Below are positions 1 to 64,000 of a stretch of DNA of 64,000 nucleotides, in pieces. Source of the DNA: Dongiaceae bacterium (GTDB taxonomy: Bacteria; Pseudomonadota; Alphaproteobacteria; Dongiales; Dongiaceae); assembly GCA_035274225.1 (NCBI GenBank), contig DATEOK010000250.1, forward strand, positions 1,258 to 65,257. Reading direction: 5' to 3'. A program made the position numbers and the translations under genes. How positions within the stretch are numbered: position 1 is the first letter of the stretch; the number at the start of each line of letters is the position of its first letter. The notes under the pieces were generated by a model. The model ran no database searches. It was not told where the DNA came from and saw nothing but the letters and a program-made list of their open reading frames with translations.

Positions 1-300
1 CCGATCCCGAAGTTCGACAATCCGAAGATGGACATGAACCCGGCGCTGCAGTTGTTCGGTGCCGGCCGCGAGAAGCGCATCTATGCGGTGCCGCCTTACA
101 CCAAGGTGAAGAGCCTGGATTTCGACGACTATCCGTTCGAGGTCCAGACCTGGGAGCATTCCTGCGCGCTGTGCGGCTCGGAGGAGAGCTTCCTGGACGA
201 GATCATCACCAGTGACCAGGGTGACCGCATGTTTGTCTGCTCGGACAGCGACTATTGCCAGGACCGGCAGACCGCCGGCCGGCGGGAGGCCGCGGAATGA
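1..300 (+). CDS. phnJ: C-P lyase subunit PhnJ, C-terminal fragment (5' end lies outside the window)
   Basis: The frame is open from base 1. It has a C-terminal Cys cluster (HSCALCGSEESF...FVCSDSDYC). Its stop overlaps the phnK start (ATGA at 297-300), and phnKLM-N follow. Confidence 0.85.
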   Translation, partial: PIPKFDNPKMDMNPALQLFGAGREKRIYAVPPYTKVKSLDFDDYPFEVQTWEHSCALCGSEESFLDEIITSDQGDRMFVCSDSDYCQDRQTAGRREAAE

Positions 301-1073
301 GCGAGCAACCGCTGCTGCGGGTCGAGCAGCTCAGCCGCTATTACGGCGCGCGTCCCGCCTGCGTCGACGTTACATTCGATCTCTGGCCGGGCGAGGTCAT
401 GGGCGTGGTCGGCGAATCCGGATCTGGCAAGACGACCTTGCTCAATTGCTTGTCGGCGCGGTTGAAGCCCGATTCAGGCCGCGTGCTCTATGACACGCGG
501 CACCACGGCCTCACCGACATCTACGGCATGAGCGAGGCAGAGCGGCGGCTGCTGATGCGTACCGACTGGGGGCTGGTGCACCAGAATCCGCGCGACGGCC
601 TGCGCCTCTCGGTCAGCGCCGGCGCCAATATTGGTGAGCGCTTGATGGCGGTCGGCGCGCGGCACTATGGCAACATCCGCCAGGAGGCGGTGAGTTGGCT
701 CGGCCGGGTGGAGATCGACGAAGAGCGGATCGACGACCAGCCGCGCGCCTTTTCCGGCGGCATGCAGCAGCGCCTGCAGATCGCCCGCAACCTGGTGACC
801 AAGCCGCGCATCGTGTTCATGGACGAGCCGACCGGCGGCCTCGACGTCTCAGTCCAGGCGCGGCTGCTCGACCTGCTGCGCGAGCTGGTGTCGCAGCTCG
901 GCTTGTCGGTGGTGGTGGTTACCCACGACCTTGCGGTGGTACGGCTGCTGGCGCACCGGTTGATGGTGATGCGCCAGGGACGAGTGGTCGAGACCGGGCT
1001 GACCGACCAGGTGCTGGACGATCCGCAGCATCCCTACACGCAATTGCTGGTTTCTTCGGTGTTACAGGCATGA
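297..1073 (+). CDS. phnK: Phosphonate C-P lyase system ATP-binding protein PhnK
   Basis: Walker A GESGSGKTT, ABC signature FSGGMQQR and Walker B IVFMDEPT are present. ATGA overlaps link it to phnJ upstream and phnL downstream. Confidence 0.9.
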   Translation: MSEQPLLRVEQLSRYYGARPACVDVTFDLWPGEVMGVVGESGSGKTTLLNCLSARLKPDSGRVLYDTRHHGLTDIYGMSEAERRLLMRTDWGLVHQNPRDGLRLSVSAGANIGERLMAVGARHYGNIRQEAVSWLGRVEIDEERIDDQPRAFSGGMQQRLQIARNLVTKPRIVFMDEPTGGLDVSVQARLLDLLRELVSQLGLSVVVVTHDLAVVRLLAHRLMVMRQGRVVETGLTDQVLDDPQHPYTQLLVSSVLQA

Positions 1074-1771
1074 ACGACATAGCGATCGAAGTCGGCGGGC
1101 TAGCCAAGCAGTTCCGCCTTCATACCCAGGGCGACGTGGCGATCGAGGTGTTCCGCAATCTCGATTTCCAGGTGCGGTTCGGCGAATGCGTCGCGCTGCA
1201 TGGGCCATCGGGCTGTGGCAAATCCACGCTGCTGCGTGCGCTGTATGCCAACTACACGGTAGGGGCGGGGAGCATCCGCGTCCGCCATTGCGGTGCGTGG
1301 GTGGACATGGCGAATGCGGAGCCGCGCGCGGTGCTGTCCGTCCGGCGGCATTCCATGGGCTATGTCAGTCAGTTTCTGCGAGTCATCCCGCGGGTGCCGG
1401 CGCTCGAGATCGTGGCCGAGCCTTTGCGCCTGCACGGCATCGATGCCGCATGGGCGCGGGAGCGCGCTAGTGCGATGCTGGCGCGGCTGAACGTGCCGGA
1501 GCGGTTGTGGAACCTGGCGCCGGCGACCTTCTCCGGCGGCGAGCAGCAGAGGGTCAACATCGCGCGCGGCTTCATCGCCGAGATGCCGATCCTGCTGCTG
1601 GACGAACCGACCGCCGCGCTCGACGCCGCCAACCGCGCCATCGTCGCCGACCTGATCCTGGAGCGAAAGGCGGCGGGCACGGCGATCGTCGGTATCTTCC
1701 ACGATGCGGAGATCCGCGAGCAGGTGTGTGATCGGATGTTCGAGATCGAACCCTTCAAGGTGGCGGCATGA
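1070..1771 (+). CDS. phnL: Phosphonate C-P lyase system ATP-binding protein PhnL
   Basis: Walker A GPSGCGKST, signature FSGGEQQR and Walker B LLLDEPT are present. The start ATG at 1070 overlaps the phnK stop, and the stop overlaps the phnM start. Confidence 0.9.
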   Translation: MNDIAIEVGGLAKQFRLHTQGDVAIEVFRNLDFQVRFGECVALHGPSGCGKSTLLRALYANYTVGAGSIRVRHCGAWVDMANAEPRAVLSVRRHSMGYVSQFLRVIPRVPALEIVAEPLRLHGIDAAWARERASAMLARLNVPERLWNLAPATFSGGEQQRVNIARGFIAEMPILLLDEPTAALDAANRAIVADLILERKAAGTAIVGIFHDAEIREQVCDRMFEIEPFKVAA

Positions 1772-2904
1772 GCATGATCCTCAGCAATGCCTGCGTGGTG
1801 ACGGCGGATGCCGTGATCCACGGCGCCGTGCGTGTCGAGAACGGCCGGATCATCGAGATCGTGCAGGATGCTCGCGCGACAGCCGGCGCCCAGGATCTGG
1901 ACGGCGACTACCTTCTTCCGGGCCTGGTCGAGATCCATACCGACAACATGGAAAAGCATTTCGAGCCGCGGCCCGGCGCGGTCTGGCCGTCTCCCCTGGC
2001 GGCGGTGCTGGCGCACGATGCCCAGGTGATCGGCGCTGGCATCACCACCGTGCTCGACGCGGTCTGCGTCGGCGACTACCGCGACAGCGGTAAACGCCGG
2101 CGCATTCTGAAGGACTCGATCGAAAGCGTCGCCACCGCGCGCGGCGCAGACCTGTTGCGTGCCGATCATCTGTTCCATTTGCGCTGCGAAGTCTCCGATC
2201 CCGGCGTGCTGGAGATGTTCGAGCCATACGCCGACCATCCGCTGCTGCGCCTGGTCTCGGTGATGGACCATACGCCGGGCCAGCGCCAGTGGCGTGACCT
2301 GGAGAGCTTCCGCACCTTCCACCGTGACAAGGGCTGGAACGACGCGGAGTTCGCCGACGTCATCGCCAAGCACCAGGTCCAGATGGCGACGCACTCCGAG
2401 GTGAACCGCAAGGCGGTCCTCGACCTGTGCCGGGGACTGGACGTGCCGCTCGCCAGCCATGACGACACCACCGAGGAGCATGTGGAGCAGGCGCACGCCG
2501 AGGGGATCACTATCTCCGAGTTCCCGACCGCCCTGGCTGCAGCGAAGCTGGCGCGCGCCTATGGCATGATGAACGTGATGGGCGCGCCCAACGTGGTGCG
2601 CGGCGGTTCGCATTCCGGCAACATCTCCGCCCAGGCGCTGGCCGAGGCGGGGCTGCTCGACGTTCTTTCCTCGGACTACGTGCCGGCCAGCCTGCTGCAC
2701 GCGGCATTCGTGCTGCATCAGCGCGCGAACCTTCGCCTTCCGGATGCCGTGCGCACGGTCGCGCTCAATCCGGCGCGCGCCATCGGCCTCTCCGACCGGG
2801 GCGAGATCGCGCCCGGCCAGCGCGCCGACCTGGTGCGGGTGCGCCTGCATGGCGACCTGCCGATCGTGCGTGAAGTCTGGCGCGGCGGTGGTCGCGTTGC
2901 CTAG
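1768..2904 (+). CDS. phnM: Alpha-D-ribose 1-methylphosphonate 5-triphosphate diphosphatase PhnM (amidohydrolase fold)
   Basis: 378-aa ORF. Metal-binding-type motifs EIHTDN and ASHDD are present. It sits in the canonical position after phnL. Confidence 0.9.
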   Translation: MSMILSNACVVTADAVIHGAVRVENGRIIEIVQDARATAGAQDLDGDYLLPGLVEIHTDNMEKHFEPRPGAVWPSPLAAVLAHDAQVIGAGITTVLDAVCVGDYRDSGKRRRILKDSIESVATARGADLLRADHLFHLRCEVSDPGVLEMFEPYADHPLLRLVSVMDHTPGQRQWRDLESFRTFHRDKGWNDAEFADVIAKHQVQMATHSEVNRKAVLDLCRGLDVPLASHDDTTEEHVEQAHAEGITISEFPTALAAAKLARAYGMMNVMGAPNVVRGGSHSGNISAQALAEAGLLDVLSSDYVPASLLHAAFVLHQRANLRLPDAVRTVALNPARAIGLSDRGEIAPGQRADLVRVRLHGDLPIVREVWRGGGRVA

Positions 2905-3600
2905 ATGAGCGAACGCTTTGCGATTTACTTCGCGCCGCCGGCGAGCGGCGATTTGGCGCGGTTCGGCGATCACTGGCTGGGTCGAAATGTGGAAACCGGC
3001 GCAGTCCTCGAGCAGCCTGACTTGAGCGGCTTCGATGCGGCCAGGTTGCGCGAACTCACCGAGGCCCCGCGCCAATACGGCTTTCACGGCACGCTCAAAC
3101 CGCCCTTTCGCTTGGCGGACGGGTGCGATGCAGGGGGCTTGCGGCGTTCCCTTGCCGGATTTGCGGCGCAACGGCGCGGATTCGAGGTCGAAGCCCTGGC
3201 TTTGGAGGGGATCGGCGATTTCATCGCTCTGGTGCCAGATGGATCGCCCCCGGCTTTGTCGGATCTGGCCGATCTGTGCGTGAACGAATTCGATCGCTAC
3301 CGCGCGCCGCCGGATGCCGCAGAGCTGGCAAGGCGCCACGCCGCCGGCCTCACGCCCCGCCAAGCGCAGCTGCTGGCGCGCTGGGGCTACCCCTATGTGC
3401 TGGACGAGTTTCGCTTCCACCTGACTCTCACAGGACCGATCGCCGACGCAGCCGAGCGCGCCCGCGTCGCACGATTGTTGGGACCGCTCGTCGCGCCGCT
3501 GCTGCCGCAGCCAGTGCCGGTGCAGGAACTCTGCCTGTTCCACCAACCGGACCGCGCCGCGCCGTTCCGGCTGATCCAGCGCTTTCCCTTCGGGCGATGA
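2905..3600 (+). CDS. DUF1045-type putative phosphonate metabolism protein (2H phosphoesterase-like)
   Basis: It starts 1 nt after the phnM stop, and its stop overlaps the phnN start (ATGA). Paired H-x-T motifs (FHGTLKPPF and FHLTLTGP) are characteristic of the 2H phosphoesterase superfamily. Confidence 0.75.
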   Translation: MSERFAIYFAPPASGDLARFGDHWLGRNVETGAVLEQPDLSGFDAARLRELTEAPRQYGFHGTLKPPFRLADGCDAGGLRRSLAGFAAQRRGFEVEALALEGIGDFIALVPDGSPPALSDLADLCVNEFDRYRAPPDAAELARRHAAGLTPRQAQLLARWGYPYVLDEFRFHLTLTGPIADAAERARVARLLGPLVAPLLPQPVPVQELCLFHQPDRAAPFRLIQRFPFGR

Positions 3601-4169
3601 AGCCGCAGCCCGACATCGCCGTCCGCGAAGGGCGCTTGGTCTATGTCATCGGATCGTCTGGAGCTGGCAAGGACAGTATCATTGCCCATGCGCGCCAGCG
3701 CCTCGGTTCGGAGCGGCATGTCTTTGCACGACGCCATATCACGCGGCCGGCTGATAGCGGTGGCGAGGATCATATCGCAATCACCATGGCGGAGTTCGAG
3801 CGGGACAGCGTGGCTGGGCGTTATGCGCTCTCATGGCGCGGCAATGGCCTCGGCTACGGCGTCGGGATCGAGATCGATCTGTGGCTGCGATCCGGGCGGC
3901 ACGTGATCCTGAACGGATCGCGTGCCTACCTGCCGGAGGTGGCAAGGCGTTACTCCACCCTGCTGCCGGTGCTGATCACGATCGACCCAGCCGTGCTGCG
4001 GCAACGATTGTCGGCGCGCGGCCGCGAATCGATGGATGAGATCGATGCGCGCATCCGCCGCGCCGCGGAACTGAGCACGATCGACCACCCGGAACTCGCT
4101 GTCGTTGCCAACGATGGGCCGCTGGCCGAAGCGGGCGAGGCCTTCGTTGCCTTGCTGCGCGCCCTCTAG
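3597..4169 (+). CDS. phnN: Ribose 1,5-bisphosphate phosphokinase PhnN
   Basis: P-loop GSSGAGKDS is present and the size (190 aa) is guanylate-kinase-like. It is the last gene of the phn string. Confidence 0.85.
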
Positions 4170-4975
4170 AGAAAGCGCCGCCGCAGCCAGGCGGACAAGA
4201 GGTCGAGCAGCGACACCGTGATGATGATCATGATCATCACCGCGCAAGTCTGCGCGAAATAGAATCCGCGAATCACTTCCCACAGCACCACGCCGATGCC
4301 GCCGGCGCCGACCATGCCGACGACGGTCGCTGAGCGCACGTTGGATTCGAAACGGTAGAGCGAGTAGGAGACCCAGAGCGGGATCACCTGCGGGATCACG
4401 CCGTAGAGAATCTCTTCCAACACATTAGCGCCGGTGGCACGGATGCCTTCAACCGGGCGCGGGTCGATCGCCTCGACCGCTTCGGAGAACAGCTTGGCAA
4501 GGATGCCGGTGGTGTGGACGAAAATCGCGAGCACGCCGGCGAACGGGCCAAGGCCGACGGCGACCACGAACAGCATGGCAAACACCATCTCGTTGATGGC
4601 GCGCAGCGCGTCCATCAGCCGGCGCACCGGCTGGCGCAGCCAGATCGGCGACAGGTTCTCGGCCGCCATCAGGCCGAAGGGAACAGCGAAGATGATCGCG
4701 AGGAACGTGCCCCAGACCGCGATCTGCAGGGTCTTGATGATCTCGTCCAGGTAGAAGCGCCAGTGAGAGAGGTCGGGCGGGAAGAACTCGGCGCCCAGCG
4801 TCGCCATGTTGCTTGAATCCTCGATCAAGGCCCATGGCCGGATGTCGGCGCCCTGGTACGAGTAGGCGAGGATGGCGAAGCCCAGGCCATAGAGCAGCAC
4901 GGTGCCGAGCGATGAGCGCAGCGATTTCGGCGGATAGGTGGACGCCTGGTGCAGCGCCTCGACTGTCTGGGCCAT
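4166..4975 (-). CDS. phnE: Phosphonate ABC transporter permease PhnE
   Basis: Multi-TM protein with the EAA-type loop [20 protein letters not shown] chose the ATG at 4975 because a GGAG lies upstream; a TTG at 5041 is an alternative. The stop overlaps the phnN stop in a CTAG. Confidence 0.85.
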
Positions 4976-5037
4976 GCCGTATGCTCCGGATAGAAAAGGG
5001 GCGCCGGCTTGGGTGAGGCCGGCGCCCGAGGATGAGT

Positions 5038-6027
5038 TCAATTGGTGGCGAGCGACTTTTCCTTTTCCTTGAGCTCGCCGAGCTTGGTGTCGATCTCCGC
5101 CAGCTTCGCCTGCTTATCGGCATCGGAGACGGTGGTATCGTTCTGCAGCGCAATGCGCTTCTTGAACAGCTCGAGGATGCGGATCGGAACGAGCTGGTCG
5201 TCGTTCGATTCCTTGAACTGGCCCCACTGCAGGCCGGCGAGGACCGTCTTTTCCTCCGGTGCCTTGCCGTAGGCCATGAAGAAGTCCTTGATCTTGGCCT
5301 TGTCGCCGTCGCTGAGGTTCTTGCGCCAGACGATCGGGTCGGAGGGGATCAGCGGCGACTTCCAGATGACCTTGATCTCCTTGAACTTGTCGGGGAAGTT
5401 CTTCTGGATCTTTGCCATGTTCTCCGTGTTGTTGGTGGCGAAATCGACCTGCTTGTTGGCAACCGCGAGCGCATTGGACTCGTGGTTGGCGCTGACGGTC
5501 TGCTTGAAATAGGTCTTGGGGTCGATGTTGTTCAGGCCGAAAACGTAGTAGCCCGGCACCAGGTAGCCCGAAGTCGAGTTCGGATCGCCGTTGGAGAAAG
5601 TCAGTTCCTTGCCGTACTTGATCACGTCCTCGACCGAGTTGAGCTTGCTGTCCTTGTGCGCGATCAGCAGCGACCAGTAGCCGGGGCTGCCATCGGCCGC
5701 CACCGTCTGCACGAAGATCTGGCCGCCGGCGCGGTCGACCGCTTCCATGGCCGACTTGTTGCCGTACCAGGCGACGTCGACCTTGTTGAAGCGCATGGCC
5801 TCGATCACGCCGGCATAGTCCGGCGCGAAAAAGGCATTCACCTTCATGCCGAGCTTCTTGCCCATGTCCGCCAGGAACGGATCCCAGACGGTCTTCAGGT
5901 TCTGCGAGGATTCGGTGGAGATGATGCCGAAATTCAGCTCCTTCAGGTCTTCCGCCTGCGCCGCGGTGCCGAGGCCGACGGCTAAGGTAAGCGACAGGGC
6001 GGCCGATCTAAGCCATTTGCCGATCAT
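5038..6027 (-). CDS. phnD: Phosphonate ABC transporter periplasmic substrate-binding protein PhnD
   Basis: Signal peptide [25 protein letters not shown] is present. A GAGGGAG SD lies upstream of the ATG at 6027. The gene sits between phnC and phnE. Confidence 0.9.
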
Positions 6028-6064
6028 GCGAGTAACTCCCTCTGGTTGGACATGGATGAACGGT

Positions 6065-6943
6065 TCAGCCGGCCGCGGCGATCGCGAGCGCTTCGGCCGG
6101 TTGCGGGAAGCCGACGACCTTGCGGTGGCGCGGCCCGTGCGCCGGCGCAATGACCTCGCCGAGCAGCAACTCTTCCGCTTCGGCGCCATAGAGCTCGCCG
6201 AGCTTTTCCGGAGTGAGCGCAGCGCTGGGGCCGTCGAACACCACCTTGCCGTCGCGCAGCGCGACGGTGCGCGGGCAATAGCGCATGGCGAACTGGACCT
6301 GATGCAGCGAGACCAGAACGGTCACGCCATCGGTGCGGTTGAGCTCGGCCAGCGATTCCATGACCCGGCGCGCCGCCTCCGGATCGAGCGAGGCGATCGG
6401 CTCGTCGGCCAGCACCAGCTGAGCGCGCTGCACCATCGCGCGGGCGATGGCGGCACGTTGTTGCTGGCCGCCGGACAGATTGGCGGCGCGCTGGAACGCC
6501 CAGTCGGCGATCCCGACGCGCTGCAGCGCCGCGATCGCCAGGCGGCGCTCCTCCTCGGGAAAGCGGAAGGTCAGGCTCCGCCACAGCGGCAGCCGGCTCA
6601 AGGTGCCGATCAGCACGTTGGTGATGACGGACAGGCGGTTGACCAGATTGAACTGCTGGAACACGAACCCGACATTGCCGCGGATGCGGCGCACGTCGGC
6701 GCTGAGGCGGCCTTCCGCCTGTACATCCCGGCCGCCGACGATGACGTGGCAGACGTTGGGCTCACGGTCGCCAGCCACCAGGCCGGCCAAGTGGCGCAGC
6801 AGGGTCGACTTGCCGGAGCCCGAGGCCCCAATGAGCGCCACCATCTCGCCCGGCGCGATCTGCAGATCGACGTTGTCGAGGGCCCTGCGGCCACTGTTGA
6901 AGGTCTTGCTGAGGCCGCGAACCTCGACCGCCCACTGGTTCAT
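6065..6943 (-). CDS. phnC: Phosphonate ABC transporter ATP-binding protein PhnC
   Basis: Walker [13 protein letters not shown], signature LSGGQQQR and Walker [11 protein letters not shown] are present. It is the first gene of the phnCDE string. Confidence 0.9.
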
Positions 6944-7321
6944 GCCATGCTCCCGAATCGATGACGTACCCTGCCGCGGCCGGCGTTATTGCGCCGACTC
7001 CGTGCTTTTCGGGAATTGTGCGCGGGCGCGCCGACCGAGGCGTCGGCCAAGCCGTGAAGAATGGTTGGCGGTTTTGTGACAGACGGCGGATGGAGGAATT
7101 GCTTGTCTAGGGGGCCCGTCCCGGTGCATAAGCCGCTGCCTCGGCAGAGAGCGGGATACCGCAGAATGCATTGGTCAGGAGCAACATCAGGGCTTTGTCC
7201 AAGCATGATCGGTAGGGTCGTGGGTAGCGGGTCGGAATGTCTTGCAAGCCATTGATTTGATTGATAGTCGATCTCCCACCCTCTCCGCCATCCTGCTTGG
7301 CGCCGGCGTGCTGCGCAGGAC

Positions 7322-7567
7322 ATGTCCAGATATTCGGAGCAAATTTTGGCCCGCAAGAAACCTGCAGCCGGCGACTTCGCCCTGTTCGACGTGTTCTATC
7401 AGGACGGCACCCGTACCTCGAACCGCAAGGTTCCGGCGGCAGAACCGCACGAGCACGACTATGAGGCGCGCGTCAGAGCCGTCATCGAGGAACAGGATCG
7501 CGACATCGCCGAAAAATCCGGCCGGCCGCGCGGCCCTATCAAGTCGATCGTGAAGTCGGCAGGATAG
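7322..7567 (+). CDS. Small hypothetical protein (81 aa)
   Basis: Third-position GC is high, as in genuine genes of this replicon. The composition is charged and non-repetitive. No recognisable domain. Confidence 0.5.
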   Translation: MSRYSEQILARKKPAAGDFALFDVFYQDGTRTSNRKVPAAEPHEHDYEARVRAVIEEQDRDIAEKSGRPRGPIKSIVKSAG

Positions 7568-7792
7568 CGTCGCACCATCGGCGATGCATCAAACGCGGGC
7601 GCATATCGTTCGCATCGATGAGCGATGCGGCAAAGCTCGATACAGGCCATTTTCCACGTCGAATCAGGCGCTTGCTTCACTTCAGCTGGTCGCGCCCCGC
7701 GCCCGCCGTGAAAGTTCCGCCGGTTCGAATCAACGGCTTCCGCCGAATTCGTCTCGTTGGTTATGATGCGGCAGGAATGCTTGGGGGAAGCC

Positions 7793-8224
7793 ATGCAGTA
7801 TCGACTCTCGTCCTCGCCGAATGTCAGCGCGCGCTCGTTCGGCGATGAGGTTGTGGCCGCCAACTTCGTGAAGGGGGTCTATTACAGCCTGCTGGGACCG
7901 GCGGCGCAGATCTGGGACGGCCTGATAGCGGGCGTGGCGATCGAAACCGTCATCGCGCAGACAGCGGCACTGAGCGACGCCGATGCCGCGGATTTCGCCG
8001 CCGCCGCCAATAACCTTGTCCAGGCGCTGCTGGACGAGCAGCTCATCGAGCCAGCTCCGGATGCTGCAGCGACCGCCTGGCAACCGGTGCCGGGCGCGGA
8101 CGGTCCGTATGGCTTGCCGGTCATCGAGCGGTTCACGGACATGGAAGACCTGCTCCAGCTCGACCCGGTCCACGATGTGGAGGAAATGGGTTGGCCGCAT
8201 GTCAATCCGGCTTCGACTCGTTGA
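7793..8224 (+). CDS. PqqD-family (RiPP recognition element-like) protein with a C-terminal extension of about 57 aa
   Basis: The core FGDEVVAANFVKGVYYSLLGPAAQIWDGL matches the PqqD pattern (x-DGE-x-hh-h-x-x-G-x-YY-x-LN-x-x-G-x-x-IW-x-x-L). A GGGGGAAG SD lies before the ATG at 7793. The 3' end overlaps the kinase gene. Confidence 0.7.
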   Translation: MQYRLSSSPNVSARSFGDEVVAANFVKGVYYSLLGPAAQIWDGLIAGVAIETVIAQTAALSDADAADFAAAANNLVQALLDEQLIEPAPDAAATAWQPVPGADGPYGLPVIERFTDMEDLLQLDPVHDVEEMGWPHVNPASTR

Positions 8225-9246
8225 CCTATCCGCGGCCACCGGATCTGCGCGACCTGCTGCGTGCTGCGCTCATCGAGACTGACACGCGGGCTACGGCGCG
8301 GCGTCTCCCGCAGCCGGTGTTCCGGTTCGGCGGGACATCGGTTGCCATTCGCCTCAGCGGCACGCCGCCGTTGGAGCGGCTCTTGCCGATGATCGGCAGC
8401 CGTGCCGATGCTGCCGCGCACGACACGGCCGTGCTCGACGTCATCGGCGGCGCGCTGGAAGGTCATGAGGGGCTGCTGCCGCCGGCGGAGGCGCGCAGCC
8501 GGACGGTGCTGCGGGCCACCCGCGACATCTATTACCTGTGGCTGAACGAAGCCGACGGGTACCTGACCGCCATCGATCGCCGCGCGGGAAGGGGACTGGT
8601 ATGGTTCACGGCCCCGGACCGGATTGCCTCCTGGCATGTCGCACGGCCGTTCCTGCATGCCATCAAGGGGTTTTCGCTGGAGACGTCCTGGACGCCGATC
8701 CATGCCGCCAGCGTCGCCATCGAGGGCAAGGCGGTGCTGATCGTGGGGCAGAGCGGGGCCGGCAAGACCAGCATCGCATTGTCCTGCGTGACCCAGGGCT
8801 GGAGCTATCTCGGCGACGACGCGGTGATCGTCAGGGCGAACCCGGCCCGCGTCGGCGCGCTCTACAGCTCGGCGCGGCTGCGTGCCGACACCTTTGCCCG
8901 GTTTCCGGAGATCATGAAGGCATGCCTGGCGGTCTCCGACGATGCAGGCGAACAGAAGGCTGAAGTGGACATGACGCTGCTTCCCGCACAACGGGCCGCG
9001 GAGGCCGAGATCCGCGCGATCCTGGTGCCGCAGCCCGGCGACTGGAGCGAGCTGCGCCTCGCCCCCATGCACAAGTCGGACGCGCTGCGCAAGCTGATGG
9101 AAGCGACGCGCCAGAGCATGATCGGCGACGAGGCGGCGGTGTTCGCCAAGCTGTCGACGCTGGTCGCGTCGGTGCCGTGCTACCATCTGGCTGCTTCCGG
9201 CGACCCCGCTGTGCTCGGCGCCGGCCTTGCGAAGCTGCTGGACTGA
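8191..9246 (+). CDS. HprK-related serine kinase (HPr kinase C-terminal-domain-like)
   Basis: P-loop GQSGAGKTS is followed by SYLGDDAVIV, as in the HprK/P motif G-x-SG-x-GKSE...LVADD. The start is uncertain: TTG at 8191, or TTG at 8221 overlapping the upstream TGA. Confidence 0.75.
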   Translation: MAACQSGFDSLTYPRPPDLRDLLRAALIETDTRATARRLPQPVFRFGGTSVAIRLSGTPPLERLLPMIGSRADAAAHDTAVLDVIGGALEGHEGLLPPAEARSRTVLRATRDIYYLWLNEADGYLTAIDRRAGRGLVWFTAPDRIASWHVARPFLHAIKGFSLETSWTPIHAASVAIEGKAVLIVGQSGAGKTSIALSCVTQGWSYLGDDAVIVRANPARVGALYSSARLRADTFARFPEIMKACLAVSDDAGEQKAEVDMTLLPAQRAAEAEIRAILVPQPGDWSELRLAPMHKSDALRKLMEATRQSMIGDEAAVFAKLSTLVASVPCYHLAASGDPAVLGAGLAKLLD

Positions 9247-9256
9247 GGTGCCGATC

Positions 9257-9943
9257 GTGAAGGTAAGCGTCATCATCCCGGTCTACAACGGCAGCAAGTA
9301 TCTCGCTGCCACGCTCGAGACGGTGTTGGGGCAGAGCTATCCGCTGCACGAGATCATCGTCATCGATGACGGCTCGACCGATTCCTCGCCGTCGATCCTG
9401 AGCGGGTACGGGGAGCGCTTGCGCGTCACGCGGCAGAGCAACCGTGGCGTCGCGGCGACGCGCAATGTCGGGCTGCAGCAGGCGTCAGGCGAGTTGATCA
9501 CCTTCATCGATCAGGACGACCTGTGGCCCGTCGACCGGACCAAGATTCTGGTCGAGGCATTGCAGGCCGATCCCAAGGCCCAGGTGGCGACGGGCCTGGT
9601 GGATATCCTTTATGAACGCGCGCGGCCGGCGAGCCCGCTCGACAACTTCAGCACGACGATGCGCGAGTATTTTGTAGGCTCCCTCCTAATCAGGAAGGAG
9701 GTCTTCGACATCCTCGGCCCGTTCCACACCGGGATCGGCTATGCCGACGATGTCGATTTCATGATGCGCCGGCGGGAGGCAAACATCGCGACCGTGTATG
9801 TCGACCAGGTCACGTTGAAATACCGCTTGCATGAAGAGAACACCTCCGGAGACCGCGACGTGACCAACCGGCACCTGATGGCCGCCCTGCGCGAATCGCT
9901 GCAGAGGCGCCGCAAGGCCGGAGGGCAGCCGCCGAATGCATGA
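9257..9943 (+). CDS. Family 2 glycosyltransferase (short, soluble type)
   Basis: It contains VSVIIPVYNGSKYL, VIDDGSTDSS and the DxD motif DQDD. The GTG at 9257 lies 7 nt after a GAGG. It is a paralog of the next gene. Confidence 0.8.
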   Translation: MKVSVIIPVYNGSKYLAATLETVLGQSYPLHEIIVIDDGSTDSSPSILSGYGERLRVTRQSNRGVAATRNVGLQQASGELITFIDQDDLWPVDRTKILVEALQADPKAQVATGLVDILYERARPASPLDNFSTTMREYFVGSLLIRKEVFDILGPFHTGIGYADDVDFMMRRREANIATVYVDQVTLKYRLHEENTSGDRDVTNRHLMAALRESLQRRRKAGGQPPNA

Positions 9944-9979
9944 TGCGGATGCAGGGCGTGAGCCGGTTGGAGCGGCGGC

Positions 9980-10672
9980 ATGAGGATCTCGGTCATCGTG
10001 CCGCTCTACAACACGCGAGCCTACATTGCCGATGCGATCGACAGCATCCTCGCGCAGACCCGGCCGCCCGACGACGTGGTCGTCGTCGACGACGGATCGA
10101 CCGACGGTTCGCCGGACCTGGTGGCCGGCTACGCCCCGCGCGTCCGCCTGTTCCGCCAGGCCCACGCCGGATCAGCGACGGCCTTGAACCGGGGCATCGT
10201 CGAGACGACCGGAGAAACGATCGCTTTCCTCGACGCCGACGACCTGTGGGAGCGGGACAAGCTGAAACTGCAGGAAACGGTCCTGCACGCGGAGCCGGAG
10301 ACCGATTGCGTCTTCGGCCTGGTGCAGCAGTTCGGCCAAGGCAAGATTCGGCGGGAACCGCAGCGCGGCGTGTCGCGCATCAGCATGCTGATCAGACGTA
10401 CCGCATTCGAGCGATTCGGCTTGTTCGACACAACGCTCCGTGTGGCCGACTTCGTGCCCTGGTACGCCCATGCTGTCGCGATGGGCCTGAAGATGCGGAT
10501 GGTGGAACGCGTTGTCGCCCACCGGCGCCTTCACGACACCAATTCCGGGATCACGCGGCGCGGCGAGCAGCAGCAGGAAAGCCTGCTCGGCCTGAAGCAG
10601 GCGCTGGATCTGCGGCGGCGGCGATCCAGCCCGGCTCCGTCTGAAGACGGGAAAGCGCGCGATCGGGACTAG
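9980..10672 (+). CDS. Family 2 glycosyltransferase (tandem paralog)
   Basis: It contains ISVIVPLYNTRAYI, VVDDGSTDGS and the DxD motif DADD. The stop overlaps the stop of the convergent gene in a CTAG. Confidence 0.8.
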   Translation: MRISVIVPLYNTRAYIADAIDSILAQTRPPDDVVVVDDGSTDGSPDLVAGYAPRVRLFRQAHAGSATALNRGIVETTGETIAFLDADDLWERDKLKLQETVLHAEPETDCVFGLVQQFGQGKIRREPQRGVSRISMLIRRTAFERFGLFDTTLRVADFVPWYAHAVAMGLKMRMVERVVAHRRLHDTNSGITRRGEQQQESLLGLKQALDLRRRRSSPAPSEDGKARDRD

Positions 10673-12582
10673 GTAGGCGAGGAATTCGGCGCCGGAGTGA
10701 GCGAGATGCGGCGGACCTGCAGCCCCTCCTTGCGCCGGCGTGCGGGAGTCTCGATCTCGAACCGGACTTCGATCTCTTGCCCCGCCGGATAGTGCGCCGA
10801 AATCGGAACAGAGAGCGTCAGCTCCTTGGTCGATGGCGGCGCGCTGAACGGCCGGCCGGGCCGGTCATTGACGAAGAGGCGGCCCGATATGCCCTGCGCG
10901 TTCGCCGCGACGTCGGCGATCTCGATCTGCAGGCTTGACCCGGGCTCCATGTCGCGGGCGGCTCGCCAGCGCAGCACGGCGGTCGATCCTTCGCTCCAGC
11001 ATCCCTGCGCCTCGGGCCTGGACCAGCCGTGCCAAAGCACGTCGAGATCGGCACTGCCGCGGGCAAGATCGAGCGGCTTCGCGGCCGGGTCGCGCAACAC
11101 CGGGTCGACGGAAATGTGCGTGACAAAAACCCCCAGTGCCCGGGTGTCGCCGTTGAAGCCGGTCTCGATGGGGGAAATTGGCCGGCGGCACTTGAAGCGG
11201 AGCACGGCGGTTTCGCCGCGCCAGATCGAAGGCGGCAGCAGGATCTGCTGGGCGAACGGTCCCGCGCCCGACTTGCGCCAGCGCAGAGTGCCGAGGCGGC
11301 GCCACCCGGCGAAGACGGTGACGACATGGGCGGCGGTGGCGTGGTGCGCGAACGGCTTGCCGCGGAACGACAAGCTCGCCGGGCGCGTCCCATTCGCCGC
11401 GTAGAGCGCGCAGGATGCCAGCTTTCCTTCTGTCCAGCGGCCGGCTGCTTCCGGCGCGGACCAGCCTTGCAGATAGGTGATCGGCTCGCCGCGATCGTTC
11501 TGGATGAACGTGCGGCTGCCGCCGAACGAGCCCAGCATCGATGCGGCCAGAATCGGAATCGCCTGCCAGGCGGATCGCTGCGATTGCACGAGGCTGCGCC
11601 GCCGGATGTCCTGCAAGGCGAGCAGCAACTCGTCCGGGACCGAGCGGGCAGCCGGTCTCGACAAGCGGATTCGGCATTCGAGGCGTTGCAGGACGGCCAG
11701 CGGCTGCCGAAGCCTTTGCAAGGCCGCGCCGGGAAACTCAAGCCCCGCCTTGTCGCGCGCGTTCTCGAGGGCGCGGCCCACCGCGAAGCCGAAGCGATAG
11801 CGAAGCGCGGTGTCCACCAGCCTGTCCCAATCGAACGCGGCCGCCGTGCGGCGAAGGATCTTGATGGTGTCGATCAGCCAGTCGTATCGCGGGAACGGCG
11901 ACCATTCCAATCCGTGGACGATGGCATGAAAGACCAGGTGCTCCGGACAGGGCACGCGGCACGATCGGCCGGCGAAATCCACCGGTCGCGCCGCCGCGAA
12001 CATGTCGCGCGCCAGCTCGTCCGCGCCGACCGCCCGCAGCGGCCGCCAATGGAGGTCGACGGCAGCATGCCGATTGCCGCGCAGCGCGAGGGTGATGCCG
12101 TGGGCGACATCGACGTCGCGCGGCCCGGCCATGCCGGGCGTGAGCAAGTTCGCGCGCGCGAGCAAGTCGACCACCTCGAGCGCGCGGTCCCTCGGCACCA
12201 GCAGGTCGCAGTCCGACATCGCGCGCAGGCCGGGATCGTCATCGATGCTGGAGGCGATGGCCGCGCCCTTGAGCAGCAAAACCGGCACCTGGGCCCGGTC
12301 GAGGATGTCGAGCAACATCCCGCAGCTGGCGACCAGGAACTGGTTCTTGATCCAGTGGTGGCGGGCGGTGCCCTTCAGCCGGGCGTGCAGCGTGCGGTCG
12401 CGGATGCTTGCTCCGAGGTTCCAGTAGACCTGGGGGAAGAGGTTGGCGTCGGTGCCGCGGACCTGATCGAAGTCGGTGATGTTGGCCCACCACGCATCCA
12501 GCGCGGCCGCGGCCACCGCCTTGTCACGGCACATGGCGGCGTTGAGCAAAAGGACTTGCTGCTGGCCGATCCCAAAATCCAC
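10669..12582 (-). CDS. PF14907-like (NTP_transf_5) nucleotidyltransferase with two C-terminal GWS-PEA-G-W-EG modules
   Basis: The N-terminal half carries VPVLLLKGAA, RAMSDCDLLV and AAVDLHW, as in uncharacterised nucleotidyltransferases. I chose the GTG at 12582 because it is preceded by GGGGGAG; a TTG at 12678 is an alternative. Confidence 0.75.
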   Translation of the reverse strand: MDFGIGQQQVLLLNAAMCRDKAVAAAALDAWWANITDFDQVRGTDANLFPQVYWNLGASIRDRTLHARLKGTARHHWIKNQFLVASCGMLLDILDRAQVPVLLLKGAAIASSIDDDPGLRAMSDCDLLVPRDRALEVVDLLARANLLTPGMAGPRDVDVAHGITLALRGNRHAAVDLHWRPLRAVGADELARDMFAAARPVDFAGRSCRVPCPEHLVFHAIVHGLEWSPFPRYDWLIDTIKILRRTAAAFDWDRLVDTALRYRFGFAVGRALENARDKAGLEFPGAALQRLRQPLAVLQRLECRIRLSRPAARSVPDELLLALQDIRRRSLVQSQRSAWQAIPILAASMLGSFGGSRTFIQNDRGEPITYLQGWSAPEAAGRWTEGKLASCALYAANGTRPASLSFRGKPFAHHATAAHVVTVFAGWRRLGTLRWRKSGAGPFAQQILLPPSIWRGETAVLRFKCRRPISPIETGFNGDTRALGVFVTHISVDPVLRDPAAKPLDLARGSADLDVLWHGWSRPEAQGCWSEGSTAVLRWRAARDMEPGSSLQIEIADVAANAQGISGRLFVNDRPGRPFSAPPSTKELTLSVPISAHYPAGQEIEVRFEIETPARRRKEGLQVRRISLTPAPNSSPT

Positions 12583-12746
12583 AGACTGCTCCCCCGAAAG
12601 CCCGAGCCTTATATCAGATGTTGCGGAAGGCAACGAGCGTGGCGCTGCCGTTCCTATCTGCCGGCGGCGGGCCGGCAATGTGATTGGCGATCGCCGCGAA
12701 GGGCATTACTCTGGCCACCGAGGGCGGATGGCAGGGAGGCGTTGCC

Positions 12747-13547
12747 GTGCAGCGAAGCGTGCGTGTCCTCGCGATGGTTGTCTGGGCGGCCGTGCTCTGG
12801 GCGCCGCCGGCGGCCCGGGCGGCCGACATGCCGGTCGACCTCGAGCTCATCCTCGCGGTCGACGTGTCGCGGTCGATGGACATCGACGAGCAGCAGTTGC
12901 AGCGCGACGGCTATGTCGCGGCGATCACCCATCCCGAGGTGATCGAGGCCATCACCCAGGGCCGGAACGGCAGGATCGCGCTCACCTACGTTGAGTGGGC
13001 GGGGCCGGACACGCAGTACAAGGTGGTGGACTGGCGCGCGATCGACGGGCCGGAGTCGGCCAGGGCCTTCGCCGCCGCGCTGGCGCAGGCGCCGATCCAG
13101 CGCTTCCGCGGCACCTCGATCTCCAACGGCCTGGTGTTCGTCGCGCCGCAGTTCGACCACAACGGCTTTGCAGCGACGCGCCGCGTGATCGACGTGTCGG
13201 GCGACGGGCCGAACAACATGGGCATCCCGATCGAGGTGGCGCGCGCGCCCGTCCTCAGCGCCGGCATCACCATCAACGGCCTGCCGATCATGATCAAGCA
13301 GCCGGGCGGCTTCGCCGCGATCCCCAATCTCGACGCGTATTATGAGCAGTGCGTCATCGGCGGGTTCGGCGCCTTCCTGGTGGTGGTGCAGTCCGCCGAC
13401 CAGTTCGCCGAGGCGATCCGCCGCAAGCTGGTGCTCGAGATCGCCGGCCGCGAACCGCAGATCATCCCGGCCGCCGCGGTGGCGAGCGACGAGCGCATGG
13501 ACTGCCTGATCGGCGAGAAGCTGCGCGAGCAGTGGATGCGCGAATAG
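12747..13547 (+). CDS. Exported vWA-like DUF1194-type protein
   Basis: A signal peptide ends in ARAAD. A MIDAS-like motif LAVDVSRSMD is present. The GTG at 12747 lies 7 nt after GGGAGG. Confidence 0.7.
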   Translation: MQRSVRVLAMVVWAAVLWAPPAARAADMPVDLELILAVDVSRSMDIDEQQLQRDGYVAAITHPEVIEAITQGRNGRIALTYVEWAGPDTQYKVVDWRAIDGPESARAFAAALAQAPIQRFRGTSISNGLVFVAPQFDHNGFAATRRVIDVSGDGPNNMGIPIEVARAPVLSAGITINGLPIMIKQPGGFAAIPNLDAYYEQCVIGGFGAFLVVVQSADQFAEAIRRKLVLEIAGREPQIIPAAAVASDERMDCLIGEKLREQWMRE

Positions 13548-13609
13548 CGGGATCCGTGGTCGCATTTTCTGCGCCCAACCGGCGTCCACTTCGGCGGAAA
13601 ATGCTCCGG

Positions 13610-14455
13610 CTAGTCGGCCGCGGCCTCGCCGGGCTCGGCGCGCACGTCCGCCTTGGTCAGATGGATCACGATATTGCCGAGCGCGATCGCGCCGTCATAG
13701 CGCACCGGCACGGGCGGCAGGTCCGGCCGGATCGCCGCGACCCAGATCGTCGGCGCCGACGACGGGGCATCCCATTGGCGTTTCGATTTCCAGCTTTTCC
13801 GGAATCCGGAGATCCGTTTCATGCTGACGCTGCAGCGCACGGCCCGGCCTTGATAGATAGAATAGTCGTTGGGGGGCAGCGTCGCCTCGTCGACCTGCTT
13901 CAAGGTAAGGTCGTAGCGGCGCTGGCCGTCGAACACCGGCAGGGTCTGGTCGCAGCGGCCGCTCTCCGCCAGCGCCCGGCTGGCGGCGACGGCGAGGCTC
14001 AGCGGATCGACGGTTCCCTCGGGCAGCGTCTCTGGCAAGCCGCCTTCGATGTCGGGGTCGGGTTCCGGCGGCGGTGTCCGCAGCAGCGCATAACGGCCGT
14101 CCCCGGCAAAACCGAGATCGACCGTTCGCCGCGTGCCCTGCCATGCGGAGTCCGTGACATAGCGCAATGGCTCGATCCGGTCGTTGTGCTCCAGTCCCTC
14201 GGCGGCAAGCTTCACGTCCCAGCGGTACAGCCAGCCGACCATGCCCTCGGTCTCGCCTTCAGCGCTCACGCGGTAGCGGTCCGGCCGCAATGTCATGGCG
14301 ACATCGAGCGTGAAGATGTGCAGGCCGCCGAGATAGACGTCGTAGGTCAGGTCCATGGTGCGCGCCGACGAAGTCTCGGCCGCGCGGGCAGGCGGTGCCG
14401 CTGCCATCGCGGTGCCGACACATAGAAAGATGAAGCAAGCGGTCAGGCGAGACAT
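13610..14455 (-). CDS. Exported hypothetical protein (DUF3108-like)
   Basis: Signal peptide MSRLTACFIFLCVGTAMAAAPPARA is present and codon bias is good. The family call is from memory only. Confidence 0.6.
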   Translation of the reverse strand: MSRLTACFIFLCVGTAMAAAPPARAAETSSARTMDLTYDVYLGGLHIFTLDVAMTLRPDRYRVSAEGETEGMVGWLYRWDVKLAAEGLEHNDRIEPLRYVTDSAWQGTRRTVDLGFAGDGRYALLRTPPPEPDPDIEGGLPETLPEGTVDPLSLAVAASRALAESGRCDQTLPVFDGQRRYDLTLKQVDEATLPPNDYSIYQGRAVRCSVSMKRISGFRKSWKSKRQWDAPSSAPTIWVAAIRPDLPPVPVRYDGAIALGNIVIHLTKADVRAEPGEAAAD

Positions 14456-14602
14456 TCGCGCGATCCCTGCGGTGCGACAGCACCGATCATAGCCATACCG
14501 GGTGCCATATGAACACCATTTGCGGCCGGTCGTCCCGCGCGTCAGCCCCGGTTGCTTGTGCGGCCGGAGTGGCGGATCATGGGCGCGTCAAGGGAGGGGC
14601 CG

Positions 14603-14977
14603 ATGTCACAGATCCGTCAGACTCTGGAGGGGCTTTGCGACGCCTTCAACGCGCATGATCTCGACCGGATCATGAGCTATTTCGCGGATGACTGCGTGCT
14701 GGAAATGCCGAGGGGAAGTCAACCCTGGGGTGCTCGATCGGAAGGCAAAGGGAACGTGCGCAAGGCCCTGGCCGGACGGTTTGAAGGGCTGCCCGATGTT
14801 CACTACGCGAATGCGCAGCATTTCGCCGATGATGGCGCCAACACTGGCATGTCGAAGTGGACCTTGACCGGAACTCGCCGCGATGGACAACGGATCGAGG
14901 TGTGGGGCTGTGATTTCTACACCTTCCGGGCCGGCAAGGTGACGCGCAAGGACTCCTATTGGAAGATCGTGGAGTAG
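14603..14977 (+). CDS. SnoaL/NTF2-like fold protein
   Basis: The N-terminus LEGLCDAFNAHDLDRIMSYFADDCVLE is typical of SnoaL-like proteins. An AGGGAGGGG SD lies before the ATG at 14603. Confidence 0.7.
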   Translation: MSQIRQTLEGLCDAFNAHDLDRIMSYFADDCVLEMPRGSQPWGARSEGKGNVRKALAGRFEGLPDVHYANAQHFADDGANTGMSKWTLTGTRRDGQRIEVWGCDFYTFRAGKVTRKDSYWKIVE

Positions 14978-14981
14978 CCTG

Positions 14982-15449
14982 CTAGCTCTTGTGGATCGGG
15001 TCGATCCACTTGACGGCCTCCGGCTGCTCGACCGGCGCGATGTCGAGGTTGACCACCACCGCCTCGCCGTCGCTGCGCACCAGCACGCATTCCAGCGTCT
15101 CGTCTTGCGAGGCGTTGATCTCCTGGTGTGGCACGAACGGCGGCACATAGATGAAGTCGCCGGGTCCAGCCTCCGCCACGAACTCGAGCTGCTCGCCCCA
15201 GCGCATCCGCGCCCTGCCGCGCACCACGTAGATCACGCTCTCCAACGGCCCATGATGATGCGCGCCGGTCTTGGCGTTGGGATGGATATGGACCGTGCCG
15301 GCCCACAGCTTCTGCGCGCCGACCCGCGCGTAGTTGATGGCGGCGCGGCGGTCCATGCCCGGCGACTGCGCGGTATTGGTGTCGAGCGCATTCGCTGGGA
15401 TGACGCGCACGCCGTCGTGCTTCCACTTGCTGCCTGGATCTTCTGGCAT
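14982..15449 (-). CDS. Cupin domain protein
   Basis: The cupin motifs GAHHHGPLESVIYVVRG and GDFIYVPPFVPHQ are present. Start taken at the ATG at 15449. Confidence 0.7.
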   Translation of the reverse strand: MPEDPGSKWKHDGVRVIPANALDTNTAQSPGMDRRAAINYARVGAQKLWAGTVHIHPNAKTGAHHHGPLESVIYVVRGRARMRWGEQLEFVAEAGPGDFIYVPPFVPHQEINASQDETLECVLVRSDGEAVVVNLDIAPVEQPEAVKWIDPIHKS

Positions 15450-15583
15450 CGGTGCCCTCGCTCGGACTGAAGTCCAGGTCAGCTCACCCGATCGTCCCGG
15501 CCAAGGCAACCGAAAAATGCCCTATGCGCCCCCGGCCGCGTGACCCCGCCTGGAAGACCCGCTTTGGCACTATCGGTCAGCCC

Positions 15584-15633
15584 TTGACAGGCAAGTAAAA
15601 ACTTGCCTATGCTTCAAGCAAGCAATTACTTGC
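15584..15633 (+). promoter_or_regulatory. Sigma70-like promoter with two ArsR-type operator palindromes
   Basis: TTGACA (15584-15589) is separated by 18 nt from TATGCT (15608-15613). The spacer is the perfect palindrome GGCAAGT-AAAA-ACTTGCC (15590-15607). A second palindrome GCAAG-CAATTA-CTTGC lies at 15618-15633, 10 nt before the arsR-family ATG. Confidence 0.45.
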
Positions 15634-15642
15634 ATATAGAGC

Positions 15643-15975
15643 ATGGCAAAGCGCCGCGACACCGACATGCTGTTCAAGGCCCTGGCCGATCCCGGGCGCC
15701 GCAAGCTGTTGGACCTGCTGCATGCGCACGACGGCCGCACGCTCAGCGAGCTGTGCGAGCACCTGGACATGACGCGGCAGGGGGTGACGCAGCACCTGGA
15801 CCTGCTGGTTGAGGCGAACCTCGTCGCCACCGTGCGGCGCGGCCGCGAAAAGCTGCACTTCCTCAATCCGGTGCCGCTGCAGGAAATCTACGAACGCTGG
15901 ATCGCCAAGTTCGAAAAACCGCGCCTCAAGGCGCTCTCGGACCTGAAACACCGACTGGAGAAAGACGATGCCTAG
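15643..15975 (+). CDS. ArsR/SmtB family transcriptional regulator
   Basis: A winged-HTH region LADPGRRKLLDLLHAHDGRTLSELCEHLDMTRQGVTQHLDLL is present. It overlaps the downstream SRPBCC gene. Confidence 0.85.
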   Translation: MAKRRDTDMLFKALADPGRRKLLDLLHAHDGRTLSELCEHLDMTRQGVTQHLDLLVEANLVATVRRGREKLHFLNPVPLQEIYERWIAKFEKPRLKALSDLKHRLEKDDA

Positions 15976-16429
15976 ATCGACTTTCGTTTATGTGACCTAT
16001 ATCCGCACCACGCCGGAGAAGCTGTGGGCAGCGCTGACCGACGCGGAGTTCATGAAGCAGTACTGGTTCGGCTGCCACTGCGAAAGCCAGTGGACGGCCG
16101 GTTCCCCGTGGCAGCTGGTGTCCGGCGACGGCCAGGTGCTCGACAGCGGCGAAATCGTCGAGGCCGATCCGCCGCGACGCCTGGTGATCCGCTGGCAGAA
16201 CCTGAGCAAGCCCGAACTCAAGGGCGAAGGCGCATCGCTCTGCACGATGGAACTGGAGCGCAGCAGCACGGCGGTCAAGCTCTCCATCAGCCACACCATC
16301 GAGCGCGATCCGTCGAAGTTCGTCGCGGCGGTGTCCGGCGGCTGGCCGAAGATCCTCTCCAACCTGAAATCACTGCTGGAGACCGGCGCCATCGCTCTGG
16401 AGGAAGCCTATCCGGGCAATCAGCGGTAG
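15968..16429 (+). CDS. SRPBCC/AHSA1-domain protein
   Basis: The N-terminus I-x-T-x-PEKLWAALTD and a Trp-rich core are present. It shows the classic ArsR-AHSA1 gene pairing. Confidence 0.8.
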   Translation: MPRSTFVYVTYIRTTPEKLWAALTDAEFMKQYWFGCHCESQWTAGSPWQLVSGDGQVLDSGEIVEADPPRRLVIRWQNLSKPELKGEGASLCTMELERSSTAVKLSISHTIERDPSKFVAAVSGGWPKILSNLKSLLETGAIALEEAYPGNQR

Positions 16430-16448
16430 ATGCCTGCGACGTACGGCC

Positions 16449-17240
16449 CTATGCGCCGGCTGATCTCGATTTGCGTCCCGCGCGCATCACTTCTCCGACG
16501 ATGCGGCTGGTGTCGCCCAGCAGCTTGCGCACGGCGGCGCGGGCGGCGTTGGGGCGGCGGGCGCGGATGGCGGTGAGGATGCGTTGGTGGCCGGGCAGGG
16601 TGCGGCCGACGTCGCCCTTCTGCCGCGCTGTGTAGGTGAACATGCTGCCGAGCGCGGATTCGATGACGAGACCGAGCGGCACCAGCAATTCGTTGCCGGC
16701 GGCTTGCAGGATCGCGAAGTGGAACTTGACATCGGCCTCGTTCCACGCCGCCAGGGTCTTGGCCGCGGCCATCGCTTCATAGGCCGCTTCGATCGCCAGC
16801 AGCTGCTCGGGCGTGTGGTTGGCGGCGGCGAGCGCGGCGGTCTCCGGCTCCAGGATCTCGCGCACCTGCTGCATGTGGGCGAGGAAATGCGACTGCTTGG
16901 CGGCCGCCACGTACCAGCCGAGCACGTCCCGGTCGAGCAGGTTCCACTCGGCGCGCGGCAGCACGCGCGAGCCGATGCGCGGGCGCGAGATGATGAGGCC
17001 CTTGCCCATCAGCATCTTGATCGCCTCGCGCACCGCGGTGCGGCTGACGCCGAAGCTCTTGCACCACTCCGCCTCGTTGGGCAGCAGGGTGCCAGGCGCG
17101 AACTCGCCGTTCAGGATGCGCGCGCCGATATCCTGTGCGACGCTGCGGTGCAGGCTGCCGCGCGGCTCCTTCTCGGACCCCCGTCGGCCGGCGTTTGGCG
17201 GCGCTTTCAGTGCCTTGGACGCGCTCTTTTGAGGCTTCAT
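16449..17240 (-). CDS. GntR family (FadR/FCD type) transcriptional regulator
   Basis: The HTH region [25 protein letters not shown] and an FCD-like C-terminus are present. It is divergent from chvE. Confidence 0.85.
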
Positions 17241-17482
17241 CCGGCGGCCTACCCCCTCCCAGTGTTGCCGTCATTTATCATACAAACGATGATTGCCGCC
17301 AACTATTTTATATGATAAAAGCCGCGATTAAGAAATCGGCCGTTTCCCGCCATGGGCAAGGGAAGCGCACGGACGGAGGACCAACTGATGACATCGCCGC
17401 GAGACGTGACGCGCCATTTCCGGCGCCGCCGGCGCATCTGATCGACGCAAGTTCAACAATCCAAGCACGTGGGAGGAACAAC

Positions 17483-18550
17483 GTGAAGCTGACCAAGACT
17501 TTCATGACCATGCTGACAGCGGGCATGCTTGCCCTGTCGTCGCAGGCGATCGCGCAGGACAAGGGTACGATCGGCATCTCGATGCCGACCAAGTCCTCGG
17601 CCCGCTGGATCGCCGACGGTGACAACATGGTGAAGGTGTTCACCGAGCTGGGCTACGGCACCGACCTGCAGTACGCCGAGGACGACATCCCGAACCAGCT
17701 GGCGCAGATCGAGAACATGGTGACCAAGGGCGTGAAGGTTCTGGTCATCGCGGCGATCGACGGCACCACGCTCAGCGCCATCCTGCAGCAGGCGCACGAC
17801 AGCGGCGTCAAGGTCATCGCCTATGACCGCCTGATCCGCGACTCCGCCAACGTCGACTACTACGCGACCTTCGACAATTTCCAGGTCGGCGTGATCCAGG
17901 CCTCCTCGATCGTCGACGGCCTCGGCCTCAAGGACGGCAAGGGCCCGTTCAACATCGAGCTGTTCGGCGGCTCGCCGGACGACAACAACGCGTTCTTCTT
18001 CTATGACGGCGCCATGTCGGTGCTGCAGCCCTACATCGACAGCAAGAAGCTGGTGGTGCAGAGCGGCCAGATGGGCATGGACAAGGTCGGCACCCTGCGT
18101 TGGGACGGTGCGGTGGCGCAGGCCCGCATGGACAACCTGCTCAGCGCCTACTACGGCGACAAGCGGGTGGACGCGGTGCTCTCGCCGTATGACGGCCTCT
18201 CCATCGGCATCCTGTCGTCGCTGAAGGGCGTGGGCTACGGCTCCGCCGACCAGCCGATGCCGATCGTCAGCGGCCAGGACGCCGAAGTTCCCTCGATCAA
18301 GTCGATGATCGCGGGCGAGCAGTATTCCACCGTGTTCAAGGACACGCGCGAGCTCGCCAAGGTCACGGCCCAGATGGTCGACGCCCTGCTGGCCGGCAAG
18401 GAAGTGCCGGTCAACGACACCAAGACCTATGACAACGGCGTCAAGGTCGTCCCGTCCTACCTGTTGAAGCCGGTCAGCGTCGGCCGCGACAACTGGGAGC
18501 AGATCCTGGTGGGCAGCGGCTACTACCCCAAGGACCAGATCACGAACTAG
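17483..18550 (+). CDS. chvE: Multiple-sugar-binding periplasmic protein (ChvE-like)
   Basis: A signal peptide is followed by [23 protein letters not shown]. The GTG at 17483 follows GGGAGG. gguA and gguB lie downstream. Confidence 0.85.
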
Positions 18551-18564
18551 GACACCCGTGACTG

Positions 18565-18600
18565 ATTGGCCCCGCCGACTTGGGCGGGGCCAATTCCTTT
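18565..18600 (+). terminator. Intra-operon hairpin (attenuator/terminator) after chvE
   Basis: A 12-bp perfect stem, ATTGGCCCCGCC / GGCGGGGCCAAT (18565-18576 and 18583-18594), is followed by TCCTTTC. Confidence 0.5.
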
Positions 18601-18689
18601 CATGGTTGCGACCGGCACGCATGGCCGGCTTTTTTGTTTTTAATCCGCCGGACGGCGGCGCAAGATAGGGCGAAATCGGAGACCTTCAT

Positions 18690-20261
18690 TTGACACTGGC
18701 GATGACGCAGGAGCCGCGCGCCGGCGCGACCGGCGAGACCATCCTGGAGATGCGCGGCATCACCAAGACCTTCCCCGGCGTCAACGCGCTGGACAACGTC
18801 AACCTCATGGTGCGCGCGGGCGAGATCCACGCGGTGGTGGGCGAGAACGGTGCCGGCAAATCGACCCTCATGAAGGTGCTGAGCGGGGTCTATCCGCACG
18901 GCGACTATTCCGGCGAGATCTTCTTCCTGGGGACGGAATGCAAGTTCCGCGACATCGCGGACAGCGAGAAGGCCGGCATCGTCATCATCCACCAGGAACT
19001 GGCGCTGGTGCCGCTGCTGTCGATCGCGGAGAACATCTTTCTCGGCAACGAGCCGGCGAAGAACGGCATCATCGATTGGCACGCCGCCTTCGCGAAGACC
19101 GGCGCGCTTTTGAAGAAGGTCGGCCTCAAGGAATCACCCAACACCCTCATCACCGATATCGGAGTCGGCAAGCAACAGCTGGTCGAGATCGCCAAGGCCC
19201 TGGCCAAGGAGGTGAAGCTGCTGATCCTGGACGAGCCGACCGCCAGCCTGAACGAGAGCGACAGCGACGCGCTGCTGGCGCTGCTCAAGGAGTTCCGGGC
19301 GCACGGCATCTCCTCGATCCTCATCTCGCACAAGCTGAACGAGATCCTGAAGGTCGCCGACACCATCACCGTGCTGCGCGACGGCGCGACCGTCGACCGG
19401 CTCGACTGCCACGCGCAGAAGGTCGATGAGGACCGCATCATCCGCTCGATGGTGGGGCGCGAGCTGGCGGACCGCTACCCGAAGCGCACGCCGCGCATCG
19501 GCGATCCGATCTTCGAGGTGAAGAACTGGATCGTCTATCACAAGGAGCATGCCGACCGGCAGCTGATCAAGGGCATCAACCTCAACGTCCGCAAGGGCGA
19601 AATCGTCGGCATCGCCGGCCTGATGGGCTCCGGCCGCACCGAACTGGCCATGAGCATCTTCGGCCGCTCCTACGGACAGAAGATCAGCGGCCAGGTGGCG
19701 CTGCACGGCAAGGAGATCGACGTCTCCACCATCGACAAGGCGATGAAGGCCGGCATCGCCTACGTCACCGAGGATCGCAAGAATTACGGCCTGGTGCTGA
19801 TCGACGACATCAAGCGCAACATCACGCTGGCCAACCTCGAGGGCGTCTCGCGCAACGGCAAGATCGACGACAACCAGGAACAGAAGGTCGCCCACAAGTT
19901 CCGGCGCGACCTCAACATCCGCTGCTCCAGCGTGTTCCAGCAGGCGGTGAACCTTTCCGGCGGCAACCAGCAGAAAGTGGTGCTCAGCAAGTGGCTGTTC
20001 ACCGGGCCGGAGATCCTGATCCTGGACGAGCCAACGCGCGGCATCGACGTCGGCGCCAAATACGAGATCTACACCATCATCGCGCGGCTGGCGGAGGAGG
20101 GCAAAGGCATCGTCGTCATCTCCTCCGAGATGCCCGAGCTGCTCGGCATCAGCGACCGCATCTACGTGATGAACGAGGGCCGGATCGTCGGCGAGATGGC
20201 GACCCAGGAAGCGAGCCAGGAAAAGATCATGCGCGCGATCATGAAATCCTGGGACAAGTGA
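18690..20261 (+). CDS. gguA: Sugar ABC transporter ATP-binding protein (GguA-like, duplicated ATPase)
   Basis: Two nucleotide-binding domains are present (GENGAGKST and GLMGSGRTE). The signature LSGGNQQK is present. The start is TTG at 18690 or ATG at 18702. Confidence 0.85.
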
Positions 20262-20280
20262 GATTGCAGGAAGTTTAGAG

Positions 20281-21486
20281 ATGGCACAGCAAACGCTAGC
20301 GTCGGAAGAAACTGGTCACCACCGTTCCCTGGCCAGCTTCGTCAAGAGCAACATCCGGGAATACGGGATGCTGCTGTCGCTGATCCTGATCATGGTGTTC
20401 TTCCAGATCATGACCGGCGGCACGCTGCTGAAGCCGCTCAACCTCACCAACCTCATTCTGCAGAACAGCTACATCGTCATCATGGCGCTGGGCATGATGC
20501 TGATCATTGTCGCCGGGCACATCGACCTCTCGGTCGGGTCGGTGTGCGGCTTCGTCGGCGCGGTTGCCGCCGTGATGATCGTGCAGTTCCACATGGACTG
20601 GATCCTGGTGACCATCTTCTGCCTGCTGTTGGGCGCGGCGATCGGCGCGGTGCAGGGCTATTTCGTCGCGTTCTGGAAGATTCCAGCCTTCATCGTGACT
20701 CTGGCCGGCATGCTCGTCTTCAAGGGCCTCGCCCTCTACATCCTCAAGGGCCAGTCGGTCGGGCCGTTCCCGGTGCCGTTCCAGCGCATGAGTTCGGGCT
20801 TCCTGCCGGATGCGGCGGCGGGCGCGATCAATGCCTTCAACCTCACCTCCTTCGTGATCGGCGCGGCGGTCACGGCGCTGGTCATCTATTTCAACATCCG
20901 TGAGCGGCGCGGCCAGCAGGCGCATGGGCTGGTGGAGGAGCCATTCGTGTTCTTCCTCGGCCGCAACATCCTGGTGGCGGCGGGCTTCCTGCTGTTCTCG
21001 TACCTGATGGCGTCCTACAAGGGCTTGCCGAACGTGCTGATCGTCATGTTCGCGCTGATCGTGCTCTACGCGTTCGTGACCTCGAGCATGACCATCGGAC
21101 GGCGCATCTATGCCCTCGGCGGCAACGAGAAGGCGGCGCGGCTTTCGGGCATCAAGACCCACCGGCTCACCTTCTACACCTTCGCGAACATGGGGCTGCT
21201 GGCGGGCCTCGCCGGCCTCATCTTCGCCGCTCGCTTGAACACCGCGACGCCGAAGGCGGGCCTCGGCTTCGAACTGGACGTGATCGCCGCCTGCTTCATC
21301 GGCGGTGCGTCGGCCTCGGGTGGCGTGGGCAAGGTGGTGGGCGCGGTGATCGGCGCCTTCGTGATGGGTGTCATGAACAACGGCATGTCGATCCTCGGGG
21401 TCGGGATCGATCTGCAGCAGGTGATCAAGGGCCTGGTGCTGCTCGCCGCCGTGTTCCTCGACGTCTACTACAAGAACAAGGCTTAA
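20281..21486 (+). CDS. gguB: Sugar ABC transporter permease (GguB/XylH-like)
   Basis: 401-aa polytopic protein containing GHIDLSVGSV and GGNEKAARLSGI motifs. Confidence 0.85.
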   Translation: MAQQTLASEETGHHRSLASFVKSNIREYGMLLSLILIMVFFQIMTGGTLLKPLNLTNLILQNSYIVIMALGMMLIIVAGHIDLSVGSVCGFVGAVAAVMIVQFHMDWILVTIFCLLLGAAIGAVQGYFVAFWKIPAFIVTLAGMLVFKGLALYILKGQSVGPFPVPFQRMSSGFLPDAAAGAINAFNLTSFVIGAAVTALVIYFNIRERRGQQAHGLVEEPFVFFLGRNILVAAGFLLFSYLMASYKGLPNVLIVMFALIVLYAFVTSSMTIGRRIYALGGNEKAARLSGIKTHRLTFYTFANMGLLAGLAGLIFAARLNTATPKAGLGFELDVIAACFIGGASASGGVGKVVGAVIGAFVMGVMNNGMSILGVGIDLQQVIKGLVLLAAVFLDVYYKNKA

Positions 21487-21749
21487 CTCGCTGACCTCAA
21501 TTCCGTGATGGGGCAGGTGTAGTTGAGGCCGTTGACGGCGACCAGCGCCATCAGGGGGCCGCGGATGCTGCTGGCGCCGAAGCACAAGATAGTGCCGATC
21601 TTGCCGTCGCGGAACCTGACCTTGTCGCCTACCCGGAAATCCTCGAGCTCGACCGGGCCGTCCTTTGGCATCCAGGTGTGAAGCAGGCTGCGTTCGCCGT
21701 TCAACCGCGCGCGGCGCGCCGCCGACAAGTCGAAAACCATCGCCGTCAT
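21483..21749 (-). CDS. Small hypothetical protein (88 aa)
   Basis: The ATG at 21749 lies 9 nt after GGGAGG. It is convergent with gguB and the stops overlap. No recognisable domain. Confidence 0.45.
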   Translation of the reverse strand: MTAMVFDLSAARRARLNGERSLLHTWMPKDGPVELEDFRVGDKVRFRDGKIGTILCFGASSIRGPLMALVAVNGLNYTCPITELRSAS

Positions 21750-21997
21750 GGGGCCACGCCTCCCAGCTCACGTCCGATTCGTCCAATCCGATAGGAAAAC
21801 GCCGAGACCCGGCCTGGGGTTCCAGGCCGTTGCGGGCAATGCGTTCGAGCGCCGAGCCTGCCGGCCGCAGCGCAACCTCTTGAGCACCAACGGGAACGTC
21901 GTTGGACCGGATGCCGGCCGGCCGACCCGCTCCCCTGTCAGCACGCCGTCAGCGTGCGCCTGCTATCGCCGAGGATCGTCGTCAGAGGGGATCAATC

Positions 21998-22465
21998 ATG
22001 CTGTCGCTCGAACACGTCCATCCGATGCTGGTGCATTTTCCGATCGTGTTTTTCCTGACACTGGCGGTGGTGGATACCATCGCCACGCTGCGCGGCGCCC
22101 CGGTGACCGGCCGCACCGGTCTTGGCCACGCCTCGACCGGCCTTGCCGTCCTGGCCGCGCTGTTTGCGATCGCCAGCTTTATGTTCGGCGACATGGCGCT
22201 GGAATTCGCCGAATCGAAGGGCTTCGCGAGCGACACCGCGGAGCTGCACGAGCACCTCGGCATGGCGAGCGCCGCGGCTTTCACGGTGTGGGCGGTGGTT
22301 CGCCTGGTGACTTGGTGGCGGAACGCCACCTGGCGCGGCGGCGGCGCGTTCGGGCTGGTGCTGGTCGAATTGGCGGGCGCGGTGCTGATCATGACCACGG
22401 CCTACTATGGCGGCCAGCTGGTCTACGATCTGGGTGTCAACGTCAAGCAGGCCATGGCCGGGTAG
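21998..22465 (+). CDS. DUF2231-like membrane protein
   Basis: The N-terminus HPMLVHFPIVFF is followed by four hydrophobic segments. A GAGGGG SD lies before the ATG at 21998. Confidence 0.65.
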   Translation: MLSLEHVHPMLVHFPIVFFLTLAVVDTIATLRGAPVTGRTGLGHASTGLAVLAALFAIASFMFGDMALEFAESKGFASDTAELHEHLGMASAAAFTVWAVVRLVTWWRNATWRGGGAFGLVLVELAGAVLIMTTAYYGGQLVYDLGVNVKQAMAG

Positions 22466-23961
<1,496 letters not shown>

Positions 23962-23965
<4 letters not shown>

Positions 23966-25044
23966 GCGCCGGCCTCCGCGCGGGCGTCGATGGCGAGAAT
24001 GACGTTGCCGCCTTGCGAGGCCGCAAGCACCCGGCCGCCGGCCTCGATCACGCTGGTGATGCCGTGACGGCGGCCGTTGGCGCGGCTGTGGAAGCTGGCG
24101 ACCGGCTGCAGCGCCGCGTCGAGCCGCACCACCAGGCCGTAAGAGCGTGAGGGCGACCACGGTTTGTGGATGCCCATGGTCTTGACCCCGCCGCTTTGCA
24201 GCGGCTCCAGGAAGCTGGCACCGGAGGCGAGCGCCGGGGCGATCCAGTTGGGGCGCTCCATCTCGCGCATCATGGCGGCGCGATAATCATGCTCCAGCAG
24301 CACGAACTCGATCAGCCTGTTGCGCGGCGCGAACAGGGCCAGCCATGCGCCGCCATCGGACGCGGGCGCTAGGCGCGCGGGGTAACCGGGCAGTTTGGTG
24401 AGCAGCGGCTGCGGCGCGCCGCCTTGGCGCGGTACGGCGACCAGCCGATGGCGCCAGCTCTCTGCCACCACGATGCGCTCGCCCTGGATCAGGATGCCAT
24501 AGGGGAAGGCGAGGTCGCCGGCCAGGCGCTGGGCTGCGCCGGTCTCGAGATCGACGCGCCACAAGGAACCGCCCGCGTTTTTCTCCATCAGGTCGACGGC
24601 CCAGTCGGTGGCGCGGTGTTTCGCCGAGCCTTGCGCGACCAGCAGGTGATCGGCGCCGTCGAAGGCGAGCGCAGTGGGGCAGGCGAGGTTGCCGACGTTG
24701 GCCGGCGTAAGCTTCTTGTCGGAATGCTTGCCGCCGTCGATCACGATGGTGCCGTCGTCGCACGCGATGGCGAGCGCACGGTCCGGTCCCGCCGCAAGCG
24801 CGGTGACCGTTGCAGGCAAGCGTTCGACCTGCTCCGGCTTGGCGCTGCCCGGCGCCATGGACAGGACATCGCTGCCGCTGGAGAACAGCAGGTGCGCGCC
24901 ATCAAAGGTGAGATTGTCCGGCGCCGCGATCTCCAGCACGACGTCGGCTTCGTCCAGCGCGGTGTTGGGCCGGAACGCGCCGTCCATCGGCGGAATGGTC
25001 ACCGCCTTGCCGCGGAACAGGTCGAGGATGGGGTCGAAGATCAT
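23962..25044 (-). CDS. Strictosidine-synthase-like / SMP-30-like beta-propeller protein (stand-alone paralog)
   Basis: It aligns by eye with the C-terminal domain of the 713-aa fusion: VAESWRHRL vs MAESWACRV, LPGYPARL vs MPGYPDNI, DGGAWLA vs DGTYWMA. Confidence 0.6.
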
Positions 25045-25070
25045 CGGCCGCCCCCACGACCTAAAAAGGT

Positions 25071-25328
25071 ACCCCTTCGCCCCTTGCGGGAGAAGGATAC
25101 GAAGGCTTGGCGAGGCGCAGCCGAGCCTAGCCGTAGTTGGATGAGGGGTGGTGCGGCGAGAGCCGCGCGCGCTCGGAAGAGCGCAATGGCGAACATGCGA
25201 TGGACGGTACGTTGTGAAGAGCGCTCGTGCGCTGCGCGCCTTCGGCGCGGCCCCCTCATCCAGCTGCGCCTAAGCTCACTTCGTTCGCTAAGGCTCCGCA
25301 TCCTTCCCCCGCAGGGGGGGAAGGGGGT
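25071..25328. repeat. Type C composite palindromic element (MITE-like, about 260 bp), copy 1
   Basis: Terminal inverted repeats of about 75 bp (CCTTGCGGGAGAAGGATACGAAGGCTTGGCG...GGATGAGGGG vs its complement at the right end) flank a GC-rich core. A second copy lies at 31494-31793. Confidence 0.6.
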
Positions 25329-25357
25329 GATTGTTAGGGGGAAGAGGGATGCAATCA

Positions 25358-27499
25358 TCACCGCTTCCCCCAGTACGAATCCGGTCCCGTCCAGCTCTGA
25401 TCCGCGCCTGGGATGCGGTAGCGGCCGATGCGGTTGTTCAAGATGCCGCCGACATAGAGCCAGCCCTTGTGCTCGCGCATCGAGGTCACCATCGGGTGGC
25501 TTTCGCCGCTCATGTCGCCGAGGGTTTCGACGATGCGGCCGGTCTCGTCGAACTTCACCACGCCGCCGGTGTTGATGTTGGGGAACAGCCATTCGTCCTG
25601 CGGCAGGCGGCGGGTCATGCGCTTGCGCATGCCGGGTGAGCGCAAGGCGAGGTCGAAGCTCGGCGTGCGCATGCCGAGCCACGCCATCCAATAGGTGCCA
25701 TCGGAGGCGCGGTTGATGTTGTCGGGATAGCCCGGCATGTCCTTGATCACGCACTCGACCTGGCCCTTCTTAGGCCCGTCAAACCAATAGCGGTGCACGC
25801 GGCAGGCCCAGCTTTCCGCCATGAACAGTGACATGCCGTCGTGGGCGATGCAGACGCCGTTGGCGTAGCGGTAATGATCGAGGATCGTCGTCGTCTTGGC
25901 CGTGCGCGGATCGTAGCACAGCAGGCGGCCGGTCGGGCGGCTCTCGATCGAGTCCACCGCCCACTCATGCGCGTCGTAGCGCGTGGTGGAATCGGTGAAG
26001 AAGATGCGGCCGTCCGGCGCCACGTCGCAGTCATTGGGATCGCGCAGCCGGGCATCGTCGACGATCGAGGTCCAGGAGCGGCGGGTCTCGGCCGAGAGCT
26101 TCGTGACTTCACCGGCCTTGGAGATGGAATAGAGGCCCATGGCGCCGACACAGGAGAGCAGGTTGCCCGCCGGGTCGAACGCGAGGCCGAGCGGGAAGCC
26201 GCCCGTATGCGCGAAGACTTCGGAGCGCTTGTAGTCGGGTGCGAAGAACCGCACGATCTCGCCGTGGCGGGTGCCGCAGTAGAGGTGATCGTCGCGGTCG
26301 AGGATCACGTCCTCCGGCCCTTCGATCTCACCGAGGCCGATATACTCGGTCTTGGCGAGGCGATCGTTCAGCGCGTAGGGCGAGCTCGCATTGGGCAAGG
26401 CGGACTGCGTCTCTCCCATGCGGTGGTGGATCGGCGCGACGTAGAGCTCGTTCAGCACCTTGTCGCGGTTCTTGAGCCAGCGGATGTCGAGCACCACCGC
26501 GACCGCGAGCAGAAGGCCCAGCACCATCTGGTTGAAGCCGGTGCCGAAGCCGAGGCGGATCAGGCCGTTGGTCATCACCAGCACGATGATGGCGCCCATC
26601 GCCCCCTTCACGATGGAGCCGCGCCCGCCGCCAAGCGAATTGCCGCCGACCACCGCCGCGGTCAGCGCCAGGATTTCAAGGCCCGCGCCGGTGCCAGGTC
26701 CTGCGCCGCTGAGGCGGCAGGCGAACAGGAAACCGGCGAGCCCGCAGGCGAGGCCGGAAATCACATAGGTCATGAAGACCGTGCGCTTGACGTTGATCCC
26801 GGAGTTGAACGCCGAGCGGCGCGAACCGCCGACCGCCAGGATGTGCCAGCCGGGCCGCGAGCGCGTCAGCGCGATGTGCGCCAGGATGGCGATCGCGATC
26901 GCCGTGAGGACGGCGACGGAGAAGCCGAAGACCGTGCCGTCGCCGATGAAGTCCCAGGCGTCGGACGACATGTAGGAGGACTGGATGGCGGTGCCGTAGT
27001 CCACCACCAGGATGTCGAACACGGCGCGGCCGATGATCAGCGTGACCAGCGTGGTCAGGAACGCGCGCAGGCGCATGTAGCCGACCAGGTAGCCGTTGAT
27101 CGCGCCGAGCGCGAGGCCGGTCGCCAGCGCCGCCGCGAACGCGACCCACACCGGCTGCTCCAGGATGAAGAAGGCGCCAACCGCGGAGAAGCAGGAGAGC
27201 GCGAAGATAGAGCCGACGGAGAGGTCGATGCCGCCGCCCAGCATCACGATGGTGAGGCCGGTGACGACGATCGAGAATTCGCCGAGCTGGCGCGTGGAAT
27301 CGGTCAACGACTGCGGCTTGAAAAAGCCGGAGATCGCGCTGCCGAACCCGGCCACCGTGATGAGCAGGGCAAGAAACGGAATGGCGTTGTCGGTCCAGCG
27401 CTTGGTCAGGATCTCCCCGATCAGGTGATCGGGGATGACGTTGTAGCGCAGGCGCAGGGCTCGTTCTTTGAGGGTCATAGGCAATCCGACCGCCAACAC
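25358..27499 (-). CDS. Fusion protein: ribose-type ABC permease (N-terminal) plus strictosidine-synthase-like beta-propeller (C-terminal)
   Basis: The first 340 aa or so are polytopic, with GGIDLSVGSIFAL and GGSRRSAFNSGI motifs. The C-terminal 360 aa or so carry GPEDVILD, GGFPLGLAFDPAGNLL, FTDSTTRY and ANGVCI motifs, as in PF03088-type proteins. Confidence 0.8.
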   Translation of the reverse strand: MLAVGLPMTLKERALRLRYNVIPDHLIGEILTKRWTDNAIPFLALLITVAGFGSAISGFFKPQSLTDSTRQLGEFSIVVTGLTIVMLGGGIDLSVGSIFALSCFSAVGAFFILEQPVWVAFAAALATGLALGAINGYLVGYMRLRAFLTTLVTLIIGRAVFDILVVDYGTAIQSSYMSSDAWDFIGDGTVFGFSVAVLTAIAIAILAHIALTRSRPGWHILAVGGSRRSAFNSGINVKRTVFMTYVISGLACGLAGFLFACRLSGAGPGTGAGLEILALTAAVVGGNSLGGGRGSIVKGAMGAIIVLVMTNGLIRLGFGTGFNQMVLGLLLAVAVVLDIRWLKNRDKVLNELYVAPIHHRMGETQSALPNASSPYALNDRLAKTEYIGLGEIEGPEDVILDRDDHLYCGTRHGEIVRFFAPDYKRSEVFAHTGGFPLGLAFDPAGNLLSCVGAMGLYSISKAGEVTKLSAETRRSWTSIVDDARLRDPNDCDVAPDGRIFFTDSTTRYDAHEWAVDSIESRPTGRLLCYDPRTAKTTTILDHYRYANGVCIAHDGMSLFMAESWACRVHRYWFDGPKKGQVECVIKDMPGYPDNINRASDGTYWMAWLGMRTPSFDLALRSPGMRKRMTRRLPQDEWLFPNINTGGVVKFDETGRIVETLGDMSGESHPMVTSMREHKGWLYVGGILNNRIGRYRIPGADQSWTGPDSYWGKR

Positions 27500-27556
27500 A
27501 ATATCCCTTCATCCCGCGCGGAACGGAGCCATGGCATATCAAGAATGCGCGCTGAT

Positions 27557-27722
27557 TTCCCCTCCCCCAACATGGGGGAGGGTAGGGAGAGGGAAGCCGC
27601 GTTTCGGCGGGAGAGAGTCATCGCTCGCTTCCCCCACCTCGATCCTCCCCCGTGTCGGGGGAGGAGGAACTGTGCTTCGTTGGCCATGTGCGATTGCCTT
27701 CCCCCGCAAGGGGGGAAGGGGA
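27557..27722. repeat. Cluster of three G/C-tract hairpins related to the type C element termini
   Basis: Three hairpins are present: CCCTCCCCC-aacat-GGGGGAGGG (27560-27582), CCTCCCCCG-tgt-CGGGGGAGG (27644-27665) and CCTTCCCCC-gcaa-GGGGGGAAGG (27697-27719). Confidence 0.45.
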
Positions 27723-27751
27723 GTCTTGCTTGGTTGGTGTCATCATTCCCC

Positions 27752-27790
27752 TAGAGACAAAGGGGAGCGGCCGGTGAAATGACCGCTCCC
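27752..27790 (-). terminator. Hairpin after the SBP gene (attenuator/terminator candidate)
   Basis: On the minus strand, GGGAGCGG-12 nt-CCGCTCCC is followed by CTTTGTCTCT. It begins 12 nt after the SBP stop. Confidence 0.4.
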
Positions 27791-27801
27791 GTAGTCCACT
27801 A

Positions 27802-28833
27802 CTACTGCGCCGCCGCCTGCAGGTGCTTCAGGTCCCAGCAGGTTTCGGGCCGCAGGTCGGCCTTGGTCCAGGCGCGTTCCAACGTATAGATGTACGTCTT
27901 CGACGTGCCGGCCGGCTGGCCGCTCTGCAGCAGGAACTTGACGATCGCGTTCATGTCACGCGACTGGCCGGCGAGGTCGGTCATCACCACCGCGCCGAAG
28001 GTCCCGTCATTGATGTAGTTGCAGTCGAGCATCTCGCCGCCGCCGGTGGTGACCAGGAACACCTTGCCATCGAGCTTGGCATCGCGGATCGCCGCGGCCG
28101 CGCCGGTCGCGTCGCCATCCCAGAAGTCGATGATGGCGCAGATGTCCGGGTGCTGCTGCAGCATGGTCGCGGTGACGGTGCGCGAGGTGGTCGGATCCCA
28201 GTTGGAGAACGGCTCCGCCACGACCTTGAAGTCGGGGTTCTGCTTCAGCACCTTCATGATGCCGTTGTACTGGTAGATGCTGGAGGCGTTGGCAGCGTCG
28301 CCCTGCACCAGGCCGATCTTCTTGCCCGGATTGTCGGCGCAGTGCTTCACCGCGGCTTCGGCCTCGAGCTGGCCGAGGCGATCCCAGTCGCTGCCGATGA
28401 AGGCGTCGGCCGGGAAGTTCATCGGGTTGTCGATCAGGACGACATAGATGCCTTCCTTCTGCGCCCGCTTCAGCACCTTGCCGTAGGAGTTGAGGTCGGG
28501 CGAATGCACCACCAGCACGTCCGGCTTGGGATCGGACGACACCAGCTCGGTCAGCGCCTGGGCGCCGGCCTCGGTGCTCCAGTTGGGATCGCGGGTCTCG
28601 AAGCTGCCGCCCCACGCCTCGACCTCCTTCTTCAGATACGCCGACCAGCCCTGCGCCAGGTCGAAGCCCATCGCCATCGGCACCAGCACCACGCGCTTCT
28701 CCTTCAGCGCCCCCGAATAGGCCGCCGGGCCCGGATCGTCGCCGCTTTGCGCCATCGCGGGCTCGGCCGCGGCGAACGCCAGGCCGGCGAGCGACGCCAT
28801 CGCTACAAATAGACTCTTCCACTTCGTAATCAT
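27802..28833 (-). CDS. Sugar-type ABC transporter periplasmic substrate-binding protein
   Basis: Signal peptide MITKWKSLFVAMASLAGLAFAAAEPAMA is present. The layout is that of periplasmic binding protein type I. Start at the ATG at 28833. Confidence 0.85.
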   Translation of the reverse strand: MITKWKSLFVAMASLAGLAFAAAEPAMAQSGDDPGPAAYSGALKEKRVVLVPMAMGFDLAQGWSAYLKKEVEAWGGSFETRDPNWSTEAGAQALTELVSSDPKPDVLVVHSPDLNSYGKVLKRAQKEGIYVVLIDNPMNFPADAFIGSDWDRLGQLEAEAAVKHCADNPGKKIGLVQGDAANASSIYQYNGIMKVLKQNPDFKVVAEPFSNWDPTTSRTVTATMLQQHPDICAIIDFWDGDATGAAAAIRDAKLDGKVFLVTTGGGEMLDCNYINDGTFGAVVMTDLAGQSRDMNAIVKFLLQSGQPAGTSKTYIYTLERAWTKADLRPETCWDLKHLQAAAQ

Positions 28834-28862
28834 GGTCTTCTGCCTCTCTGCCTCGTTGCGCG

Positions 28863-29843
28863 CTAAATGTCGCCCTGCTGCGCCGTCTGCTCGTCGCGCG
28901 GATTGAGCAGGCCGTCGACCACGATGGCGATCAGCAGGATCGTGGATTTGATCAGGTTCTGGTAGATGTTCGAGATGTCGATGATGGTCATGGCGTTCTG
29001 CATGATGCCGATCAGCAGCGCGCCGACGATGACGTTGCGCATGCCCCCGGTACCGCCGTTGAGGCCGATGCCGCCGATCACCACCACCAGGATGACGTCG
29101 TACAGCAGGTTGGAATTGACCACCCGCACGTTGATGCTGTGCAGGCTGGACGCAATGAGGATCCCGGCCGCGAAGGCGATCAGCGCCGACAGCACATAGC
29201 GCAGCACGATCATCGGCCTGACCGGAATGCCCATGTTGCGCGCCGCCATGAAATTGTCGCCCATCAGGTAGGTGTAGCGGCCCCACTTGGCGAAGCGCAG
29301 GAAGAGAAAGGCCGCGACGCAGACGGCGGCGAAGAAGAACACCTCGACGGGAATGTCGAGGAAGCGGAAGCGGCCGAGCAACTCGACCCAATGGTCGGGC
29401 GGCACCGGCGTCGCGTCCTGCCCGATCAGCTGCGAGCGCACGAAACCGTAGACGAAGGCCGAGCTGGCGAGGGTGGCGAAAATCGCCGGCACGTCGGCAT
29501 AAGCGACCAGGAAGCCGTTGATGAGGCCGATGGCGATGACGCCGCCCAGCACCAGGAGCAGGGCGGTGCCGCCGGAGACCCCATTGTTCAGCATCTGCAG
29601 GTACCAGGCGACGGACATGGCCATGATCGCGACCATGGAGAGGTCGATGCCGCGGCCGATGATGATGATCGCCATGCCGACCGCCAGGATGCCGAGCACG
29701 CTGACGCTGCGCACGATCGCGACCAGGTTATCGGCGGTGAAGAAGCCGCCGAGGCCGACCGACGCCGCCAGGAACAGCAGGACCGCCAGGGCGAAAACGA
29801 TCCGCTCCTGGGTCATGCCGCCGAATGTTCGTGATTGTGCCAT
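28863..29843 (-). CDS. Sugar-type ABC transporter permease
   Basis: 326-aa polytopic protein containing GRGIDLSMVAIMAM and GDNFMAARNMGI motifs. It is the first gene of the operon. Confidence 0.85.
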   Translation of the reverse strand: MAQSRTFGGMTQERIVFALAVLLFLAASVGLGGFFTADNLVAIVRSVSVLGILAVGMAIIIIGRGIDLSMVAIMAMSVAWYLQMLNNGVSGGTALLLVLGGVIAIGLINGFLVAYADVPAIFATLASSAFVYGFVRSQLIGQDATPVPPDHWVELLGRFRFLDIPVEVFFFAAVCVAAFLFLRFAKWGRYTYLMGDNFMAARNMGIPVRPMIVLRYVLSALIAFAAGILIASSLHSINVRVVNSNLLYDVILVVVIGGIGLNGGTGGMRNVIVGALLIGIMQNAMTIIDISNIYQNLIKSTILLIAIVVDGLLNPRDEQTAQQGDI

Positions 29844-30134
29844 CCCCGTCCCGCTCTTTGGCGGCTAGTGAACAACGAATCTGTCGCGGCGGGCAAGTAA
29901 TGGCGCGCAAGATTCCATCGTTTGGTTCGCGAGCGATGCTTGTGGCCATGCACCATTGGAACCTTCGGGAACCAATGCGCAGGCATCCCATCCTGTTCGG
30001 GGCCGCGGCGCCGCTGTGAAGCGGGACACAGACAAGGGGCCATTGCGAAACCCTTCTATCCGCTTCCGATCGGCTCTAGGATTCGCGCCATGCGCTGCCG
30101 GGGCCAAGAGCGGCGGATCATGGGAGGTTGAGCA

Positions 30135-31469
30135 ATGGCATTTCAGGGCCAGCAGGGTGAGGCGCGCAAGGCCTCGGCGGCGGAGGCGGCCGGCCTGGTC
30201 AAATCCGGCATGTGGCTGGATTGGGGTTTCGGACTGTGCCAGCCGGACAAGTTCGATGCGGCGCTGGCAGCGCGCAAGGACGAGCTTCAGGGCGTCAAGA
30301 TCCGCGTCTGCCTCAGCATGCGGCAGCGCCAGGTGCTGGAATGTGATCCTGACGGTACGCACTTCCAATGGTTCAACTGGCATTTCTCGGGCTACGACCG
30401 CAAGCACCACGACGCCGGGCGCTGCAACTACATCCCGATGAATTTCGGCGAGGTGCCGGACTGGTATCGCCGCTTCATCGACCCCTGCGACATCCTGGTG
30501 CTGAAGACCGCGCCGATGGACGAGAACGGTTTCTTCAATTTCGGCATGTCCTCGACCTATTCCTATGCCACCGCGGAGCGGGCGCGCTGTATCATCGTCG
30601 AGGTGTCGGAGCATGCCCCGGTGGTTTTCGGCGAGCAGAGCGCGATCCATGTCAGCCATGTCGACTACATCATCGACGAAGGCAGCGACCCGCTGCCGGA
30701 GCTGAAGAACCCGCCGGTCAGCGAGATCGACCGCAAGATCGCCGCCCTGATCGCCGCCGAGGTGGAGGACGGCGCCTGCCTGCAGATCGGCATCGGCGGC
30801 ATGCCGAACGCGGTCTGCTCCATGCTCCAGGAAGCGGGGGTCAAGGACCTCGGCATCCATACCGAGATGCTGGGCGATGGCCTGGTCGACCTGATCGAGG
30901 CCGGGCTCATCACCAACGCCCGCAAGCGGGTGAACCCGGGCAAGACCGTGTTCACCTTCGCCGGCGGCTCGCGCAAGCTCTACGACATCATCCACCGCAA
31001 CCAGGACATCCATGTCTATCCGGTGGACTACACCAACCTGCCGCACAACATCATGCAGAATGACAAGGTGGTGTCGATCAACAACACCACGCAGATCGAC
31101 CTGCAGGGCCAGGCCGCGTCCGAGAGCGCCGGAACGCGGCACATCAGCGGCACCGGCGGCCAACTGCAGTTCGTGCGCGGCGCCTATGCCTCGCACGGCG
31201 GCAAGAGCTTCATCTGCATGTCCTCGACGTACGACAAGAAGGGCGAGCCGCAGAGCCGCATCGTCTCCATGCTGACGCCGGGCAATATCGTCACCACGCC
31301 GCGGGTCGACACGATGTACGTGGCGACCGAGTACGGCATCGTGAACTTGAAGGGCAAGTCGGTGTCGGAGCGCGCCAAGGCGCTGATCTCGATCGCGCAC
31401 CCCAAGTTCCGCGAGCAGCTGGAGCGCGACGCGCGGGACAAGAACATCATCTGCAAGGGGTTTGTGTAA
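30135..31469 (+). CDS. Acetyl-CoA hydrolase/transferase family protein (4-hydroxybutyrate/butyryl CoA-transferase-like)
   Basis: 444 aa, with LQIGIGGMPNAV and ESAGTRHISGTGGQLQF motifs. A GGGAGG SD lies upstream. Confidence 0.85.
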   Translation: MAFQGQQGEARKASAAEAAGLVKSGMWLDWGFGLCQPDKFDAALAARKDELQGVKIRVCLSMRQRQVLECDPDGTHFQWFNWHFSGYDRKHHDAGRCNYIPMNFGEVPDWYRRFIDPCDILVLKTAPMDENGFFNFGMSSTYSYATAERARCIIVEVSEHAPVVFGEQSAIHVSHVDYIIDEGSDPLPELKNPPVSEIDRKIAALIAAEVEDGACLQIGIGGMPNAVCSMLQEAGVKDLGIHTEMLGDGLVDLIEAGLITNARKRVNPGKTVFTFAGGSRKLYDIIHRNQDIHVYPVDYTNLPHNIMQNDKVVSINNTTQIDLQGQAASESAGTRHISGTGGQLQFVRGAYASHGGKSFICMSSTYDKKGEPQSRIVSMLTPGNIVTTPRVDTMYVATEYGIVNLKGKSVSERAKALISIAHPKFREQLERDARDKNIICKGFV

Positions 31470-31493
31470 GAAGAACGATCCTCCAACCTATAA

Positions 31494-31793
31494 GTCCCCT
31501 TCCCTCCTTGCGGGGGAAGGATGCGTAGCCTTAGCGAGCGTCAGCGAGCTTAGGCTAAGCTGGATGGGGGGTAGCGCACCGATAGGTGCGCGTGCTCGCA
31601 AGAGCACAAAGACACAGGCGACAGCCAACCTTGCACCACGGAATCGCCATCGACGTGGCTTGCGGACAAATGAATCACCGCCGTTAGCGCTGCCGCGCTG
31701 CGCGCCTGGCGGCGCGACCCCCCATCCAGCTCCGGCTAAGCTCACTGCGTTCGCTAAGCCTGCGCATCCTTCCCCTGCAAGGGGGGAAGGGGA
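31494..31793. repeat. Type C composite palindromic element (MITE-like, about 300 bp), copy 2
   Basis: Its termini (CCTTGCGGGGGAAGGATGCGTAGCCTTAGCGAGCG...GGATGGGGGG and the inverted right arm) are closely similar to those of the copy at 25071-25328. Confidence 0.6.
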
Positions 31794-31814
31794 ATAATAA
31801 GGGGCCTGATCTCA

Positions 31815-32918
31815 TTGCCGGACCTTCCATTGCACAACTTCCTCCGCTCCCTCGCCACCCGCATCCCCGAGCTGCGTCTGGCCGTGCGTGTCACCACGGC
31901 GGCGGTGCTGGCGTTTGCGTTGGCGAAGCTGCTCGGCTTTGCGCACGGCTACTGGGCGGTCATCACGGCGATCATCGTGATGCAGACCAGCGTCGGCGGG
32001 TCGCTCAAGGCGGCGGTGGACCGGTTGCTCGGCACCATGGCGGGTGCGCTCTATGGCACGGCGGTTGCGCTGCTGATCCCGCACGGCACGACGGGCGAGC
32101 TGGCGAGCGCGATGGTGGCGGCGATCCTGCCGCTGGCGCTGCTGGCGGCAGTCAAGCCGGGCTTCAAGGTGGCGCCCGTCACTGCTTTCATCGTGCTGGT
32201 GCCGCTGTCCGGCGCGGCGTCGCCGCCGCTCACCTATGCGCTGGAACGGATCCTGGAGATCTCCATCGGCAGCGTGGTCGGGATTGCGACCGCGCTGCTG
32301 GTGTTACCGGCGCGGGCGCATCATAACCTGGCGCAGCTGGCGGCCAAGGCGGCCGACCTCAATGCCGCGCTGATGGTGTCCTTGTTCGAGGGCCTGACCA
32401 GCGACGCCGGCCGCCCGGGCCTGCGCGCGCAGCACGCGGCGGTCCGCAAGGCGCTGGCACAAGCGGATGTGGCGGTCGAGGAGGCGGTGCGCGAGCGCAA
32501 GAGCTGGCTCACCGATTTGCCCGACCCAGAGCCTCTGGTGCGTTCGCTCTACCGGTTGCGCCACGACCTCGTGATGGTCGGCCGCGCCACCGCGAAGCCG
32601 CTGCCGGACGTGCTGGCCCCGCGCCTCTCGCCCAGGCTGATGGACGTGCGCGATGCCGGCAGCAGCTTGCTGCGCGCGATGGCGGAGGCGCTGCGCATGC
32701 GCAAGACCGCGCCCAGCCTGGAGCCGCTGGAGACCGCCTTGCGCGACTATGTCGCCGAGATGGACGCGGTGTGGAAGGACAAGATGACCCAGGCCCTCGC
32801 GGCCGACGATGCCGGCCGCATTTTCGCTTTGCGCTTCGCCCTCGACCAGATGATCCAGGATTGCCGCGACCTCGCCAACCGCATCAACGAACTGGCCGGC
32901 AGCAAGGCCGCCGCATAA
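31815..32918 (+). CDS. FUSC-family (aromatic acid exporter-like) membrane protein
   Basis: The N-terminal half is hydrophobic, with GYWAVITAIIVMQ. The C-terminal half is soluble and helical. TTG start. Confidence 0.7.
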   Translation: MPDLPLHNFLRSLATRIPELRLAVRVTTAAVLAFALAKLLGFAHGYWAVITAIIVMQTSVGGSLKAAVDRLLGTMAGALYGTAVALLIPHGTTGELASAMVAAILPLALLAAVKPGFKVAPVTAFIVLVPLSGAASPPLTYALERILEISIGSVVGIATALLVLPARAHHNLAQLAAKAADLNAALMVSLFEGLTSDAGRPGLRAQHAAVRKALAQADVAVEEAVRERKSWLTDLPDPEPLVRSLYRLRHDLVMVGRATAKPLPDVLAPRLSPRLMDVRDAGSSLLRAMAEALRMRKTAPSLEPLETALRDYVAEMDAVWKDKMTQALAADDAGRIFALRFALDQMIQDCRDLANRINELAGSKAAA

Positions 32919-33001
32919 TCATCACGAAGGGGCCGCGTTCGCGCCCCGCCGCCGCCACACCCGTCGCGCCAAATCCCACCGCAGCCAGTGCGGAGGGGAC
33001 C

Positions 33002-34543
33002 ATGCGCATCCTGTTGATCAATCCAGGCCATCCGTCGATCGGCAGCCGCATCCCGGACGATCATCTGCCGCCGCTCGGCCTGCTCTCGGTCGGCGGGCCG
33101 CTGATCGACGACGGGCATACGGTCAGGCTGCTGGATGCCGAGTTCGGGCCGATGCCGGTCGGCGACATCGTGGCGGAAGCAGCGGCGTTCGCGCCGGATG
33201 CGGTGCTGGTCGGCCATTCCGGCTCGACCTCCGGCCATCCCGGCGCGGTCGAACTGTTCCGCGCGATCCGCGCCCATCTGCCGTCCTGCAGGATCATCTA
33301 TGGCGGCGTGTTCCCGACCTATCACTGGCGCGAGGTGCTAGTCGAGGTGCCAGAGGTCGACGTGGTGGTGCGCGGCGAGGGCGAGGAGACGGCGCGCAAG
33401 CTGATGCGCGCGCTGGAGAACGGCCGCGCGCTGATGGACGTGCCGGGCATCGCCTATCGCATGGGCGACCGGCCGTTCGCGACGCTGCCGGCGCTTGCCA
33501 TCCGCGATCTCGACGCCTATCGCGTCGGCTGGGAGCTGATCGACTTCGCGCGCTATTCCTACTGGGGCGGCAAGCGCGCGGTGGTGGTGCAGTTCTCGCG
33601 CGGCTGCCCGCATCTGTGCAACTACTGCGGCCAGCGCGGCTTCTGGACCCGCTGGCGCCACCGCGATCCGGTGCGCTTTGCACAGGAGATCGCGCGGCTG
33701 CACCGCGAGCACGGCGTCGAGGTGTTCAATTTCGCCGACGAGAACCCGACGGTGTCGCGCAACGCCTGGAAGGCGTTCCTCGAGGCGCTGATCGCCGAGC
33801 AGGTGAAGGTGATCCTGGTCGGCTCGACCCGCGCCGACGACATCGTGCGCGATGGAGACCTGTTGCCGCTCTACAAGCAGGCCGGCTGGCAACGCTTCCT
33901 GCTCGGCATAGAGAATACCGACGACGCAACCCTGAAGCTGATCCGCAAGGGCGGCAGCACCACCACCGACCGCGAGGCGATCCGCCTGATGCGGCAGAAC
34001 GGAATCCTCTCGATGGCGACCTGGGTGGTCGGCTTCGAGGAGGAGCGCGACAAGGACTACTGGCGGGGCTTGAAGCAGCTGCTGGCCTACGATCCCGACC
34101 AGATCCAGATGCTCTATGTCACACCGCACCGCTGGACGCCCTACTTCCGCATCGCCGCGCCGCGCCGCGTGATCCAACTCGACCGGCGGCGCTGGGACTA
34201 CAAGCACCAGGTGCTGGCGACGCGTTTCGTGCCGCCGTGGCGCGTGCTGCTGTGGGTGAAGCTGACCGAAGCGATCCTGCAGGGCCGGCCGAAGGCGTTC
34301 TACCGCACCTTCCTGCAGCGCGACCGCGGCCTGCGCCACGCCATGCAATGGTACAGCCGCATGGGCAAGCGGGTGTGGCCGTACGAGATCAAGAACTTCC
34401 TGTTCCGCGACCGCCGCACCGAGAGCGGGCCGACCGTCCAGGAATACTGGGGCGCGCCGCAGGACGCGGAGGAAGAGGCGCTGCGGCCGGTGCCGACCGC
34501 CAAGACGGCCAGACGCGATGCTGTTGACGTGAGCGCCGCCTGA
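33002..34543 (+). CDS. B12-binding-domain radical SAM protein (class B, BchE/HpnP-like architecture)
   Basis: An N-terminal Rossmann-like B12 domain (RILLINPG...PPLGLLSVGG) is followed by a radical SAM CxxxCxxC motif in FSRGCPHLCNYCGQ. A GGAGGGG SD lies upstream. Confidence 0.8.
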   Translation: MRILLINPGHPSIGSRIPDDHLPPLGLLSVGGPLIDDGHTVRLLDAEFGPMPVGDIVAEAAAFAPDAVLVGHSGSTSGHPGAVELFRAIRAHLPSCRIIYGGVFPTYHWREVLVEVPEVDVVVRGEGEETARKLMRALENGRALMDVPGIAYRMGDRPFATLPALAIRDLDAYRVGWELIDFARYSYWGGKRAVVVQFSRGCPHLCNYCGQRGFWTRWRHRDPVRFAQEIARLHREHGVEVFNFADENPTVSRNAWKAFLEALIAEQVKVILVGSTRADDIVRDGDLLPLYKQAGWQRFLLGIENTDDATLKLIRKGGSTTTDREAIRLMRQNGILSMATWVVGFEEERDKDYWRGLKQLLAYDPDQIQMLYVTPHRWTPYFRIAAPRRVIQLDRRRWDYKHQVLATRFVPPWRVLLWVKLTEAILQGRPKAFYRTFLQRDRGLRHAMQWYSRMGKRVWPYEIKNFLFRDRRTESGPTVQEYWGAPQDAEEEALRPVPTAKTARRDAVDVSAA

Positions 34544-34559
34544 TGGCACTGCATCGGGC

Positions 34560-34979
34560 ATGACTGACAAGCCCCTGCCGCTCGGAGAGATCAGCTCGTA
34601 CCACGCCCACATCTACTACGATCCGGGCGAGGAGCGGGTGCGGGCGGAGCGGCTGCGCGCCCTGATCGGCGAGCGGTTCGTGGCGCGGATCGGGGCCTGG
34701 CACGACGCGCTGGTGGGGCCGCACCTCAAGGGCATGTATCAGGTGGCGTTCGCGGTCGAGCTGTTCCCGCGTTTCGTCCCGTGGCTGATGCTGAACCGGA
34801 TGGGGCTGTCGATCCTGGTCCATCCCAACACGCGGCGGCCGCGCGACGATCATACGGTCTACCCGCTGTGGCTGGGCGAACGCCTGCCGGTGAAGGAGGA
34901 AATCCTGCCGGTGGAGGTCGCGCCGGCGGAGGTGGAAAAGCTGCCGCCGCCCAACACCAGTCCGACCCTGCAGCCCTGA
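34560..34979 (+). CDS. DOPA 4,5-dioxygenase family (PF08883-like) protein
   Basis: It has the N-terminal YHAHIYYD motif and is small (139 aa). It starts 16 nt after the radical SAM gene stop. Confidence 0.6.
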   Translation: MTDKPLPLGEISSYHAHIYYDPGEERVRAERLRALIGERFVARIGAWHDALVGPHLKGMYQVAFAVELFPRFVPWLMLNRMGLSILVHPNTRRPRDDHTVYPLWLGERLPVKEEILPVEVAPAEVEKLPPPNTSPTLQP

Positions 34980-35101
34980 TTGTTGGCACCGATTGTTTAC
35001 TGGACGTGAACAATGAAGTCCGGCCGCCGGCCATTCTGCCTGGGGCTGCGCGGCCCATATAAATGGCCTAGGTTAGCCTACCTTTCTGAAGGGAAGAGAT
35101 C

Positions 35102-35971
35102 ATGGGTCAGGTGAAAATTGTGTCCACGCCCACTGCCGAGCGCCGGGTCGTCACCACGATCCGCGGCCGCGCCGCCAGCGATGGCGCGGGCGTCAAGCTG
35201 ACGCGCGTCATCGGCCAGCCGGCGTTGCCGGACCTCGACCCGTTCCTGATGCTGGACGAGTTCGGCTCCGACAAGGGCGCCGACTATATCGGCGGCTTCC
35301 CGGATCATCCGCATCGCGGGTTCGAGACCGTGACCTACATGCTCGCCGGGCGCATGCGCCATGGCGACAACCAGGGCAATGTCGGCCTGCTGCGCCCCGG
35401 CTCGGTGCAGTGGATGACCGCCGGCCGCGGCATCATCCATTCCGAGATGCCGGAGCAGGAGGAAGGGCTGATGCAGGGCTTCCAGCTCTGGGTCAACCTG
35501 CCGGCCAAGGACAAGATGGTGAAGCCGCGCTACCAGGACATTGACCCGGAAAAGGTCCCGGTGGTCGAGCGGCCGGACGGCACCAGGGTGAAGGTGCTGG
35601 TCGGCTCCTTCGACGGCGTCGGCGGCCCGGTCACCGACGTCGCGACCGATCCGCTCTATCTCGACATCACGCTGCCCGCCGGCGTGAAGGCGAGCGTGCT
35701 GGTCGAGGCGGAGCACAACGCCTTCGCCTACGTGTTCGAAGGCACTGCGCGGATCGGCGCCGAAGCGCAGCTGGTGGACCGCGGCCAGCTCGCCGTGCTG
35801 AGCCTCGGCGACGGCGTCACGGTCGAAGGCGGGCCGAAGGGCGGACGCCTGATCCTGGTCGCCGGCCGGCCGCTGCGCGAGCCGGTGGCGAAATACGGGC
35901 CGTTCGTGATGAACACGCCCGACGAGATCCGCCAGGCGATCGCGGACTACCAGGCGGGGCGCTTCGTCTAG
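35102..35971 (+). CDS. Pirin family protein
   Basis: It contains FPDHPHRGFETVTYML and has the bicupin length (289 aa). Confidence 0.9.
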   Translation: MGQVKIVSTPTAERRVVTTIRGRAASDGAGVKLTRVIGQPALPDLDPFLMLDEFGSDKGADYIGGFPDHPHRGFETVTYMLAGRMRHGDNQGNVGLLRPGSVQWMTAGRGIIHSEMPEQEEGLMQGFQLWVNLPAKDKMVKPRYQDIDPEKVPVVERPDGTRVKVLVGSFDGVGGPVTDVATDPLYLDITLPAGVKASVLVEAEHNAFAYVFEGTARIGAEAQLVDRGQLAVLSLGDGVTVEGGPKGGRLILVAGRPLREPVAKYGPFVMNTPDEIRQAIADYQAGRFV

Positions 35972-36074
35972 CCTCTGACGACGGCGGGGCGGCGATCGCT
36001 GCCGCGCCGCTCTCGTCTCCCTGTATCGCCGATGTTATTCTGATGCCTTGAAGACCGGAGAGGGGGACGCGCCT

Positions 36075-36992
36075 ATGGGCGCCTGGGGCGGCGGGCTTTA
36101 CGACGGCGACTTTGCACTCGATCTCAAGGCGACCATCAAGGGCGTGCTGCGCGCACCGATGACCGACGACGAGGTCGTGGCCGAGCTCTGGACTTCGTAC
36201 GGCGAGCGCGCAGGCGAGCAGGATGCGCTGGACTATTGGCTGGTGCTCGCCGACCAGCTGGAGCGCTGCGGCATGCGGCGGCCGGAGGTCTTCGATCGCG
36301 CTATCGCAATCATCGAGGCTGGCGAGGACCTCGCCATGCTCAAGGAACTGGACGCCGAGCCGCAGACCATCGCCGAGCGGCGCAAGGCAACGGAAAAGCT
36401 GCTGGCGCGGCTGCGCGATCCGCGCCCGCCGAAGAAGCGCCGGCCGCTGAAAGCGCCGCAGCCGTTGCTGCTCGAACCCGGCGAGGCGCTGACCTGGCCG
36501 ACCGACGGCGGCGACGCGATCAATCCGTACGTGGCCGAGGACCAGCTGTGGAAGCTCGGCGGCTTCAACCAGGACGGCTGGGGCTTCGGCATCGTCACCG
36601 AAGCCGGCCACCACTATCAGGTGCTCGCCTACTATGCCGTGGTGCTGCTGAAATGGCGCCGGCCGGAACGGCCGTCGCCCGAGCTTGCCGTGCATCTTGT
36701 AAGGTCAGCCCACCGTTACGGCACGCTCTGTGAGCTGCACATGAAGCGCGTCCGGCTCGAGCGGATTGGGCGCGCACCGGACGCGGCACTGGGCACGCCG
36801 CCGGAGCCGGAGGCGGCGCGCAAAAGCTCGCGCCGTGCTGCGCTCGAAGACATCTCGCTTGCCGCCATGCTCGGCCTGGATGCGTGGAACAGCACCATCT
36901 GGCCGGGCCTCAAGTTTCCGGTCCCTGCGCCCTCGGGCACGCCGCTCGACCCGGACGAGCCCGACCAGCGCCCGGACCCCAAGAAGGCGTGA
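36075..36992 (+). CDS. Hypothetical protein with a DUF4259-like N-terminus
   Basis: The N-terminus is MGAWGGGLYDGDFALD. An SD (GGAGAGGGGGA) lies before the ATG at 36075. The remainder is unrecognised. Confidence 0.5.
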   Translation: MGAWGGGLYDGDFALDLKATIKGVLRAPMTDDEVVAELWTSYGERAGEQDALDYWLVLADQLERCGMRRPEVFDRAIAIIEAGEDLAMLKELDAEPQTIAERRKATEKLLARLRDPRPPKKRRPLKAPQPLLLEPGEALTWPTDGGDAINPYVAEDQLWKLGGFNQDGWGFGIVTEAGHHYQVLAYYAVVLLKWRRPERPSPELAVHLVRSAHRYGTLCELHMKRVRLERIGRAPDAALGTPPEPEAARKSSRRAALEDISLAAMLGLDAWNSTIWPGLKFPVPAPSGTPLDPDEPDQRPDPKKA

Positions 36993-37045
36993 CTCGCCCG
37001 CTCCAGGGACGGTTACGTCTCGGACGGTCGCACTCCGAAACCGCT

Positions 37046-37639
37046 CTAGATATCGAGCACGAAATCGTACCGGCCCATGTTCGGGCCGCGGCCCAATGGG
37101 ATATCCAGCAAGAGCGCGGGACTGAAGATGCTGTCGGCTTCGTTCCCCGGCTCGCCCGGAAAATAGAGCTGGGTGGTGAGGATGCTGCGGGCCGGCGCCT
37201 GCACCTTGATGTGGTAGTGGCGGGTGCGGCCGGGATACTTGCCGGGGACGATGGTCTCGAACACGAAGCGACCCTGTGCGTCGCTGAACTGGTGGCCGCG
37301 CAGGCGGTAGCCTTGATTGTCGTATTCGCCGGCGGCGTCGCAATGCCACAGATCAAGCAGCGCGCGGTCGACCGGCCGGCAGCTGCGGTCGAGCACGAAG
37401 CCGGCGAGGGCGATGCGCTCGCCCGCCATGCCATCCTCGAGCAGATTGGTGCGCTCCGGCGAATTGGGCGTGAAATACGGGCCTTCGGTCTGGCGTGGCG
37501 TTGGCTCGTCGCCGTCGCTGCATTGTGACGTCACCGGGAGCAGATCCTGTTGCGCGTGGGACTGCCGCAGGGCCAGCCCGGCGAAAATTCCCACTGCGCC
37601 AACGCCGAGCAGGCCGCGGCGTGAAAATGGATGATGCAT
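37046..37639 (-). CDS. Tat-exported intradiol ring-cleavage dioxygenase family protein
   Basis: Twin-arginine signal SRRGLLGVG is present. TEGPYF and GRTRHYHIKV motifs are typical of the dioxygenase_C domain. Confidence 0.75.
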   Translation of the reverse strand: MHHPFSRRGLLGVGAVGIFAGLALRQSHAQQDLLPVTSQCSDGDEPTPRQTEGPYFTPNSPERTNLLEDGMAGERIALAGFVLDRSCRPVDRALLDLWHCDAAGEYDNQGYRLRGHQFSDAQGRFVFETIVPGKYPGRTRHYHIKVQAPARSILTTQLYFPGEPGNEADSIFSPALLLDIPLGRGPNMGRYDFVLDI

Positions 37640-37919
37640 TTGAACAATGTGCTCTTGCAGTTGCTGGCCTTCAACGCGGTCGACGCGACAATCCTTCGAA
37701 CGACAGTCGCGGATGCTCCATCAGACGTCGTCGGCAGACCGTCTAAAAACCATTTAGTCTGCTATGCTGAACATACTAGCCCAAATACTCACCGGCATCA
37801 GCAATAGGACCAAACGACCGCAAATGTGGTCCAGCGGTGAGTGGGGTATCGATTGGATACTAGTGGAGACGGGACAGGAGCGTCCATGCCTTCGGGTATG
37901 CCGGCGAGGGGGTCCTGCT

Positions 37920-38174
37920 TTGCTTACGGCCATCGTTCTGATCTGCTCGGTTCTTACGACCCCAAACCTGCGCGACTGCGATGAAACGAATGCGCGGGTG
38001 CTGATGGTCGTGCCTGAGGAGTTCGCTAGTCCGATTACATGTGCGATGCACGGCCAGGCCTATGTTGCAGGAACGGCGATCGGACGAAGCCTGGCAGAGA
38101 GTGATCGCATCAAGGTCGTCTGCCGACCGCGGCAACCAACCGTGCCGTCGATTGCAGAGCGCGATCGCGAGTAG
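37920..38174 (+). CDS. Small putative exported protein (84 aa)
   Basis: The TTG at 37920 lies 7 nt after GAGGGGG. The N-terminus is hydrophobic (LTAIVLICSVLT) and there are 4 Cys. It lies in a lower-GC patch. Weak call. Confidence 0.3.
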   Translation: MLTAIVLICSVLTTPNLRDCDETNARVLMVVPEEFASPITCAMHGQAYVAGTAIGRSLAESDRIKVVCRPRQPTVPSIAERDRE

Positions 38175-38233
38175 TCAGATCAAGTTCGAAACGCGCCGCA
38201 GATTGAACAACAGCTCGACGGGTTGGTTGCCCG

Positions 38234-38992
38234 CTACTCCGCCACGCTCTTCTGCTCGGCCGGGAAGGCGTAAGTGTAGACGTGGCGCTGCACGTCGCTC
38301 AAATGGCGGTACATGGTTTCGAACGCGCGCTCGCTGTTGCGCGCGGCGATCGCCTCGTAGATCTCCTGGTGCGAGGCGCTGTGCACCGATTGGCGCTTGA
38401 AGCAGTGCGCGTTCTCGCTGAGCCGGCGCCAGGTGGCGTCGCGCCGGCTGGCGCTGAGCGTGTCGAACAGGGACAGGAACAGCGCATTGCGCGCGGCCTC
38501 AGCGACGGCGCGGTGGAACTTCTCGTCGGCTTTCTCGTAGACCGCGGGGTCGGTTGCTTCCCGGGTCTCGGACACCAGCAACTGCAGGCGGCGGATGTCG
38601 GCCTGGGACGCGCGCAAGGCGGCGAGGCGCGCGATCACCGGCTCGACCGCCAGACGGACCTCGATCACTTCCAGCGGATTGGTGAATTCCAGGATGCGGT
38701 CGAACGGAATTGCAGATATGGCCGAGGCGACGGCGAGATCGCTATCGCGGGGGCGCAGCACCGTCGCGGTGGCGACCGGCGTCGACTTGTCCTGCACGAA
38801 GGTGCCGCGGCCCTGATGGCGGGTGATCTGCCCTTCCTGCTCCAGGATCTCCAGCGCGCGGCGCAGGGAGCGGCGGCCGACTCCCATCTCGTTAGCCAGG
38901 GTCCGCTCCGGCGGAATGCGTCCGCCGGCGAGCCCGCCGCTCGCGATCAGCTGCCGGAGCTTGGTCAGGGTCTGGTCTGCGTGCTGCAACAT
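38234..38992 (-). CDS. GntR family (FCD type) transcriptional regulator
   Basis: The HTH region IPPERTLANEMGVGRRSLRRALEILEQEG is present. It is divergent from the bicupin operon. Start at the ATG at 38992. Confidence 0.85.
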   Translation of the reverse strand: MLQHADQTLTKLRQLIASGGLAGGRIPPERTLANEMGVGRRSLRRALEILEQEGQITRHQGRGTFVQDKSTPVATATVLRPRDSDLAVASAISAIPFDRILEFTNPLEVIEVRLAVEPVIARLAALRASQADIRRLQLLVSETREATDPAVYEKADEKFHRAVAEAARNALFLSLFDTLSASRRDATWRRLSENAHCFKRQSVHSASHQEIYEAIAARNSERAFETMYRHLSDVQRHVYTYAFPAEQKSVAE

Positions 38993-39334
38993 GGATAGCC
39001 CCTTGTCCGCCAGTCCCGTAAGACCGATTGGTCTCACTTCGTTCGCCGGGCCGGGAACCATACCATGTGCGCAGCATGAGCCACGTTTATTGGTCCCGGT
39101 ATGGTGCAAGCCCGCGCATGCAAGGCGAATACACGCATCTTGCGGCGCAATTCGGTTGCTGTAAACCTTTCATTGCAGCGCTTGCCGGGGAAAAACGCAG
39201 AAAACGCGCGGAAACGTTTCGTCAGCACTTCACATTTTCCGGGACCAACGTAGTGCGGCTCTGCCTCGAATGGATCGCAGTTGACGGCGCTTGAGCGGAA
39301 TGGTTACGCTGTGGACCAAAGAATGACGCGGAGC

Positions 39335-39359
39335 GGGACCAATTGCGGCTGATTGGTTC
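39335..39359. promoter_or_regulatory. Candidate GntR operator (imperfect palindrome GGGACCAAT-N8-ATTGGTTCG)
   Basis: It lies 25-50 nt upstream of the bicupin ATG. The same ATTGGTC / GACCAAT word recurs at 39021-39034, 39089-39097, 39241-39249 and 39312-39320, and in the 52785-52898 divergent promoter. Confidence 0.35.
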
Positions 39360-39383
39360 GCGGCCGCGAAGCGGAGGGGGCGG

Positions 39384-40532
39384 ATGAGCGCAAACGCCAG
39401 GCCCGACGGCCACAATCACCAGGCGGCGATGGATCAGCTCCATGCCGACGTCTACGCCCGTCACATGGCGCCGTTCTGGGCGATCGACAAAAAGAACAAG
39501 AACGACGAGGACAACCAGCTGCGCGACACGCGCAAGGCGGTCCCGTTCATCTGGAAATACCGCACCGACATCGAGCCGCTGCTCCAGCGCTCGGCCGAGC
39601 TCATCAACACCGAATCCTCGGAGCGCCGATCATTGATCCTGGTCAACCCGGGCCTCGCGCCCAAGCGCGCCTCGGTCTCGACCATGTACACCGCCTATCG
39701 GCTGAACGACCCCAACGAGATCATGCCGCCGCACCGGCACTCGCCGAACGCCATCCGCCTCGGCCTGACCGGCGCGCTCAACTTCACCGGCGTCGAGGGC
39801 GAGAACATCACCTTCGGCCCCGGCGACATGGTACTGACGCCGCACGACACCTGGCACAACCACGGCAACCAGGGCAACGATCCGGCGATCAACTTGAGTG
39901 TCCTCGACCTGCCGCTGGTCGAGACCCTGAACGCCATGTATTTCGAGCATGACTACACCGAGGAAGAAGAGGGCAAGCGGGTCAAGCGCGTCATGCAGTC
40001 GGAGCGCTATTCGCCCGACTACTCGCAGCGGGTCTACGGCGCCGGCGGCCTCTTGCCGCGCTTCGTCTCGCACATGCGCGGCACCGGCAATGCCTCGCCG
40101 ATGTATGTCTATCGCTGGGACATGATGCGGGAGGCGCTGGAGAAGTTCCGCGATCACGAGGGCGACCCGTACGAAAGCATCATGATCGAGTATGTGAACC
40201 CGCTCGACGGCAAGCCGGTGTTCAAGACCATCACCTTTTTCATGCAGATGCTGCGGCCGGGTGAGCGCACCCAGCCCCTGAAGCAGACCGCCAGCCTGCT
40301 GGTGGCGCCGTTCGAAGGCCACGGCTACAGCCTGATCGGCGGCAAGCGGCTGGATTGGGAGCGGTTCGACACGTTCGCGGTGCCGGGCGGCGAATGGGCG
40401 GAGCATGTGAACGCCTCCGACCGCGAGCCGGCGATCCTGTTCGTGGCGAGCGACGAGCCGACCCTGAAGTCGCTGGCGCTGTACCAAAAGCACGGGCGCA
40501 TGAAGAACGGCGAGGTGGTGCGCCTCTACTGA
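39384..40532 (+). CDS. Gentisate/salicylate 1,2-dioxygenase-like bicupin
   Basis: 382 aa, with the N-terminal cupin metal motif PPHRHSPNAIRLGL...GDMVLTPHDTWHNH. A GGAGGGGG SD lies upstream. Confidence 0.8.
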   Translation: MSANARPDGHNHQAAMDQLHADVYARHMAPFWAIDKKNKNDEDNQLRDTRKAVPFIWKYRTDIEPLLQRSAELINTESSERRSLILVNPGLAPKRASVSTMYTAYRLNDPNEIMPPHRHSPNAIRLGLTGALNFTGVEGENITFGPGDMVLTPHDTWHNHGNQGNDPAINLSVLDLPLVETLNAMYFEHDYTEEEEGKRVKRVMQSERYSPDYSQRVYGAGGLLPRFVSHMRGTGNASPMYVYRWDMMREALEKFRDHEGDPYESIMIEYVNPLDGKPVFKTITFFMQMLRPGERTQPLKQTASLLVAPFEGHGYSLIGGKRLDWERFDTFAVPGGEWAEHVNASDREPAILFVASDEPTLKSLALYQKHGRMKNGEVVRLY

Positions 40533-40568
40533 GTCCGACGCCGCCCTTTTTCACTGCGCAAGATCACC

Positions 40569-41696
40569 ATGGCCCGATCCAAGAACACCAAGCTGCTCGC
40601 GAATTTCGACTGCCCCGGCGGCGGCCAGGTCTGGGTCGTCGGCACCACGCTCTATGTCGGCCACATGCGCCAGCCGACCGGCACCAGCATTGTCGACGTC
40701 TCCGACCCCCGGAACCCCAAGCTGATGGCGCATGTCGAGGTCCCGCAAGGCTGGCATTCGCACAAGGTGCGGGTCGCCAACGACGTGATGATCGTCAATC
40801 ACGAGAAGCAGGGGCCGGACGGTGACGCTTCGTTCGGCGGCGGGCTCGGCATCTACGACGTGTCGAAGCCGTCGCAGCCCAAGCTCATCACCAAGTGGCG
40901 CACCCACGGCAAGGGCGTGCATCGCTACGATTTCGACGGCCGCTACGCCTACGTCTCGCCGACCGCCGAGGGCTATGTCGGCAACATCTGCATGATCCTC
41001 GACCTCAAGGACCCGGCGAAACCGGAAGAGGTTGGGCGCTGGTGGATTCCCGGCCAGTGGAAGGCGGGCGGCGAGGAGTATCCGTGGGAGAACTGGACTC
41101 CCCCGCGCTGCCATCACCCGATGCGCCGCGGCAACCGGCTCTATGTCAGCTACTGGCACCACGGCTATTACATCCTCGACATCTCGGACATGGCGAAGCC
41201 GAAGCTGGTTTCAGGCGGCAACACCTCGCCGGCCTATCCGCACCCCACGCACACCTGCCTGCCGATGCCCAACAAGCTGAAGGGCCGCGACATCATGGTG
41301 GTGGCGGACGAGGACGTGGCCAAGCTGTGGCCGGCGCCGCCGGCCTTCACCTGGATCTACGACATCACCAACGAGCATTGCCCGGTGCCGATCTCGACCT
41401 GGCAGGTCGAGGGGCTGGACAAGGACGGCTCGCCGCAGCCCGCCATGATGGGCTGCCATCAGCCTTCTGAACGGTTCAAGGGCACCGTCATCCCGTTCGC
41501 CTGGTTCGCACAGGGCCTCCGGATCCTGGATATCGCCGATCCCTATGCGCCGAAGGAGATCGCGTTCTACGAGCCGGACCCGCCGCAGGGCTTCGACCTA
41601 TCCTCTTCGAACGATGTCACGATCGACGATCGCGGGTTATGCTACCTGATCGACCGCCAGCGCGGCGTCGACATCATCGAAACGTCAGTGTTGTAG
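40569..41696 (+). CDS. LVIVD-repeat-like beta-propeller protein (no signal peptide)
   Basis: Repeated h-h-V-x-D/h-Y-V motifs occur (GTSIVDVSDP, GLGIYDVSKP, ICMILDLKDP, YYILDISDM, LRILDIADP). It is His/Cys rich. Confidence 0.6.
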   Translation: MARSKNTKLLANFDCPGGGQVWVVGTTLYVGHMRQPTGTSIVDVSDPRNPKLMAHVEVPQGWHSHKVRVANDVMIVNHEKQGPDGDASFGGGLGIYDVSKPSQPKLITKWRTHGKGVHRYDFDGRYAYVSPTAEGYVGNICMILDLKDPAKPEEVGRWWIPGQWKAGGEEYPWENWTPPRCHHPMRRGNRLYVSYWHHGYYILDISDMAKPKLVSGGNTSPAYPHPTHTCLPMPNKLKGRDIMVVADEDVAKLWPAPPAFTWIYDITNEHCPVPISTWQVEGLDKDGSPQPAMMGCHQPSERFKGTVIPFAWFAQGLRILDIADPYAPKEIAFYEPDPPQGFDLSSSNDVTIDDRGLCYLIDRQRGVDIIETSVL

Positions 41697-41706
41697 GGAG
41701 ATATCC

Positions 41707-42096
41707 GTGAGCGGCGACAACAAGGACATCCACACCATCGGCAAGAAGGGGACGCTGCCGTTCCATCCGGCCGTGCGCGCCGGCGACTTCATCTTTGTGT
41801 CGGGACAAGTCGCCAAGGACGAGAACGGCAACATGTGTGCCGGCAACATCGAGGACGAGACGCGCTGGACCATCGAGGGCATCAAGCGGATCCTGGCGCT
41901 GGACGGCGCCGACCTCTCGGATGTCGTGAAAGTGACCGTCTATCTCGAAGACGCGCGCAACTTCGGGCGCTACAACAAGGTGTTCGCGGAATACTTCCCG
42001 GACGGGCGGATCAGCCGCACCACGGTCGAGGCGCGCGCCGTCATCGAGTGCAAGATCGAAATGGATGCAGTCGCGTACAAACCGCGACGCGGGTAG
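41707..42096 (+). CDS. RidA/YjgF/TdcF family protein
   Basis: It contains AGDFIFVSGQV, VKVTVYL and RTTVEA motifs. The GTG start follows an AGGGAG SD. Confidence 0.85.
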   Translation: MSGDNKDIHTIGKKGTLPFHPAVRAGDFIFVSGQVAKDENGNMCAGNIEDETRWTIEGIKRILALDGADLSDVVKVTVYLEDARNFGRYNKVFAEYFPDGRISRTTVEARAVIECKIEMDAVAYKPRRG

Positions 42097-42152
42097 CCAA
42101 GCGGGCGCAAATGCGTCCGGCAGGGTTGGTATAACGCGAGGGAGGTGGGAGC

Positions 42153-42758
42153 ATGCTGCGGCTTCTCGGCCGGAACACGTCCGGCAATGTCCAGAAGGTC
42201 ATATTCCTGCTGGAGGAATTGGGCACGCCCTACACGCGCGAGGATTACGGGCGGCAGTTCAACAACACCCAGGACGCGGCCTACCTGAAGCTCAATCCCA
42301 ACGGCAAGGTGCCGACGCTGGTCGACGGCGATGCCGTGATCTGGGAATCGAACACGATCCTGCGCTATCTCGCCAGCAAGCATAAGAAAGAGACGCTCTA
42401 TCCGAGCGGGCTCGCGGCGCGCACCGAGGTCGAGCGCTGGATGGATTGGGTGCTGGCCGCCGTCAACTATCACTACGTCGCTGTGTTCAAGGATTCGAAG
42501 AAGGCCGCGAATGAGCGCGCCGCGAGCTTCGAGGCCGATGCCAAGGAACTGGCGGCGCAGCTCTCGATTCTCGACGGGGCGCTGGCGGGCAAGGCATGGA
42601 TCGCGGGCAAGGACTTCACCATCGCCGACGTGGCGCTGGGCCCGATCATGCACCGGTGCCTGGACTTCCCGATCGCGCTGCCGGCGCTGAGCAACCTCAA
42701 AGCCTGGCGCGAGAAGCTGCGGGAACGGCCCGCGTTCAAGAAGGCGACTGGAGCGTAA
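42153..42758 (+). CDS. Glutathione S-transferase
   Basis: The thioredoxin-like N-domain motif NPNGKVPTLVDGDAVIWESNTILRYL is present. Confidence 0.85.
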   Translation: MLRLLGRNTSGNVQKVIFLLEELGTPYTREDYGRQFNNTQDAAYLKLNPNGKVPTLVDGDAVIWESNTILRYLASKHKKETLYPSGLAARTEVERWMDWVLAAVNYHYVAVFKDSKKAANERAASFEADAKELAAQLSILDGALAGKAWIAGKDFTIADVALGPIMHRCLDFPIALPALSNLKAWREKLRERPAFKKATGA

Positions 42759-42791
42759 CAGTGCGTATGCACGAAGCGGTCACCTCCTCAT

Positions 42792-42906
42792 CTGTCATCC
42801 CGGCCGAGCGCAGCGAGAGCCGGGACCCATGCCATTTCGCCGAGGCGTTGACAGATCGCATGGGGTCCCGGGTCATGCCGCTGACGCGGCCTGCCCGGGA
42901 TGACAG
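42792..42906. repeat. Type A palindromic intergenic element (CTGTCATCCCGG...CCGGGATGACAG), copy 1
   Basis: An outer inverted repeat CTGTCATCCCGG / CCGGGATGACAG encloses an inner inverted repeat CCGGGACCCAT / ATGGGGTCCCGG. Further copies lie at 46659-46795 and 58994-59107. Confidence 0.7.
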
Positions 42907-42986
42907 TTGTAGAGGAGCGCTGGTCGTAAGAAGCGCGACTATGACGGAATAGAGAACACGACGACAGATCGAGAAGGAGAGGCAGG

Positions 42987-43901
42987 ATGGCTAAGGCAGC
43001 GGTAGTTGGTCTGGGAACCATGGGTCCGGGTCTGGCGCAGACGTTGGCGCGTGCGGGCATGGAAGTGACCACGTTCGATGTCAGCGAGGATCAGCGCAAG
43101 AAAGCGCCGGAAGGCATCGAACTCGCGAACAAGGTGCTGACCGCGCTCGGCGTGCCGGACCGCAGCAAGGCGCCGGTCAAGATTGCCGGCTCGCTGAAGG
43201 AATGTCTCGACAGCGCCACCATGGTGGTGGAGACGGTGCCGGAGAAGCTCGACATCAAGGCGGCGGTGTTCAAGGAAATCGACGCGCTGGTTGGCAAGAA
43301 TTGCATCATTGCCAGCAATACGTCGGGCATCCCGATCACCAAGCTGCAAGAAAATGTGTCGGCGCCTGAGCGGGTGGTCGGCATGCACTGGTCCAACCCG
43401 CCGCACATCATCCCGATGATTGAGGTGATCGCCGGTGACAAGACCTCCAAGGAGACCGTCCAGTGGATGGTCTCCACCATCAAGGACCTCGGCCTGCTGC
43501 CGGTGGTGGTGCAGAAGGACGTGCCGGGCTTCGTCGAGAACCGCGTGCTCTATGCGCTGCTGCGCGAGTGCGTCGACCTGGTGGACCAGGGCGTGATCGA
43601 TGCCGAAGGACTGGATACCTGCGTGTCCTGGGGCATCGGCTACAAGCTGTCGGTGATCGGCCCGATGGCGCTGCTCGACATGGCCGGCCTCGACATCTAT
43701 CAGGCGGTCGGCTCTTATCTGAACAAGGAATTGTGCAACCGGGGCGACCTCAGCCCCTACGTGACCGAGCGCACCAAGGCGGGCAAGCTGGGCATGAAGA
43801 CCGGCAGCGGCGTCTTCAGCTACACGCCGGAGAAGATCGCCGAGCTGCGCGGCCTGCGCGCCAAGCGCCTGGTCGCGGTGAGGAAGGCGCTCGAGAGTTG
43901 A
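42987..43901 (+). CDS. 3-hydroxyacyl-CoA dehydrogenase family NAD-dependent dehydrogenase
   Basis: The Rossmann motif VVGLGTMGPGLA is present, together with MHWSNPPHIIPMIEVI and PGFVENRVLYALL motifs. Confidence 0.85.
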   Translation: MAKAAVVGLGTMGPGLAQTLARAGMEVTTFDVSEDQRKKAPEGIELANKVLTALGVPDRSKAPVKIAGSLKECLDSATMVVETVPEKLDIKAAVFKEIDALVGKNCIIASNTSGIPITKLQENVSAPERVVGMHWSNPPHIIPMIEVIAGDKTSKETVQWMVSTIKDLGLLPVVVQKDVPGFVENRVLYALLRECVDLVDQGVIDAEGLDTCVSWGIGYKLSVIGPMALLDMAGLDIYQAVGSYLNKELCNRGDLSPYVTERTKAGKLGMKTGSGVFSYTPEKIAELRGLRAKRLVAVRKALES

Positions 43902-43981
43902 TGGGGAAGCGCTGAACCCCAGCATGCGTGGCGTAGAACAAGCGTGAACAAGTGGGGACAAAGACAGGAAGGAAACGGGCT

Positions 43982-45025
43982 ATGAAGACGAAGACACTCT
44001 GGACATTGGCGCAGGTCTCGCTGCTTGCGCTGAGCTTGGGCGGCATCGCTCAGGCGGCGGATGTGAAGAGCATCGCCGTGCTGACACCGGAAGATCCGAC
44101 CGACTACGGCTGGAACCAGCAGGGCCACGACGCCGCGAAGGCGGTGGCGGAAAAGTACGGGCTGGAATTCATCCCGGCGACCGGCCTCGGCTATGGCGAC
44201 GTGCATCCGGTGCTGCGCGAGCTGGCCGATGACGGCGCCGGCCTCATCATCGCGCATGCCAGCGGCTACAACACCGCCGCGCCGGAAGTCGGCGCCGAGA
44301 AGAAAGTGCCGGTGGCGATCGTCGACCGTCCCGACGCCAACAAGGCGGGCGCGGTTGCGGACTACACGCTGAGCGGGCATGAAGGCGCGTACCTCGCCGG
44401 CGTGCTGGCGGCCAAGACCACGCAGACCAAGTCGGTCGGCATCGTCGTCTCGGGCGAGCCGCCGTCCTGGAACTCGCAGTCGGCCGCGTTCGCGCAGGGC
44501 GTGAAGGCGACCGACGGCAGCGTCAAGGTGCTCTATGCCGTGATCGGCCCAGCCGCCTATTCGGATGCGGCGGGCGGCAACCGCGTCACCGCTTCGGTCA
44601 TCGGCGCGGGCGCCGACGTGATCTTCGGCCAGGGCGACGGCGCCACTTTCGGCATGCTGCAGGCGGTCGAGACCGGCAAGTCGACCAGCGGCGGCAAGGT
44701 CTGGTTCATCGACGTGATCGGCGACAAGACCTCGATCGACAAGGGCAACCTGCTGTCGTCGGTGGTGTGGAACCTGGTGCCGGTCTATTCGGCGATGGTC
44801 GAGGATCTGAAGGCCGACAAGTTCGGCACCAAGGGCTACTCGATCCAGCTGTCGGACGATTCGGTGCAGCTGCTGAAGACCAAGCACATCCCGGACGATG
44901 TCTGGGCCCAGGTGTCTTCGGTGCGCGACCAGATCGTCAAAGGCGAGCTGAAGATCGAGCCGGTCTGGGAAGCCGACAAGGTGCGGGCGCTGATGACCTC
45001 GGTCACCGACGCACCCGCTCAATAA
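43982..45025 (+). CDS. BMP-family (PF02608-like) ABC transporter substrate-binding protein
   Basis: A signal peptide ends in AQAAD. DYGWNQQGHDA and GIVVSGEPPSWNSQ motifs are present. Confidence 0.85.
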   Translation: MKTKTLWTLAQVSLLALSLGGIAQAADVKSIAVLTPEDPTDYGWNQQGHDAAKAVAEKYGLEFIPATGLGYGDVHPVLRELADDGAGLIIAHASGYNTAAPEVGAEKKVPVAIVDRPDANKAGAVADYTLSGHEGAYLAGVLAAKTTQTKSVGIVVSGEPPSWNSQSAAFAQGVKATDGSVKVLYAVIGPAAYSDAAGGNRVTASVIGAGADVIFGQGDGATFGMLQAVETGKSTSGGKVWFIDVIGDKTSIDKGNLLSSVVWNLVPVYSAMVEDLKADKFGTKGYSIQLSDDSVQLLKTKHIPDDVWAQVSSVRDQIVKGELKIEPVWEADKVRALMTSVTDAPAQ

Positions 45026-45051
45026 GAGTATCGAGTTGAAAGGCGTCGTCA

Positions 45052-46623
45052 TTGGCCGTTCCAGTTGCCGCGGTCCGCAACGTCACCAAGCGCTTCCCCG
45101 GCGTGGTGGCCAATGACGGCGTCTCGCTCGACTTCAATGCGGGCGAGATCCATGTCCTCCTGGGCGAGAACGGCGCCGGCAAGTCGACGCTGATCGGCAT
45201 CCTCGCCGGCATGCAGCAGCCGGACGACGGCGAGATCCTGATCGACGGCAATCCAGTCCGAATCGCTTCGCCGCGCGCCAGCCTCCAGCTCGGCATCGGC
45301 ACTGTGTTCCAGCATGTGCTGCTGGTGCCGTCTCTTTCGGTCATCGAGAATTTGATGCTGGGCGGGCCGTGGTGGCAGAAGCTGCTGCGCGGCCCGGCGC
45401 TGGCGCGGTTCCGCGAGCTGTCGCAGCTGCTGGGCGTCACCATCGATCCCGACGCGCAGGTCGGGCGCCTGTCATTGGGCGAGCAGCAGCAGGTCGAGAT
45501 CATGCGCGCGCTGTGGCGCGGCGAGAAGGTGCTGATCCTCGACGAGCCGACCTCGATGTTGACCCCGCAAGGGGTCAAAGATTTGGGCGCGGTGATGAAG
45601 CGCCTGCGTGACAAGGGCGTCGCGCTGATCCTCATCACCCACAAGCTGGTCGAAGCCTACGAGCTCGGCGACCGCATCTCCGTGCTGCGCCTCGGGCGCG
45701 TGGTCGGCGCCTTGCCGCCGGAACAGAAGCGCATGATGACCGAGGGCGAAGCGACCGACGCGGTGATCGAGATGATGTTCGGCACCGTCGCGCAGCACGA
45801 GCGCGATGCCGAGATCCTGGTCGGCCGCGGCCGGCGGGCGCACCGCGCGCGCAGCGTCGACCGCTCCGGCGCGCCGCGGTTGCAGGTGCGCGGGCTGACG
45901 ACGGAAGCGACGCGCGGCGCGAGCCCGCTGCGCGGCGTGGACTTCGATCTGTGGCCGGGCGAGGTGCTCGGGATCGCCGGCGTGGACGGCAACGGACAGA
46001 AGCACTTGGCCGAAGTGCTGGCCGGGCAGCGCGCCGCGGCATCCGGCTCGATCGCGCTGGACGGCAGCGACGTCACCGCCGACGCGGTGCCGGAGCGGCG
46101 GCGGCGCGGCGTACGCTACGTGACCGACGAGCGCGTGGGCGAGGGCACGGTCGGCAGCTTCTCGGTTGCCACCAACCTGGTGCTGAAGGAGATCGGCACG
46201 CCGCCGTTCTTCCGCCGCGGCATCAGCGATTGGGACCACATCCACGATCACGCCAAGGCCGAGATCAAGCGCAACGACATCCGCACGCCGTCGGAGAAGA
46301 CGCAAGTCGCCAAGCTATCCGGCGGCAATATCCAGAAGGTGCTGCTGGCGCGCGAGCTGAATGCCGAGGCCAGCGTGGTGATCTTCAACAAGCCGACCTA
46401 CGGCCTCGACTTGCAGAACACGCGCCTCGCGCACGAGCGCATCCTCGCCGGCGCGGAGCAGGGGCTGGCGACAGTGGTGATCTCGACGGATCTCGACGAA
46501 CTGCTGGAGATTTCAGACCGCATTGGGGTGATGTTCCAGGGGCACCTGGCTGGCGTGGTGGAAAACGGCCCGGACGTGGAGCGCAAGGTGGGATTGCTGA
46601 TGACCGGGGCGAAGGCGGCATGA
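45052..46623 (+). CDS. ABC transporter ATP-binding protein (duplicated ATPase, BMP/nucleoside-type system)
   Basis: It contains GENGAGKST, the signature LSLGEQQQVEI, ILDEPTS, and a second-domain signature LSGGNIQK. TTG start at 45052. Confidence 0.9.
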   Translation: MAVPVAAVRNVTKRFPGVVANDGVSLDFNAGEIHVLLGENGAGKSTLIGILAGMQQPDDGEILIDGNPVRIASPRASLQLGIGTVFQHVLLVPSLSVIENLMLGGPWWQKLLRGPALARFRELSQLLGVTIDPDAQVGRLSLGEQQQVEIMRALWRGEKVLILDEPTSMLTPQGVKDLGAVMKRLRDKGVALILITHKLVEAYELGDRISVLRLGRVVGALPPEQKRMMTEGEATDAVIEMMFGTVAQHERDAEILVGRGRRAHRARSVDRSGAPRLQVRGLTTEATRGASPLRGVDFDLWPGEVLGIAGVDGNGQKHLAEVLAGQRAAASGSIALDGSDVTADAVPERRRRGVRYVTDERVGEGTVGSFSVATNLVLKEIGTPPFFRRGISDWDHIHDHAKAEIKRNDIRTPSEKTQVAKLSGGNIQKVLLARELNAEASVVIFNKPTYGLDLQNTRLAHERILAGAEQGLATVVISTDLDELLEISDRIGVMFQGHLAGVVENGPDVERKVGLLMTGAKAA

Positions 46624-46658
46624 GGGCGCTTCGATCCGCATCGGGTGCACCACTCCCT

Positions 46659-46795
46659 CTGTCATCCCGGGCAAGCGAAGCGCGACCCGGGACCCATGCG
46701 GCATCAGCCGGTGCTCCGCCATTTGCGGCTTTGCATGCTTCTCGATCGCATGGGTCCCGGCTCTGCGCCACTGCGTGGCTTGGCCGGGATGACAG
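46659..46795. repeat. Type A palindromic intergenic element, copy 2 (inside the ABC operon)
   Basis: It has the same CTGTCATCCCGG...CCGGGACCCAT / ATGGGTCCCGG...CCGGGATGACAG architecture with a longer centre. It fills the ATPase-permease spacer. Confidence 0.7.
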
Positions 46796-46804
46796 TTTTG
46801 GAAA

Positions 46805-47911
46805 ATGGCGGTCGGCTGGGGTTTGCTCATGACCGCCGAGGTGCAGGTTGCGCAGCGAGGTGCGCCGCGGAATGAGCGGGGACGCGAGGTTGCTGCCTCT
46901 ACCCTGCGCGTGCTGGTGCCGATCCTGCTGGCGCTGATCGTCGGCGGCGTCATCCTGCTGATCCTGGGCAAGGATCCGCTCGCCTATTACGGCTATGTGG
47001 TCAAGCGCGGCCTCCTCACCTGGGGCGGGTTGCAGGAGACGTTGACGCGCATGTCGCCGCTGCTGCTGATCGCGGCCGGGCTCATCGTCGCGTTCCGCGC
47101 GGGTATCTGGAATCTCGGCGGCGATGGGCAGTTCCTGCTCGCTGCCGTCATCACCGCGGCGCTGGCGCCGGCCCTGGTCGGCGTGGTGCCGAAGCTCGTC
47201 ATCCTCATCGCCTGCATGATCGCCTCCGCGCTCGTGGCGGCACTGTGGGCGGTCATCCCGGCGATCCTGAAAGCGCGCTATGGCATCAACGAGATCATCA
47301 CCTCGCTGATGATGAGCTTCCTCGGCATCAGCTTCGCCAACGTGCTGGTGAAATTGCTGTTCTGGGACCCCGCGACAACGGTGCCGCAGACCCGCACTCT
47401 GCCGGTCGAGGACCGCCTGCCGCGCCTGTTCGACACGACGATCCATAGCGGTGTGTTGATCGCGCTTGCGGTCGTGGTGCTGGTGCACTTGATGATGACG
47501 CGCACGTCGTTCGGGCTGAAGCTGCAGGTGGTCGGCGCCAATCCCGCCGCCGCCGTGCATGCGGGCCTCAATGTCGCGTGGCTCACGATAGCGACCTTCA
47601 CCTTGAGCGCGGCGCTGATCGGACTCGGTGGATCGGTGGAGATCCTCGGCGTGTTCGGCACGGTGCGTGCCGACTGGAACCCGGCCTTCGGGCTGTTGGT
47701 GGTGCCGTTGGTGTTCCTGGCGCGCTTCAACGGCTACGCGGTGATCGGCTTCACCTTGTTCTTCTCGGTGCTGATGATCGGCGGTGACAGCGCGGCGCGG
47801 CGCATCGGGGTGCCGCAACATTTCGTGCTGGTGCTGGTGGCGCTCCTGCTGCTGTTCCTGGCGGTGGTCGAGTATCTCGATCACCAGCGCCGCAAGCGGA
47901 TCGGGGCCTGA
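46805..47911 (+). CDS. ABC transporter permease (BMP-type system)
   Basis: Polytopic protein with a NLGGDGQF motif. The start is ATG at 46805 or ATG at 46829. Confidence 0.85.
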   Translation: MAVGWGLLMTAEVQVAQRGAPRNERGREVAASTLRVLVPILLALIVGGVILLILGKDPLAYYGYVVKRGLLTWGGLQETLTRMSPLLLIAAGLIVAFRAGIWNLGGDGQFLLAAVITAALAPALVGVVPKLVILIACMIASALVAALWAVIPAILKARYGINEIITSLMMSFLGISFANVLVKLLFWDPATTVPQTRTLPVEDRLPRLFDTTIHSGVLIALAVVVLVHLMMTRTSFGLKLQVVGANPAAAVHAGLNVAWLTIATFTLSAALIGLGGSVEILGVFGTVRADWNPAFGLLVVPLVFLARFNGYAVIGFTLFFSVLMIGGDSAARRIGVPQHFVLVLVALLLLFLAVVEYLDHQRRKRIGA

Positions 47912-47914
47912 TCG

Positions 47915-48850
47915 ATGGACGTGCTGCTGAACGAAGCCTTCCTGACCACGCTGCTGTTCGGCGCGGTGACGGCCGGCGTGCCTTTATTGCTGGCCGGCCT
48001 CGGCGAGCAGATCTCGGAAAAGGCCGGCGTGCTCAATATCGGCATCGAAGGCATGATGCTGTTCGGCGCTTACACCGGTTTCGTCGCAGCATACTATAGC
48101 GGCTCGTTCGCGCTGGGGTTCATCGCTGGCGGCATCGGCGGCGCGCTGGTCGCGTCGCTGGTCGTCCTCCTGTGCATCCGATTCGGTCTCAACCAGATCG
48201 TGATCGGCATCGCTGTCACGCTCGGCATGGAAGGGCTGACGGCGCTGCTGCATTATTTCCAATTCAGCAAGACCTATCCGCGCTTGGACCAGGCGCCGGT
48301 CTGGGCGCTGCCGGGCTTGAGCGACATCCCGGTCATCGGGCGCGCCCTCTTCAGCCACAACTCGGTCGTCTATCTGGCGATCCTGCTGATGATCGCGCTC
48401 GGCTGGCTGTTCCGCGCGACCTATGTCGGGCTGAACCTGGAAGCGGCCGGCGACAAGCCGGCGGCGCTGGATGCGGCCGGCGTCAGCGTGGTGAAGACGC
48501 GCGCTTTCGCGGTGCTCGCGACTGGATTCCTGTCCGGGGTCGGCGGCGCCTACATGGCCAATGTCGGCGCAGGACTGTTCGTGCCCTTCATGACCGGCGG
48601 CGCCGGCTTCATCGGCATCGTGCTGGCCATGCTGGCGCGTGGGCGTCCGGTCTGGGTGCTGCTCGGCGCGGCGCTGTTCGGCATCAGCCTCGCCATGACC
48701 ACGGCGCTGCAGGTGGCTGGGATCAATATCCCGACCGACGTGGTGCAGATGCTGCCCTTCGCGATGGTGATGCTGGTGCTGGTGATCTTCGCGCGGCACA
48801 GCGTGCTGCCGCCGGCGCTCGGCCTGCCCTATGTGCGCGGGGAGCGTTGA
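47915..48850 (+). CDS. ABC transporter permease (BMP-type system, second subunit)
   Basis: 311-aa polytopic protein with a NIGIEGMMLFGA motif. It starts 3 nt after the previous stop. Confidence 0.85.
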   Translation: MDVLLNEAFLTTLLFGAVTAGVPLLLAGLGEQISEKAGVLNIGIEGMMLFGAYTGFVAAYYSGSFALGFIAGGIGGALVASLVVLLCIRFGLNQIVIGIAVTLGMEGLTALLHYFQFSKTYPRLDQAPVWALPGLSDIPVIGRALFSHNSVVYLAILLMIALGWLFRATYVGLNLEAAGDKPAALDAAGVSVVKTRAFAVLATGFLSGVGGAYMANVGAGLFVPFMTGGAGFIGIVLAMLARGRPVWVLLGAALFGISLAMTTALQVAGINIPTDVVQMLPFAMVMLVLVIFARHSVLPPALGLPYVRGER

Positions 48851-48905
48851 GCAAAGCGTCAAACAGTGGAATGATGCCCGCGAAGGGCTGAGCTGGGAGA
48901 GGACA

Positions 48906-49718
48906 ATGGCCGACACGAAAGTCTATCTGCTCGACGGCGGGTCGCTGGTGATCGACGGCTTCCATGCCTTCTGGAACCGCGGGCCGGGCGGCGAGCTGCG
49001 CTTCCCATGCTACGCCGTGCTGGTCGACCATCCGGATGGGCGCTACATGTTCGACACTGGCTACGACTTCGACCACGTCATGCGTGTGCTGCCGTTCGAG
49101 AAGCCGATCCAGGACAAGAGCCAGACCATCCCCGGCCTGCTCGCCGGCATCGGGCTCAAGACCGACGACGTCAACTACGTCATCAACTCGCACTACCACT
49201 TCGACCATTGTGGCGGGAACAAGCACCTGCACAAGGCCTGCACCATCTGCCACGCCAAGGAGCTGGAGCAGAGCGGCAACTGCCAGCCGTTCGAGCATCT
49301 CGGCTATTCCGACCTCACCTTCGCGCCGGAGCTGCACAAGAAGAAGAATGCCGGCAAGGAGCTGCCGCCCGATCCCGCGCTCGACATGTACACGCCGAAG
49401 TTCCAGACCTTGACCGGCGACCAGGAGATCGCCAAGGGCCTGTGGCTGTTCGAGACGCCCGGCCACACCGCCGGCCACTACAGCCTGATGGTGGAGCTGA
49501 AGAACCGCCGCCCGATGCTGTTCACCGCCGACGCGTGCTACAGCAAGAAGAACATGGACATGATGTGCATCTCCAGCTTCCACCTCGACCCGACTGCCAG
49601 CGTGAAGTCGCTGCACCGGCTGAAGGAGCTGGCGGCGAAGCACGATGCCGAGCTGTTCTACTCGCACGACCCGGAGAGCTTCAAAGGGTACCGGACGGGC
49701 GGAAACTACTATTCCTGA
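48906..49718 (+). CDS. Metallo-beta-lactamase-fold lactonase (AHL-lactonase / 4-pyridoxolactonase-like)
   Basis: The HxHxDH motif occurs in SHYHFDHCGG, followed by a later TPGHTAGH. A GGGAGAGGA SD lies before the ATG at 48906. Confidence 0.8.
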   Translation: MADTKVYLLDGGSLVIDGFHAFWNRGPGGELRFPCYAVLVDHPDGRYMFDTGYDFDHVMRVLPFEKPIQDKSQTIPGLLAGIGLKTDDVNYVINSHYHFDHCGGNKHLHKACTICHAKELEQSGNCQPFEHLGYSDLTFAPELHKKKNAGKELPPDPALDMYTPKFQTLTGDQEIAKGLWLFETPGHTAGHYSLMVELKNRRPMLFTADACYSKKNMDMMCISSFHLDPTASVKSLHRLKELAAKHDAELFYSHDPESFKGYRTGGNYYS

Positions 49719-49746
49719 GGTGAGGCTCCAGCCCCGCCTTCCTTCC

Positions 49747-49849
49747 CGTCATGGTCGGGCTTGGCCCGACCATCCACGAGTTTCGATGGGCACTGCGCCG
49801 TTTGATGCGAGCAGACTCGTGGATGCCCGTGCCAAGCACGGGCTGACGG
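49747..49849. repeat. Type B compound palindromic element
   Basis: Two hairpins, GGTCGGGC-ttg-GCCCGACC and GCCCGTGC-caa-GCACGGGC, bracket the pair CCACGAG...CTCGTGG. Confidence 0.5.
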
Positions 49850-49889
49850 TTGAGAGAGACCGATTGCGAGCTTGCACGAGAGGCAAACA

Positions 49890-50192
49890 ATGCCCTGGAT
49901 GATCGTCAGCGACGATGCCCCCAATGGCGCGGCGATCCGCGCCGACCGGACCGTCATGGATGCGCACTGGGCCTACGAATTGTCGATCAAGCACAAGATC
50001 CTGTGCGCGGGCAGCCTGCGGACCGACGATGGCGTCACGCCGATCGGCAGCCTGCTGGTGCTGGATGTCGGCACGCGCACGGAGGCGATGGCGATCATCA
50101 ACGCCGACCCGGCGACCAAGGCCGGCCTGCGCGGCAAGATCACCGTGACGCGCTGGAACAAGGCGATCTTCGGCGGCGTCGTTTCCGACTGA
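49890..50192 (+). CDS. YciI family protein
   Basis: About 100 aa, with HWAY...GSL and DPATKAGL motifs typical of YciI-like proteins. Confidence 0.75.
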   Translation: MPWMIVSDDAPNGAAIRADRTVMDAHWAYELSIKHKILCAGSLRTDDGVTPIGSLLVLDVGTRTEAMAIINADPATKAGLRGKITVTRWNKAIFGGVVSD

Positions 50193-50194
50193 GG

Positions 50195-50875
50195 CTATTT
50201 CCCACCCGCGTCCCGGATCAGCGTGGCGATCGCGTCGTAGCGGCGCTCGCGGGCATGCTGCAGCGGCGTGACGCCGTCCTTGTCGGCGATGTTGGGGTCG
50301 GCGCCGGCGGCGAGCAGCAGGCGCACGATCTCGACGTGGCGTGCGCCGCCGTCGCTGAGGATCACCGCCTCGAGGAGGCCGGTCCAGCCGAGATTGTTGA
50401 TGTGGTTGACGTCGATCTTGGAGCGCTCCAGCAGCAGGCGCACGGTGTCGACATGGCCACGCTCGCAGGCGGGGATCAGCGCATTGCCGCCATAGCGGTT
50501 GCGGATGATGTAGTCGACCTTGCCGGTCTCCAGCATCGCCGCCAGCATCCCGGTGTGGCCGAGCGCGCCGGCCAGCAGCCAGGGCGTGTCGTGGTTCAGC
50601 GCCTCGGCATTAAGGTCGGCGCCACGCTTGATCAGATCGAGCGCCAGCGCTAGGTCATTGTGGTGTACTGCGAACAGCAGGGCGGTCTGGCCGTGATTGT
50701 CGCGCGCGTCGATTGCGGCGCCAGCACCCAGCGCCGCCGTGACACCGGCGGCGTCATCGCGGCTGGCGGCGGTCAACAGGGCTTGATCGGCAGCGGTATC
50801 AGCCATGGCAACTCCGATGGCGAGCCAAGCGGCCGCGGCGATGGCCGCGCGTCTACCAGCGCACCATGCCGGCAT
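50195..50875 (-). CDS. Exported ankyrin-repeat protein
   Basis: A signal peptide ends in AMADTA. At least four ANK repeats are present (GQTALLFAV...LIKRGADLN; GNALIPACERGHVDTVRLLL; GVTPLQHA). The start overlaps the SDR 3' end by 23 nt. Confidence 0.75.
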   Translation of the reverse strand: MPAWCAGRRAAIAAAAWLAIGVAMADTAADQALLTAASRDDAAGVTAALGAGAAIDARDNHGQTALLFAVHHNDLALALDLIKRGADLNAEALNHDTPWLLAGALGHTGMLAAMLETGKVDYIIRNRYGGNALIPACERGHVDTVRLLLERSKIDVNHINNLGWTGLLEAVILSDGGARHVEIVRLLLAAGADPNIADKDGVTPLQHARERRYDAIATLIRDAGGK

Positions 50876-51593
50876 CGACGGCGAGCGCCTGGCCGGTGAT
50901 CCAGTGCGCTTCCTCGGATGCGAGGAAGGCGACCGCCGGCACGATGTCGGCCGGCTTGCCGACGCCCTTGATGGCTTGCAGCATCTCGACGAAGCCGAAG
51001 GCTTCCTTGTGCGGGGTCTGCTGCACGCCCTCGGTGTCGGTGAGGCCGGGGCACACAGAGTTGACGGTAATCTTGTGGCCGCCGAGCTCGGTCGCCAGCG
51101 CGCGGGTGAAGGTCAGCACGCCGCCCTTGGAGGCGACATAGTGCGCCATGTTGGGCGTGCCGGCGAAGATCGAGTTGGAGCTGAAATTGACGATGCGGCC
51201 GTAGTTGTTCTTGCGCATCAGGTCGGAGCCGGCGCGGCACATCAGGTACAGGCCGTCCAGGTTGACACGCAGGACGCGGCGCCATTCCTTGAAGGTCAGC
51301 TCGTCCCATTTCACGAACGGCACGATCGCGGCGTTGTTCACCAGCACATCGAGCTTGCCGCACTTGGAGGCGACGGCCTGGAACAGCTTGCCGACCGCGT
51401 CCTCGTCGCCGATGTCGCACGCCATGCCGAAGCTCTTGCCGCCGATCGCCTTGGCGGTGGCGTTGGCGCCATCGCCGTTGATGTCGACCGCGACCACTGT
51501 CGCGCCCTCCTGGCCCAGGCGCTCCGCGACGGCGCGGCCCATGCCTTGCGCCGCGCCCGATACGACCGCGACGCGACCTTCAAATCTGCGCAT
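50853..51593 (-). CDS. SDR family oxidoreductase
   Basis: It contains the Rossmann motif VSGAAQGMG, NNAA and the catalytic YVASK. An alternative ATG lies at 51605. Confidence 0.85.
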   Translation of the reverse strand: MRRFEGRVAVVSGAAQGMGRAVAERLGQEGATVVAVDINGDGANATAKAIGGKSFGMACDIGDEDAVGKLFQAVASKCGKLDVLVNNAAIVPFVKWDELTFKEWRRVLRVNLDGLYLMCRAGSDLMRKNNYGRIVNFSSNSIFAGTPNMAHYVASKGGVLTFTRALATELGGHKITVNSVCPGLTDTEGVQQTPHKEAFGFVEMLQAIKGVGKPADIVPAVAFLASEEAHWITGQALAVDAGMVRW

Positions 51594-51614
51594 GCTCTCC
51601 CCCATGATTGGAAA

Positions 51615-52784
51615 TCAGCCCTGGATGACTTGCAGCGCGGCGTCGATGCCCGCCGCGACGTCGACCTTGCGCCCGAGCCGGCGCAGCGCGCCGCCCAGCG
51701 CGGTGAGCGCGACGGTGGCATAGATCGGCTCCGCGACAGGGCCCATGTGGCCGATGCGGATCAGCTTGCCCTTGGTCTCGTTGCGGCCGGATGAGAACAC
51801 CACGCCGAACTCGGCGCGCGCCGCTGCGATGACCTCTTCGTCGCCCACTCCCGCCGGTACGCGCACGGCGGTGCAGGTGGGCGAAGCGATGCCCTCGGTC
51901 TTAGCCCACAGCTCCAGGCCCATGGCCTTGATGCCGGCACGGCAGGCGCGTGCGGTCAAGCCGTGCCGGCGCCAGACGTTCTCCGGCCCTTCGTCGAGAT
52001 ACTGATCGAGCGCGCCGTCGAGCCCATTGATCTCCGCGACCGAGGGCGTGAAGGGAAACGGCTTCTCCTTGCTCCAGGCGTTCTTCCAGTCCTTGAGGCT
52101 GAGGACCGAGGCGAACGGCGCCTTTGGGTTGGCCTCGACATGTTTCCAGGCGCGCTCGCTGACCGACATGATGGTGAGCCCCGGCGCGCCGCCCAGGCAC
52201 TTGCCGGGGCCGGTGATGAAGATGTCGGCGAAGCAATCGTCCGGATGGATGTCCATGCCGCCGAAGGAGGAGACGGCGTCGACGATCAGCAGCCCGTCAT
52301 GCTCGCGCACGATCTTGCCGATCTCGCGCGCGGGATTGATGGTCCCCGACGGCGTGTCGTGGTGGACCAGGGAGACGACCTTGATGTCCGGCCGCTTGCG
52401 GAAGGCGTCCGCCACCTGGCCGGGATCGATCGCCTCGTTGTACGGGACCTCGATCTCCACCATGTCCTTGTGGTAGCGCGCCGACCAGTAGCCGAAGCCC
52501 TTGCCGTAGACGCCCGAGGCGAGGTTGAGGACGGTGTCGTTGGGCGAGATGAGGGACGCGGCGGCAGCCTCGATCCCGGGCGCCGGCTCGACCTGCAGGA
52601 TCAGCGCCGGGTCCTTGACCTTGAGGGCGGCCGCACATTTGCGGGTCACGTCCTCGTAGAACTGCTGGAACCAAGGATCGAAGTCGTACTGCACCGGGCG
52701 CGACATGGCGCGCAGGACGCGCGGATAGGCCGCGACTGGTCCGGCGGACAGGGTGATGACCGGTTCCTTGATCCTGGATGCCAT
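51615..52784 (-). CDS. Class V (AGT-like) PLP-dependent aminotransferase
   Basis: 389 aa, with VDAVSSFGG and a candidate PLP lysine in ITGPGKCLGG. It is divergent from the GMC oxidoreductase gene. Confidence 0.85.
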   Translation of the reverse strand: MASRIKEPVITLSAGPVAAYPRVLRAMSRPVQYDFDPWFQQFYEDVTRKCAAALKVKDPALILQVEPAPGIEAAAASLISPNDTVLNLASGVYGKGFGYWSARYHKDMVEIEVPYNEAIDPGQVADAFRKRPDIKVVSLVHHDTPSGTINPAREIGKIVREHDGLLIVDAVSSFGGMDIHPDDCFADIFITGPGKCLGGAPGLTIMSVSERAWKHVEANPKAPFASVLSLKDWKNAWSKEKPFPFTPSVAEINGLDGALDQYLDEGPENVWRRHGLTARACRAGIKAMGLELWAKTEGIASPTCTAVRVPAGVGDEEVIAAARAEFGVVFSSGRNETKGKLIRIGHMGPVAEPIYATVALTALGGALRRLGRKVDVAAGIDAALQVIQG

Positions 52785-52898
52785 GGTTGCAAGCCCCCGC
52801 AGCGGTTTTCTTGCTTCTTGCTTGGTTCATCGATCATAGACGCAGGCCCAAAAAAGTGGAAACAATATCCGCAATGGGGCGGCATTGGTCCGGCGGGG

Positions 52899-54476
52899 AT
52901 GACATCCGGTTCCGACGATTGGTTCGACATCCTGGTGATTGGTTCAGGCACCGCGGGCTCGGTGCTGGCCGCGCGCCTCAGCGAGGATGCGGATGTTTCG
53001 GTCGGCCTCATCGAGGCCGGAGGCGCTGCGGTCGATCCGCGCATCGCCGAGCCGGCGCAATGGCCGTTGCTGCAAGGCAGTGCCATCGACTGGGCCTATC
53101 GCACGATCCCGCAGCCGCATACCGCCAACCGCGTGCACGAGTGGGCGCGCGGCAAGGTGATCGGCGGCTCGACCGCGCTCAACGCGATGGCGCATGTGCG
53201 CGGTCACCCGGACGACTTCGATTCATGGGACTGCGCCGGCTGGGGCTATGCGGACCTGATGCCGTATTTCCTGCGCTCGGAGCACTACACGCCGGGCGCC
53301 AACGCGCACCACGCGGTTGGCGGACCGCTGCACTTGATCCGCCCGACCGCGCCGCATCCGGTGACCGAGGCCTACATGGCTGCCGGCGCGGAGATCGGAA
53401 TTGCGCCGACCGACGATCACAACGGCGCGCGCATGACAGGCCCGTGCCTCAACACGCTCACCATCAAGGACGGTAGGCGCCAGACTATCGCCGATGCCTA
53501 TCTCGCACCGGCGCTCGGGCGGCGGAACCTGCATCTGATGGCGGAGACGCAGGTGCTGTCGCTGACCCTGCAGGGTAGTCGGTGCGCGGGCGTACGTATC
53601 GCGGATCGCAGCGGCGAGCGCGAGATCATGGCCCAGCGCATCATCCTTGCGGCGGGCACGATCGCCTCGCCCATGCTCCTGATGCGCTCGGGCATCGGTG
53701 CGGCAGATGACTTGCGCGCGCTGGGCATCGCCGTGCATCACGACCTGCCCGGCGTTGGGCGCAACCTGCACGACCATCTGCTCAGCGGCGGCAACGTCTA
53801 TCGCGCGCGCCGGCCGGTGCCGCCGTCGAAATACCAGAACTCGGAATCGCTGATGTATGTCGCGCGTGATGCCGCTGCGGGCGCGCCGGAGCTGGTGCTG
53901 GCCTGCGTCATTGCGCCGGTGACGACGGAGCGCTTCGCGCCCCTGAAGCTGGGCGAGGCCTATTCAATCATGTTCGGCTTCACCCATCCGCGCAGCCGCG
54001 GCACACTGAAGCTGGCGAGCGCCGATCCCGCTGCCGCGCCGCTGATCGATCCCAATTATCTGGCCGAGGCATACGACCGCGAGATCTATCTCGATGCGCT
54101 GGAGCGGGCGCGCGCGGTCGGTCGGTCAGGCGCGCTCTCCGACTGGCGGCTGCATGAGTACCTGCCCGGCCCATCGGTGCGGACGACGGCCGCGAAGCGC
54201 GCGTTCCTGGAGCAGGCGGCCTTCACGCATCATCATCCGGTCGGCACTTGCCGCATGGGCGCCGATGAAGAGGCGGTCGTCGGAGCCGATCTCGCCGTGC
54301 GCGGTTTCGACAATCTCTTTGTATGCGATGCCTCCATCATGCCGGCGATCACCACCGGGCCGGTCAATGCGGCGATAGTCGCGATCGCCGAACGCTTCAG
54401 CGACCTCATGCGTGGCCGCGCGCCGCTCGCGCCGTATTTGCCCGCCACCGCGCCCGTGGTACAGAGGCGCGCATGA
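52899..54476 (+). CDS. GMC family FAD-dependent oxidoreductase
   Basis: The N-terminal FAD motif DILVIGSGTAGSVLAARLSE, GGSTALNAM and the C-terminal HHPVGTCRMG are present. Confidence 0.9.
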   Translation: MTSGSDDWFDILVIGSGTAGSVLAARLSEDADVSVGLIEAGGAAVDPRIAEPAQWPLLQGSAIDWAYRTIPQPHTANRVHEWARGKVIGGSTALNAMAHVRGHPDDFDSWDCAGWGYADLMPYFLRSEHYTPGANAHHAVGGPLHLIRPTAPHPVTEAYMAAGAEIGIAPTDDHNGARMTGPCLNTLTIKDGRRQTIADAYLAPALGRRNLHLMAETQVLSLTLQGSRCAGVRIADRSGEREIMAQRIILAAGTIASPMLLMRSGIGAADDLRALGIAVHHDLPGVGRNLHDHLLSGGNVYRARRPVPPSKYQNSESLMYVARDAAAGAPELVLACVIAPVTTERFAPLKLGEAYSIMFGFTHPRSRGTLKLASADPAAAPLIDPNYLAEAYDREIYLDALERARAVGRSGALSDWRLHEYLPGPSVRTTAAKRAFLEQAAFTHHHPVGTCRMGADEEAVVGADLAVRGFDNLFVCDASIMPAITTGPVNAAIVAIAERFSDLMRGRAPLAPYLPATAPVVQRRA

Positions 54477-54892
54477 AACTTCGGTCAATTCTGCTCGCCC
54501 TGTCGATGGGGCTGGCATCGTGCGTCTCGGATGCGCACGACCGGCCCGTCACCATGACGCTCGCCAACGCGGGCAGCGAGTCGCTGCGCTGCCGATTGAT
54601 GTTCGGCCATTGGGTCGATCGCGACCTCGGCGCGGTGGCGCCGGGCGGCGCGACCGAGCTCACTATGTTTCAGTCGGCAAGCGACGGCGCGCTCTACATC
54701 ATGCGTTCGGACGGCGAGCGGAAGATGATGATCGAGACCATCCAATGCGCGCCATCCGGCGACTGGATGGAGACCTTCGGACAAGTGGATTTCGCGCCGA
54801 TCCGCTCTAGGCGCGCGCAGGCAATTGAGGCAAGCTGCGCCGCGTCGGCAGCAGGGGGAAGGACCGTCTGCCGGCTTGACCGAATCAATTAA
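54473..54892 (+). CDS. Putative lipoprotein (139 aa)
   Basis: An ATGA overlap links it to the GMC stop. A lipobox lies in MKLRSILLALSMGLASC. No recognisable domain. Confidence 0.55.
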   Translation: MKLRSILLALSMGLASCVSDAHDRPVTMTLANAGSESLRCRLMFGHWVDRDLGAVAPGGATELTMFQSASDGALYIMRSDGERKMMIETIQCAPSGDWMETFGQVDFAPIRSRRAQAIEASCAASAAGGRTVCRLDRIN

Positions 54893-54904
54893 AACAGACG
54901 GGTA

Positions 54905-56428
54905 ATGACGACCAACAGCTTCAACACCGTGGCGGCGCTGCTGTGCGCGGGAGACCCGGCGGCATCAGCGATCGGCGCGCCGGATCGCAGGACCATGACG
55001 CGCGGCGAACTGTCGCGGCTGGTGGAGCAGGCCGGCGGCGCGCTGCGCGCGTTCGGCATCCGGCAGAACCACGCGGTGGCGATGGTGATGCCGAACGGGC
55101 CGGAGATGGCGACGGCTTTCCTCGCGGTCGCGAGCTGGGCGACGGCCGCACCGCTCAACCCCGCCTATCGCACCGACGAGTTCGATTTCTATCTCGATGA
55201 CCTCCATGCCAAGGCGCTGATCATCGAAGGCGGCCCGGATTCTCCCGCGCGCGCCGTCGCGGCCCGGCGCAACATTCCGGTGATCGAGCTGACGCCCGAC
55301 GAAAGTGGTCCGGCCGGCAGCTTCACACTGTCGATTCCGTTCGCGGATGCGGGCGCACCGCAGCCCGATCCGGACGATGTCGCGCTGGTGCTTCATACCT
55401 CGGGCACCACATCGCGGCCCAAGATCGTGCCGCTACGCCAGCGCAATCTCACGGCCTCGGCGCGCAACATCGCGGGCACCTTGGCGTTGACGCCGCGGGA
55501 CCGCTGCCTGCTGGTCATGCCGCTGTTCCACATCCATGGGCTGGTCGGCGCGCTGCTGTCTTCGCTGCACGCCGGCGCCAGCGCGCATTGCCCGCCCGGC
55601 TTCAACACGCTGAAGTTCTTCCACTGGCTCGATCAGTGCGAGCCGACTTGGTACACCGCGGTCCCGACCATGCATCAGGCGGTGCTGGCGCGCGCGCCGC
55701 GCAACGCCGACGTGATCGCGCGGCGCAAGCTGCGTTTCATCCGCTCGTCCTCGGCCTCGCTGCCGCCGCAGGTGATGAAGCAGTTGGAGGAGACGTTCGG
55801 TTGTCCGGCGATCGAATCCTACGGCATGACCGAAGCCGCGCACCAGATGGCGAGCAATCCGCTGCCGCCGCGGGCGCGCAAGCCGGGCAGCGTCGGCATC
55901 GCGGCCGGTCCGGAGATCGCGATCATGAATGCCGAGGGCAGGTTGCTGGCGCCAGGCGAGATCGGCGAGATCGTGATCCGCGGCGAGAACGTGACGGCCG
56001 GCTACGCCCACAACCCCAAGGCCAATGCCGAGGCCTTCACCAGCGGCTGGTTCCGCACCGGCGATCAGGGGGTGATCGATGCGGACGGGTATCTCAGCCT
56101 CACCGGCCGCCTGAAGGAGATCATCAACCGCGGCGGCGAGAAGATCGCTCCGCGTGAAGTGGACGAGGTGCTGATGGAGCATCCGGCGGTGGCGCAGGTC
56201 GTGACCTTCGCCATGCCGCACAAGAACCTGGGCGAGGAGGTCGCCGCCGCCGTCGTGCTGCGCGAGGGACAGACCGTGACCGAGCAGGAGCTGCGCCACT
56301 TCGCCGGCGAGCATCTCGCCAACTTCAAGGTGCCGCACAAGATCGTGTTCCTGGCGGAGATCCCGAAAGGCGCCACCGGGAAGCTGCAGCGCATCGGCCT
56401 CGCGGCCCGGCTAGGGTTGGCGGAGTGA
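54905..56428 (+). CDS. AMP-dependent acyl-CoA synthetase/ligase (oxalate-CoA-ligase-like size and motifs)
   Basis: The AMP-binding motifs LHTSGTTSRPKIV, GYAHNP, WFRTGDQG and GRLKEIINRGGEKI are present. Confidence 0.9.
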   Translation: MTTNSFNTVAALLCAGDPAASAIGAPDRRTMTRGELSRLVEQAGGALRAFGIRQNHAVAMVMPNGPEMATAFLAVASWATAAPLNPAYRTDEFDFYLDDLHAKALIIEGGPDSPARAVAARRNIPVIELTPDESGPAGSFTLSIPFADAGAPQPDPDDVALVLHTSGTTSRPKIVPLRQRNLTASARNIAGTLALTPRDRCLLVMPLFHIHGLVGALLSSLHAGASAHCPPGFNTLKFFHWLDQCEPTWYTAVPTMHQAVLARAPRNADVIARRKLRFIRSSSASLPPQVMKQLEETFGCPAIESYGMTEAAHQMASNPLPPRARKPGSVGIAAGPEIAIMNAEGRLLAPGEIGEIVIRGENVTAGYAHNPKANAEAFTSGWFRTGDQGVIDADGYLSLTGRLKEIINRGGEKIAPREVDEVLMEHPAVAQVVTFAMPHKNLGEEVAAAVVLREGQTVTEQELRHFAGEHLANFKVPHKIVFLAEIPKGATGKLQRIGLAARLGLAE

Positions 56429-56725
56429 CGCGGAGCGTACGACATCGTGGGCATCGACTCACGACGGCGCAAGGTCGTGACCGCAGGCATCCTGCGTTAG
56501 CGGCCATTCGCAGGCGCAAAACCCCGGTCGTTTCCACTAGCATAAAAGTAATATTTTGGGAACATTTAGCGTACCTGCTGCATTGCACCATTTCTGGGTT
56601 TGCGGACGCCGTTGCTTGCGCTAGGGTTTCGTCCATCGCCGCGAACCGACGGCGAGTCAGGGGAAAACGAAGGGGTTTGTCCGCACCGGATGGTCCGGTG
56701 CGACGGTGCATGCCGGAGCAAAACG

Positions 56726-57433
56726 ATGCAGCTCAGCGTCTTCGGTCTCGACTATGTGGGCTCGGTCGCGGCGGGGTGCCTCGCCGGGCAGGGCCACGAG
56801 GTCATCGCGGTCGATCCCGACGCGGACAAGGTCGCAACCATCCGCCGCGCGGTGGCGCCGGTGAACGAGCCGGGGCTGAGCCGCCTGGTCAAGGACGCGG
56901 TCGCGGCACAGCGGTTGCGCGCGACCACCGATCTCGCCGAAGCGATCGCGGCCAGCGCTTTGACCAGCATCTGCGCCGGGACCACCGACCGGCACGGCCG
57001 GGCGGATCTCTCGCTCACCCTGGCGCTGTGCGAGAAGATCGGCAACGCCCTGCGCGACAAACCCAAATTCCACGCCATCGTGCTGCGCAGCGCGGTCCGG
57101 TCCGGCACCGTGCGCGATTTCATCCTGCCGGCGCTGGAGCGTGCCTCAGGCAAGCGGGCCGGCACGGATTTCGGCCTCGCTATCTATCCCCAGTTCCTGC
57201 GGCGCGGCAGCGCCCTCGAGGACTATCTCAATCCGCCGGCCATGATCCTCGGCGTCACCGACGAGGAGACCCTGGCGCGCCTGCGCGAGATGGACATCGC
57301 CCTGGAGGCGCCGGAAATCGTGGTGGAGTTGGACGAAGCCGAGGCCATGTTGAACGCCAACCTGCGTTCATCCGGTCCGGCGCGGCCGGCAGCGGTGGAG
57401 CCCGGCTGGGCCGCGGCCGTGGCGATGGCGTAG
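56726..57433 (+). pseudogene. Truncated, motif-degenerate GDP-mannose/UDP-glucose 6-dehydrogenase (AlgD-like) remnant
   Basis: It aligns by eye with the AlgD N-terminal and linker regions. Conserved motifs are altered: GLGYVG to GLDYVG, VGTP to AGTT, NPEFLRE to YPQFLRR. The ORF ends after about 235 aa, before the catalytic Cys domain. Confidence 0.55.
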
Positions 57434-57455
57434 CAGATAGCCTTTTGAACTCGCG

Positions 57456-57492
57456 CGCCGCGGCAACCATCACGCCGCGGCGGTGTTATTTA
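57456..57492 (+). terminator. Rho-independent terminator candidate
   Basis: A 9-bp GC stem, CGCCGCGGC / GCCGCGGCG, with a 9-nt loop is followed by GTGTTATTTA. Confidence 0.45.
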
Positions 57493-57539
57493 CGCGGCAA
57501 TTTTCCGTCCTCTTCATACATATTTCCAGTAGGCTCATC

Positions 57540-58985
57540 ATGGCACCGCTCGCATCCAAAGGGACGACCTCCTTCCCCATGCCCAGCCACAAGTTCCATC
57601 CCAGCATCCTGCGCGAATACGACGTGCGCGGCATCGTCGGCGAAACCCTGTTCGAGCCCGATGGCGAATGGGTCGGCCGCGCCTTTGCGACCGTGCTGGC
57701 GCGCCAGCTCAATCGCGCGCCGACCATCGCGGTCGGGCGCGACGGGCGCCTGAGCTCGCCGGGGCTGACGGAAGCACTGATCAAGGGCCTGCGCGGCGCC
57801 GGCGCGAACGTGGTGTCGATCGGCGTTGGGCCGACGCCGATGCTGTATTTCTCGGTCTATCACCTGAGGACCGACGGCGGGATCATGGTCACCGGCTCGC
57901 ACAATCCGCCGACCCACAACGGCTTCAAGCTGATGATCGGCCGCAAGCCGTTCTTCGGCCAGATGATCCAGGATCTCGGCAAGCTGACCGCTGCCGGCGA
58001 CGTGCTGAGCGGCAGCGGCGAGCTCGAGACCGCGTCGGTGCTCGAGGAATACGTGGACCGGCTGGCGAGCGAGGTGGCGGATGTCGACCTCAGCCACCTC
58101 AAGGTCGGCTGGGACGCCGGCAACGGCGCGGCGGGCGAGGCGATGGCCCTGCTCACCCAGCGCATCGGCGGCAAGCACATCATCCTCAACGAGGTGATCG
58201 ACGGCAAATTCCCGGCCCATCACCCCGATCCGAGCGAGCCCAAGAACCTGGTGCAGCTGCAGGAGACGGTGGCCAGGGACAAGCTGGACCTCGGCATCGC
58301 GTTCGACGGTGACGGCGACCGCATCGGCGCCGTCGATTCCAAGGGCCGCATGCTGTTCGGCGACCAGCTGCTGTCGATCCTGGCGCGCGACGTGCTCAAG
58401 GACAAGCCGGGCGGCATCATCATCGCCGACGTGAAGGCGAGCCAGGTGCTGTTCGACGAGGTCGCGAAATACGGCGGCAAGCCGCTGATGTGGAAGACCG
58501 GCCATTCGCTGATCAAGGTCAAGATGGCGGAGACCGGCTCGCCGCTGGCGGGCGAGATGAGCGGGCACGTGTTCTTCGCCGACCGCTACTACGGATACGA
58601 CGATGCGCTCTATGCTGCCGTGCGGCTCTTGAAGGCGGTGGCGCGGCTCGGCGGCGACCTTGCCAAGCTGCGCGATCAGCTGCCGCATCCGGTCAACACG
58701 CCGGAGCTGCGCTTTCCCTGCGCCGACGACCGCAAGTTCGCGGTGGTGTCCGAAGTGCGCGACCGGCTGAAGAAGGAAGGCGCGCAGTTCGACGATGTCG
58801 ACGGTGTGCGCGTCAAGACCAAGGACGGCTGGTGGCTGCTGCGCGCCTCGAACACCCAGGCTGTGCTGGTCGCCCGCGCCGAAGCGGGCGACCAGGCGGG
58901 GCTGGAGCGGATGAAGACGCATCTTGGCAAGCAGCTGCAGCAGAGTGGCGTCGCACTGCCGGACAAGTCGACGGCTGGGCACTAA
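57540..58985 (+). CDS. Phosphomannomutase/phosphoglucomutase (AlgC/ManB type)
   Basis: It contains the phosphoserine loop TGSHNPPTHNGFK, the Mg loop FDGDGDR and the sugar-binding GEMSGH. An alternative ATG lies at 57579. Confidence 0.9.
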   Translation: MAPLASKGTTSFPMPSHKFHPSILREYDVRGIVGETLFEPDGEWVGRAFATVLARQLNRAPTIAVGRDGRLSSPGLTEALIKGLRGAGANVVSIGVGPTPMLYFSVYHLRTDGGIMVTGSHNPPTHNGFKLMIGRKPFFGQMIQDLGKLTAAGDVLSGSGELETASVLEEYVDRLASEVADVDLSHLKVGWDAGNGAAGEAMALLTQRIGGKHIILNEVIDGKFPAHHPDPSEPKNLVQLQETVARDKLDLGIAFDGDGDRIGAVDSKGRMLFGDQLLSILARDVLKDKPGGIIIADVKASQVLFDEVAKYGGKPLMWKTGHSLIKVKMAETGSPLAGEMSGHVFFADRYYGYDDALYAAVRLLKAVARLGGDLAKLRDQLPHPVNTPELRFPCADDRKFAVVSEVRDRLKKEGAQFDDVDGVRVKTKDGWWLLRASNTQAVLVARAEAGDQAGLERMKTHLGKQLQQSGVALPDKSTAGH

Positions 58986-58993
58986 TTTTCAAA

Positions 58994-59107
58994 CTGTCAT
59001 CCCGGCCAAGCCGCGCAGCGGCGCAGAGCCGGGACCCATGCCATCTCACCGAGGCATTGACAGTCCCCATGGGTCCCGGGTCGCGCTACGCTTGCCCGGG
59101 ATGACAG
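58994..59107. repeat. Type A palindromic intergenic element, copy 3
   Basis: It has the structure CTGTCATCCCGG...CCGGGACCCATGCCATCTCACCGAGGCATTGACAG...ATGGGTCCCGG...CCGGGATGACAG. The centre is nearly identical to copy 1. Confidence 0.7.
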
Positions 59108-59109
59108 AC

Positions 59110-60123
59110 CTAAAGGTACCGCTCCACGTCCTGCTCGATCGCGCCGAACAGGCTCCTCCCGTCGGCGTCCAGCATTTCGATGCGGACGCGGTCGCCGAAT
59201 TTGAGGAATGGAGTTTTGGCGCTGCCGGTGAGCAGCGTCTCGACCGTGCGCAACTCGGCGAGGCAGGAATAGCCGGCGCCGCCTTCCTTGATCGGCTTGC
59301 CGGGGCCGCCATCCGCGCCTTTGTTGGAGACGGTGCCCGAGCCGATGATGGTGCCAGCGGCGAGCGAGCGGGTGCGCGCGGCGTGGGCGATCAGCTGGCC
59401 GAAATCGAAGGTCATGTCGACGCCGGCGTTGGGCCTGCCGAACGGCTGGCCGTTGAGATGGGTCGTCAGCGGCAGGTGAACCTTGCCGCCGTCCCATGAC
59501 GCACCCAGCTCCTCCGGCGTCACCGCGACGGGCGAGAAGGCGCTGCTCGGTTTGGATTGGAAGAAGCCGAAGCCCTTCGCCAGCTCAGCCGGAATGAGGT
59601 TGCGCAGCGACACGTCGTTGACCAGCAGGATGAGCTTGATATGCGCGCGCGCCGCTTCGGCATCGACGCCCATCGGCACGTCGTCGGTGATGACGGCGAC
59701 CTCGGCTTCGAAATCGATGCCCCAGGCTTCGTCGGCCATCCGGATCGGATCGCGCGGACCGAGGAACGAGTCAGAGCCGCCCTGGTACATCAGCGGGTCG
59801 GTCCAGAAGCTGGGCGGCATCTCGGCGCCGCGCGCCTTGCGCACCAGCTCGACGTGGTTCACGTAGGCCGAGCCATCCGCCCACTGGTAGGCGCGGGGCA
59901 GGGGAGAGGCACATTCCTCCGCGGCGAATTCCTCGACGCCGAGCCATTCGCCGGCCTCGAGACGGGCGGCTTCCGCGCGCAGCAGCGGCGCGATCTCCGT
60001 CCAGTTGTCGAGCGCTTGCTGCAGTGTCGCTGCGTCACGGGCCGTGACGCAGCGCTTGAGGTCGCGGCTTACGATATGCAGGCGGCCGTCGCGGCTGCCG
60101 GTCTTCAGGGTCGCGAGCTTCAT
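59110..60123 (-). CDS. Fumarylacetoacetate hydrolase (FAH) family protein
   Basis: 337 aa, with the FAH-domain pattern GIDFEAEVAVI...VNDVSLRN...GTIIGSGT. Its start overlaps the upstream stop (ATGA). Confidence 0.85.
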   Translation of the reverse strand: MKLATLKTGSRDGRLHIVSRDLKRCVTARDAATLQQALDNWTEIAPLLRAEAARLEAGEWLGVEEFAAEECASPLPRAYQWADGSAYVNHVELVRKARGAEMPPSFWTDPLMYQGGSDSFLGPRDPIRMADEAWGIDFEAEVAVITDDVPMGVDAEAARAHIKLILLVNDVSLRNLIPAELAKGFGFFQSKPSSAFSPVAVTPEELGASWDGGKVHLPLTTHLNGQPFGRPNAGVDMTFDFGQLIAHAARTRSLAAGTIIGSGTVSNKGADGGPGKPIKEGGAGYSCLAELRTVETLLTGSAKTPFLKFGDRVRIEMLDADGRSLFGAIEQDVERYL

Positions 60124-61250
60124 GCCCCGGGTGCCTTCCAGCTGTCGACATAGCCGGCGAACTCGGTGGCGCCGGCGGCGTCGCCCACCTGCAGCGCATC
60201 GCGTGCGTCGATCATCACCGCATATTCGTCGGTCGCGGGCTTGGCCGACTTGAAGGCGTTCTTCAGCGCTTTCGGGTGCGGGCCGTGGGTGAAGCCGCAG
60301 GGGTGGAAGGTCACCATGCCCGGCTTGATGTTGTCGCGGCTGAAGAAATCGCCGGCGTGGTAGAACAGCACCTCGTCATAGTCGTCGTTGTTGTGGAAGA
60401 ACGGCACCTTCAGCGCGTCCTCTGCGGATTCGAACGGCCGGGGGCAGAAGGTGCAGACCACGAAGCGGTTGCCGACGAAGGTGGTGTGCGCCGACGGCGG
60501 CAGGTGATAGCGGTGGCTCATCAGCGGCCGGATGTCCTTGACGTTGATGCGTACCGGCGCGAGGTCGCCCTTCCAGCCCACCGCGTCGAGCGGATTATAC
60601 GGGAAGGTGACGGTGGAAATCGCATCGCGGCGCTTGATCTGGACCTTCCAGGTGCCGGGGCCTTGCTGCTTCAGGAAGGCATCGTCGATCTTCGGCGTGT
60701 CGAGCATGGCGGGGTCGAAGATCGCGTGCGGGCCGACCAGGCCCTTGTCCGGCAGCAGGTAGGAGCCGTTGGTCGCCTCGATCAGCAGCGCGGTCATCGG
60801 CGCCGCGCTCTCGATCCGCCACATGGTGCCGCGCGGCAGCATCACGTAGTCGCCGGCCTTCACAGCGAGATGGCCGTAGTCGCAATGGAGATCGCCTTCG
60901 CCCTCATGCACGAACAGCAGCTCGTCGCCGTCGCCGTTGCGGGCCAGTGCCTCCATGCGCTGTGGCACGCGCCAGAAGCGCAGCTTGACGTTGGCGTTCG
61001 AGAGGACGGCCGGCGCGTCCCAGGGCGAGGCTTGCGCACCGGTGATCTTGTTGAGATCGAATGCGCGCGGACGCAGCGGCCCTTCCCAGTCGACCCAGCC
61101 GGTCGGCGGGTTGCGGTGATACATGTGGGTGGCCGGGCCGAAGAACCCTTCCTTGCCCAGTTCGCGCTCGTAGGTGCCGCTGGGCAGCGACGCGTGGGCC
61201 TGGCGCGAGGCGTCGCCTTCGACGCGCGGGAACGAGATGTAGTTCTTCAA
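60120..61250 (-). CDS. Homogentisate 1,2-dioxygenase-family protein (short, divergent form)
   Basis: The C-terminal region PFFHNNDDYDEVLFYHAGDFF...GMVTFHPCGFTHGPHP parallels the HmgA region PYYHRN-x-MSEFMGL...SLH...HGP. The TTG start lies 8 nt after GGAGGAG. Confidence 0.8.
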   Translation of the reverse strand: MKNYISFPRVEGDASRQAHASLPSGTYERELGKEGFFGPATHMYHRNPPTGWVDWEGPLRPRAFDLNKITGAQASPWDAPAVLSNANVKLRFWRVPQRMEALARNGDGDELLFVHEGEGDLHCDYGHLAVKAGDYVMLPRGTMWRIESAAPMTALLIEATNGSYLLPDKGLVGPHAIFDPAMLDTPKIDDAFLKQQGPGTWKVQIKRRDAISTVTFPYNPLDAVGWKGDLAPVRINVKDIRPLMSHRYHLPPSAHTTFVGNRFVVCTFCPRPFESAEDALKVPFFHNNDDYDEVLFYHAGDFFSRDNIKPGMVTFHPCGFTHGPHPKALKNAFKSAKPATDEYAVMIDARDALQVGDAAGATEFAGYVDSWKAPGA

Positions 61251-61295
61251 GCTGTCTTCTCCTCCGGCTTGCCGGACGGGCTGCGATGCTCTATG

Positions 61296-61344
61296 ATCGT
61301 TTCAAATGAAACGATTGTCAAGGAATAGTTTCAGGTGAAACGAT
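61296..61344. promoter_or_regulatory. Tandem MarR-type operator palindromes
   Basis: A perfect 20-bp palindrome ATCGTTTCA-AA-TGAAACGAT lies at 61296-61315. An imperfect copy ATAGTTTCA-GG-TGAAACGAT at 61325-61344 overlaps the marR-family GTG start. Confidence 0.5.
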
Positions 61345-61790
61345 CCGGCTCCTTCGACCTGGAAAGCTTCCTGCCCTACCGGCTGTCGGTCACGACCAAC
61401 CGGGTGAGCCGGGCCTTTGCCGCGCAGTATGAACAGGAATTTGGCATCTCGATTCCGGAATGGCGGGTCATCGCCGTGCTCGGCGCCTTCGCGCCGCTGT
61501 CCTCGAACGAGATCTGCGAGCGCACCGCCATGGACAAGGCCAAGGTCAGCCGCGCCGTCGCCACCCTGCTGAAGCGCGGCCTGATCGAGCGCGAGGCGCA
61601 TGAGACCGACCAGCGCCTGATCCAGCTGACGCTGAGCAAGTCCGGCCGGAAGATCTACGAAGCCATCATCCCGCGCGCCCGCGCGATCGAGGCGGAGGTG
61701 ACGAAGGGGTTGTCGAAAAGCGATATCGCCGCGCTGCACCGCGTGCTCGATTGCGTCGGCGCGCGGCTGGATGAAATCGAAGCAGACTAG
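61335..61790 (+). CDS. MarR family transcriptional regulator
   Basis: The winged HTH region WRVIAVLGAFAPLSSNEICERTAMDKAKVSRAVATLLKRGLIER is present. It is divergent from the dioxygenase-FAH pair. Confidence 0.85.
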   Translation: MKRSGSFDLESFLPYRLSVTTNRVSRAFAAQYEQEFGISIPEWRVIAVLGAFAPLSSNEICERTAMDKAKVSRAVATLLKRGLIEREAHETDQRLIQLTLSKSGRKIYEAIIPRARAIEAEVTKGLSKSDIAALHRVLDCVGARLDEIEAD

Positions 61791-61804
61791 ACTCTGCACA
61801 AAAC

Positions 61805-61834
61805 AAAAGCCCCGGCGTTTCCGCCGGGGCTTTC
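61805..61834. terminator. Bidirectional rho-independent terminator (marR-family gene / cspA)
   Basis: The stem GCCCCGGCG-tttc-CGCCGGGGC is flanked by AAAACAAAA on one side and TTT on the other. On the minus strand it is followed by TTTTGTTTT. Confidence 0.6.
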
Positions 61835-61857
61835 AGATCCGAAGATCGTTGGATCAG

Positions 61858-62061
61858 TTACGCCAGCTTCAGGTTGCCGGCGGCCTGCTTGCCGCGCTCG
61901 CTCACCACGTCGAAGCTGACCTTCTGACCTTCCGTGAGGCCGGGCAGGCCGGCGCGCTCAACGGCGGTGACGTGCACGAACACGTCCTTCGACCCGTCGG
62001 CCGGCTGGATGAAGCCGAAGCCCTTCTGCGCGTTGAACCACTTCACGGTACCAGTAGCCAT
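61858..62061 (-). CDS. cspA: Cold-shock protein (CspA family)
   Basis: 67 aa, with RNP1 KGFGFI and RNP2 VFVHV. An AGGAG SD lies upstream. Confidence 0.9.
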
Positions 62062-62328
62062 TCTCGTATCTCCTAGGCTCTCAAAGCATGCTCGATGCAT
62101 GCCGTTTCTCGCGCCGTGCGACTGCCGCACGGCATCTGCAACAACCTGATTTTTGGAAGCGTCTGGATCAGGCACCGTCCGGAGAACCGTAGGCGCGGAA
62201 AGCCAAGGCAGGCAAAAACTCGATTGCGCGCGGCATATGACACGGTGCCTAACCACGCGTCAATCGAAATCAGCCTTAACGTTCGCCGCGAAAACCTTGA
62301 AAATGCTCACCAAAAGGTGCGAATCGCG

Positions 62329-63138
62329 CTATTTCCTTGATTCGCGGTGCTTTCCGACGAAGGCTAGGACCGCCTCGTTGAACGGCTTCGGATGCTCCCA
62401 CATATAGGCGTGCCCGCCCTTGGCGGTCCCGAACGCCGCGCCGGAGATGAGGCTGTGCAGCTCGCGCGACAGGTTCATCGGGATGAGGATGTCCTCGGCG
62501 CCGGCCAGCACCAGGGTCGGCACCGTGATGGCCTTGAGGCGCGCGCGCGTGTCGTGGGTCTGGATCGAGTTCAATTGCCACAGATAGACCTCGACCGGCT
62601 GATCGAGCGCCGCCATCGCCGCCTCGAATTCCTTGAGCGTCGCCTCTTGCGTGAGGAAGAACTCCTGGGTGAAGGCCCAGAGCGTGACATCGCGCATGAC
62701 GGCCGGCACGCCCATCACCGGCGCCATGTCCTGCCACAGCTTGAACATGCGCGAGCAGAACGGGCCGGGCGCGGCGTAAGTGCAGCAGAGCGTGAGCGAA
62801 CGCAGGTCGCCCTGATAGGCGAGGGCATATTCCTGGCTGATCATGCCGCCCATCGACACGCCGACCAGATGGAAGTCGCGCAGCTTGAGATGGTCGACCA
62901 GCGCCTTGGCGTCCGCCGCCATCATGGCAGTGGTGTATGGCCCCTTCGGCCGCGACGACTTGCCGATGCCGCGGTTGTCGAAGCGCAGCACGCGATAACC
63001 GGCGCCGAGCAGATCCTCCATCTGGCCGTACCAGGTGGTGAGATCGTCGGCGAGGCCGTTGATCAGCACGATGGTCTCCGGCCCGTCGCCCTCGAGCTCG
63101 TAGTTGATCTCGACATCCTTCAGCTTGACCATCGGCAT
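62329..63138 (-). CDS. Alpha/beta hydrolase (3-oxoadipate enol-lactonase-like)
   Basis: It contains the nucleophile elbow GVSMGG and HG-type LINGLADD. The ATG at 63138 follows a GGGAGAG SD. Confidence 0.85.
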   Translation of the reverse strand: MPMVKLKDVEINYELEGDGPETIVLINGLADDLTTWYGQMEDLLGAGYRVLRFDNRGIGKSSRPKGPYTTAMMAADAKALVDHLKLRDFHLVGVSMGGMISQEYALAYQGDLRSLTLCCTYAAPGPFCSRMFKLWQDMAPVMGVPAVMRDVTLWAFTQEFFLTQEATLKEFEAAMAALDQPVEVYLWQLNSIQTHDTRARLKAITVPTLVLAGAEDILIPMNLSRELHSLISGAAFGTAKGGHAYMWEHPKPFNEAVLAFVGKHRESRK

Positions 63139-63163
63139 GACGTTCTCTCCCTCGCTCGAAATT

Positions 63164-64000
63164 TCAGCGCGCGGCTTCGCGCCGCGCACCCACCAAACCT
63201 TGCGGCCGCGCGACCAGCACCAGGATGACGATGCCCAGCGTCAGCGCGCCATGATAGGGCAGCATCGCATCCGGCAGGTAGGCGGCCAGGTAGATCTCGA
63301 TCGCGCCGAGCAGCAGGCCGCCGAGCACGGCGCCCTGCAGGCTGCCGAGGCCGCCCAGCGTGGTCGCGATGAAGGCCTTCAGCACCGGCACCAGGCCCAT
63401 CAGCGGATCGACCGAGGAGCGTTGCGCCATCCACAGGATCGCGGCGATCCCCGCGAGCAGCCCGGACAGCGCGAAGGCGGCGGCGATCACGCGGTTGGCG
63501 CGGATGCCCATGAGGCGCGTCACGTCGAAATCCTCTGCCGCCGCGCGCATGGCAAGGCCGATGGTCGTGCGCTTCAGGAACTGGTTGAGCGCGATGAGGA
63601 CGAGGATCGCGACCACCACCGAGATGACACGGTTGACGCCGATGGCGATGCCGCCGAGGTCCAGCGTCGCGGTCAGCATGGCGGGCAGCGGCACGATCTG
63701 CGGCCGGGTGGAAATGAACAGCTGGAAGGCGAGCTGCAGCAGGACCGCGACCGCGAAGCTGGTCAACAGCATGGTGGCGCCGCTGGCGCCGCGCACCGGC
63801 CGGAACGCGATGCGCTCCAGCAGCACCGCGCTCGCCATCACCACCACGATGGCAAGCGGCGCCGCCACCAGGAACGGCAAGCCATAGCCGGCGGCGCCGA
63901 CCAACACATAGCCGGTCAGGGTCATCAGCGCGCCATGGGCGAAGTTGATGAGGCCGAGGATGGAATAGACCACCGCGAGGCCGAGCGCGAGCAGGGCGTA
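63164..64000 (-). CDS. Branched-chain amino acid ABC transporter permease (LivH-like), 5' end outside the window
   Basis: Polytopic protein with INFAHGALMTL and GLAMRAAAED motifs. The frame is open to the window edge. Confidence 0.85.
   Translation of the reverse strand, partial: YALLALGLAVVYSILGLINFAHGALMTLTGYVLVGAAGYGLPFLVAAPLAIVVVMASAVLLERIAFRPVRGASGATMLLTSFAVAVLLQLAFQLFISTRPQIVPLPAMLTATLDLGGIAIGVNRVISVVVAILVLIALNQFLKRTTIGLAMRAAAEDFDVTRLMGIRANRVIAAAFALSGLLAGIAAILWMAQRSSVDPLMGLVPVLKAFIATTLGGLGSLQGAVLGGLLLGAIEIYLAAYLPDAMLPYHGALTLGIVILVLVARPQGLVGARREAAR

Follow-up and report, generated by a model that had tools for sequence, protein, structure and literature searches.

RREs are treated as markers of pathways to peptide natural products, and genome mining relies on them to discover new classes. 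In the present case, a lasso-type RRE stands together with lasso tailoring enzymes and glycosyltransferases but with no lasso core enzyme or precursor, and a leader-recognition motif is borne on the RRE's own chain. The question is what such a locus makes, and on what acceptor. It lies in a stretch of 64,000 nucleotides from a Dongiaceae bacterium, which was analysed as a whole and is called the window below.

Organization of the five genes

The first gene (7793..8224, forward strand; ATG 7793, TGA 8222-8224) encodes a PqqD-like protein of 143 aa, here called the RRE-tail protein, and GGGGGAAG precedes its ATG. The kinase gene (8221..9246, forward strand, stop TGA 9246) overlaps it, as an earlier reading made from the letters of this DNA (the sequence-only reading) had claimed. 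The overlap is 4 nt (TTGA) if the kinase starts at TTG 8221 (341 aa), as in an 84%-identical contig, or 34 nt if it starts at the alternative TTG 8191 (351 aa). GT2A (9257..9943, forward strand; start GTG 9257, 228 aa, with DDGSTD and DQDD) follows after 10 nt and GT2B (9980..10672, forward strand; ATG 9980 to TAG 10670-10672, 230 aa, with DDGSTD and DADD) after another 36 nt, both gaps being as given before. The PF14907 nucleotidyltransferase (10669..12582, reverse strand, 637 aa) is convergent with GT2B. Its start, GTG 12582, agrees with the onset of homology at residues 29-32 of the long ORF, and because its stop sits at 10669-10671, the reported CTAG is common to both stops. All the quoted motifs are found as well: FGDEVVAANFVKGVYYSLLGPAAQIWDGL as the PqqD-like core, GQSGAGKTS and YLGDD in the kinase, the GT2 motifs above, and LLLKGAA, MSDCDLLV and VDLHW in the nucleotidyltransferase. 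The earlier description of packed genes, motifs, gaps and stop overlap is thus borne out overall, each item being read directly in the sequence.

Two details of that description change. The locus had been placed at 7584-12582; the five genes and the 3' end at 12582 stand, but 7584 belongs to a spurious ORF of 60 aa (GC3 0.54), and the cassette starts at 7793. The low-GC 5' flank is real (GC 0.60-0.62 against 0.66-0.69), but the difference is modest and the flank is simply an 850-nt intergenic region. An upstream alignment shows an 11-mer, TTGG(T/C)TATGAT (7757..7767, forward strand), conserved in the window and in two other loci (L001 and L019) and located 26 nt 5' of the first ATG. It may be a promoter -10 element; a sigma-70 consensus scan gave no match.

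The RRE and its leader-like tail

In the RRE-tail protein, a linker joins a PqqD/RRE domain (about residues 1-88) to a conserved C-terminal tail. PF05402 gives it 22.1 bits, just below the gathering score of 23.4, and many homologues carry precomputed matches, for this family and for PF07475 (the kinase, below) taken together. The marginal score is backed by fold and profile evidence, which upholds the earlier PqqD-like assignment. The top Foldseek matches of the AF2 model (pLDDT 86) include the TbiB1-leader complexes 5V1V and 5V1U (E 3e-5, TM 0.81-0.83) and TfuB1 (6JX3), and the RRE family profile matches TbiB1 at E 1.6e-17. Among 40 diverse RRE family members, NF033536 (lasso_PqqD_Bac) matches all 40, and no other family matches so many or at so low an E-value. 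By profile and predicted fold, assignment to the lasso-B1 type, closest to lasso B1 proteins, holds, with putative peptide binding; the B1-type G-x-Y strand is retained.

The C-terminal tail of about 40 residues is the most conserved part of the family and is newly described here. It opens with Y106-G-L-P109-V-I111 (8108..8125, forward strand), a [FY]xxPx[LIFVM] motif of the lasso-leader YxxPxL type. The motif is present at a fixed register in 249 of the 258 tail-bearing proteins compared (97%), 79 of the 249 having the exact YxxPxL. Lasso B1 proteins recognise leader peptides by binding this motif. In lasso leaders, YxxPxL at positions -17 to -12 is the conserved motif (PMC10368454). AF2 models the linker and motif confidently (pLDDT about 91 for residues 91-110) and places a strand at 111-114. 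The motif is followed by a near-invariant acidic segment, ERFTDMEDLLQLDPVHDVEEMGWPH (8126..8200, forward strand; residues 112-136). D116, D124, P125, H127, G133, W134 and P135 stay invariant across clades between which RRE identity is only about 30%. The sole widely conserved hydroxyl of the tail is at position 115, which is T or S in 92% of proteins and D, E, N, A or G in the remainder, including those of L003, L004 and L006. A tail-only profile retrieves at least 3062 representative clusters (50% identity) at E<=1e-3, and the tail has no match in PDB or Pfam.

The sequence-only reading had overlooked this conserved tail and its lasso-leader-like [FY]xxPxL.

The kinase, glycosyltransferases and nucleotidyltransferase

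The kinase, too, falls just short of its Pfam gathering score (PF07475, 33.1 bits against 33.3), and its homologues carry the precomputed family PF27840 ScmC. Its Walker A sequence, GQSGAGKTS, and its YLGDD motif vary little or not at all. The best PDB matches of its AF2 model (pLDDT 92.8) are ATP-dependent PEPCK (E 1.6e-9) and then HprK/P (1KO7, 1KNX). The predicted fold backs the marginal score, so that the protein, called HprK-related before, is assigned from sequence and model as an HprK/PEPCK-fold P-loop kinase of HprK/ScmC type. The FomB family of small-molecule kinases also matches it (E 7e-7). PADLOC models for anti-phage defence gave only a P-loop-level match to the cassette (E 0.007).

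The other three family calls hold, with 114 and 108 bits for GT2A and GT2B against PF00535 (a GT-A domain with DQDD/DADD) and 100.6 bits for the nucleotidyltransferase against PF14907. GT2A orthologues in L001-L005 are 53-75% identical and GT2B orthologues 54-64%, and between GT2B and the A type identity is only about 33%; therefore, the two are old paralogues. Their closest likeness is to LPS, EPS and teichuronic-acid enzymes. The proposed analogy to glycocins fails, as the SunS model TIGR04195 reaches only about 16 bits (16.2, GT2B) against a cut-off of 350 and is absent for GT2A among the 25 families listed.

In the nucleotidyltransferase, the NTP_transf_5 domain spans about 11755-12399 (reverse strand), and the DxD of MSDCDLLV resembles, as a motif, the catalytic D134/D136 mutated in PsmN (PMC6993621). 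Orthologues are 45-66% identical over the full length. The C-terminal extension (10672..11559, reverse strand) comprises two tandem copies of a unit of about 145 aa that opens with GWSxPExxGxWxEG, the similarity between the copies reaching E 7e-6 by BLASTP. The extension is kept in L001-L004 and missing from the shorter enzymes of L006, L021, L023 and L025.

Kinase, nucleotidyltransferase and glycosyltransferase together follow a classic activation logic, and the cassette could be read as nucleotide-sugar salvage. An anomeric sugar kinase would provide sugar-1-phosphate, the PF14907 enzyme would turn it into NDP-sugar, and the GT2s would consume the product. The proximity of the kinase model to PEPCK, the FomB match, and the epimerases that accompany the gene set in relatives are in line with such a pathway. 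We consider it quite improbable nonetheless. PF14907 enzymes are pol-beta-type nucleotidyltransferases, distinct from the sugar-1-phosphate nucleotidylyltransferase fold. Salvage also leaves a strictly conserved, translationally coupled RRE-tail protein without a role, and PsmN works downstream of peptide phosphorylation (PMC6993621).

Recurrence and genomic surroundings

At least 12 independent loci, in Alphaproteobacteria, Myxococcota and an actinobacterium-like clade, carry this gene set in an unchanged order; the five-gene arrangement is therefore more than chance. Beyond the four cassette families, no gene is common to the loci compared, and the alphaproteobacterial cassettes are flanked by mutually unrelated metabolic genes. 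These four families move as one, in a self-contained cassette that is probably mobile horizontally. In this lineage, the flank comparison agrees with the earlier view of a stand-alone locus. So does the Pfam annotation of the ORFs in positions 1-22500 of the window, which reveals no cyclase, protease or exporter: the ORFs at 255-22462 are phn genes, ABC transporters, DUF1194, DUF3108, a cupin and regulators only. The Asn-synthetase-like cyclase (C) and the transglutaminase-like protease (B2) are likewise absent from L001-L006 and L019-L028. One relative's contig, which again lacks a cyclase, also encodes an ABC exporter and a sulfotransferase, two further functions associated with lasso clusters. 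A comparison of neighbourhoods, suggested earlier as a way to find a conserved small ORF, yielded neither such an ORF nor a separate YxxPxL precursor gene in any cassette flank compared.

A decayed lasso cluster, which has lost cyclase, protease and precursor and no longer makes its product, would account for three non-GT families that are all lasso accessories with no C, B2 or A gene nearby. Such decay is hardly credible, since no locus has a broken ORF or catalytic motif, the architecture is maintained across phyla, the tail family comprises thousands of representative clusters, and the coding GC3 of the cassette genes is 0.78-0.85.

A further alternative, which we consider rather unlikely, is a surface-glycan module, in which the substrate of the enzymes would be a glycan, lipid-linked or polymeric; one example would be the addition of a phospho-sugar side branch to exopolysaccharide or capsule. 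The RRE-tail protein would then have no more than a structural role, as a kinase subunit whose groove is plugged in cis, so that no peptide would be involved. In a distant, larger clade, the cassette lies consistently inside Wzx/Wzy/Wzz surface-glycan loci. There it is bordered at one end by a Wzx flippase and a sortase and at the other by an epimerase, a second PF14907 gene, Wzz/BY-kinase, Wzy_C and GT4. In L020, which has no RRE, two related kinases and a PF14907 gene lie among GT4 genes. The same direction is indicated by the GT2 copy number, which varies from 2 to 4 as in glycan loci, by the likeness of the GT2s to LPS, EPS and teichuronic-acid enzymes, by the two DUF7024-like repeats on the nucleotidyltransferase, and by the lack of a conserved peptide gene.

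The orthologous cassettes speak against this module. No flippase, polymerase, initiating phosphoglycosyl transferase or exporter is found within 10 kb in the window or around the orthologous alphaproteobacterial cassettes with their metabolic flanks, and Wzx/Wzy-locus markers (flippase, Wzy-type polymerase/ligase, chain-length regulator) are absent from the window and L026-L028. Thus, the window and its orthologues resemble Wzx/Wzy-dependent exopolysaccharide loci in having multiple GT2s, and distant homologous cassettes lie inside such loci, but they are without flippase, polymerase, chain-length regulator and initiating transferase. To our knowledge, neither an RRE nor an HprK-like kinase is among the standard EPS components, and every characterised RRE binds peptide; the B1-type G-x-Y strand is still present in this one. 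The DUF7024 match is weak and not significant (E 0.14). The sequence-only reading had regarded orthologues consistently embedded in LPS/EPS clusters with no conserved peptide ORF as evidence against itself. A conserved peptide ORF is indeed lacking, but embedding is confined to the distant clade and does not extend to true orthologues.

Comparison with named systems

The cassette had been likened to the uncharacterised HPr-rel-A system of NCBIfam, which also pairs a PqqD-family chaperone with an HprK-related kinase. Membership is not borne out: TIGR04352 matches the kinase partially (40.9 bits, E 1.2e-10, profile positions 99-266) against a cut-off of 200, and TIGR04353 (PqqD_rel_X) has no match to the RRE protein of the window at E<=0.01. 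The latter is matched weakly by only 11 of the 40 RRE members (best E 3.5e-6), always below lasso B1 models. Judged by these profiles, the cassette is a sister system to HPr-rel-A, not a member. SynChlorMet (ScmC kinase-like, ScmD PqqD-like) is similar in that the kinase homologues carry PF27840 ScmC and 19 of the 40 RRE members weakly match ScmD (TIGR04248). It differs in that TIGR04249 reaches 23.6 bits against a cut-off of 125 and the cassette is without radical SAM/SPASM enzymes; SynChlorMet, in turn, presumably has no GT2 or PF14907 gene.

The clusters of pseudomycoidin/paeninodin type (PsmB1/PsmK/PsmN; PadeK, ThcoK, BsfK) likewise have a B1-type RRE, an HprK-like kinase and a PF14907 enzyme with DxD, and they share the YxxPxL leader motif with the cassette. 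Their known outcome is a Ser-O-phosphate capped with one or two hexoses. Characterised kinase relatives phosphorylate lasso precursors (PMC8498205), and PsmN, after PsmK, puts one or two hexoses on the phosphate in pseudomycoidin (PMC6993621; PMC10368454). The cassette has the same pair of HprK-like P-loop kinase and PF14907 enzyme with a predicted catalytic DxD, and the B1-type RRE of lasso clusters. Unlike these clusters, it is without an adjacent cyclase (C) or B2 protease, a separate YxxPxL precursor gene, and an exporter; its RRE itself bears the YxxPxL-like motif as a fusion, with the invariant tail after it; and it has dedicated GT2 enzymes and a nucleotidyltransferase with two extra C-terminal repeats. 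Of the earlier interpretation, the family calls, the stand-alone state and the tie to lasso accessory families survive, the RRE being closest to B1 and the kinase and PF14907 homologues acting on lasso precursors (PMC8498205, PMC6993621), but HPr-rel-A membership and the glycocin analogy do not.

A proposed phosphate-linked glycan on a peptide or protein

By analogy to pseudomycoidin, we infer that the cassette most likely builds a short phosphate-linked oligosaccharide, with the RRE-tail protein as adaptor or carrier, and we give this reading slightly less than an even chance. It would join the Firmicutes-type lasso accessory toolkit (B1-type RRE, kinase K, PF14907 enzyme N) to two GT2s. The kinase would phosphorylate an acceptor hydroxyl, the PF14907 enzyme would cap the phosphate with a first sugar, as PsmN does after PsmK, and GT2A and GT2B, or three or four GT2s in relatives, would extend the chain. 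A GT2 number of 2 to 4 is expected if glycan length or diversity varies. The RRE protein, translationally coupled to the kinase, would be the adaptor; its groove probably holds the protein's own [FY]xxPxL leader-like strand in cis, an arrangement that would present the invariant acidic tail to the enzymes. Either an unlinked peptide or protein or the RRE-tail protein itself would serve as acceptor.

Several observations weigh against this phosphate-linked glycan. The window cassette has no exporter and the flanks no conserved small ORF. L003, L004 and L006 are without Thr or Ser at position 115, yet all their enzymes are intact, and the segment after GWP is short and often without Ser or Thr. 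PEPCK, a small-molecule kinase, is equally close in fold to the cassette kinase, and glycan loci that lack an RRE contain distant relatives of both kinase and nucleotidyltransferase. The mechanism of PsmN is unsettled in the source paper itself (PMC6993621).

In one variant, which seems unlikely, the 143-aa RRE protein would itself serve as substrate or carrier, a leader-in-cis scaffold bearing the phosphate-linked oligosaccharide. Its RRE would be joined to a lasso-type [FY]xxPxL leader and to a presentation segment that is invariant, and kinase, PF14907 enzyme and GT2s would build the chain on this protein. If true, this would explain why thousands of loci have no precursor gene, and the protein would represent a protein-primed phosphoglycan or a new kind of RiPP-like glycoprotein.

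Significance

The RRE-tail family, with its at least 3062 representative clusters, has no description in the literature searched. A cultured carrier of the cassette exists, Rhodoplanes tepidamans DSM 9987, so the question of function is directly testable. Working it out would assign PF14907 enzymes and ScmC/HprK-like kinases a role beyond lasso peptides and would decide whether phosphate-linked glycosylation counts as a general modification in bacteria. It would also show whether an RRE can operate with a tethered pseudo-leader, which matters both for RiPP mining, as a source of false positives, and for engineering leader-free modification systems.

Organization of the cassette and its surroundings

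The cassette lies between a divergent phnCDE-like transporter operon (4166-6943, minus strand) and a DUF1194 gene (12684-13547). It is composed of an RRE/PqqD-like gene (7793-8224, plus strand), an HprK-like kinase gene (8221 or 8191 to 9246, plus strand), two GT2 genes, GT2A (9257-9943, plus strand) and GT2B (9980-10672, plus strand), and a convergent PF14907 nucleotidyltransferase gene (10669-12582, minus strand). The G+C content of the window is about 66% and long spurious ORFs are frequent; genes were told from these by codon-position G+C. The motifs listed in the sequence-only reading, the gaps of 10 nt and 36 nt, the overlap of the RRE and kinase genes, and the CTAG common to the two convergent stops were all found on reading the DNA. 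The overlap is most likely a TTGA start/stop arrangement, and it is the same in an 84%-identical metagenomic contig. The start at 7584 proposed by that reading is part of a spurious ORF, and the cassette begins at 7793. The 5' flank is indeed lower in G+C (0.60-0.62), as had been noted, but it is simply the 850-nt intergenic region. An antisense ORF within the kinase gene (8532-8774, minus strand), apparently conserved in the homologous loci L001 and L002, is a high-GC shadow of the coding strand and not a gene.

A scan of the 5' region found no sigma-70 consensus promoter. It missed an 11-mer, TTGG(T/C)TATGAT (7757-7767), which is kept in three loci (the window, L001, and the metagenomic contig L019) about 25-45 nt upstream of the ATG of the first gene and which may be a -10 promoter element. 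No riboswitch or other RNA was matched by Rfam in 6900-7900. The intergenic region upstream of the cassette also holds a charged 81-aa ORF, orf81 (7322-7567, plus strand; GC3 0.74), for which neither Pfam nor PADLOC gave a match and which was not found beside the cassette in the homologous loci L001-L006; a 61-aa ORF occurs at a similar position in the 84%-identical contig.

On the left, positions 255-6943 form a phosphonate-use region: two phnK/L-like ABC-type ATPases (255-1771), a phnM-like amidohydrolase (1768-2904), a DUF1045 gene (2905-3600), and, on the minus strand, the permease (4166-5041), phosphonate-binding protein (5038-6189), and ATPase (6065-6943) of the divergent transporter. 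On the right, a vWA-like DUF1194 gene (plus strand) and a DUF3108 gene (minus strand) occupy 12684-14455. The 84%-identical contig has this pair in the same place after the cassette, and more distant orthologues do not.

Domain assignments

The assignments of GT2A and GT2B (114 and 108 bits against the GT2 family) and of the nucleotidyltransferase (PF14907, 100.6 bits) are unambiguous. The PqqD and Hpr_kinase_C matches fell just below their gathering scores (22.1 against 23.4, and 33.1 against 33.3), and therefore both were examined independently. The AlphaFold2 model of the RRE protein (pLDDT 86) best matches lasso B1-leader complexes, namely TbiB1 (5V1V/5V1U; E 3e-5, target-normalised TM 0.81-0.83) and TfuB1 (6JX3). 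A profile of 40 diverse members of the RRE family matches TbiB1 (E 1.6e-17) over a stretch that takes in the beta3 G-x-Y strand. All 40 match the NCBIfam model of the Bacillus-type lasso B1 chaperone; no other family matched as many members or reached so low an E-value. The PqqD-like RRE assignment is thereby borne out. So is that of an HprK-type kinase: the kinase model (pLDDT 92.8) matches ATP-dependent PEP carboxykinases and then HprK/P, and its Walker A and DD motifs are invariant or almost so. This is the PEPCK-like P-loop fold, of which HprK is a member. Homologues of the kinase are annotated with a newer Pfam family, PF27840 'ScmC'.

The nucleotidyltransferase has no sequence relative in the PDB. 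In the alphaproteobacterial clade it has a tandem pair of repeats (10672-11559, minus strand), each about 145 aa long, starting GWSxPExxGxWxEG and weakly like DUF7024 (E 0.14); homologues in other clades lack them. A carbohydrate-binding role for the repeats is only a guess.

The likeness to the HPr-rel-A system suggested by the sequence-only reading is one of kind and not of membership. The kinase scores 40.9 bits against TIGR04352, for which the cut-off is 200, and TIGR04353, the model of the PqqD partner, does not match the window protein and matches 11 of the 40 family members weakly. A defence system was rejected, there being no PADLOC match.

The conserved tail of the RRE protein

Compared with a normal B1, the RRE protein has about 55 extra residues. 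Within the family, conservation is highest in the C-terminal tail. The tail follows the consensus P-[FY]-x-x-P-x-L-x-[KR]-[FY]-T-D-M-Q-D-L-L-L-L-D-P-[IV]-H-E-V-D-E-x-G-W-P-[HN], after which the chain ends in a short variable stretch with a median length of 8 residues. When a tail-only profile (47 positions) was searched against 1.84 billion representatives, it matched 3062 representative clusters at E<=1e-3, of which 1502 reached E<=1e-10. Nearly all of them are proteins of 140-160 aa whose tail is C-terminal. No relative of the tail is in the PDB. Stand-alone tail peptides of 46-70 aa proved to be assembly fragments: they are singletons on contigs shorter than 1.2 kb, and one of them groups with a protein of 146 aa. 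One 284-aa protein, P0292, is a natural tandem duplication of the whole RRE and tail unit in which only the second tail is canonical, the first being degenerate.

B1 proteins bind the motif YxxPxL in the TbiB1 and TfuB1 complex structures. This is the conserved motif of lasso leaders, at positions -17 to -12 (PMC10368454). In 249 of 258 proteins the start of the tail is [FYW]xxPx[LIFVM], always in the same register, and 79 of these 249 have exact YxxPxL. In the AlphaFold2 model the linker and motif have a pLDDT of about 91, with a strand at residues 111-114, and we infer that the RRE may bind its own leader-like segment in cis. The protein might be a self-priming phosphoglycan carrier with its leader in cis, which we regard as unlikely. 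Of the hydroxyls in the tail, the one at position 115 alone is widely conserved. T115 as an obligatory phospho-acceptor was rejected, since the residue is not universal: 238 of the 258 proteins (92%) have T or S there, and the other 20, some of them from loci with every enzyme intact, have D, E, N, A, or G.

The small peptide ORF for which the sequence-only reading proposed to look in the orthologous flanks is not there. All ORFs of 10-120 aa from the upstream and downstream intergenic regions of eight loci, compared all against all, gave only low-complexity Arg/Ala matches and no conserved precursor.

Conservation and mobility of the cassette

The kinase family is small in a word-indexed search (73 clusters). 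A genome scan recovered five orthologous loci, from Rhodospirillum-like and other alphaproteobacterial MAGs and Rhodoplanes tepidamans DSM 9987, and one distant Myxococcota locus. The order RRE, kinase, GT2(s), nucleotidyltransferase is the same in all of them, and they have none of the window's flanking genes in common. All-against-all clustering of every plausible ORF from 10 loci returned the four cassette families as the only ones shared, so that a fifth conserved partner gene was rejected. This conservation contradicts the view that the locus is a decayed lasso cluster, which is highly improbable.

The cassette behaves like a small mobile island because its order is conserved, its annotated flanks are unrelated metabolic genes, the number of tandem GT2 copies varies among orthologues (2, 3, or 4; L002 11071-13086, L019 3290-5983), and further signs of movement adjoin it. 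In L019, a tRNA-Arg(ACG) (1646-1722) ends about 100 nt before the first cassette gene; in L002, a tRNA-like 3' fragment (about 9440-9510) is present at the equivalent place; in Rhodoplanes tepidamans (L028 6795-9227), the cassette is closely preceded by a SIR2-STAND NTPase gene and an AT-rich stretch. The extra GT2 copy in L002 is A-like, being 43% identical to GT2A.

Distant homologues in glycan loci

Searching with a profile built from the RRE alignment brought the family to more than 695 clusters. In one clade, actinobacterium-like and about 35% identical, the neighbours of the same five genes are constant: a Wzx flippase, an uncharacterised 340-aa protein, and a sortase on one side, and an epimerase, a second PF14907 gene, a hydrophobic ORF of 34-37 aa, a Wzz/BY-kinase, a Wzy_C protein, and a GT4 on the other. 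The small ORF, which is conserved and comes directly after the second PF14907 gene (L021 16264-16377; L023 14929-15033; L025 7313-7426), looks like a single membrane helix and not a RiPP precursor. On the contig of another relative the set is joined by an ABC exporter, a sulfotransferase, and an epimerase. In a gammaproteobacterium-like locus two related kinases occur with a PF14907 gene amid GT4 genes, without an RRE.

The glycan context of the distant clade, together with the RRE-less locus that has kinases and PF14907, favours a module that decorates surface glycans, with the RRE merely a subunit of the kinase; that no flippase, polymerase, or exporter is found around the orthologues speaks against this explanation, which is possible though rather doubtful. 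Embedding in EPS loci, which the sequence-only reading held to speak against its own proposal, is thus seen for the distant homologues but not for the orthologues.

Proposed mechanism

The sole characterised relatives of the kinase and of the PF14907 enzyme act in sequence on lasso precursors. The kinase relatives phosphorylate a C-terminal or internal Ser of the precursor, and PsmN, the PF14907 enzyme of the pseudomycoidin cluster, then puts one or two hexoses on that phosphate (PMC8498205, PMC6993621, PMC10368454). By analogy, we tentatively favour, at somewhat under even confidence, a pathway in which the kinase would phosphorylate an acceptor, the PF14907 enzyme would cap the acceptor phosphate with a sugar, and the GT2s would lengthen the sugar chain, the RRE-tail protein serving as adaptor or carrier. 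This pathway is weakest as regards its acceptor, as the hydroxyl at position 115 is absent in some loci with every enzyme intact. That the cassette instead serves nucleotide-sugar salvage is improbable.

No description of this cassette was found in the literature searched (PF14907, HPr-rel-A, RRE-Finder/HPr kinase, PqqD/HprK/EPS). Every component family is already known; what the searched literature lacks is the combination, without core lasso enzymes or precursor, of a lasso-type RRE bearing a tethered leader-like motif and an invariant tail with a lasso-type kinase, a PF14907 enzyme, and GT2s.

Follow-up and report, generated by a model that had tools for sequence, protein, structure and literature searches.

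A probable vitamin B6 catabolic island with a candidate bicupin-based lower pathway in a Dongia-like alphaproteobacterium

How would vitamin B6 be degraded by a bacterium that carries recognisable upper-pathway genes next to a gene set foreign to the established lower pathway? This question is raised by positions 38234-54476 of a 64 kb stretch of DNA (the window) from a soil bacterium, a Dongia-like alphaproteobacterium. Pyridoxine degradation pathway I of Mesorhizobium loti MAFF303099 comprises pyridoxine 4-oxidase (PNOX), pyridoxamine-pyruvate aminotransferase (PPAT), tPLDH, 4-pyridoxolactonase, 4-pyridoxic acid dehydrogenase, FHMPC dehydrogenase, HMPDC decarboxylase, MHPC oxygenase, AAMS amidohydrolase, and PyrR. 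We propose, with a probability of roughly 70%, that the region is a vitamin B6 catabolic island in which the known upper part of this pathway is joined to an undescribed lower one.

The upper pathway and its transporter

The preliminary description had named six genes of the M. loti type, and all six lie where it placed them, belong to the right families, and are real open reading frames with high GC3. Comparison of the upper-pathway enzymes with PDB entries (bits, identity) and NCBIfam equivalog cutoffs yielded five clear orthologues of characterised M. loti enzymes at 48-65% identity, with the M. loti protein leading the PDB matches by a wide margin in every case, which together with the curated equivalog scores backs the B6-catabolic reading for the upper pathway. 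The PNOX-like GMC flavoenzyme (52899-54476, forward strand) has M. loti PNOX as its best PDB match (4ha6; 487 bits, 48% identity, runner-up 293 bits) and is 35-37% identical to a separate 4-pyridoxic acid dehydrogenase-like GMC group. PPAT, a class V aminotransferase (51615-52784, reverse strand), matches 2z9u (555 bits, 65% identity, runner-up 150 bits) and equivalog NF046070 (651, cutoff 600). As in M. loti, its gene adjoins that of an SDR-type pyridoxal 4-dehydrogenase (50853-51605, reverse strand), which matches 3ndr (292 bits, 56% identity) and NF047923 (418, cutoff 325). The MBL-fold 4-pyridoxolactonase (48906-49718, forward strand) pairs with 3aj3 (364 bits, 56% identity, runner-up 94 bits) and NF047925 (476, cutoff 325). 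The HADH-family FHMPC dehydrogenase orthologue (42987-43901, forward strand) resembles 4om8 (386 bits, 59% identity, runner-up 153 bits), has the same MHWSNPPHIIPMIEVI stretch, and scores marginally under the NF042925 cutoff (496 against 500). Scores thus exceed the equivalog cutoff for PPAT, the SDR dehydrogenase, and the lactonase, and also for all four subunits of a transporter.

Homology shows a predicted route in which the PNOX-like oxidase and PPAT produce pyridoxal from pyridoxine and pyridoxamine, the SDR dehydrogenase turns pyridoxal into 4-pyridoxolactone, and the MBL lactonase takes this on to 4-pyridoxic acid. On the same footing, the FHMPC dehydrogenase orthologue would convert FHMPC to 3-hydroxy-2-methylpyridine-4,5-dicarboxylate (HMPDC). 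The four genes between those for FHMPC dehydrogenase and the lactonase, on which the preliminary description was silent, are all on the forward strand and are NCBIfam 'putative B6 ABC transporter' equivalogs, each above its cutoff: a BMP-family substrate-binding protein (43952-45025; NF047927, 478 against 400), an ATP-binding protein (45052-46623; NF047930, 816 against 670), permease 2 (46805-47911; NF047929, 561 against 400), and permease 1 (47915-48850; NF047928, 552 against 465). Their homology shows a dedicated BMP-type ABC transporter, predicted to import B6 vitamers, and classical M. loti-type clusters carry a transporter of the same type.

One step of the classical route, 4-pyridoxic acid to FHMPC, lacks a candidate gene in the window, a gap that the preliminary description had overlooked. 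Unlike M. loti, this locus has no 4-pyridoxic acid dehydrogenase, the pathway's second GMC enzyme, in the window, nor do its closest relatives within 10 kb, so the genes of this locus do not make up a full route to FHMPC; in about 25 related loci this gene lies immediately beside the genes discussed below. The step may be encoded outside the window, or may be carried out by FHMPC dehydrogenase or the PNOX-like enzyme.

A conserved four-gene cassette in place of the classical lower pathway

The preliminary description had reported no MHPC oxygenase, decarboxylase, or AAMS hydrolase, and this holds for the whole 64 kb window: tblastn with classical-locus queries returned no match at E<=1e-3 for MHPC oxygenase, the class II aldolase-type decarboxylase, or an alpha/beta hydrolase, and no AAMS hydrolase was found. 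The genes that it listed as present instead are real, and where M. loti has decarboxylase, MHPC oxygenase, and AAMS hydrolase, this locus has four forward-strand genes arranged as an operon directly 5' of FHMPC dehydrogenase. They encode a gentisate/salicylate 1,2-dioxygenase-like bicupin (39384-40532; Pfam Cupin_2), predicted to be an Fe(II) ring-cleaving dioxygenase; a 375-residue LVIVD-repeat beta-propeller (40569-41696; Pfam LVIVD), predicted to be a metal-dependent hydrolase; a RidA-family enamine/imine deaminase (41707-42096; Pfam Ribonuc_L-PSP); and a glutathione S-transferase (GST; 42153-42758; Pfam GST_N, GST_C), possibly a GSH-dependent isomerase or accessory enzyme.

Among 80 related genome loci retrieved via FHMPC dehydrogenase, the bicupin-LVIVD pair adjoins that gene in 77, in the orders BIC>LVI>(Rid>GST>)FDH or BIC>FDH>LVI, and these loci span Dongiaceae, other Rhodospirillales, Kiloniellales, Hyphomicrobiales, and Steroidobacteraceae, that is, two proteobacterial classes. 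About ten contain BIC, FDH, and LVI alone, in variable surroundings. In Oricola and Mesorhizobium sp. the cassette lies between the genes for 4-pyridoxic acid dehydrogenase and FHMPC dehydrogenase, and the order in loci L078 and L080 (PNOX< gntR< PADH> BIC LVI Rid GST FDH>) places it inside a B6 operon. The three loci without the cassette all come from Martelella and encode a genuine MHPC oxygenase (688 bits against 3alj/3gmb), along with the hydrolase and the class II aldolase. The reverse search, via MHPC oxygenase, retrieved 56 metagenome loci; none of the 36 that were at least 7 kb long held a bicupin or LVIVD gene, and 28 of these 36 had PNOX, PADH, or both, arranged as in classical clusters (in locus L084 the intervening genes encode an alpha/beta hydrolase, a PEBP-like protein, and a class II aldolase). 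Searched from both directions, the bicupin cassette and the MHPC oxygenase cassette are mutually exclusive.

A candidate regulatory sequence also links the cassette to the upper pathway. A GntR/FCD-family regulator (38234-38992, reverse strand; Pfam GntR, FCD) is divergent from the bicupin operon, as in 42 related loci (gntR< BIC>), and M. loti likewise has a GntR-family regulator beside its cluster; identity to the regulators at the equivalent position in Mesorhizobium and Oricola loci is only 32-36%. The intervening promoter region (38993-39383), a candidate operator, holds six copies of ATTGGTCC/GGACCAAT with at most one mismatch, including the inverted pair GGACCAAT-N8-ATTGGTTC at 39336-39359. 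Exact copies of the motif number only three in the 64 kb, two of them here and the third, a ATTGGTCC copy at 52884-52891, in the divergent PPAT/PNOX promoter region (52785-52898). Across genomes, motif matches reach 96 against 10.2 expected in the gntR/bicupin intergenic region (42 loci) and 18 against 2.3 in the PPAT/PNOX intergenic region (22 loci), and the operator-like motif is common to both promoter regions. Acting at these ATTGGTCC-type candidate sites, the adjacent GntR protein probably regulates the bicupin operon together with the PPAT/PNOX promoters.

Predicted chemistry of the cassette

The best PDB matches of the bicupin are 2d40 and 3bu7. The three Fe-binding histidines H117, H119, and H158 are invariant in its family (99 members), as are R81, R125, and H160, the equivalents of Arg83, Arg127, and His162 in gentisate/salicylate dioxygenases, so that the three-His iron site and the catalytic Arg and His residues known from gentisate and salicylate/5-aminosalicylate 1,2-dioxygenases are both retained. 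The bicupin is about one third identical to these enzymes and scores far under the family cutoffs (gentisate dioxygenase, 209.5 against 442; 5-aminosalicylate dioxygenase, 215 against 650), and R106, N170, and S172, invariant in the 99 members, replace the Gln108, Trp172, and Asp174 that are invariant in gentisate dioxygenases. These Gln-to-Arg, Trp-to-Asn, and Asp-to-Ser changes in the pocket are what one would expect if the substrate bears an additional carboxylate.

The gentisate pathway consists of gentisate 1,2-dioxygenase, a GSH-dependent maleylpyruvate isomerase, and fumarylpyruvate hydrolase, and the cassette follows a similar dioxygenase-GST-hydrolase logic. This resemblance, the JGI name of the bicupin ('gentisate 1,2-dioxygenase'), several other ring-cleavage genes in the window, and the fact that MHPC oxygenase absence was scored only over the window and over 10 kb either side of each related locus could suggest that a module for gentisate- or salicylate-type aromatic acids, with no relation to B6, happens to lie beside the B6 genes, and that the classical lower pathway is located elsewhere in the genome. 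We consider this very improbable given the linkage in 77 of 80 loci over two classes, the placement in L078 and L080 with a B6 gene on either side, the strict two-way exclusion, the motif shared with the PPAT/PNOX promoter, the low gentisate dioxygenase score, and the loss of three residues found in all gentisate dioxygenases. The cassette also contains no fumarylpyruvate or maleylpyruvate hydrolase: its hydrolase would be the LVIVD propeller where the gentisate pathway uses an FAH-family enzyme, a RidA deaminase is added, and the presumed substrate is a pyridine. The GST likewise differs, since assignment to the zeta class, which is known to isomerise maleylpyruvate, was rejected (maiA score 56, cutoff 171); its nearest PDB entries, 4kh7 and 4iel, are GSTs whose records give no specific function.

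Our best reading is that the bicupin would cleave HMPDC, in an undescribed alternative lower pathway. Its preference for HMPDC over 4-pyridoxic acid or FHMPC is drawn from gene linkage and the three pocket substitutions only. Enzymes of the gentisate/salicylate dioxygenase class need an ortho-hydroxy-carboxylate, which all three intermediates offer, and direct cleavage of 4-pyridoxic acid would make the dehydrogenase missing from the window and closest relatives irrelevant. It is nevertheless unlikely that the cassette serves B6 catabolism by cleaving 4-pyridoxic acid or FHMPC, with the FHMPC-dehydrogenase homologue acting on a side branch or a ring-opened aldehyde: FHMPC dehydrogenase is the tightest link to bicupin and LVIVD, including in the three-gene minimal loci, some 25 loci do have 4-pyridoxic acid dehydrogenase right beside the cassette, and the Gln-to-Arg and Asp-to-Ser changes are more in keeping with a dicarboxylate than with an alcohol or aldehyde.

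The LVIVD protein has 3495 database relatives, named, where at all, only 'hypothetical' or 'LVIVD repeat-containing', and numerous His, Cys, Asp, and Glu residues are invariant across its family; no obvious signal peptide was seen when its N-terminus was read by eye. In a fold search, its AF2 model (pLDDT 84, pTM 0.87) matched best 5hrm, the Sphingobium sp. TCM1 phosphotriesterase (E 5e-17, TM 0.72; remaining matches about 1e-8), and 5hrm/5ioj was the sole PDB match of its sequence profile with E below 1 (1e-10). That enzyme is a seven-bladed beta-propeller hydrolase with a binuclear metal centre and similar LVIVD-like blades, but the LVIVD protein is 18% identical to it and about 120 residues shorter, and a phosphotriester is an implausible substrate for a B6-linked protein. 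Since its function is read from fold similarity, and nothing fixes the order of the LVIVD and bicupin steps, LVIVD might act first, for example as an HMPDC decarboxylase leaving the 4-carboxylate, with the bicupin then cleaving the monocarboxylate; the classical pathway, too, decarboxylates before it opens the ring. This reversed order is quite unlikely, as the one protein that resembles LVIVD strongly, in structure and in sequence, is a hydrolase rather than a decarboxylase, and the bicupin pocket has gained one positive and lost one negative charge, as expected with the second carboxylate still in place.

In the proposed route through HMPDC, this intermediate would be neither decarboxylated nor opened by the flavoprotein MHPC oxygenase. 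The bicupin would bind its ortho-hydroxy-carboxylate on Fe(II) and cleave the C3-C4 bond with O2, giving an open-chain N-substituted 2-iminopropanoate, which the LVIVD propeller, as a predicted metallohydrolase, would hydrolyse. RidA may then accelerate the hydrolysis of the imine/enamine set free in this step, yielding ammonia and a 2-oxo acid (pyruvate). It has the fold and conserved Arg of 2-iminopropanoate deaminase RidA and of 2-aminomuconate deaminase (6izh, among its matches), a precedent for RidA proteins taking nitrogen off ring-fission products; R104, which aligns with the Arg of the archaeal homologue 2dyy, is presumably the catalytic Arg. The protein falls below the TIGR00004 cutoff (77.5 against 106), and its role is putative. 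The GST may serve as a GSH-dependent isomerase, by analogy with gentisate breakdown, or have some other accessory function. The core would consist of three proteins (bicupin, LVIVD, and FHMPC dehydrogenase), and RidA and GST would be dispensable helpers.

Linkage, two-way exclusion, and position between B6 genes give strong comparative backing to the suggestion that the decarboxylase and monooxygenase steps are taken over by the bicupin set; the substrate of the bicupin, the reactions that follow ring cleavage, and growth on or induction by B6 are inferred. The bicupin/LVIVD/RidA/GST set is uncharacterised and conserved, has counterparts in numerous other bacteria, and probably opens the pyridine ring by chemistry other than that of the textbook enzymes.

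Gene content and a motif common to two promoter regions

The B6 island (38234-54476) begins with gntR on the reverse strand. Forward-strand genes follow for a gentisate-dioxygenase-like bicupin, an LVIVD propeller protein, RidA, a glutathione S-transferase (GST), FHMPC dehydrogenase (FDH), four ABC transporter subunits, a lactonase and a YCII-family protein; ankyrin-repeat, SDR and aminotransferase genes then lie on the reverse strand, and a forward-strand GMC oxidase gene closes the set. Real genes were picked by third-position G+C and families were assigned with Pfam and NCBIfam, and every gene listed in the preliminary description was found at its coordinates. The kinship proposed there with the characterised Mesorhizobium loti enzymes is borne out for all five enzymes, whose best solved relative is the M. 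loti enzyme with the next match far behind: pyridoxine 4-oxidase (PNOX; PDB 4ha6, also 3t37; 487 bits, next 293; 48% identity), FDH (4om8; 386, next 153; 59%), pyridoxamine-pyruvate aminotransferase (PPAT; 2z9u; 555, next 150; 65%), pyridoxal 4-dehydrogenase (PLDH; 3ndr; 292, next 199; 56%) and 4-pyridoxolactonase (3aj3; 364, next 94; 56%), with identities counted from the alignments.

NCBIfam equivalog cutoffs are passed by PPAT (651, cutoff 600), PLDH (418, cutoff 325) and the lactonase (476, cutoff 325). FDH, at 496, falls 4 bits short of the NF042925 cutoff of 500, and NCBIfam has no model for pyridoxine 4-oxidase. All four transporter subunits exceed the cutoffs of the 'putative B6 ABC transporter' equivalogs (478/400, 816/670, 561/400 and 552/465), so this transporter has already been tied to B6 clusters by curators. 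The upper pathway is known biology.

The spacer between gntR and the bicupin gene holds six ATTGGTCC-like sites, including one inverted pair at 39336-39359. Exact copies of ATTGGTCC number three in the window, two in this spacer and one 8 bp ahead of the PNOX start, in the divergent PPAT/PNOX region. Both spacers are rich in the motif in related loci too: the gntR-bicupin spacers of 42 loci contain 96 occurrences where 10.2 would be expected, about a ninefold enrichment, and the PPAT-PNOX spacers of 22 loci contain 18 where 2.3 would be expected, about an eightfold one; the loci are akin and intergenic composition is unlike coding, so that binomial P values overstate the significance. The presence of one motif in both promoter regions suggests that the bicupin cassette and the upper pathway form a single regulon. 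A generic promoter and terminator scan returned nothing above chance.

The stretch has several further features. The ankyrin-repeat gene (50195-50875, reverse strand, 226 aa) shares 23 bp with the end of the PLDH gene and seems to be transcribed together with PLDH and PPAT, an odd component for a catabolic operon; among related loci, only the closest three (L004, L006 and L011) have a counterpart, and the same three alone share the YCII-family gene (49872-50192, forward strand) 3' of the lactonase gene. A nested palindrome some 115-140 bp long is found at 46659-46795 and again at 58994-59107, with a partial copy at 42810-42881; its outer arms read CTGTCATCCCGG...CCGGGATGACAG and its inner arms CCGGGACCCATG/CATGGGTCCCGG, the inner arm occurring 6 times against 0.65 expected. 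Within the B6 operon, copies occupy otherwise unexplained gaps, one separating the ATPase gene from the permease genes and one separating GST from FDH; the element looks like an intergenic repeat of the REP/MITE type. At the UDP-glucose dehydrogenase gene (56425-57753), the high-GC3 frame (56600-57433, 277 aa) encodes the N-terminal domain only and is overlapped by a 442-aa ORF in a different frame; the locus may represent a frameshift or a pseudogene. Further on (59110-61790, reverse strand) lie an FAH-family hydrolase gene and a homogentisate-dioxygenase-like (HgmA-like) gene, with a divergent MarR regulator. All three were left out of the B6 cassette and probably form a ring-cleavage module of their own; they fall outside the 10-kb flanks fetched for related loci.

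Two mutually exclusive lower cassettes

The classical lower route of M. loti comprises a decarboxylase for 3-hydroxy-2-methylpyridine-4,5-dicarboxylate (HMPDC), MHPC oxygenase and AAMS amidohydrolase. The preliminary description had reported an MHPC oxygenase, a class II aldolase-type decarboxylase and an AAMS amidohydrolase as missing, and tblastn of the entire 64 kb likewise finds none. Neither an MHPC oxygenase query, whose identity was confirmed by a 688-bit match to the M. loti structure (3alj/3gmb), nor alpha/beta hydrolase and class II aldolase-type decarboxylase queries from classical loci gave a match at E<=1e-3 at any point in the window.

We collected 80 genome loci around the closest FDH relatives, from at least 541, and mapped the cluster genes by tblastn. 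The bicupin and LVIVD genes adjoin FDH in 77 of the 80, and the classical decarboxylase, oxygenase and hydrolase set is missing from the same number within 10 kb on each side. The majority order is that of the window: gntR reversed; bicupin, LVIVD, RidA, GST, FDH, the transporter genes (sbp, atp, p2, p1) and lactonase forward; PLDH and PPAT reversed; and PNOX forward. Carriers span Dongiaceae, other Rhodospirillales, Kiloniellales, Azospirillaceae, Hyphomicrobiales (Mesorhizobium sp. M1322, Oricola, Segnochrobactrum and Pseudoxanthobacter) and the gammaproteobacterial Steroidobacteraceae. In Oricola and the Mesorhizobium sp., reversed PNOX and gntR genes are followed by forward genes for 4-pyridoxic acid dehydrogenase (PADH), bicupin, LVIVD, RidA, GST and FDH, so that two recognised B6 genes bracket the four cassette genes. 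The loci without the cassette, three in number, are all from Martelella and carry an MHPC oxygenase, a hydrolase, a class II aldolase and PADH-FDH in the cassette's place.

The reverse set consisted of 56 metagenome loci around MHPC oxygenase, 36 of them at least 7 kb long. PNOX and/or PADH flank the oxygenase in 28 of these 36, the classical arrangement, and FDH and the same transporter come after it where the contig extends. One such locus (L084) has reversed PNOX and gntR genes, then alpha/beta-hydrolase, MHPC oxygenase, an ORF, PEBP, class II aldolase, PADH and FDH genes forward. A bicupin or LVIVD gene was found in none of the 36. Exclusion in both directions indicates that the two cassettes are alternatives within one conserved frame, and as judged from gene content the swap is a classic signature of non-orthologous replacement. 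Classical clusters have an unassigned 209-aa ORF after the MHPC oxygenase gene; a homologue of it, 40-50% identical, is found in six bicupin-type loci (L013, L016, L032, L049, L059 and L076), and it may be an accessory gene common to both pathway variants.

About ten alphaproteobacterial loci from MAGs (including L044, L050-L056 and L058) carry only bicupin, FDH and LVIVD genes, in that order and on one strand; their flanks vary and are uninformative, and the surrounding 10 kb contains no further B6 gene. These loci argue that the three genes are the functional core and that RidA and GST are helpers; the trio may serve to scavenge 4-pyridoxic acid or a similar catabolite that is excreted.

One upper step lacks a gene in the window, a gap that the preliminary description does not mention. 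PADH is the second, membrane-associated GMC enzyme of the M. loti-type pathway, and the second GMC enzyme adjoining FDH in classical loci is taken, by position, to be PADH. Used as queries, the PADH proteins of L078 and L084 hit nothing in the window but the PNOX-like gene, at 35-37% identity. Some 25 related loci have PADH beside the cassette, whereas it is missing from the window and, within 10 kb, from its closest relatives. A run of further dioxygenase-type genes just upstream of gntR (34560-37639) comprises genes for a DOPA 4,5-dioxygenase family protein, a pirin, a 314-aa ORF without a Pfam match and an intradiol Dioxygenase_C protein; the last, 197 aa with a signal-peptide-like N-terminus, sits at the position held by PADH in other Dongia genomes. 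Neither these four nor an upstream radical SAM gene offers a plausible dehydrogenase as a PADH stand-in, and only Dioxygenase_C is shared, solely with the closest relatives. The gene for converting 4-pyridoxic acid to FHMPC may lie elsewhere in the genome, or the PNOX-like enzyme may be bifunctional and close the gap. Since M. loti FDH also reduces FHMPC to 4-pyridoxic acid, the orthologue here might, by analogy, run both oxidations.

A candidate ring-cleaving dioxygenase and its partners

The bicupin is about one-third identical to gentisate 1,2-dioxygenases and scores well below the family cutoffs (209.5 against 442 for TIGR02272; 215 against 650 for the 5-aminosalicylate dioxygenase model). 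We aligned 99 members of the family with two gentisate dioxygenases of known structure and read them against the catalytic and pocket residue roles in salicylate and gentisate dioxygenase given in PMC11264262. The Fe ligands H117, H119 and H158 are invariant in all 99 sequences, as are R81, R125 and H160 (equivalent to Arg83, Arg127 and His162) and the Ala125 equivalent. In contrast, Gln108, Trp172 and Asp174, which PMC11264262 gives as common to every gentisate dioxygenase, are replaced by invariant Arg106, Asn170 and Ser172. The bicupin thus matches gentisate 1,2-dioxygenase in its Fe, Arg and His catalytic set but differs in pocket residues and family score. On this alignment it retains the machinery for cleavage between carboxyl-bearing and hydroxyl-bearing ring carbons, and its distal pocket is predicted to have lost one negative charge and gained one positive.

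The ortho-hydroxy-carboxylate required by such an enzyme is borne by 4-pyridoxic acid, FHMPC and HMPDC; a second carboxylate is found in HMPDC alone, which is the product of FDH. Because of this second carboxylate, and because FDH is the most tightly linked gene, we infer that HMPDC is the substrate of the bicupin.

The LVIVD protein has 375 aa, and its N-terminus reads without an obvious signal peptide. Its family comprises at least 3495 database clusters, where named only 'hypothetical' or 'LVIVD repeat-containing'; the top 120 matches share at least 73% identity and almost all have 375 aa, give or take one residue, and many His, Cys, Asp and Glu residues are invariant in the family. An AlphaFold2 model (pLDDT 84, pTM 0.87, about 30 strands) has as its best Foldseek match the Sphingobium sp. 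TCM1 phosphotriesterase (5hrm; E 5e-17, TMq 0.72), with other propellers at about 1e-8, and a sequence profile finds 5hrm/5ioj at E 1e-10 and no other match with E below 1. The phosphotriesterase is described as a propeller of seven blades that has a binuclear metal centre, and the LVIVD model resembles it in this fold. A metal-dependent hydrolase is the best reading of the predicted structure.

In RidA, R104, the predicted active-site Arg, aligns with the Arg of an archaeal homologue, the TIGR00004 score is 77.5 (cutoff 106.25), and relatives include a ring-fission deaminase, 2-aminomuconate deaminase. Membership of GST in the zeta class is ruled out by its score of 56 against a cutoff of 171 for TIGR01262 (maleylpyruvate/maleylacetoacetate isomerase), and the structures closest to it are of GSTs whose depositions name no specific function.

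A possible third route of B6 breakdown

We propose that the pyridine ring of HMPDC is cleaved by a gentisate-dioxygenase-type non-haem iron enzyme and that an LVIVD propeller metallohydrolase then acts on the product. This would make a third bacterial route of B6 mineralisation, widespread in soil and rhizosphere Alphaproteobacteria and maybe commoner than the M. loti route; we put this reading at somewhat below even odds, roughly 45%. By analogy with salicylate and gentisate cleavage, the bicupin would cut HMPDC at C3-C4 to give HOOC-C(CH3)=N-CH=C(COOH)-CO-COOH, an N-vinyl ketimine of pyruvate similar to the classical intermediate acetamidomethylene-succinate. The LVIVD enzyme would hydrolyse this compound to 2-iminopropanoate/2-aminoacrylate, and would also free a formyl-oxaloacetate-type fragment that could collapse to central metabolites. 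The iminopropanoate/aminoacrylate pair is the textbook substrate of RidA, which yields pyruvate and ammonia, and the cassette's RidA would perform this conversion. GST could isomerise a double bond in the fashion of the gentisate pathway or clear reactive by-products. RidA and GST would merely speed otherwise spontaneous steps, which fits the existence of loci without both genes.

We rate the region as encoding a known pathway whose lower branch is new and draws on two enzyme families without an assigned function. A literature search, with most subscription journals outside its coverage, found no account of the cassette in B6 catabolism; a 2026 preprint on B6 catabolites deals with the upper steps only, and in NCBIfam neither the bicupin nor the LVIVD protein has a model that gives it a B6 role.

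The DNA itself has 62-70% G+C; its FDH gene is 96% identical to a Dongiaceae MAG copy and 94% to that of Dongia deserti, near-identical DNA is carried by rhizosphere, root and soil metagenomes, and some soil metatranscriptome contigs hold 6-22% of its words. The hypothesis is open to direct testing, as the substrates are commercial or enzymatically accessible and carriers are culturable. B6 catabolism is taught as two routes, each ending in a flavoprotein ring-opening oxygenase. If our proposal is correct, there would be a third, in which the pyridine ring is cleaved by a different class of enzyme, and this LVIVD subfamily would gain its first function. Two large families now labelled 'gentisate 1,2-dioxygenase', 'cupin domain-containing' or 'hypothetical LVIVD protein' would acquire functions, and gentisate dioxygenase annotations would be corrected. 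The genes would also provide a marker set for the turnover of B6 and 4-pyridoxic acid in the soil and rhizosphere metagenomes from which the near-identical sequence comes.
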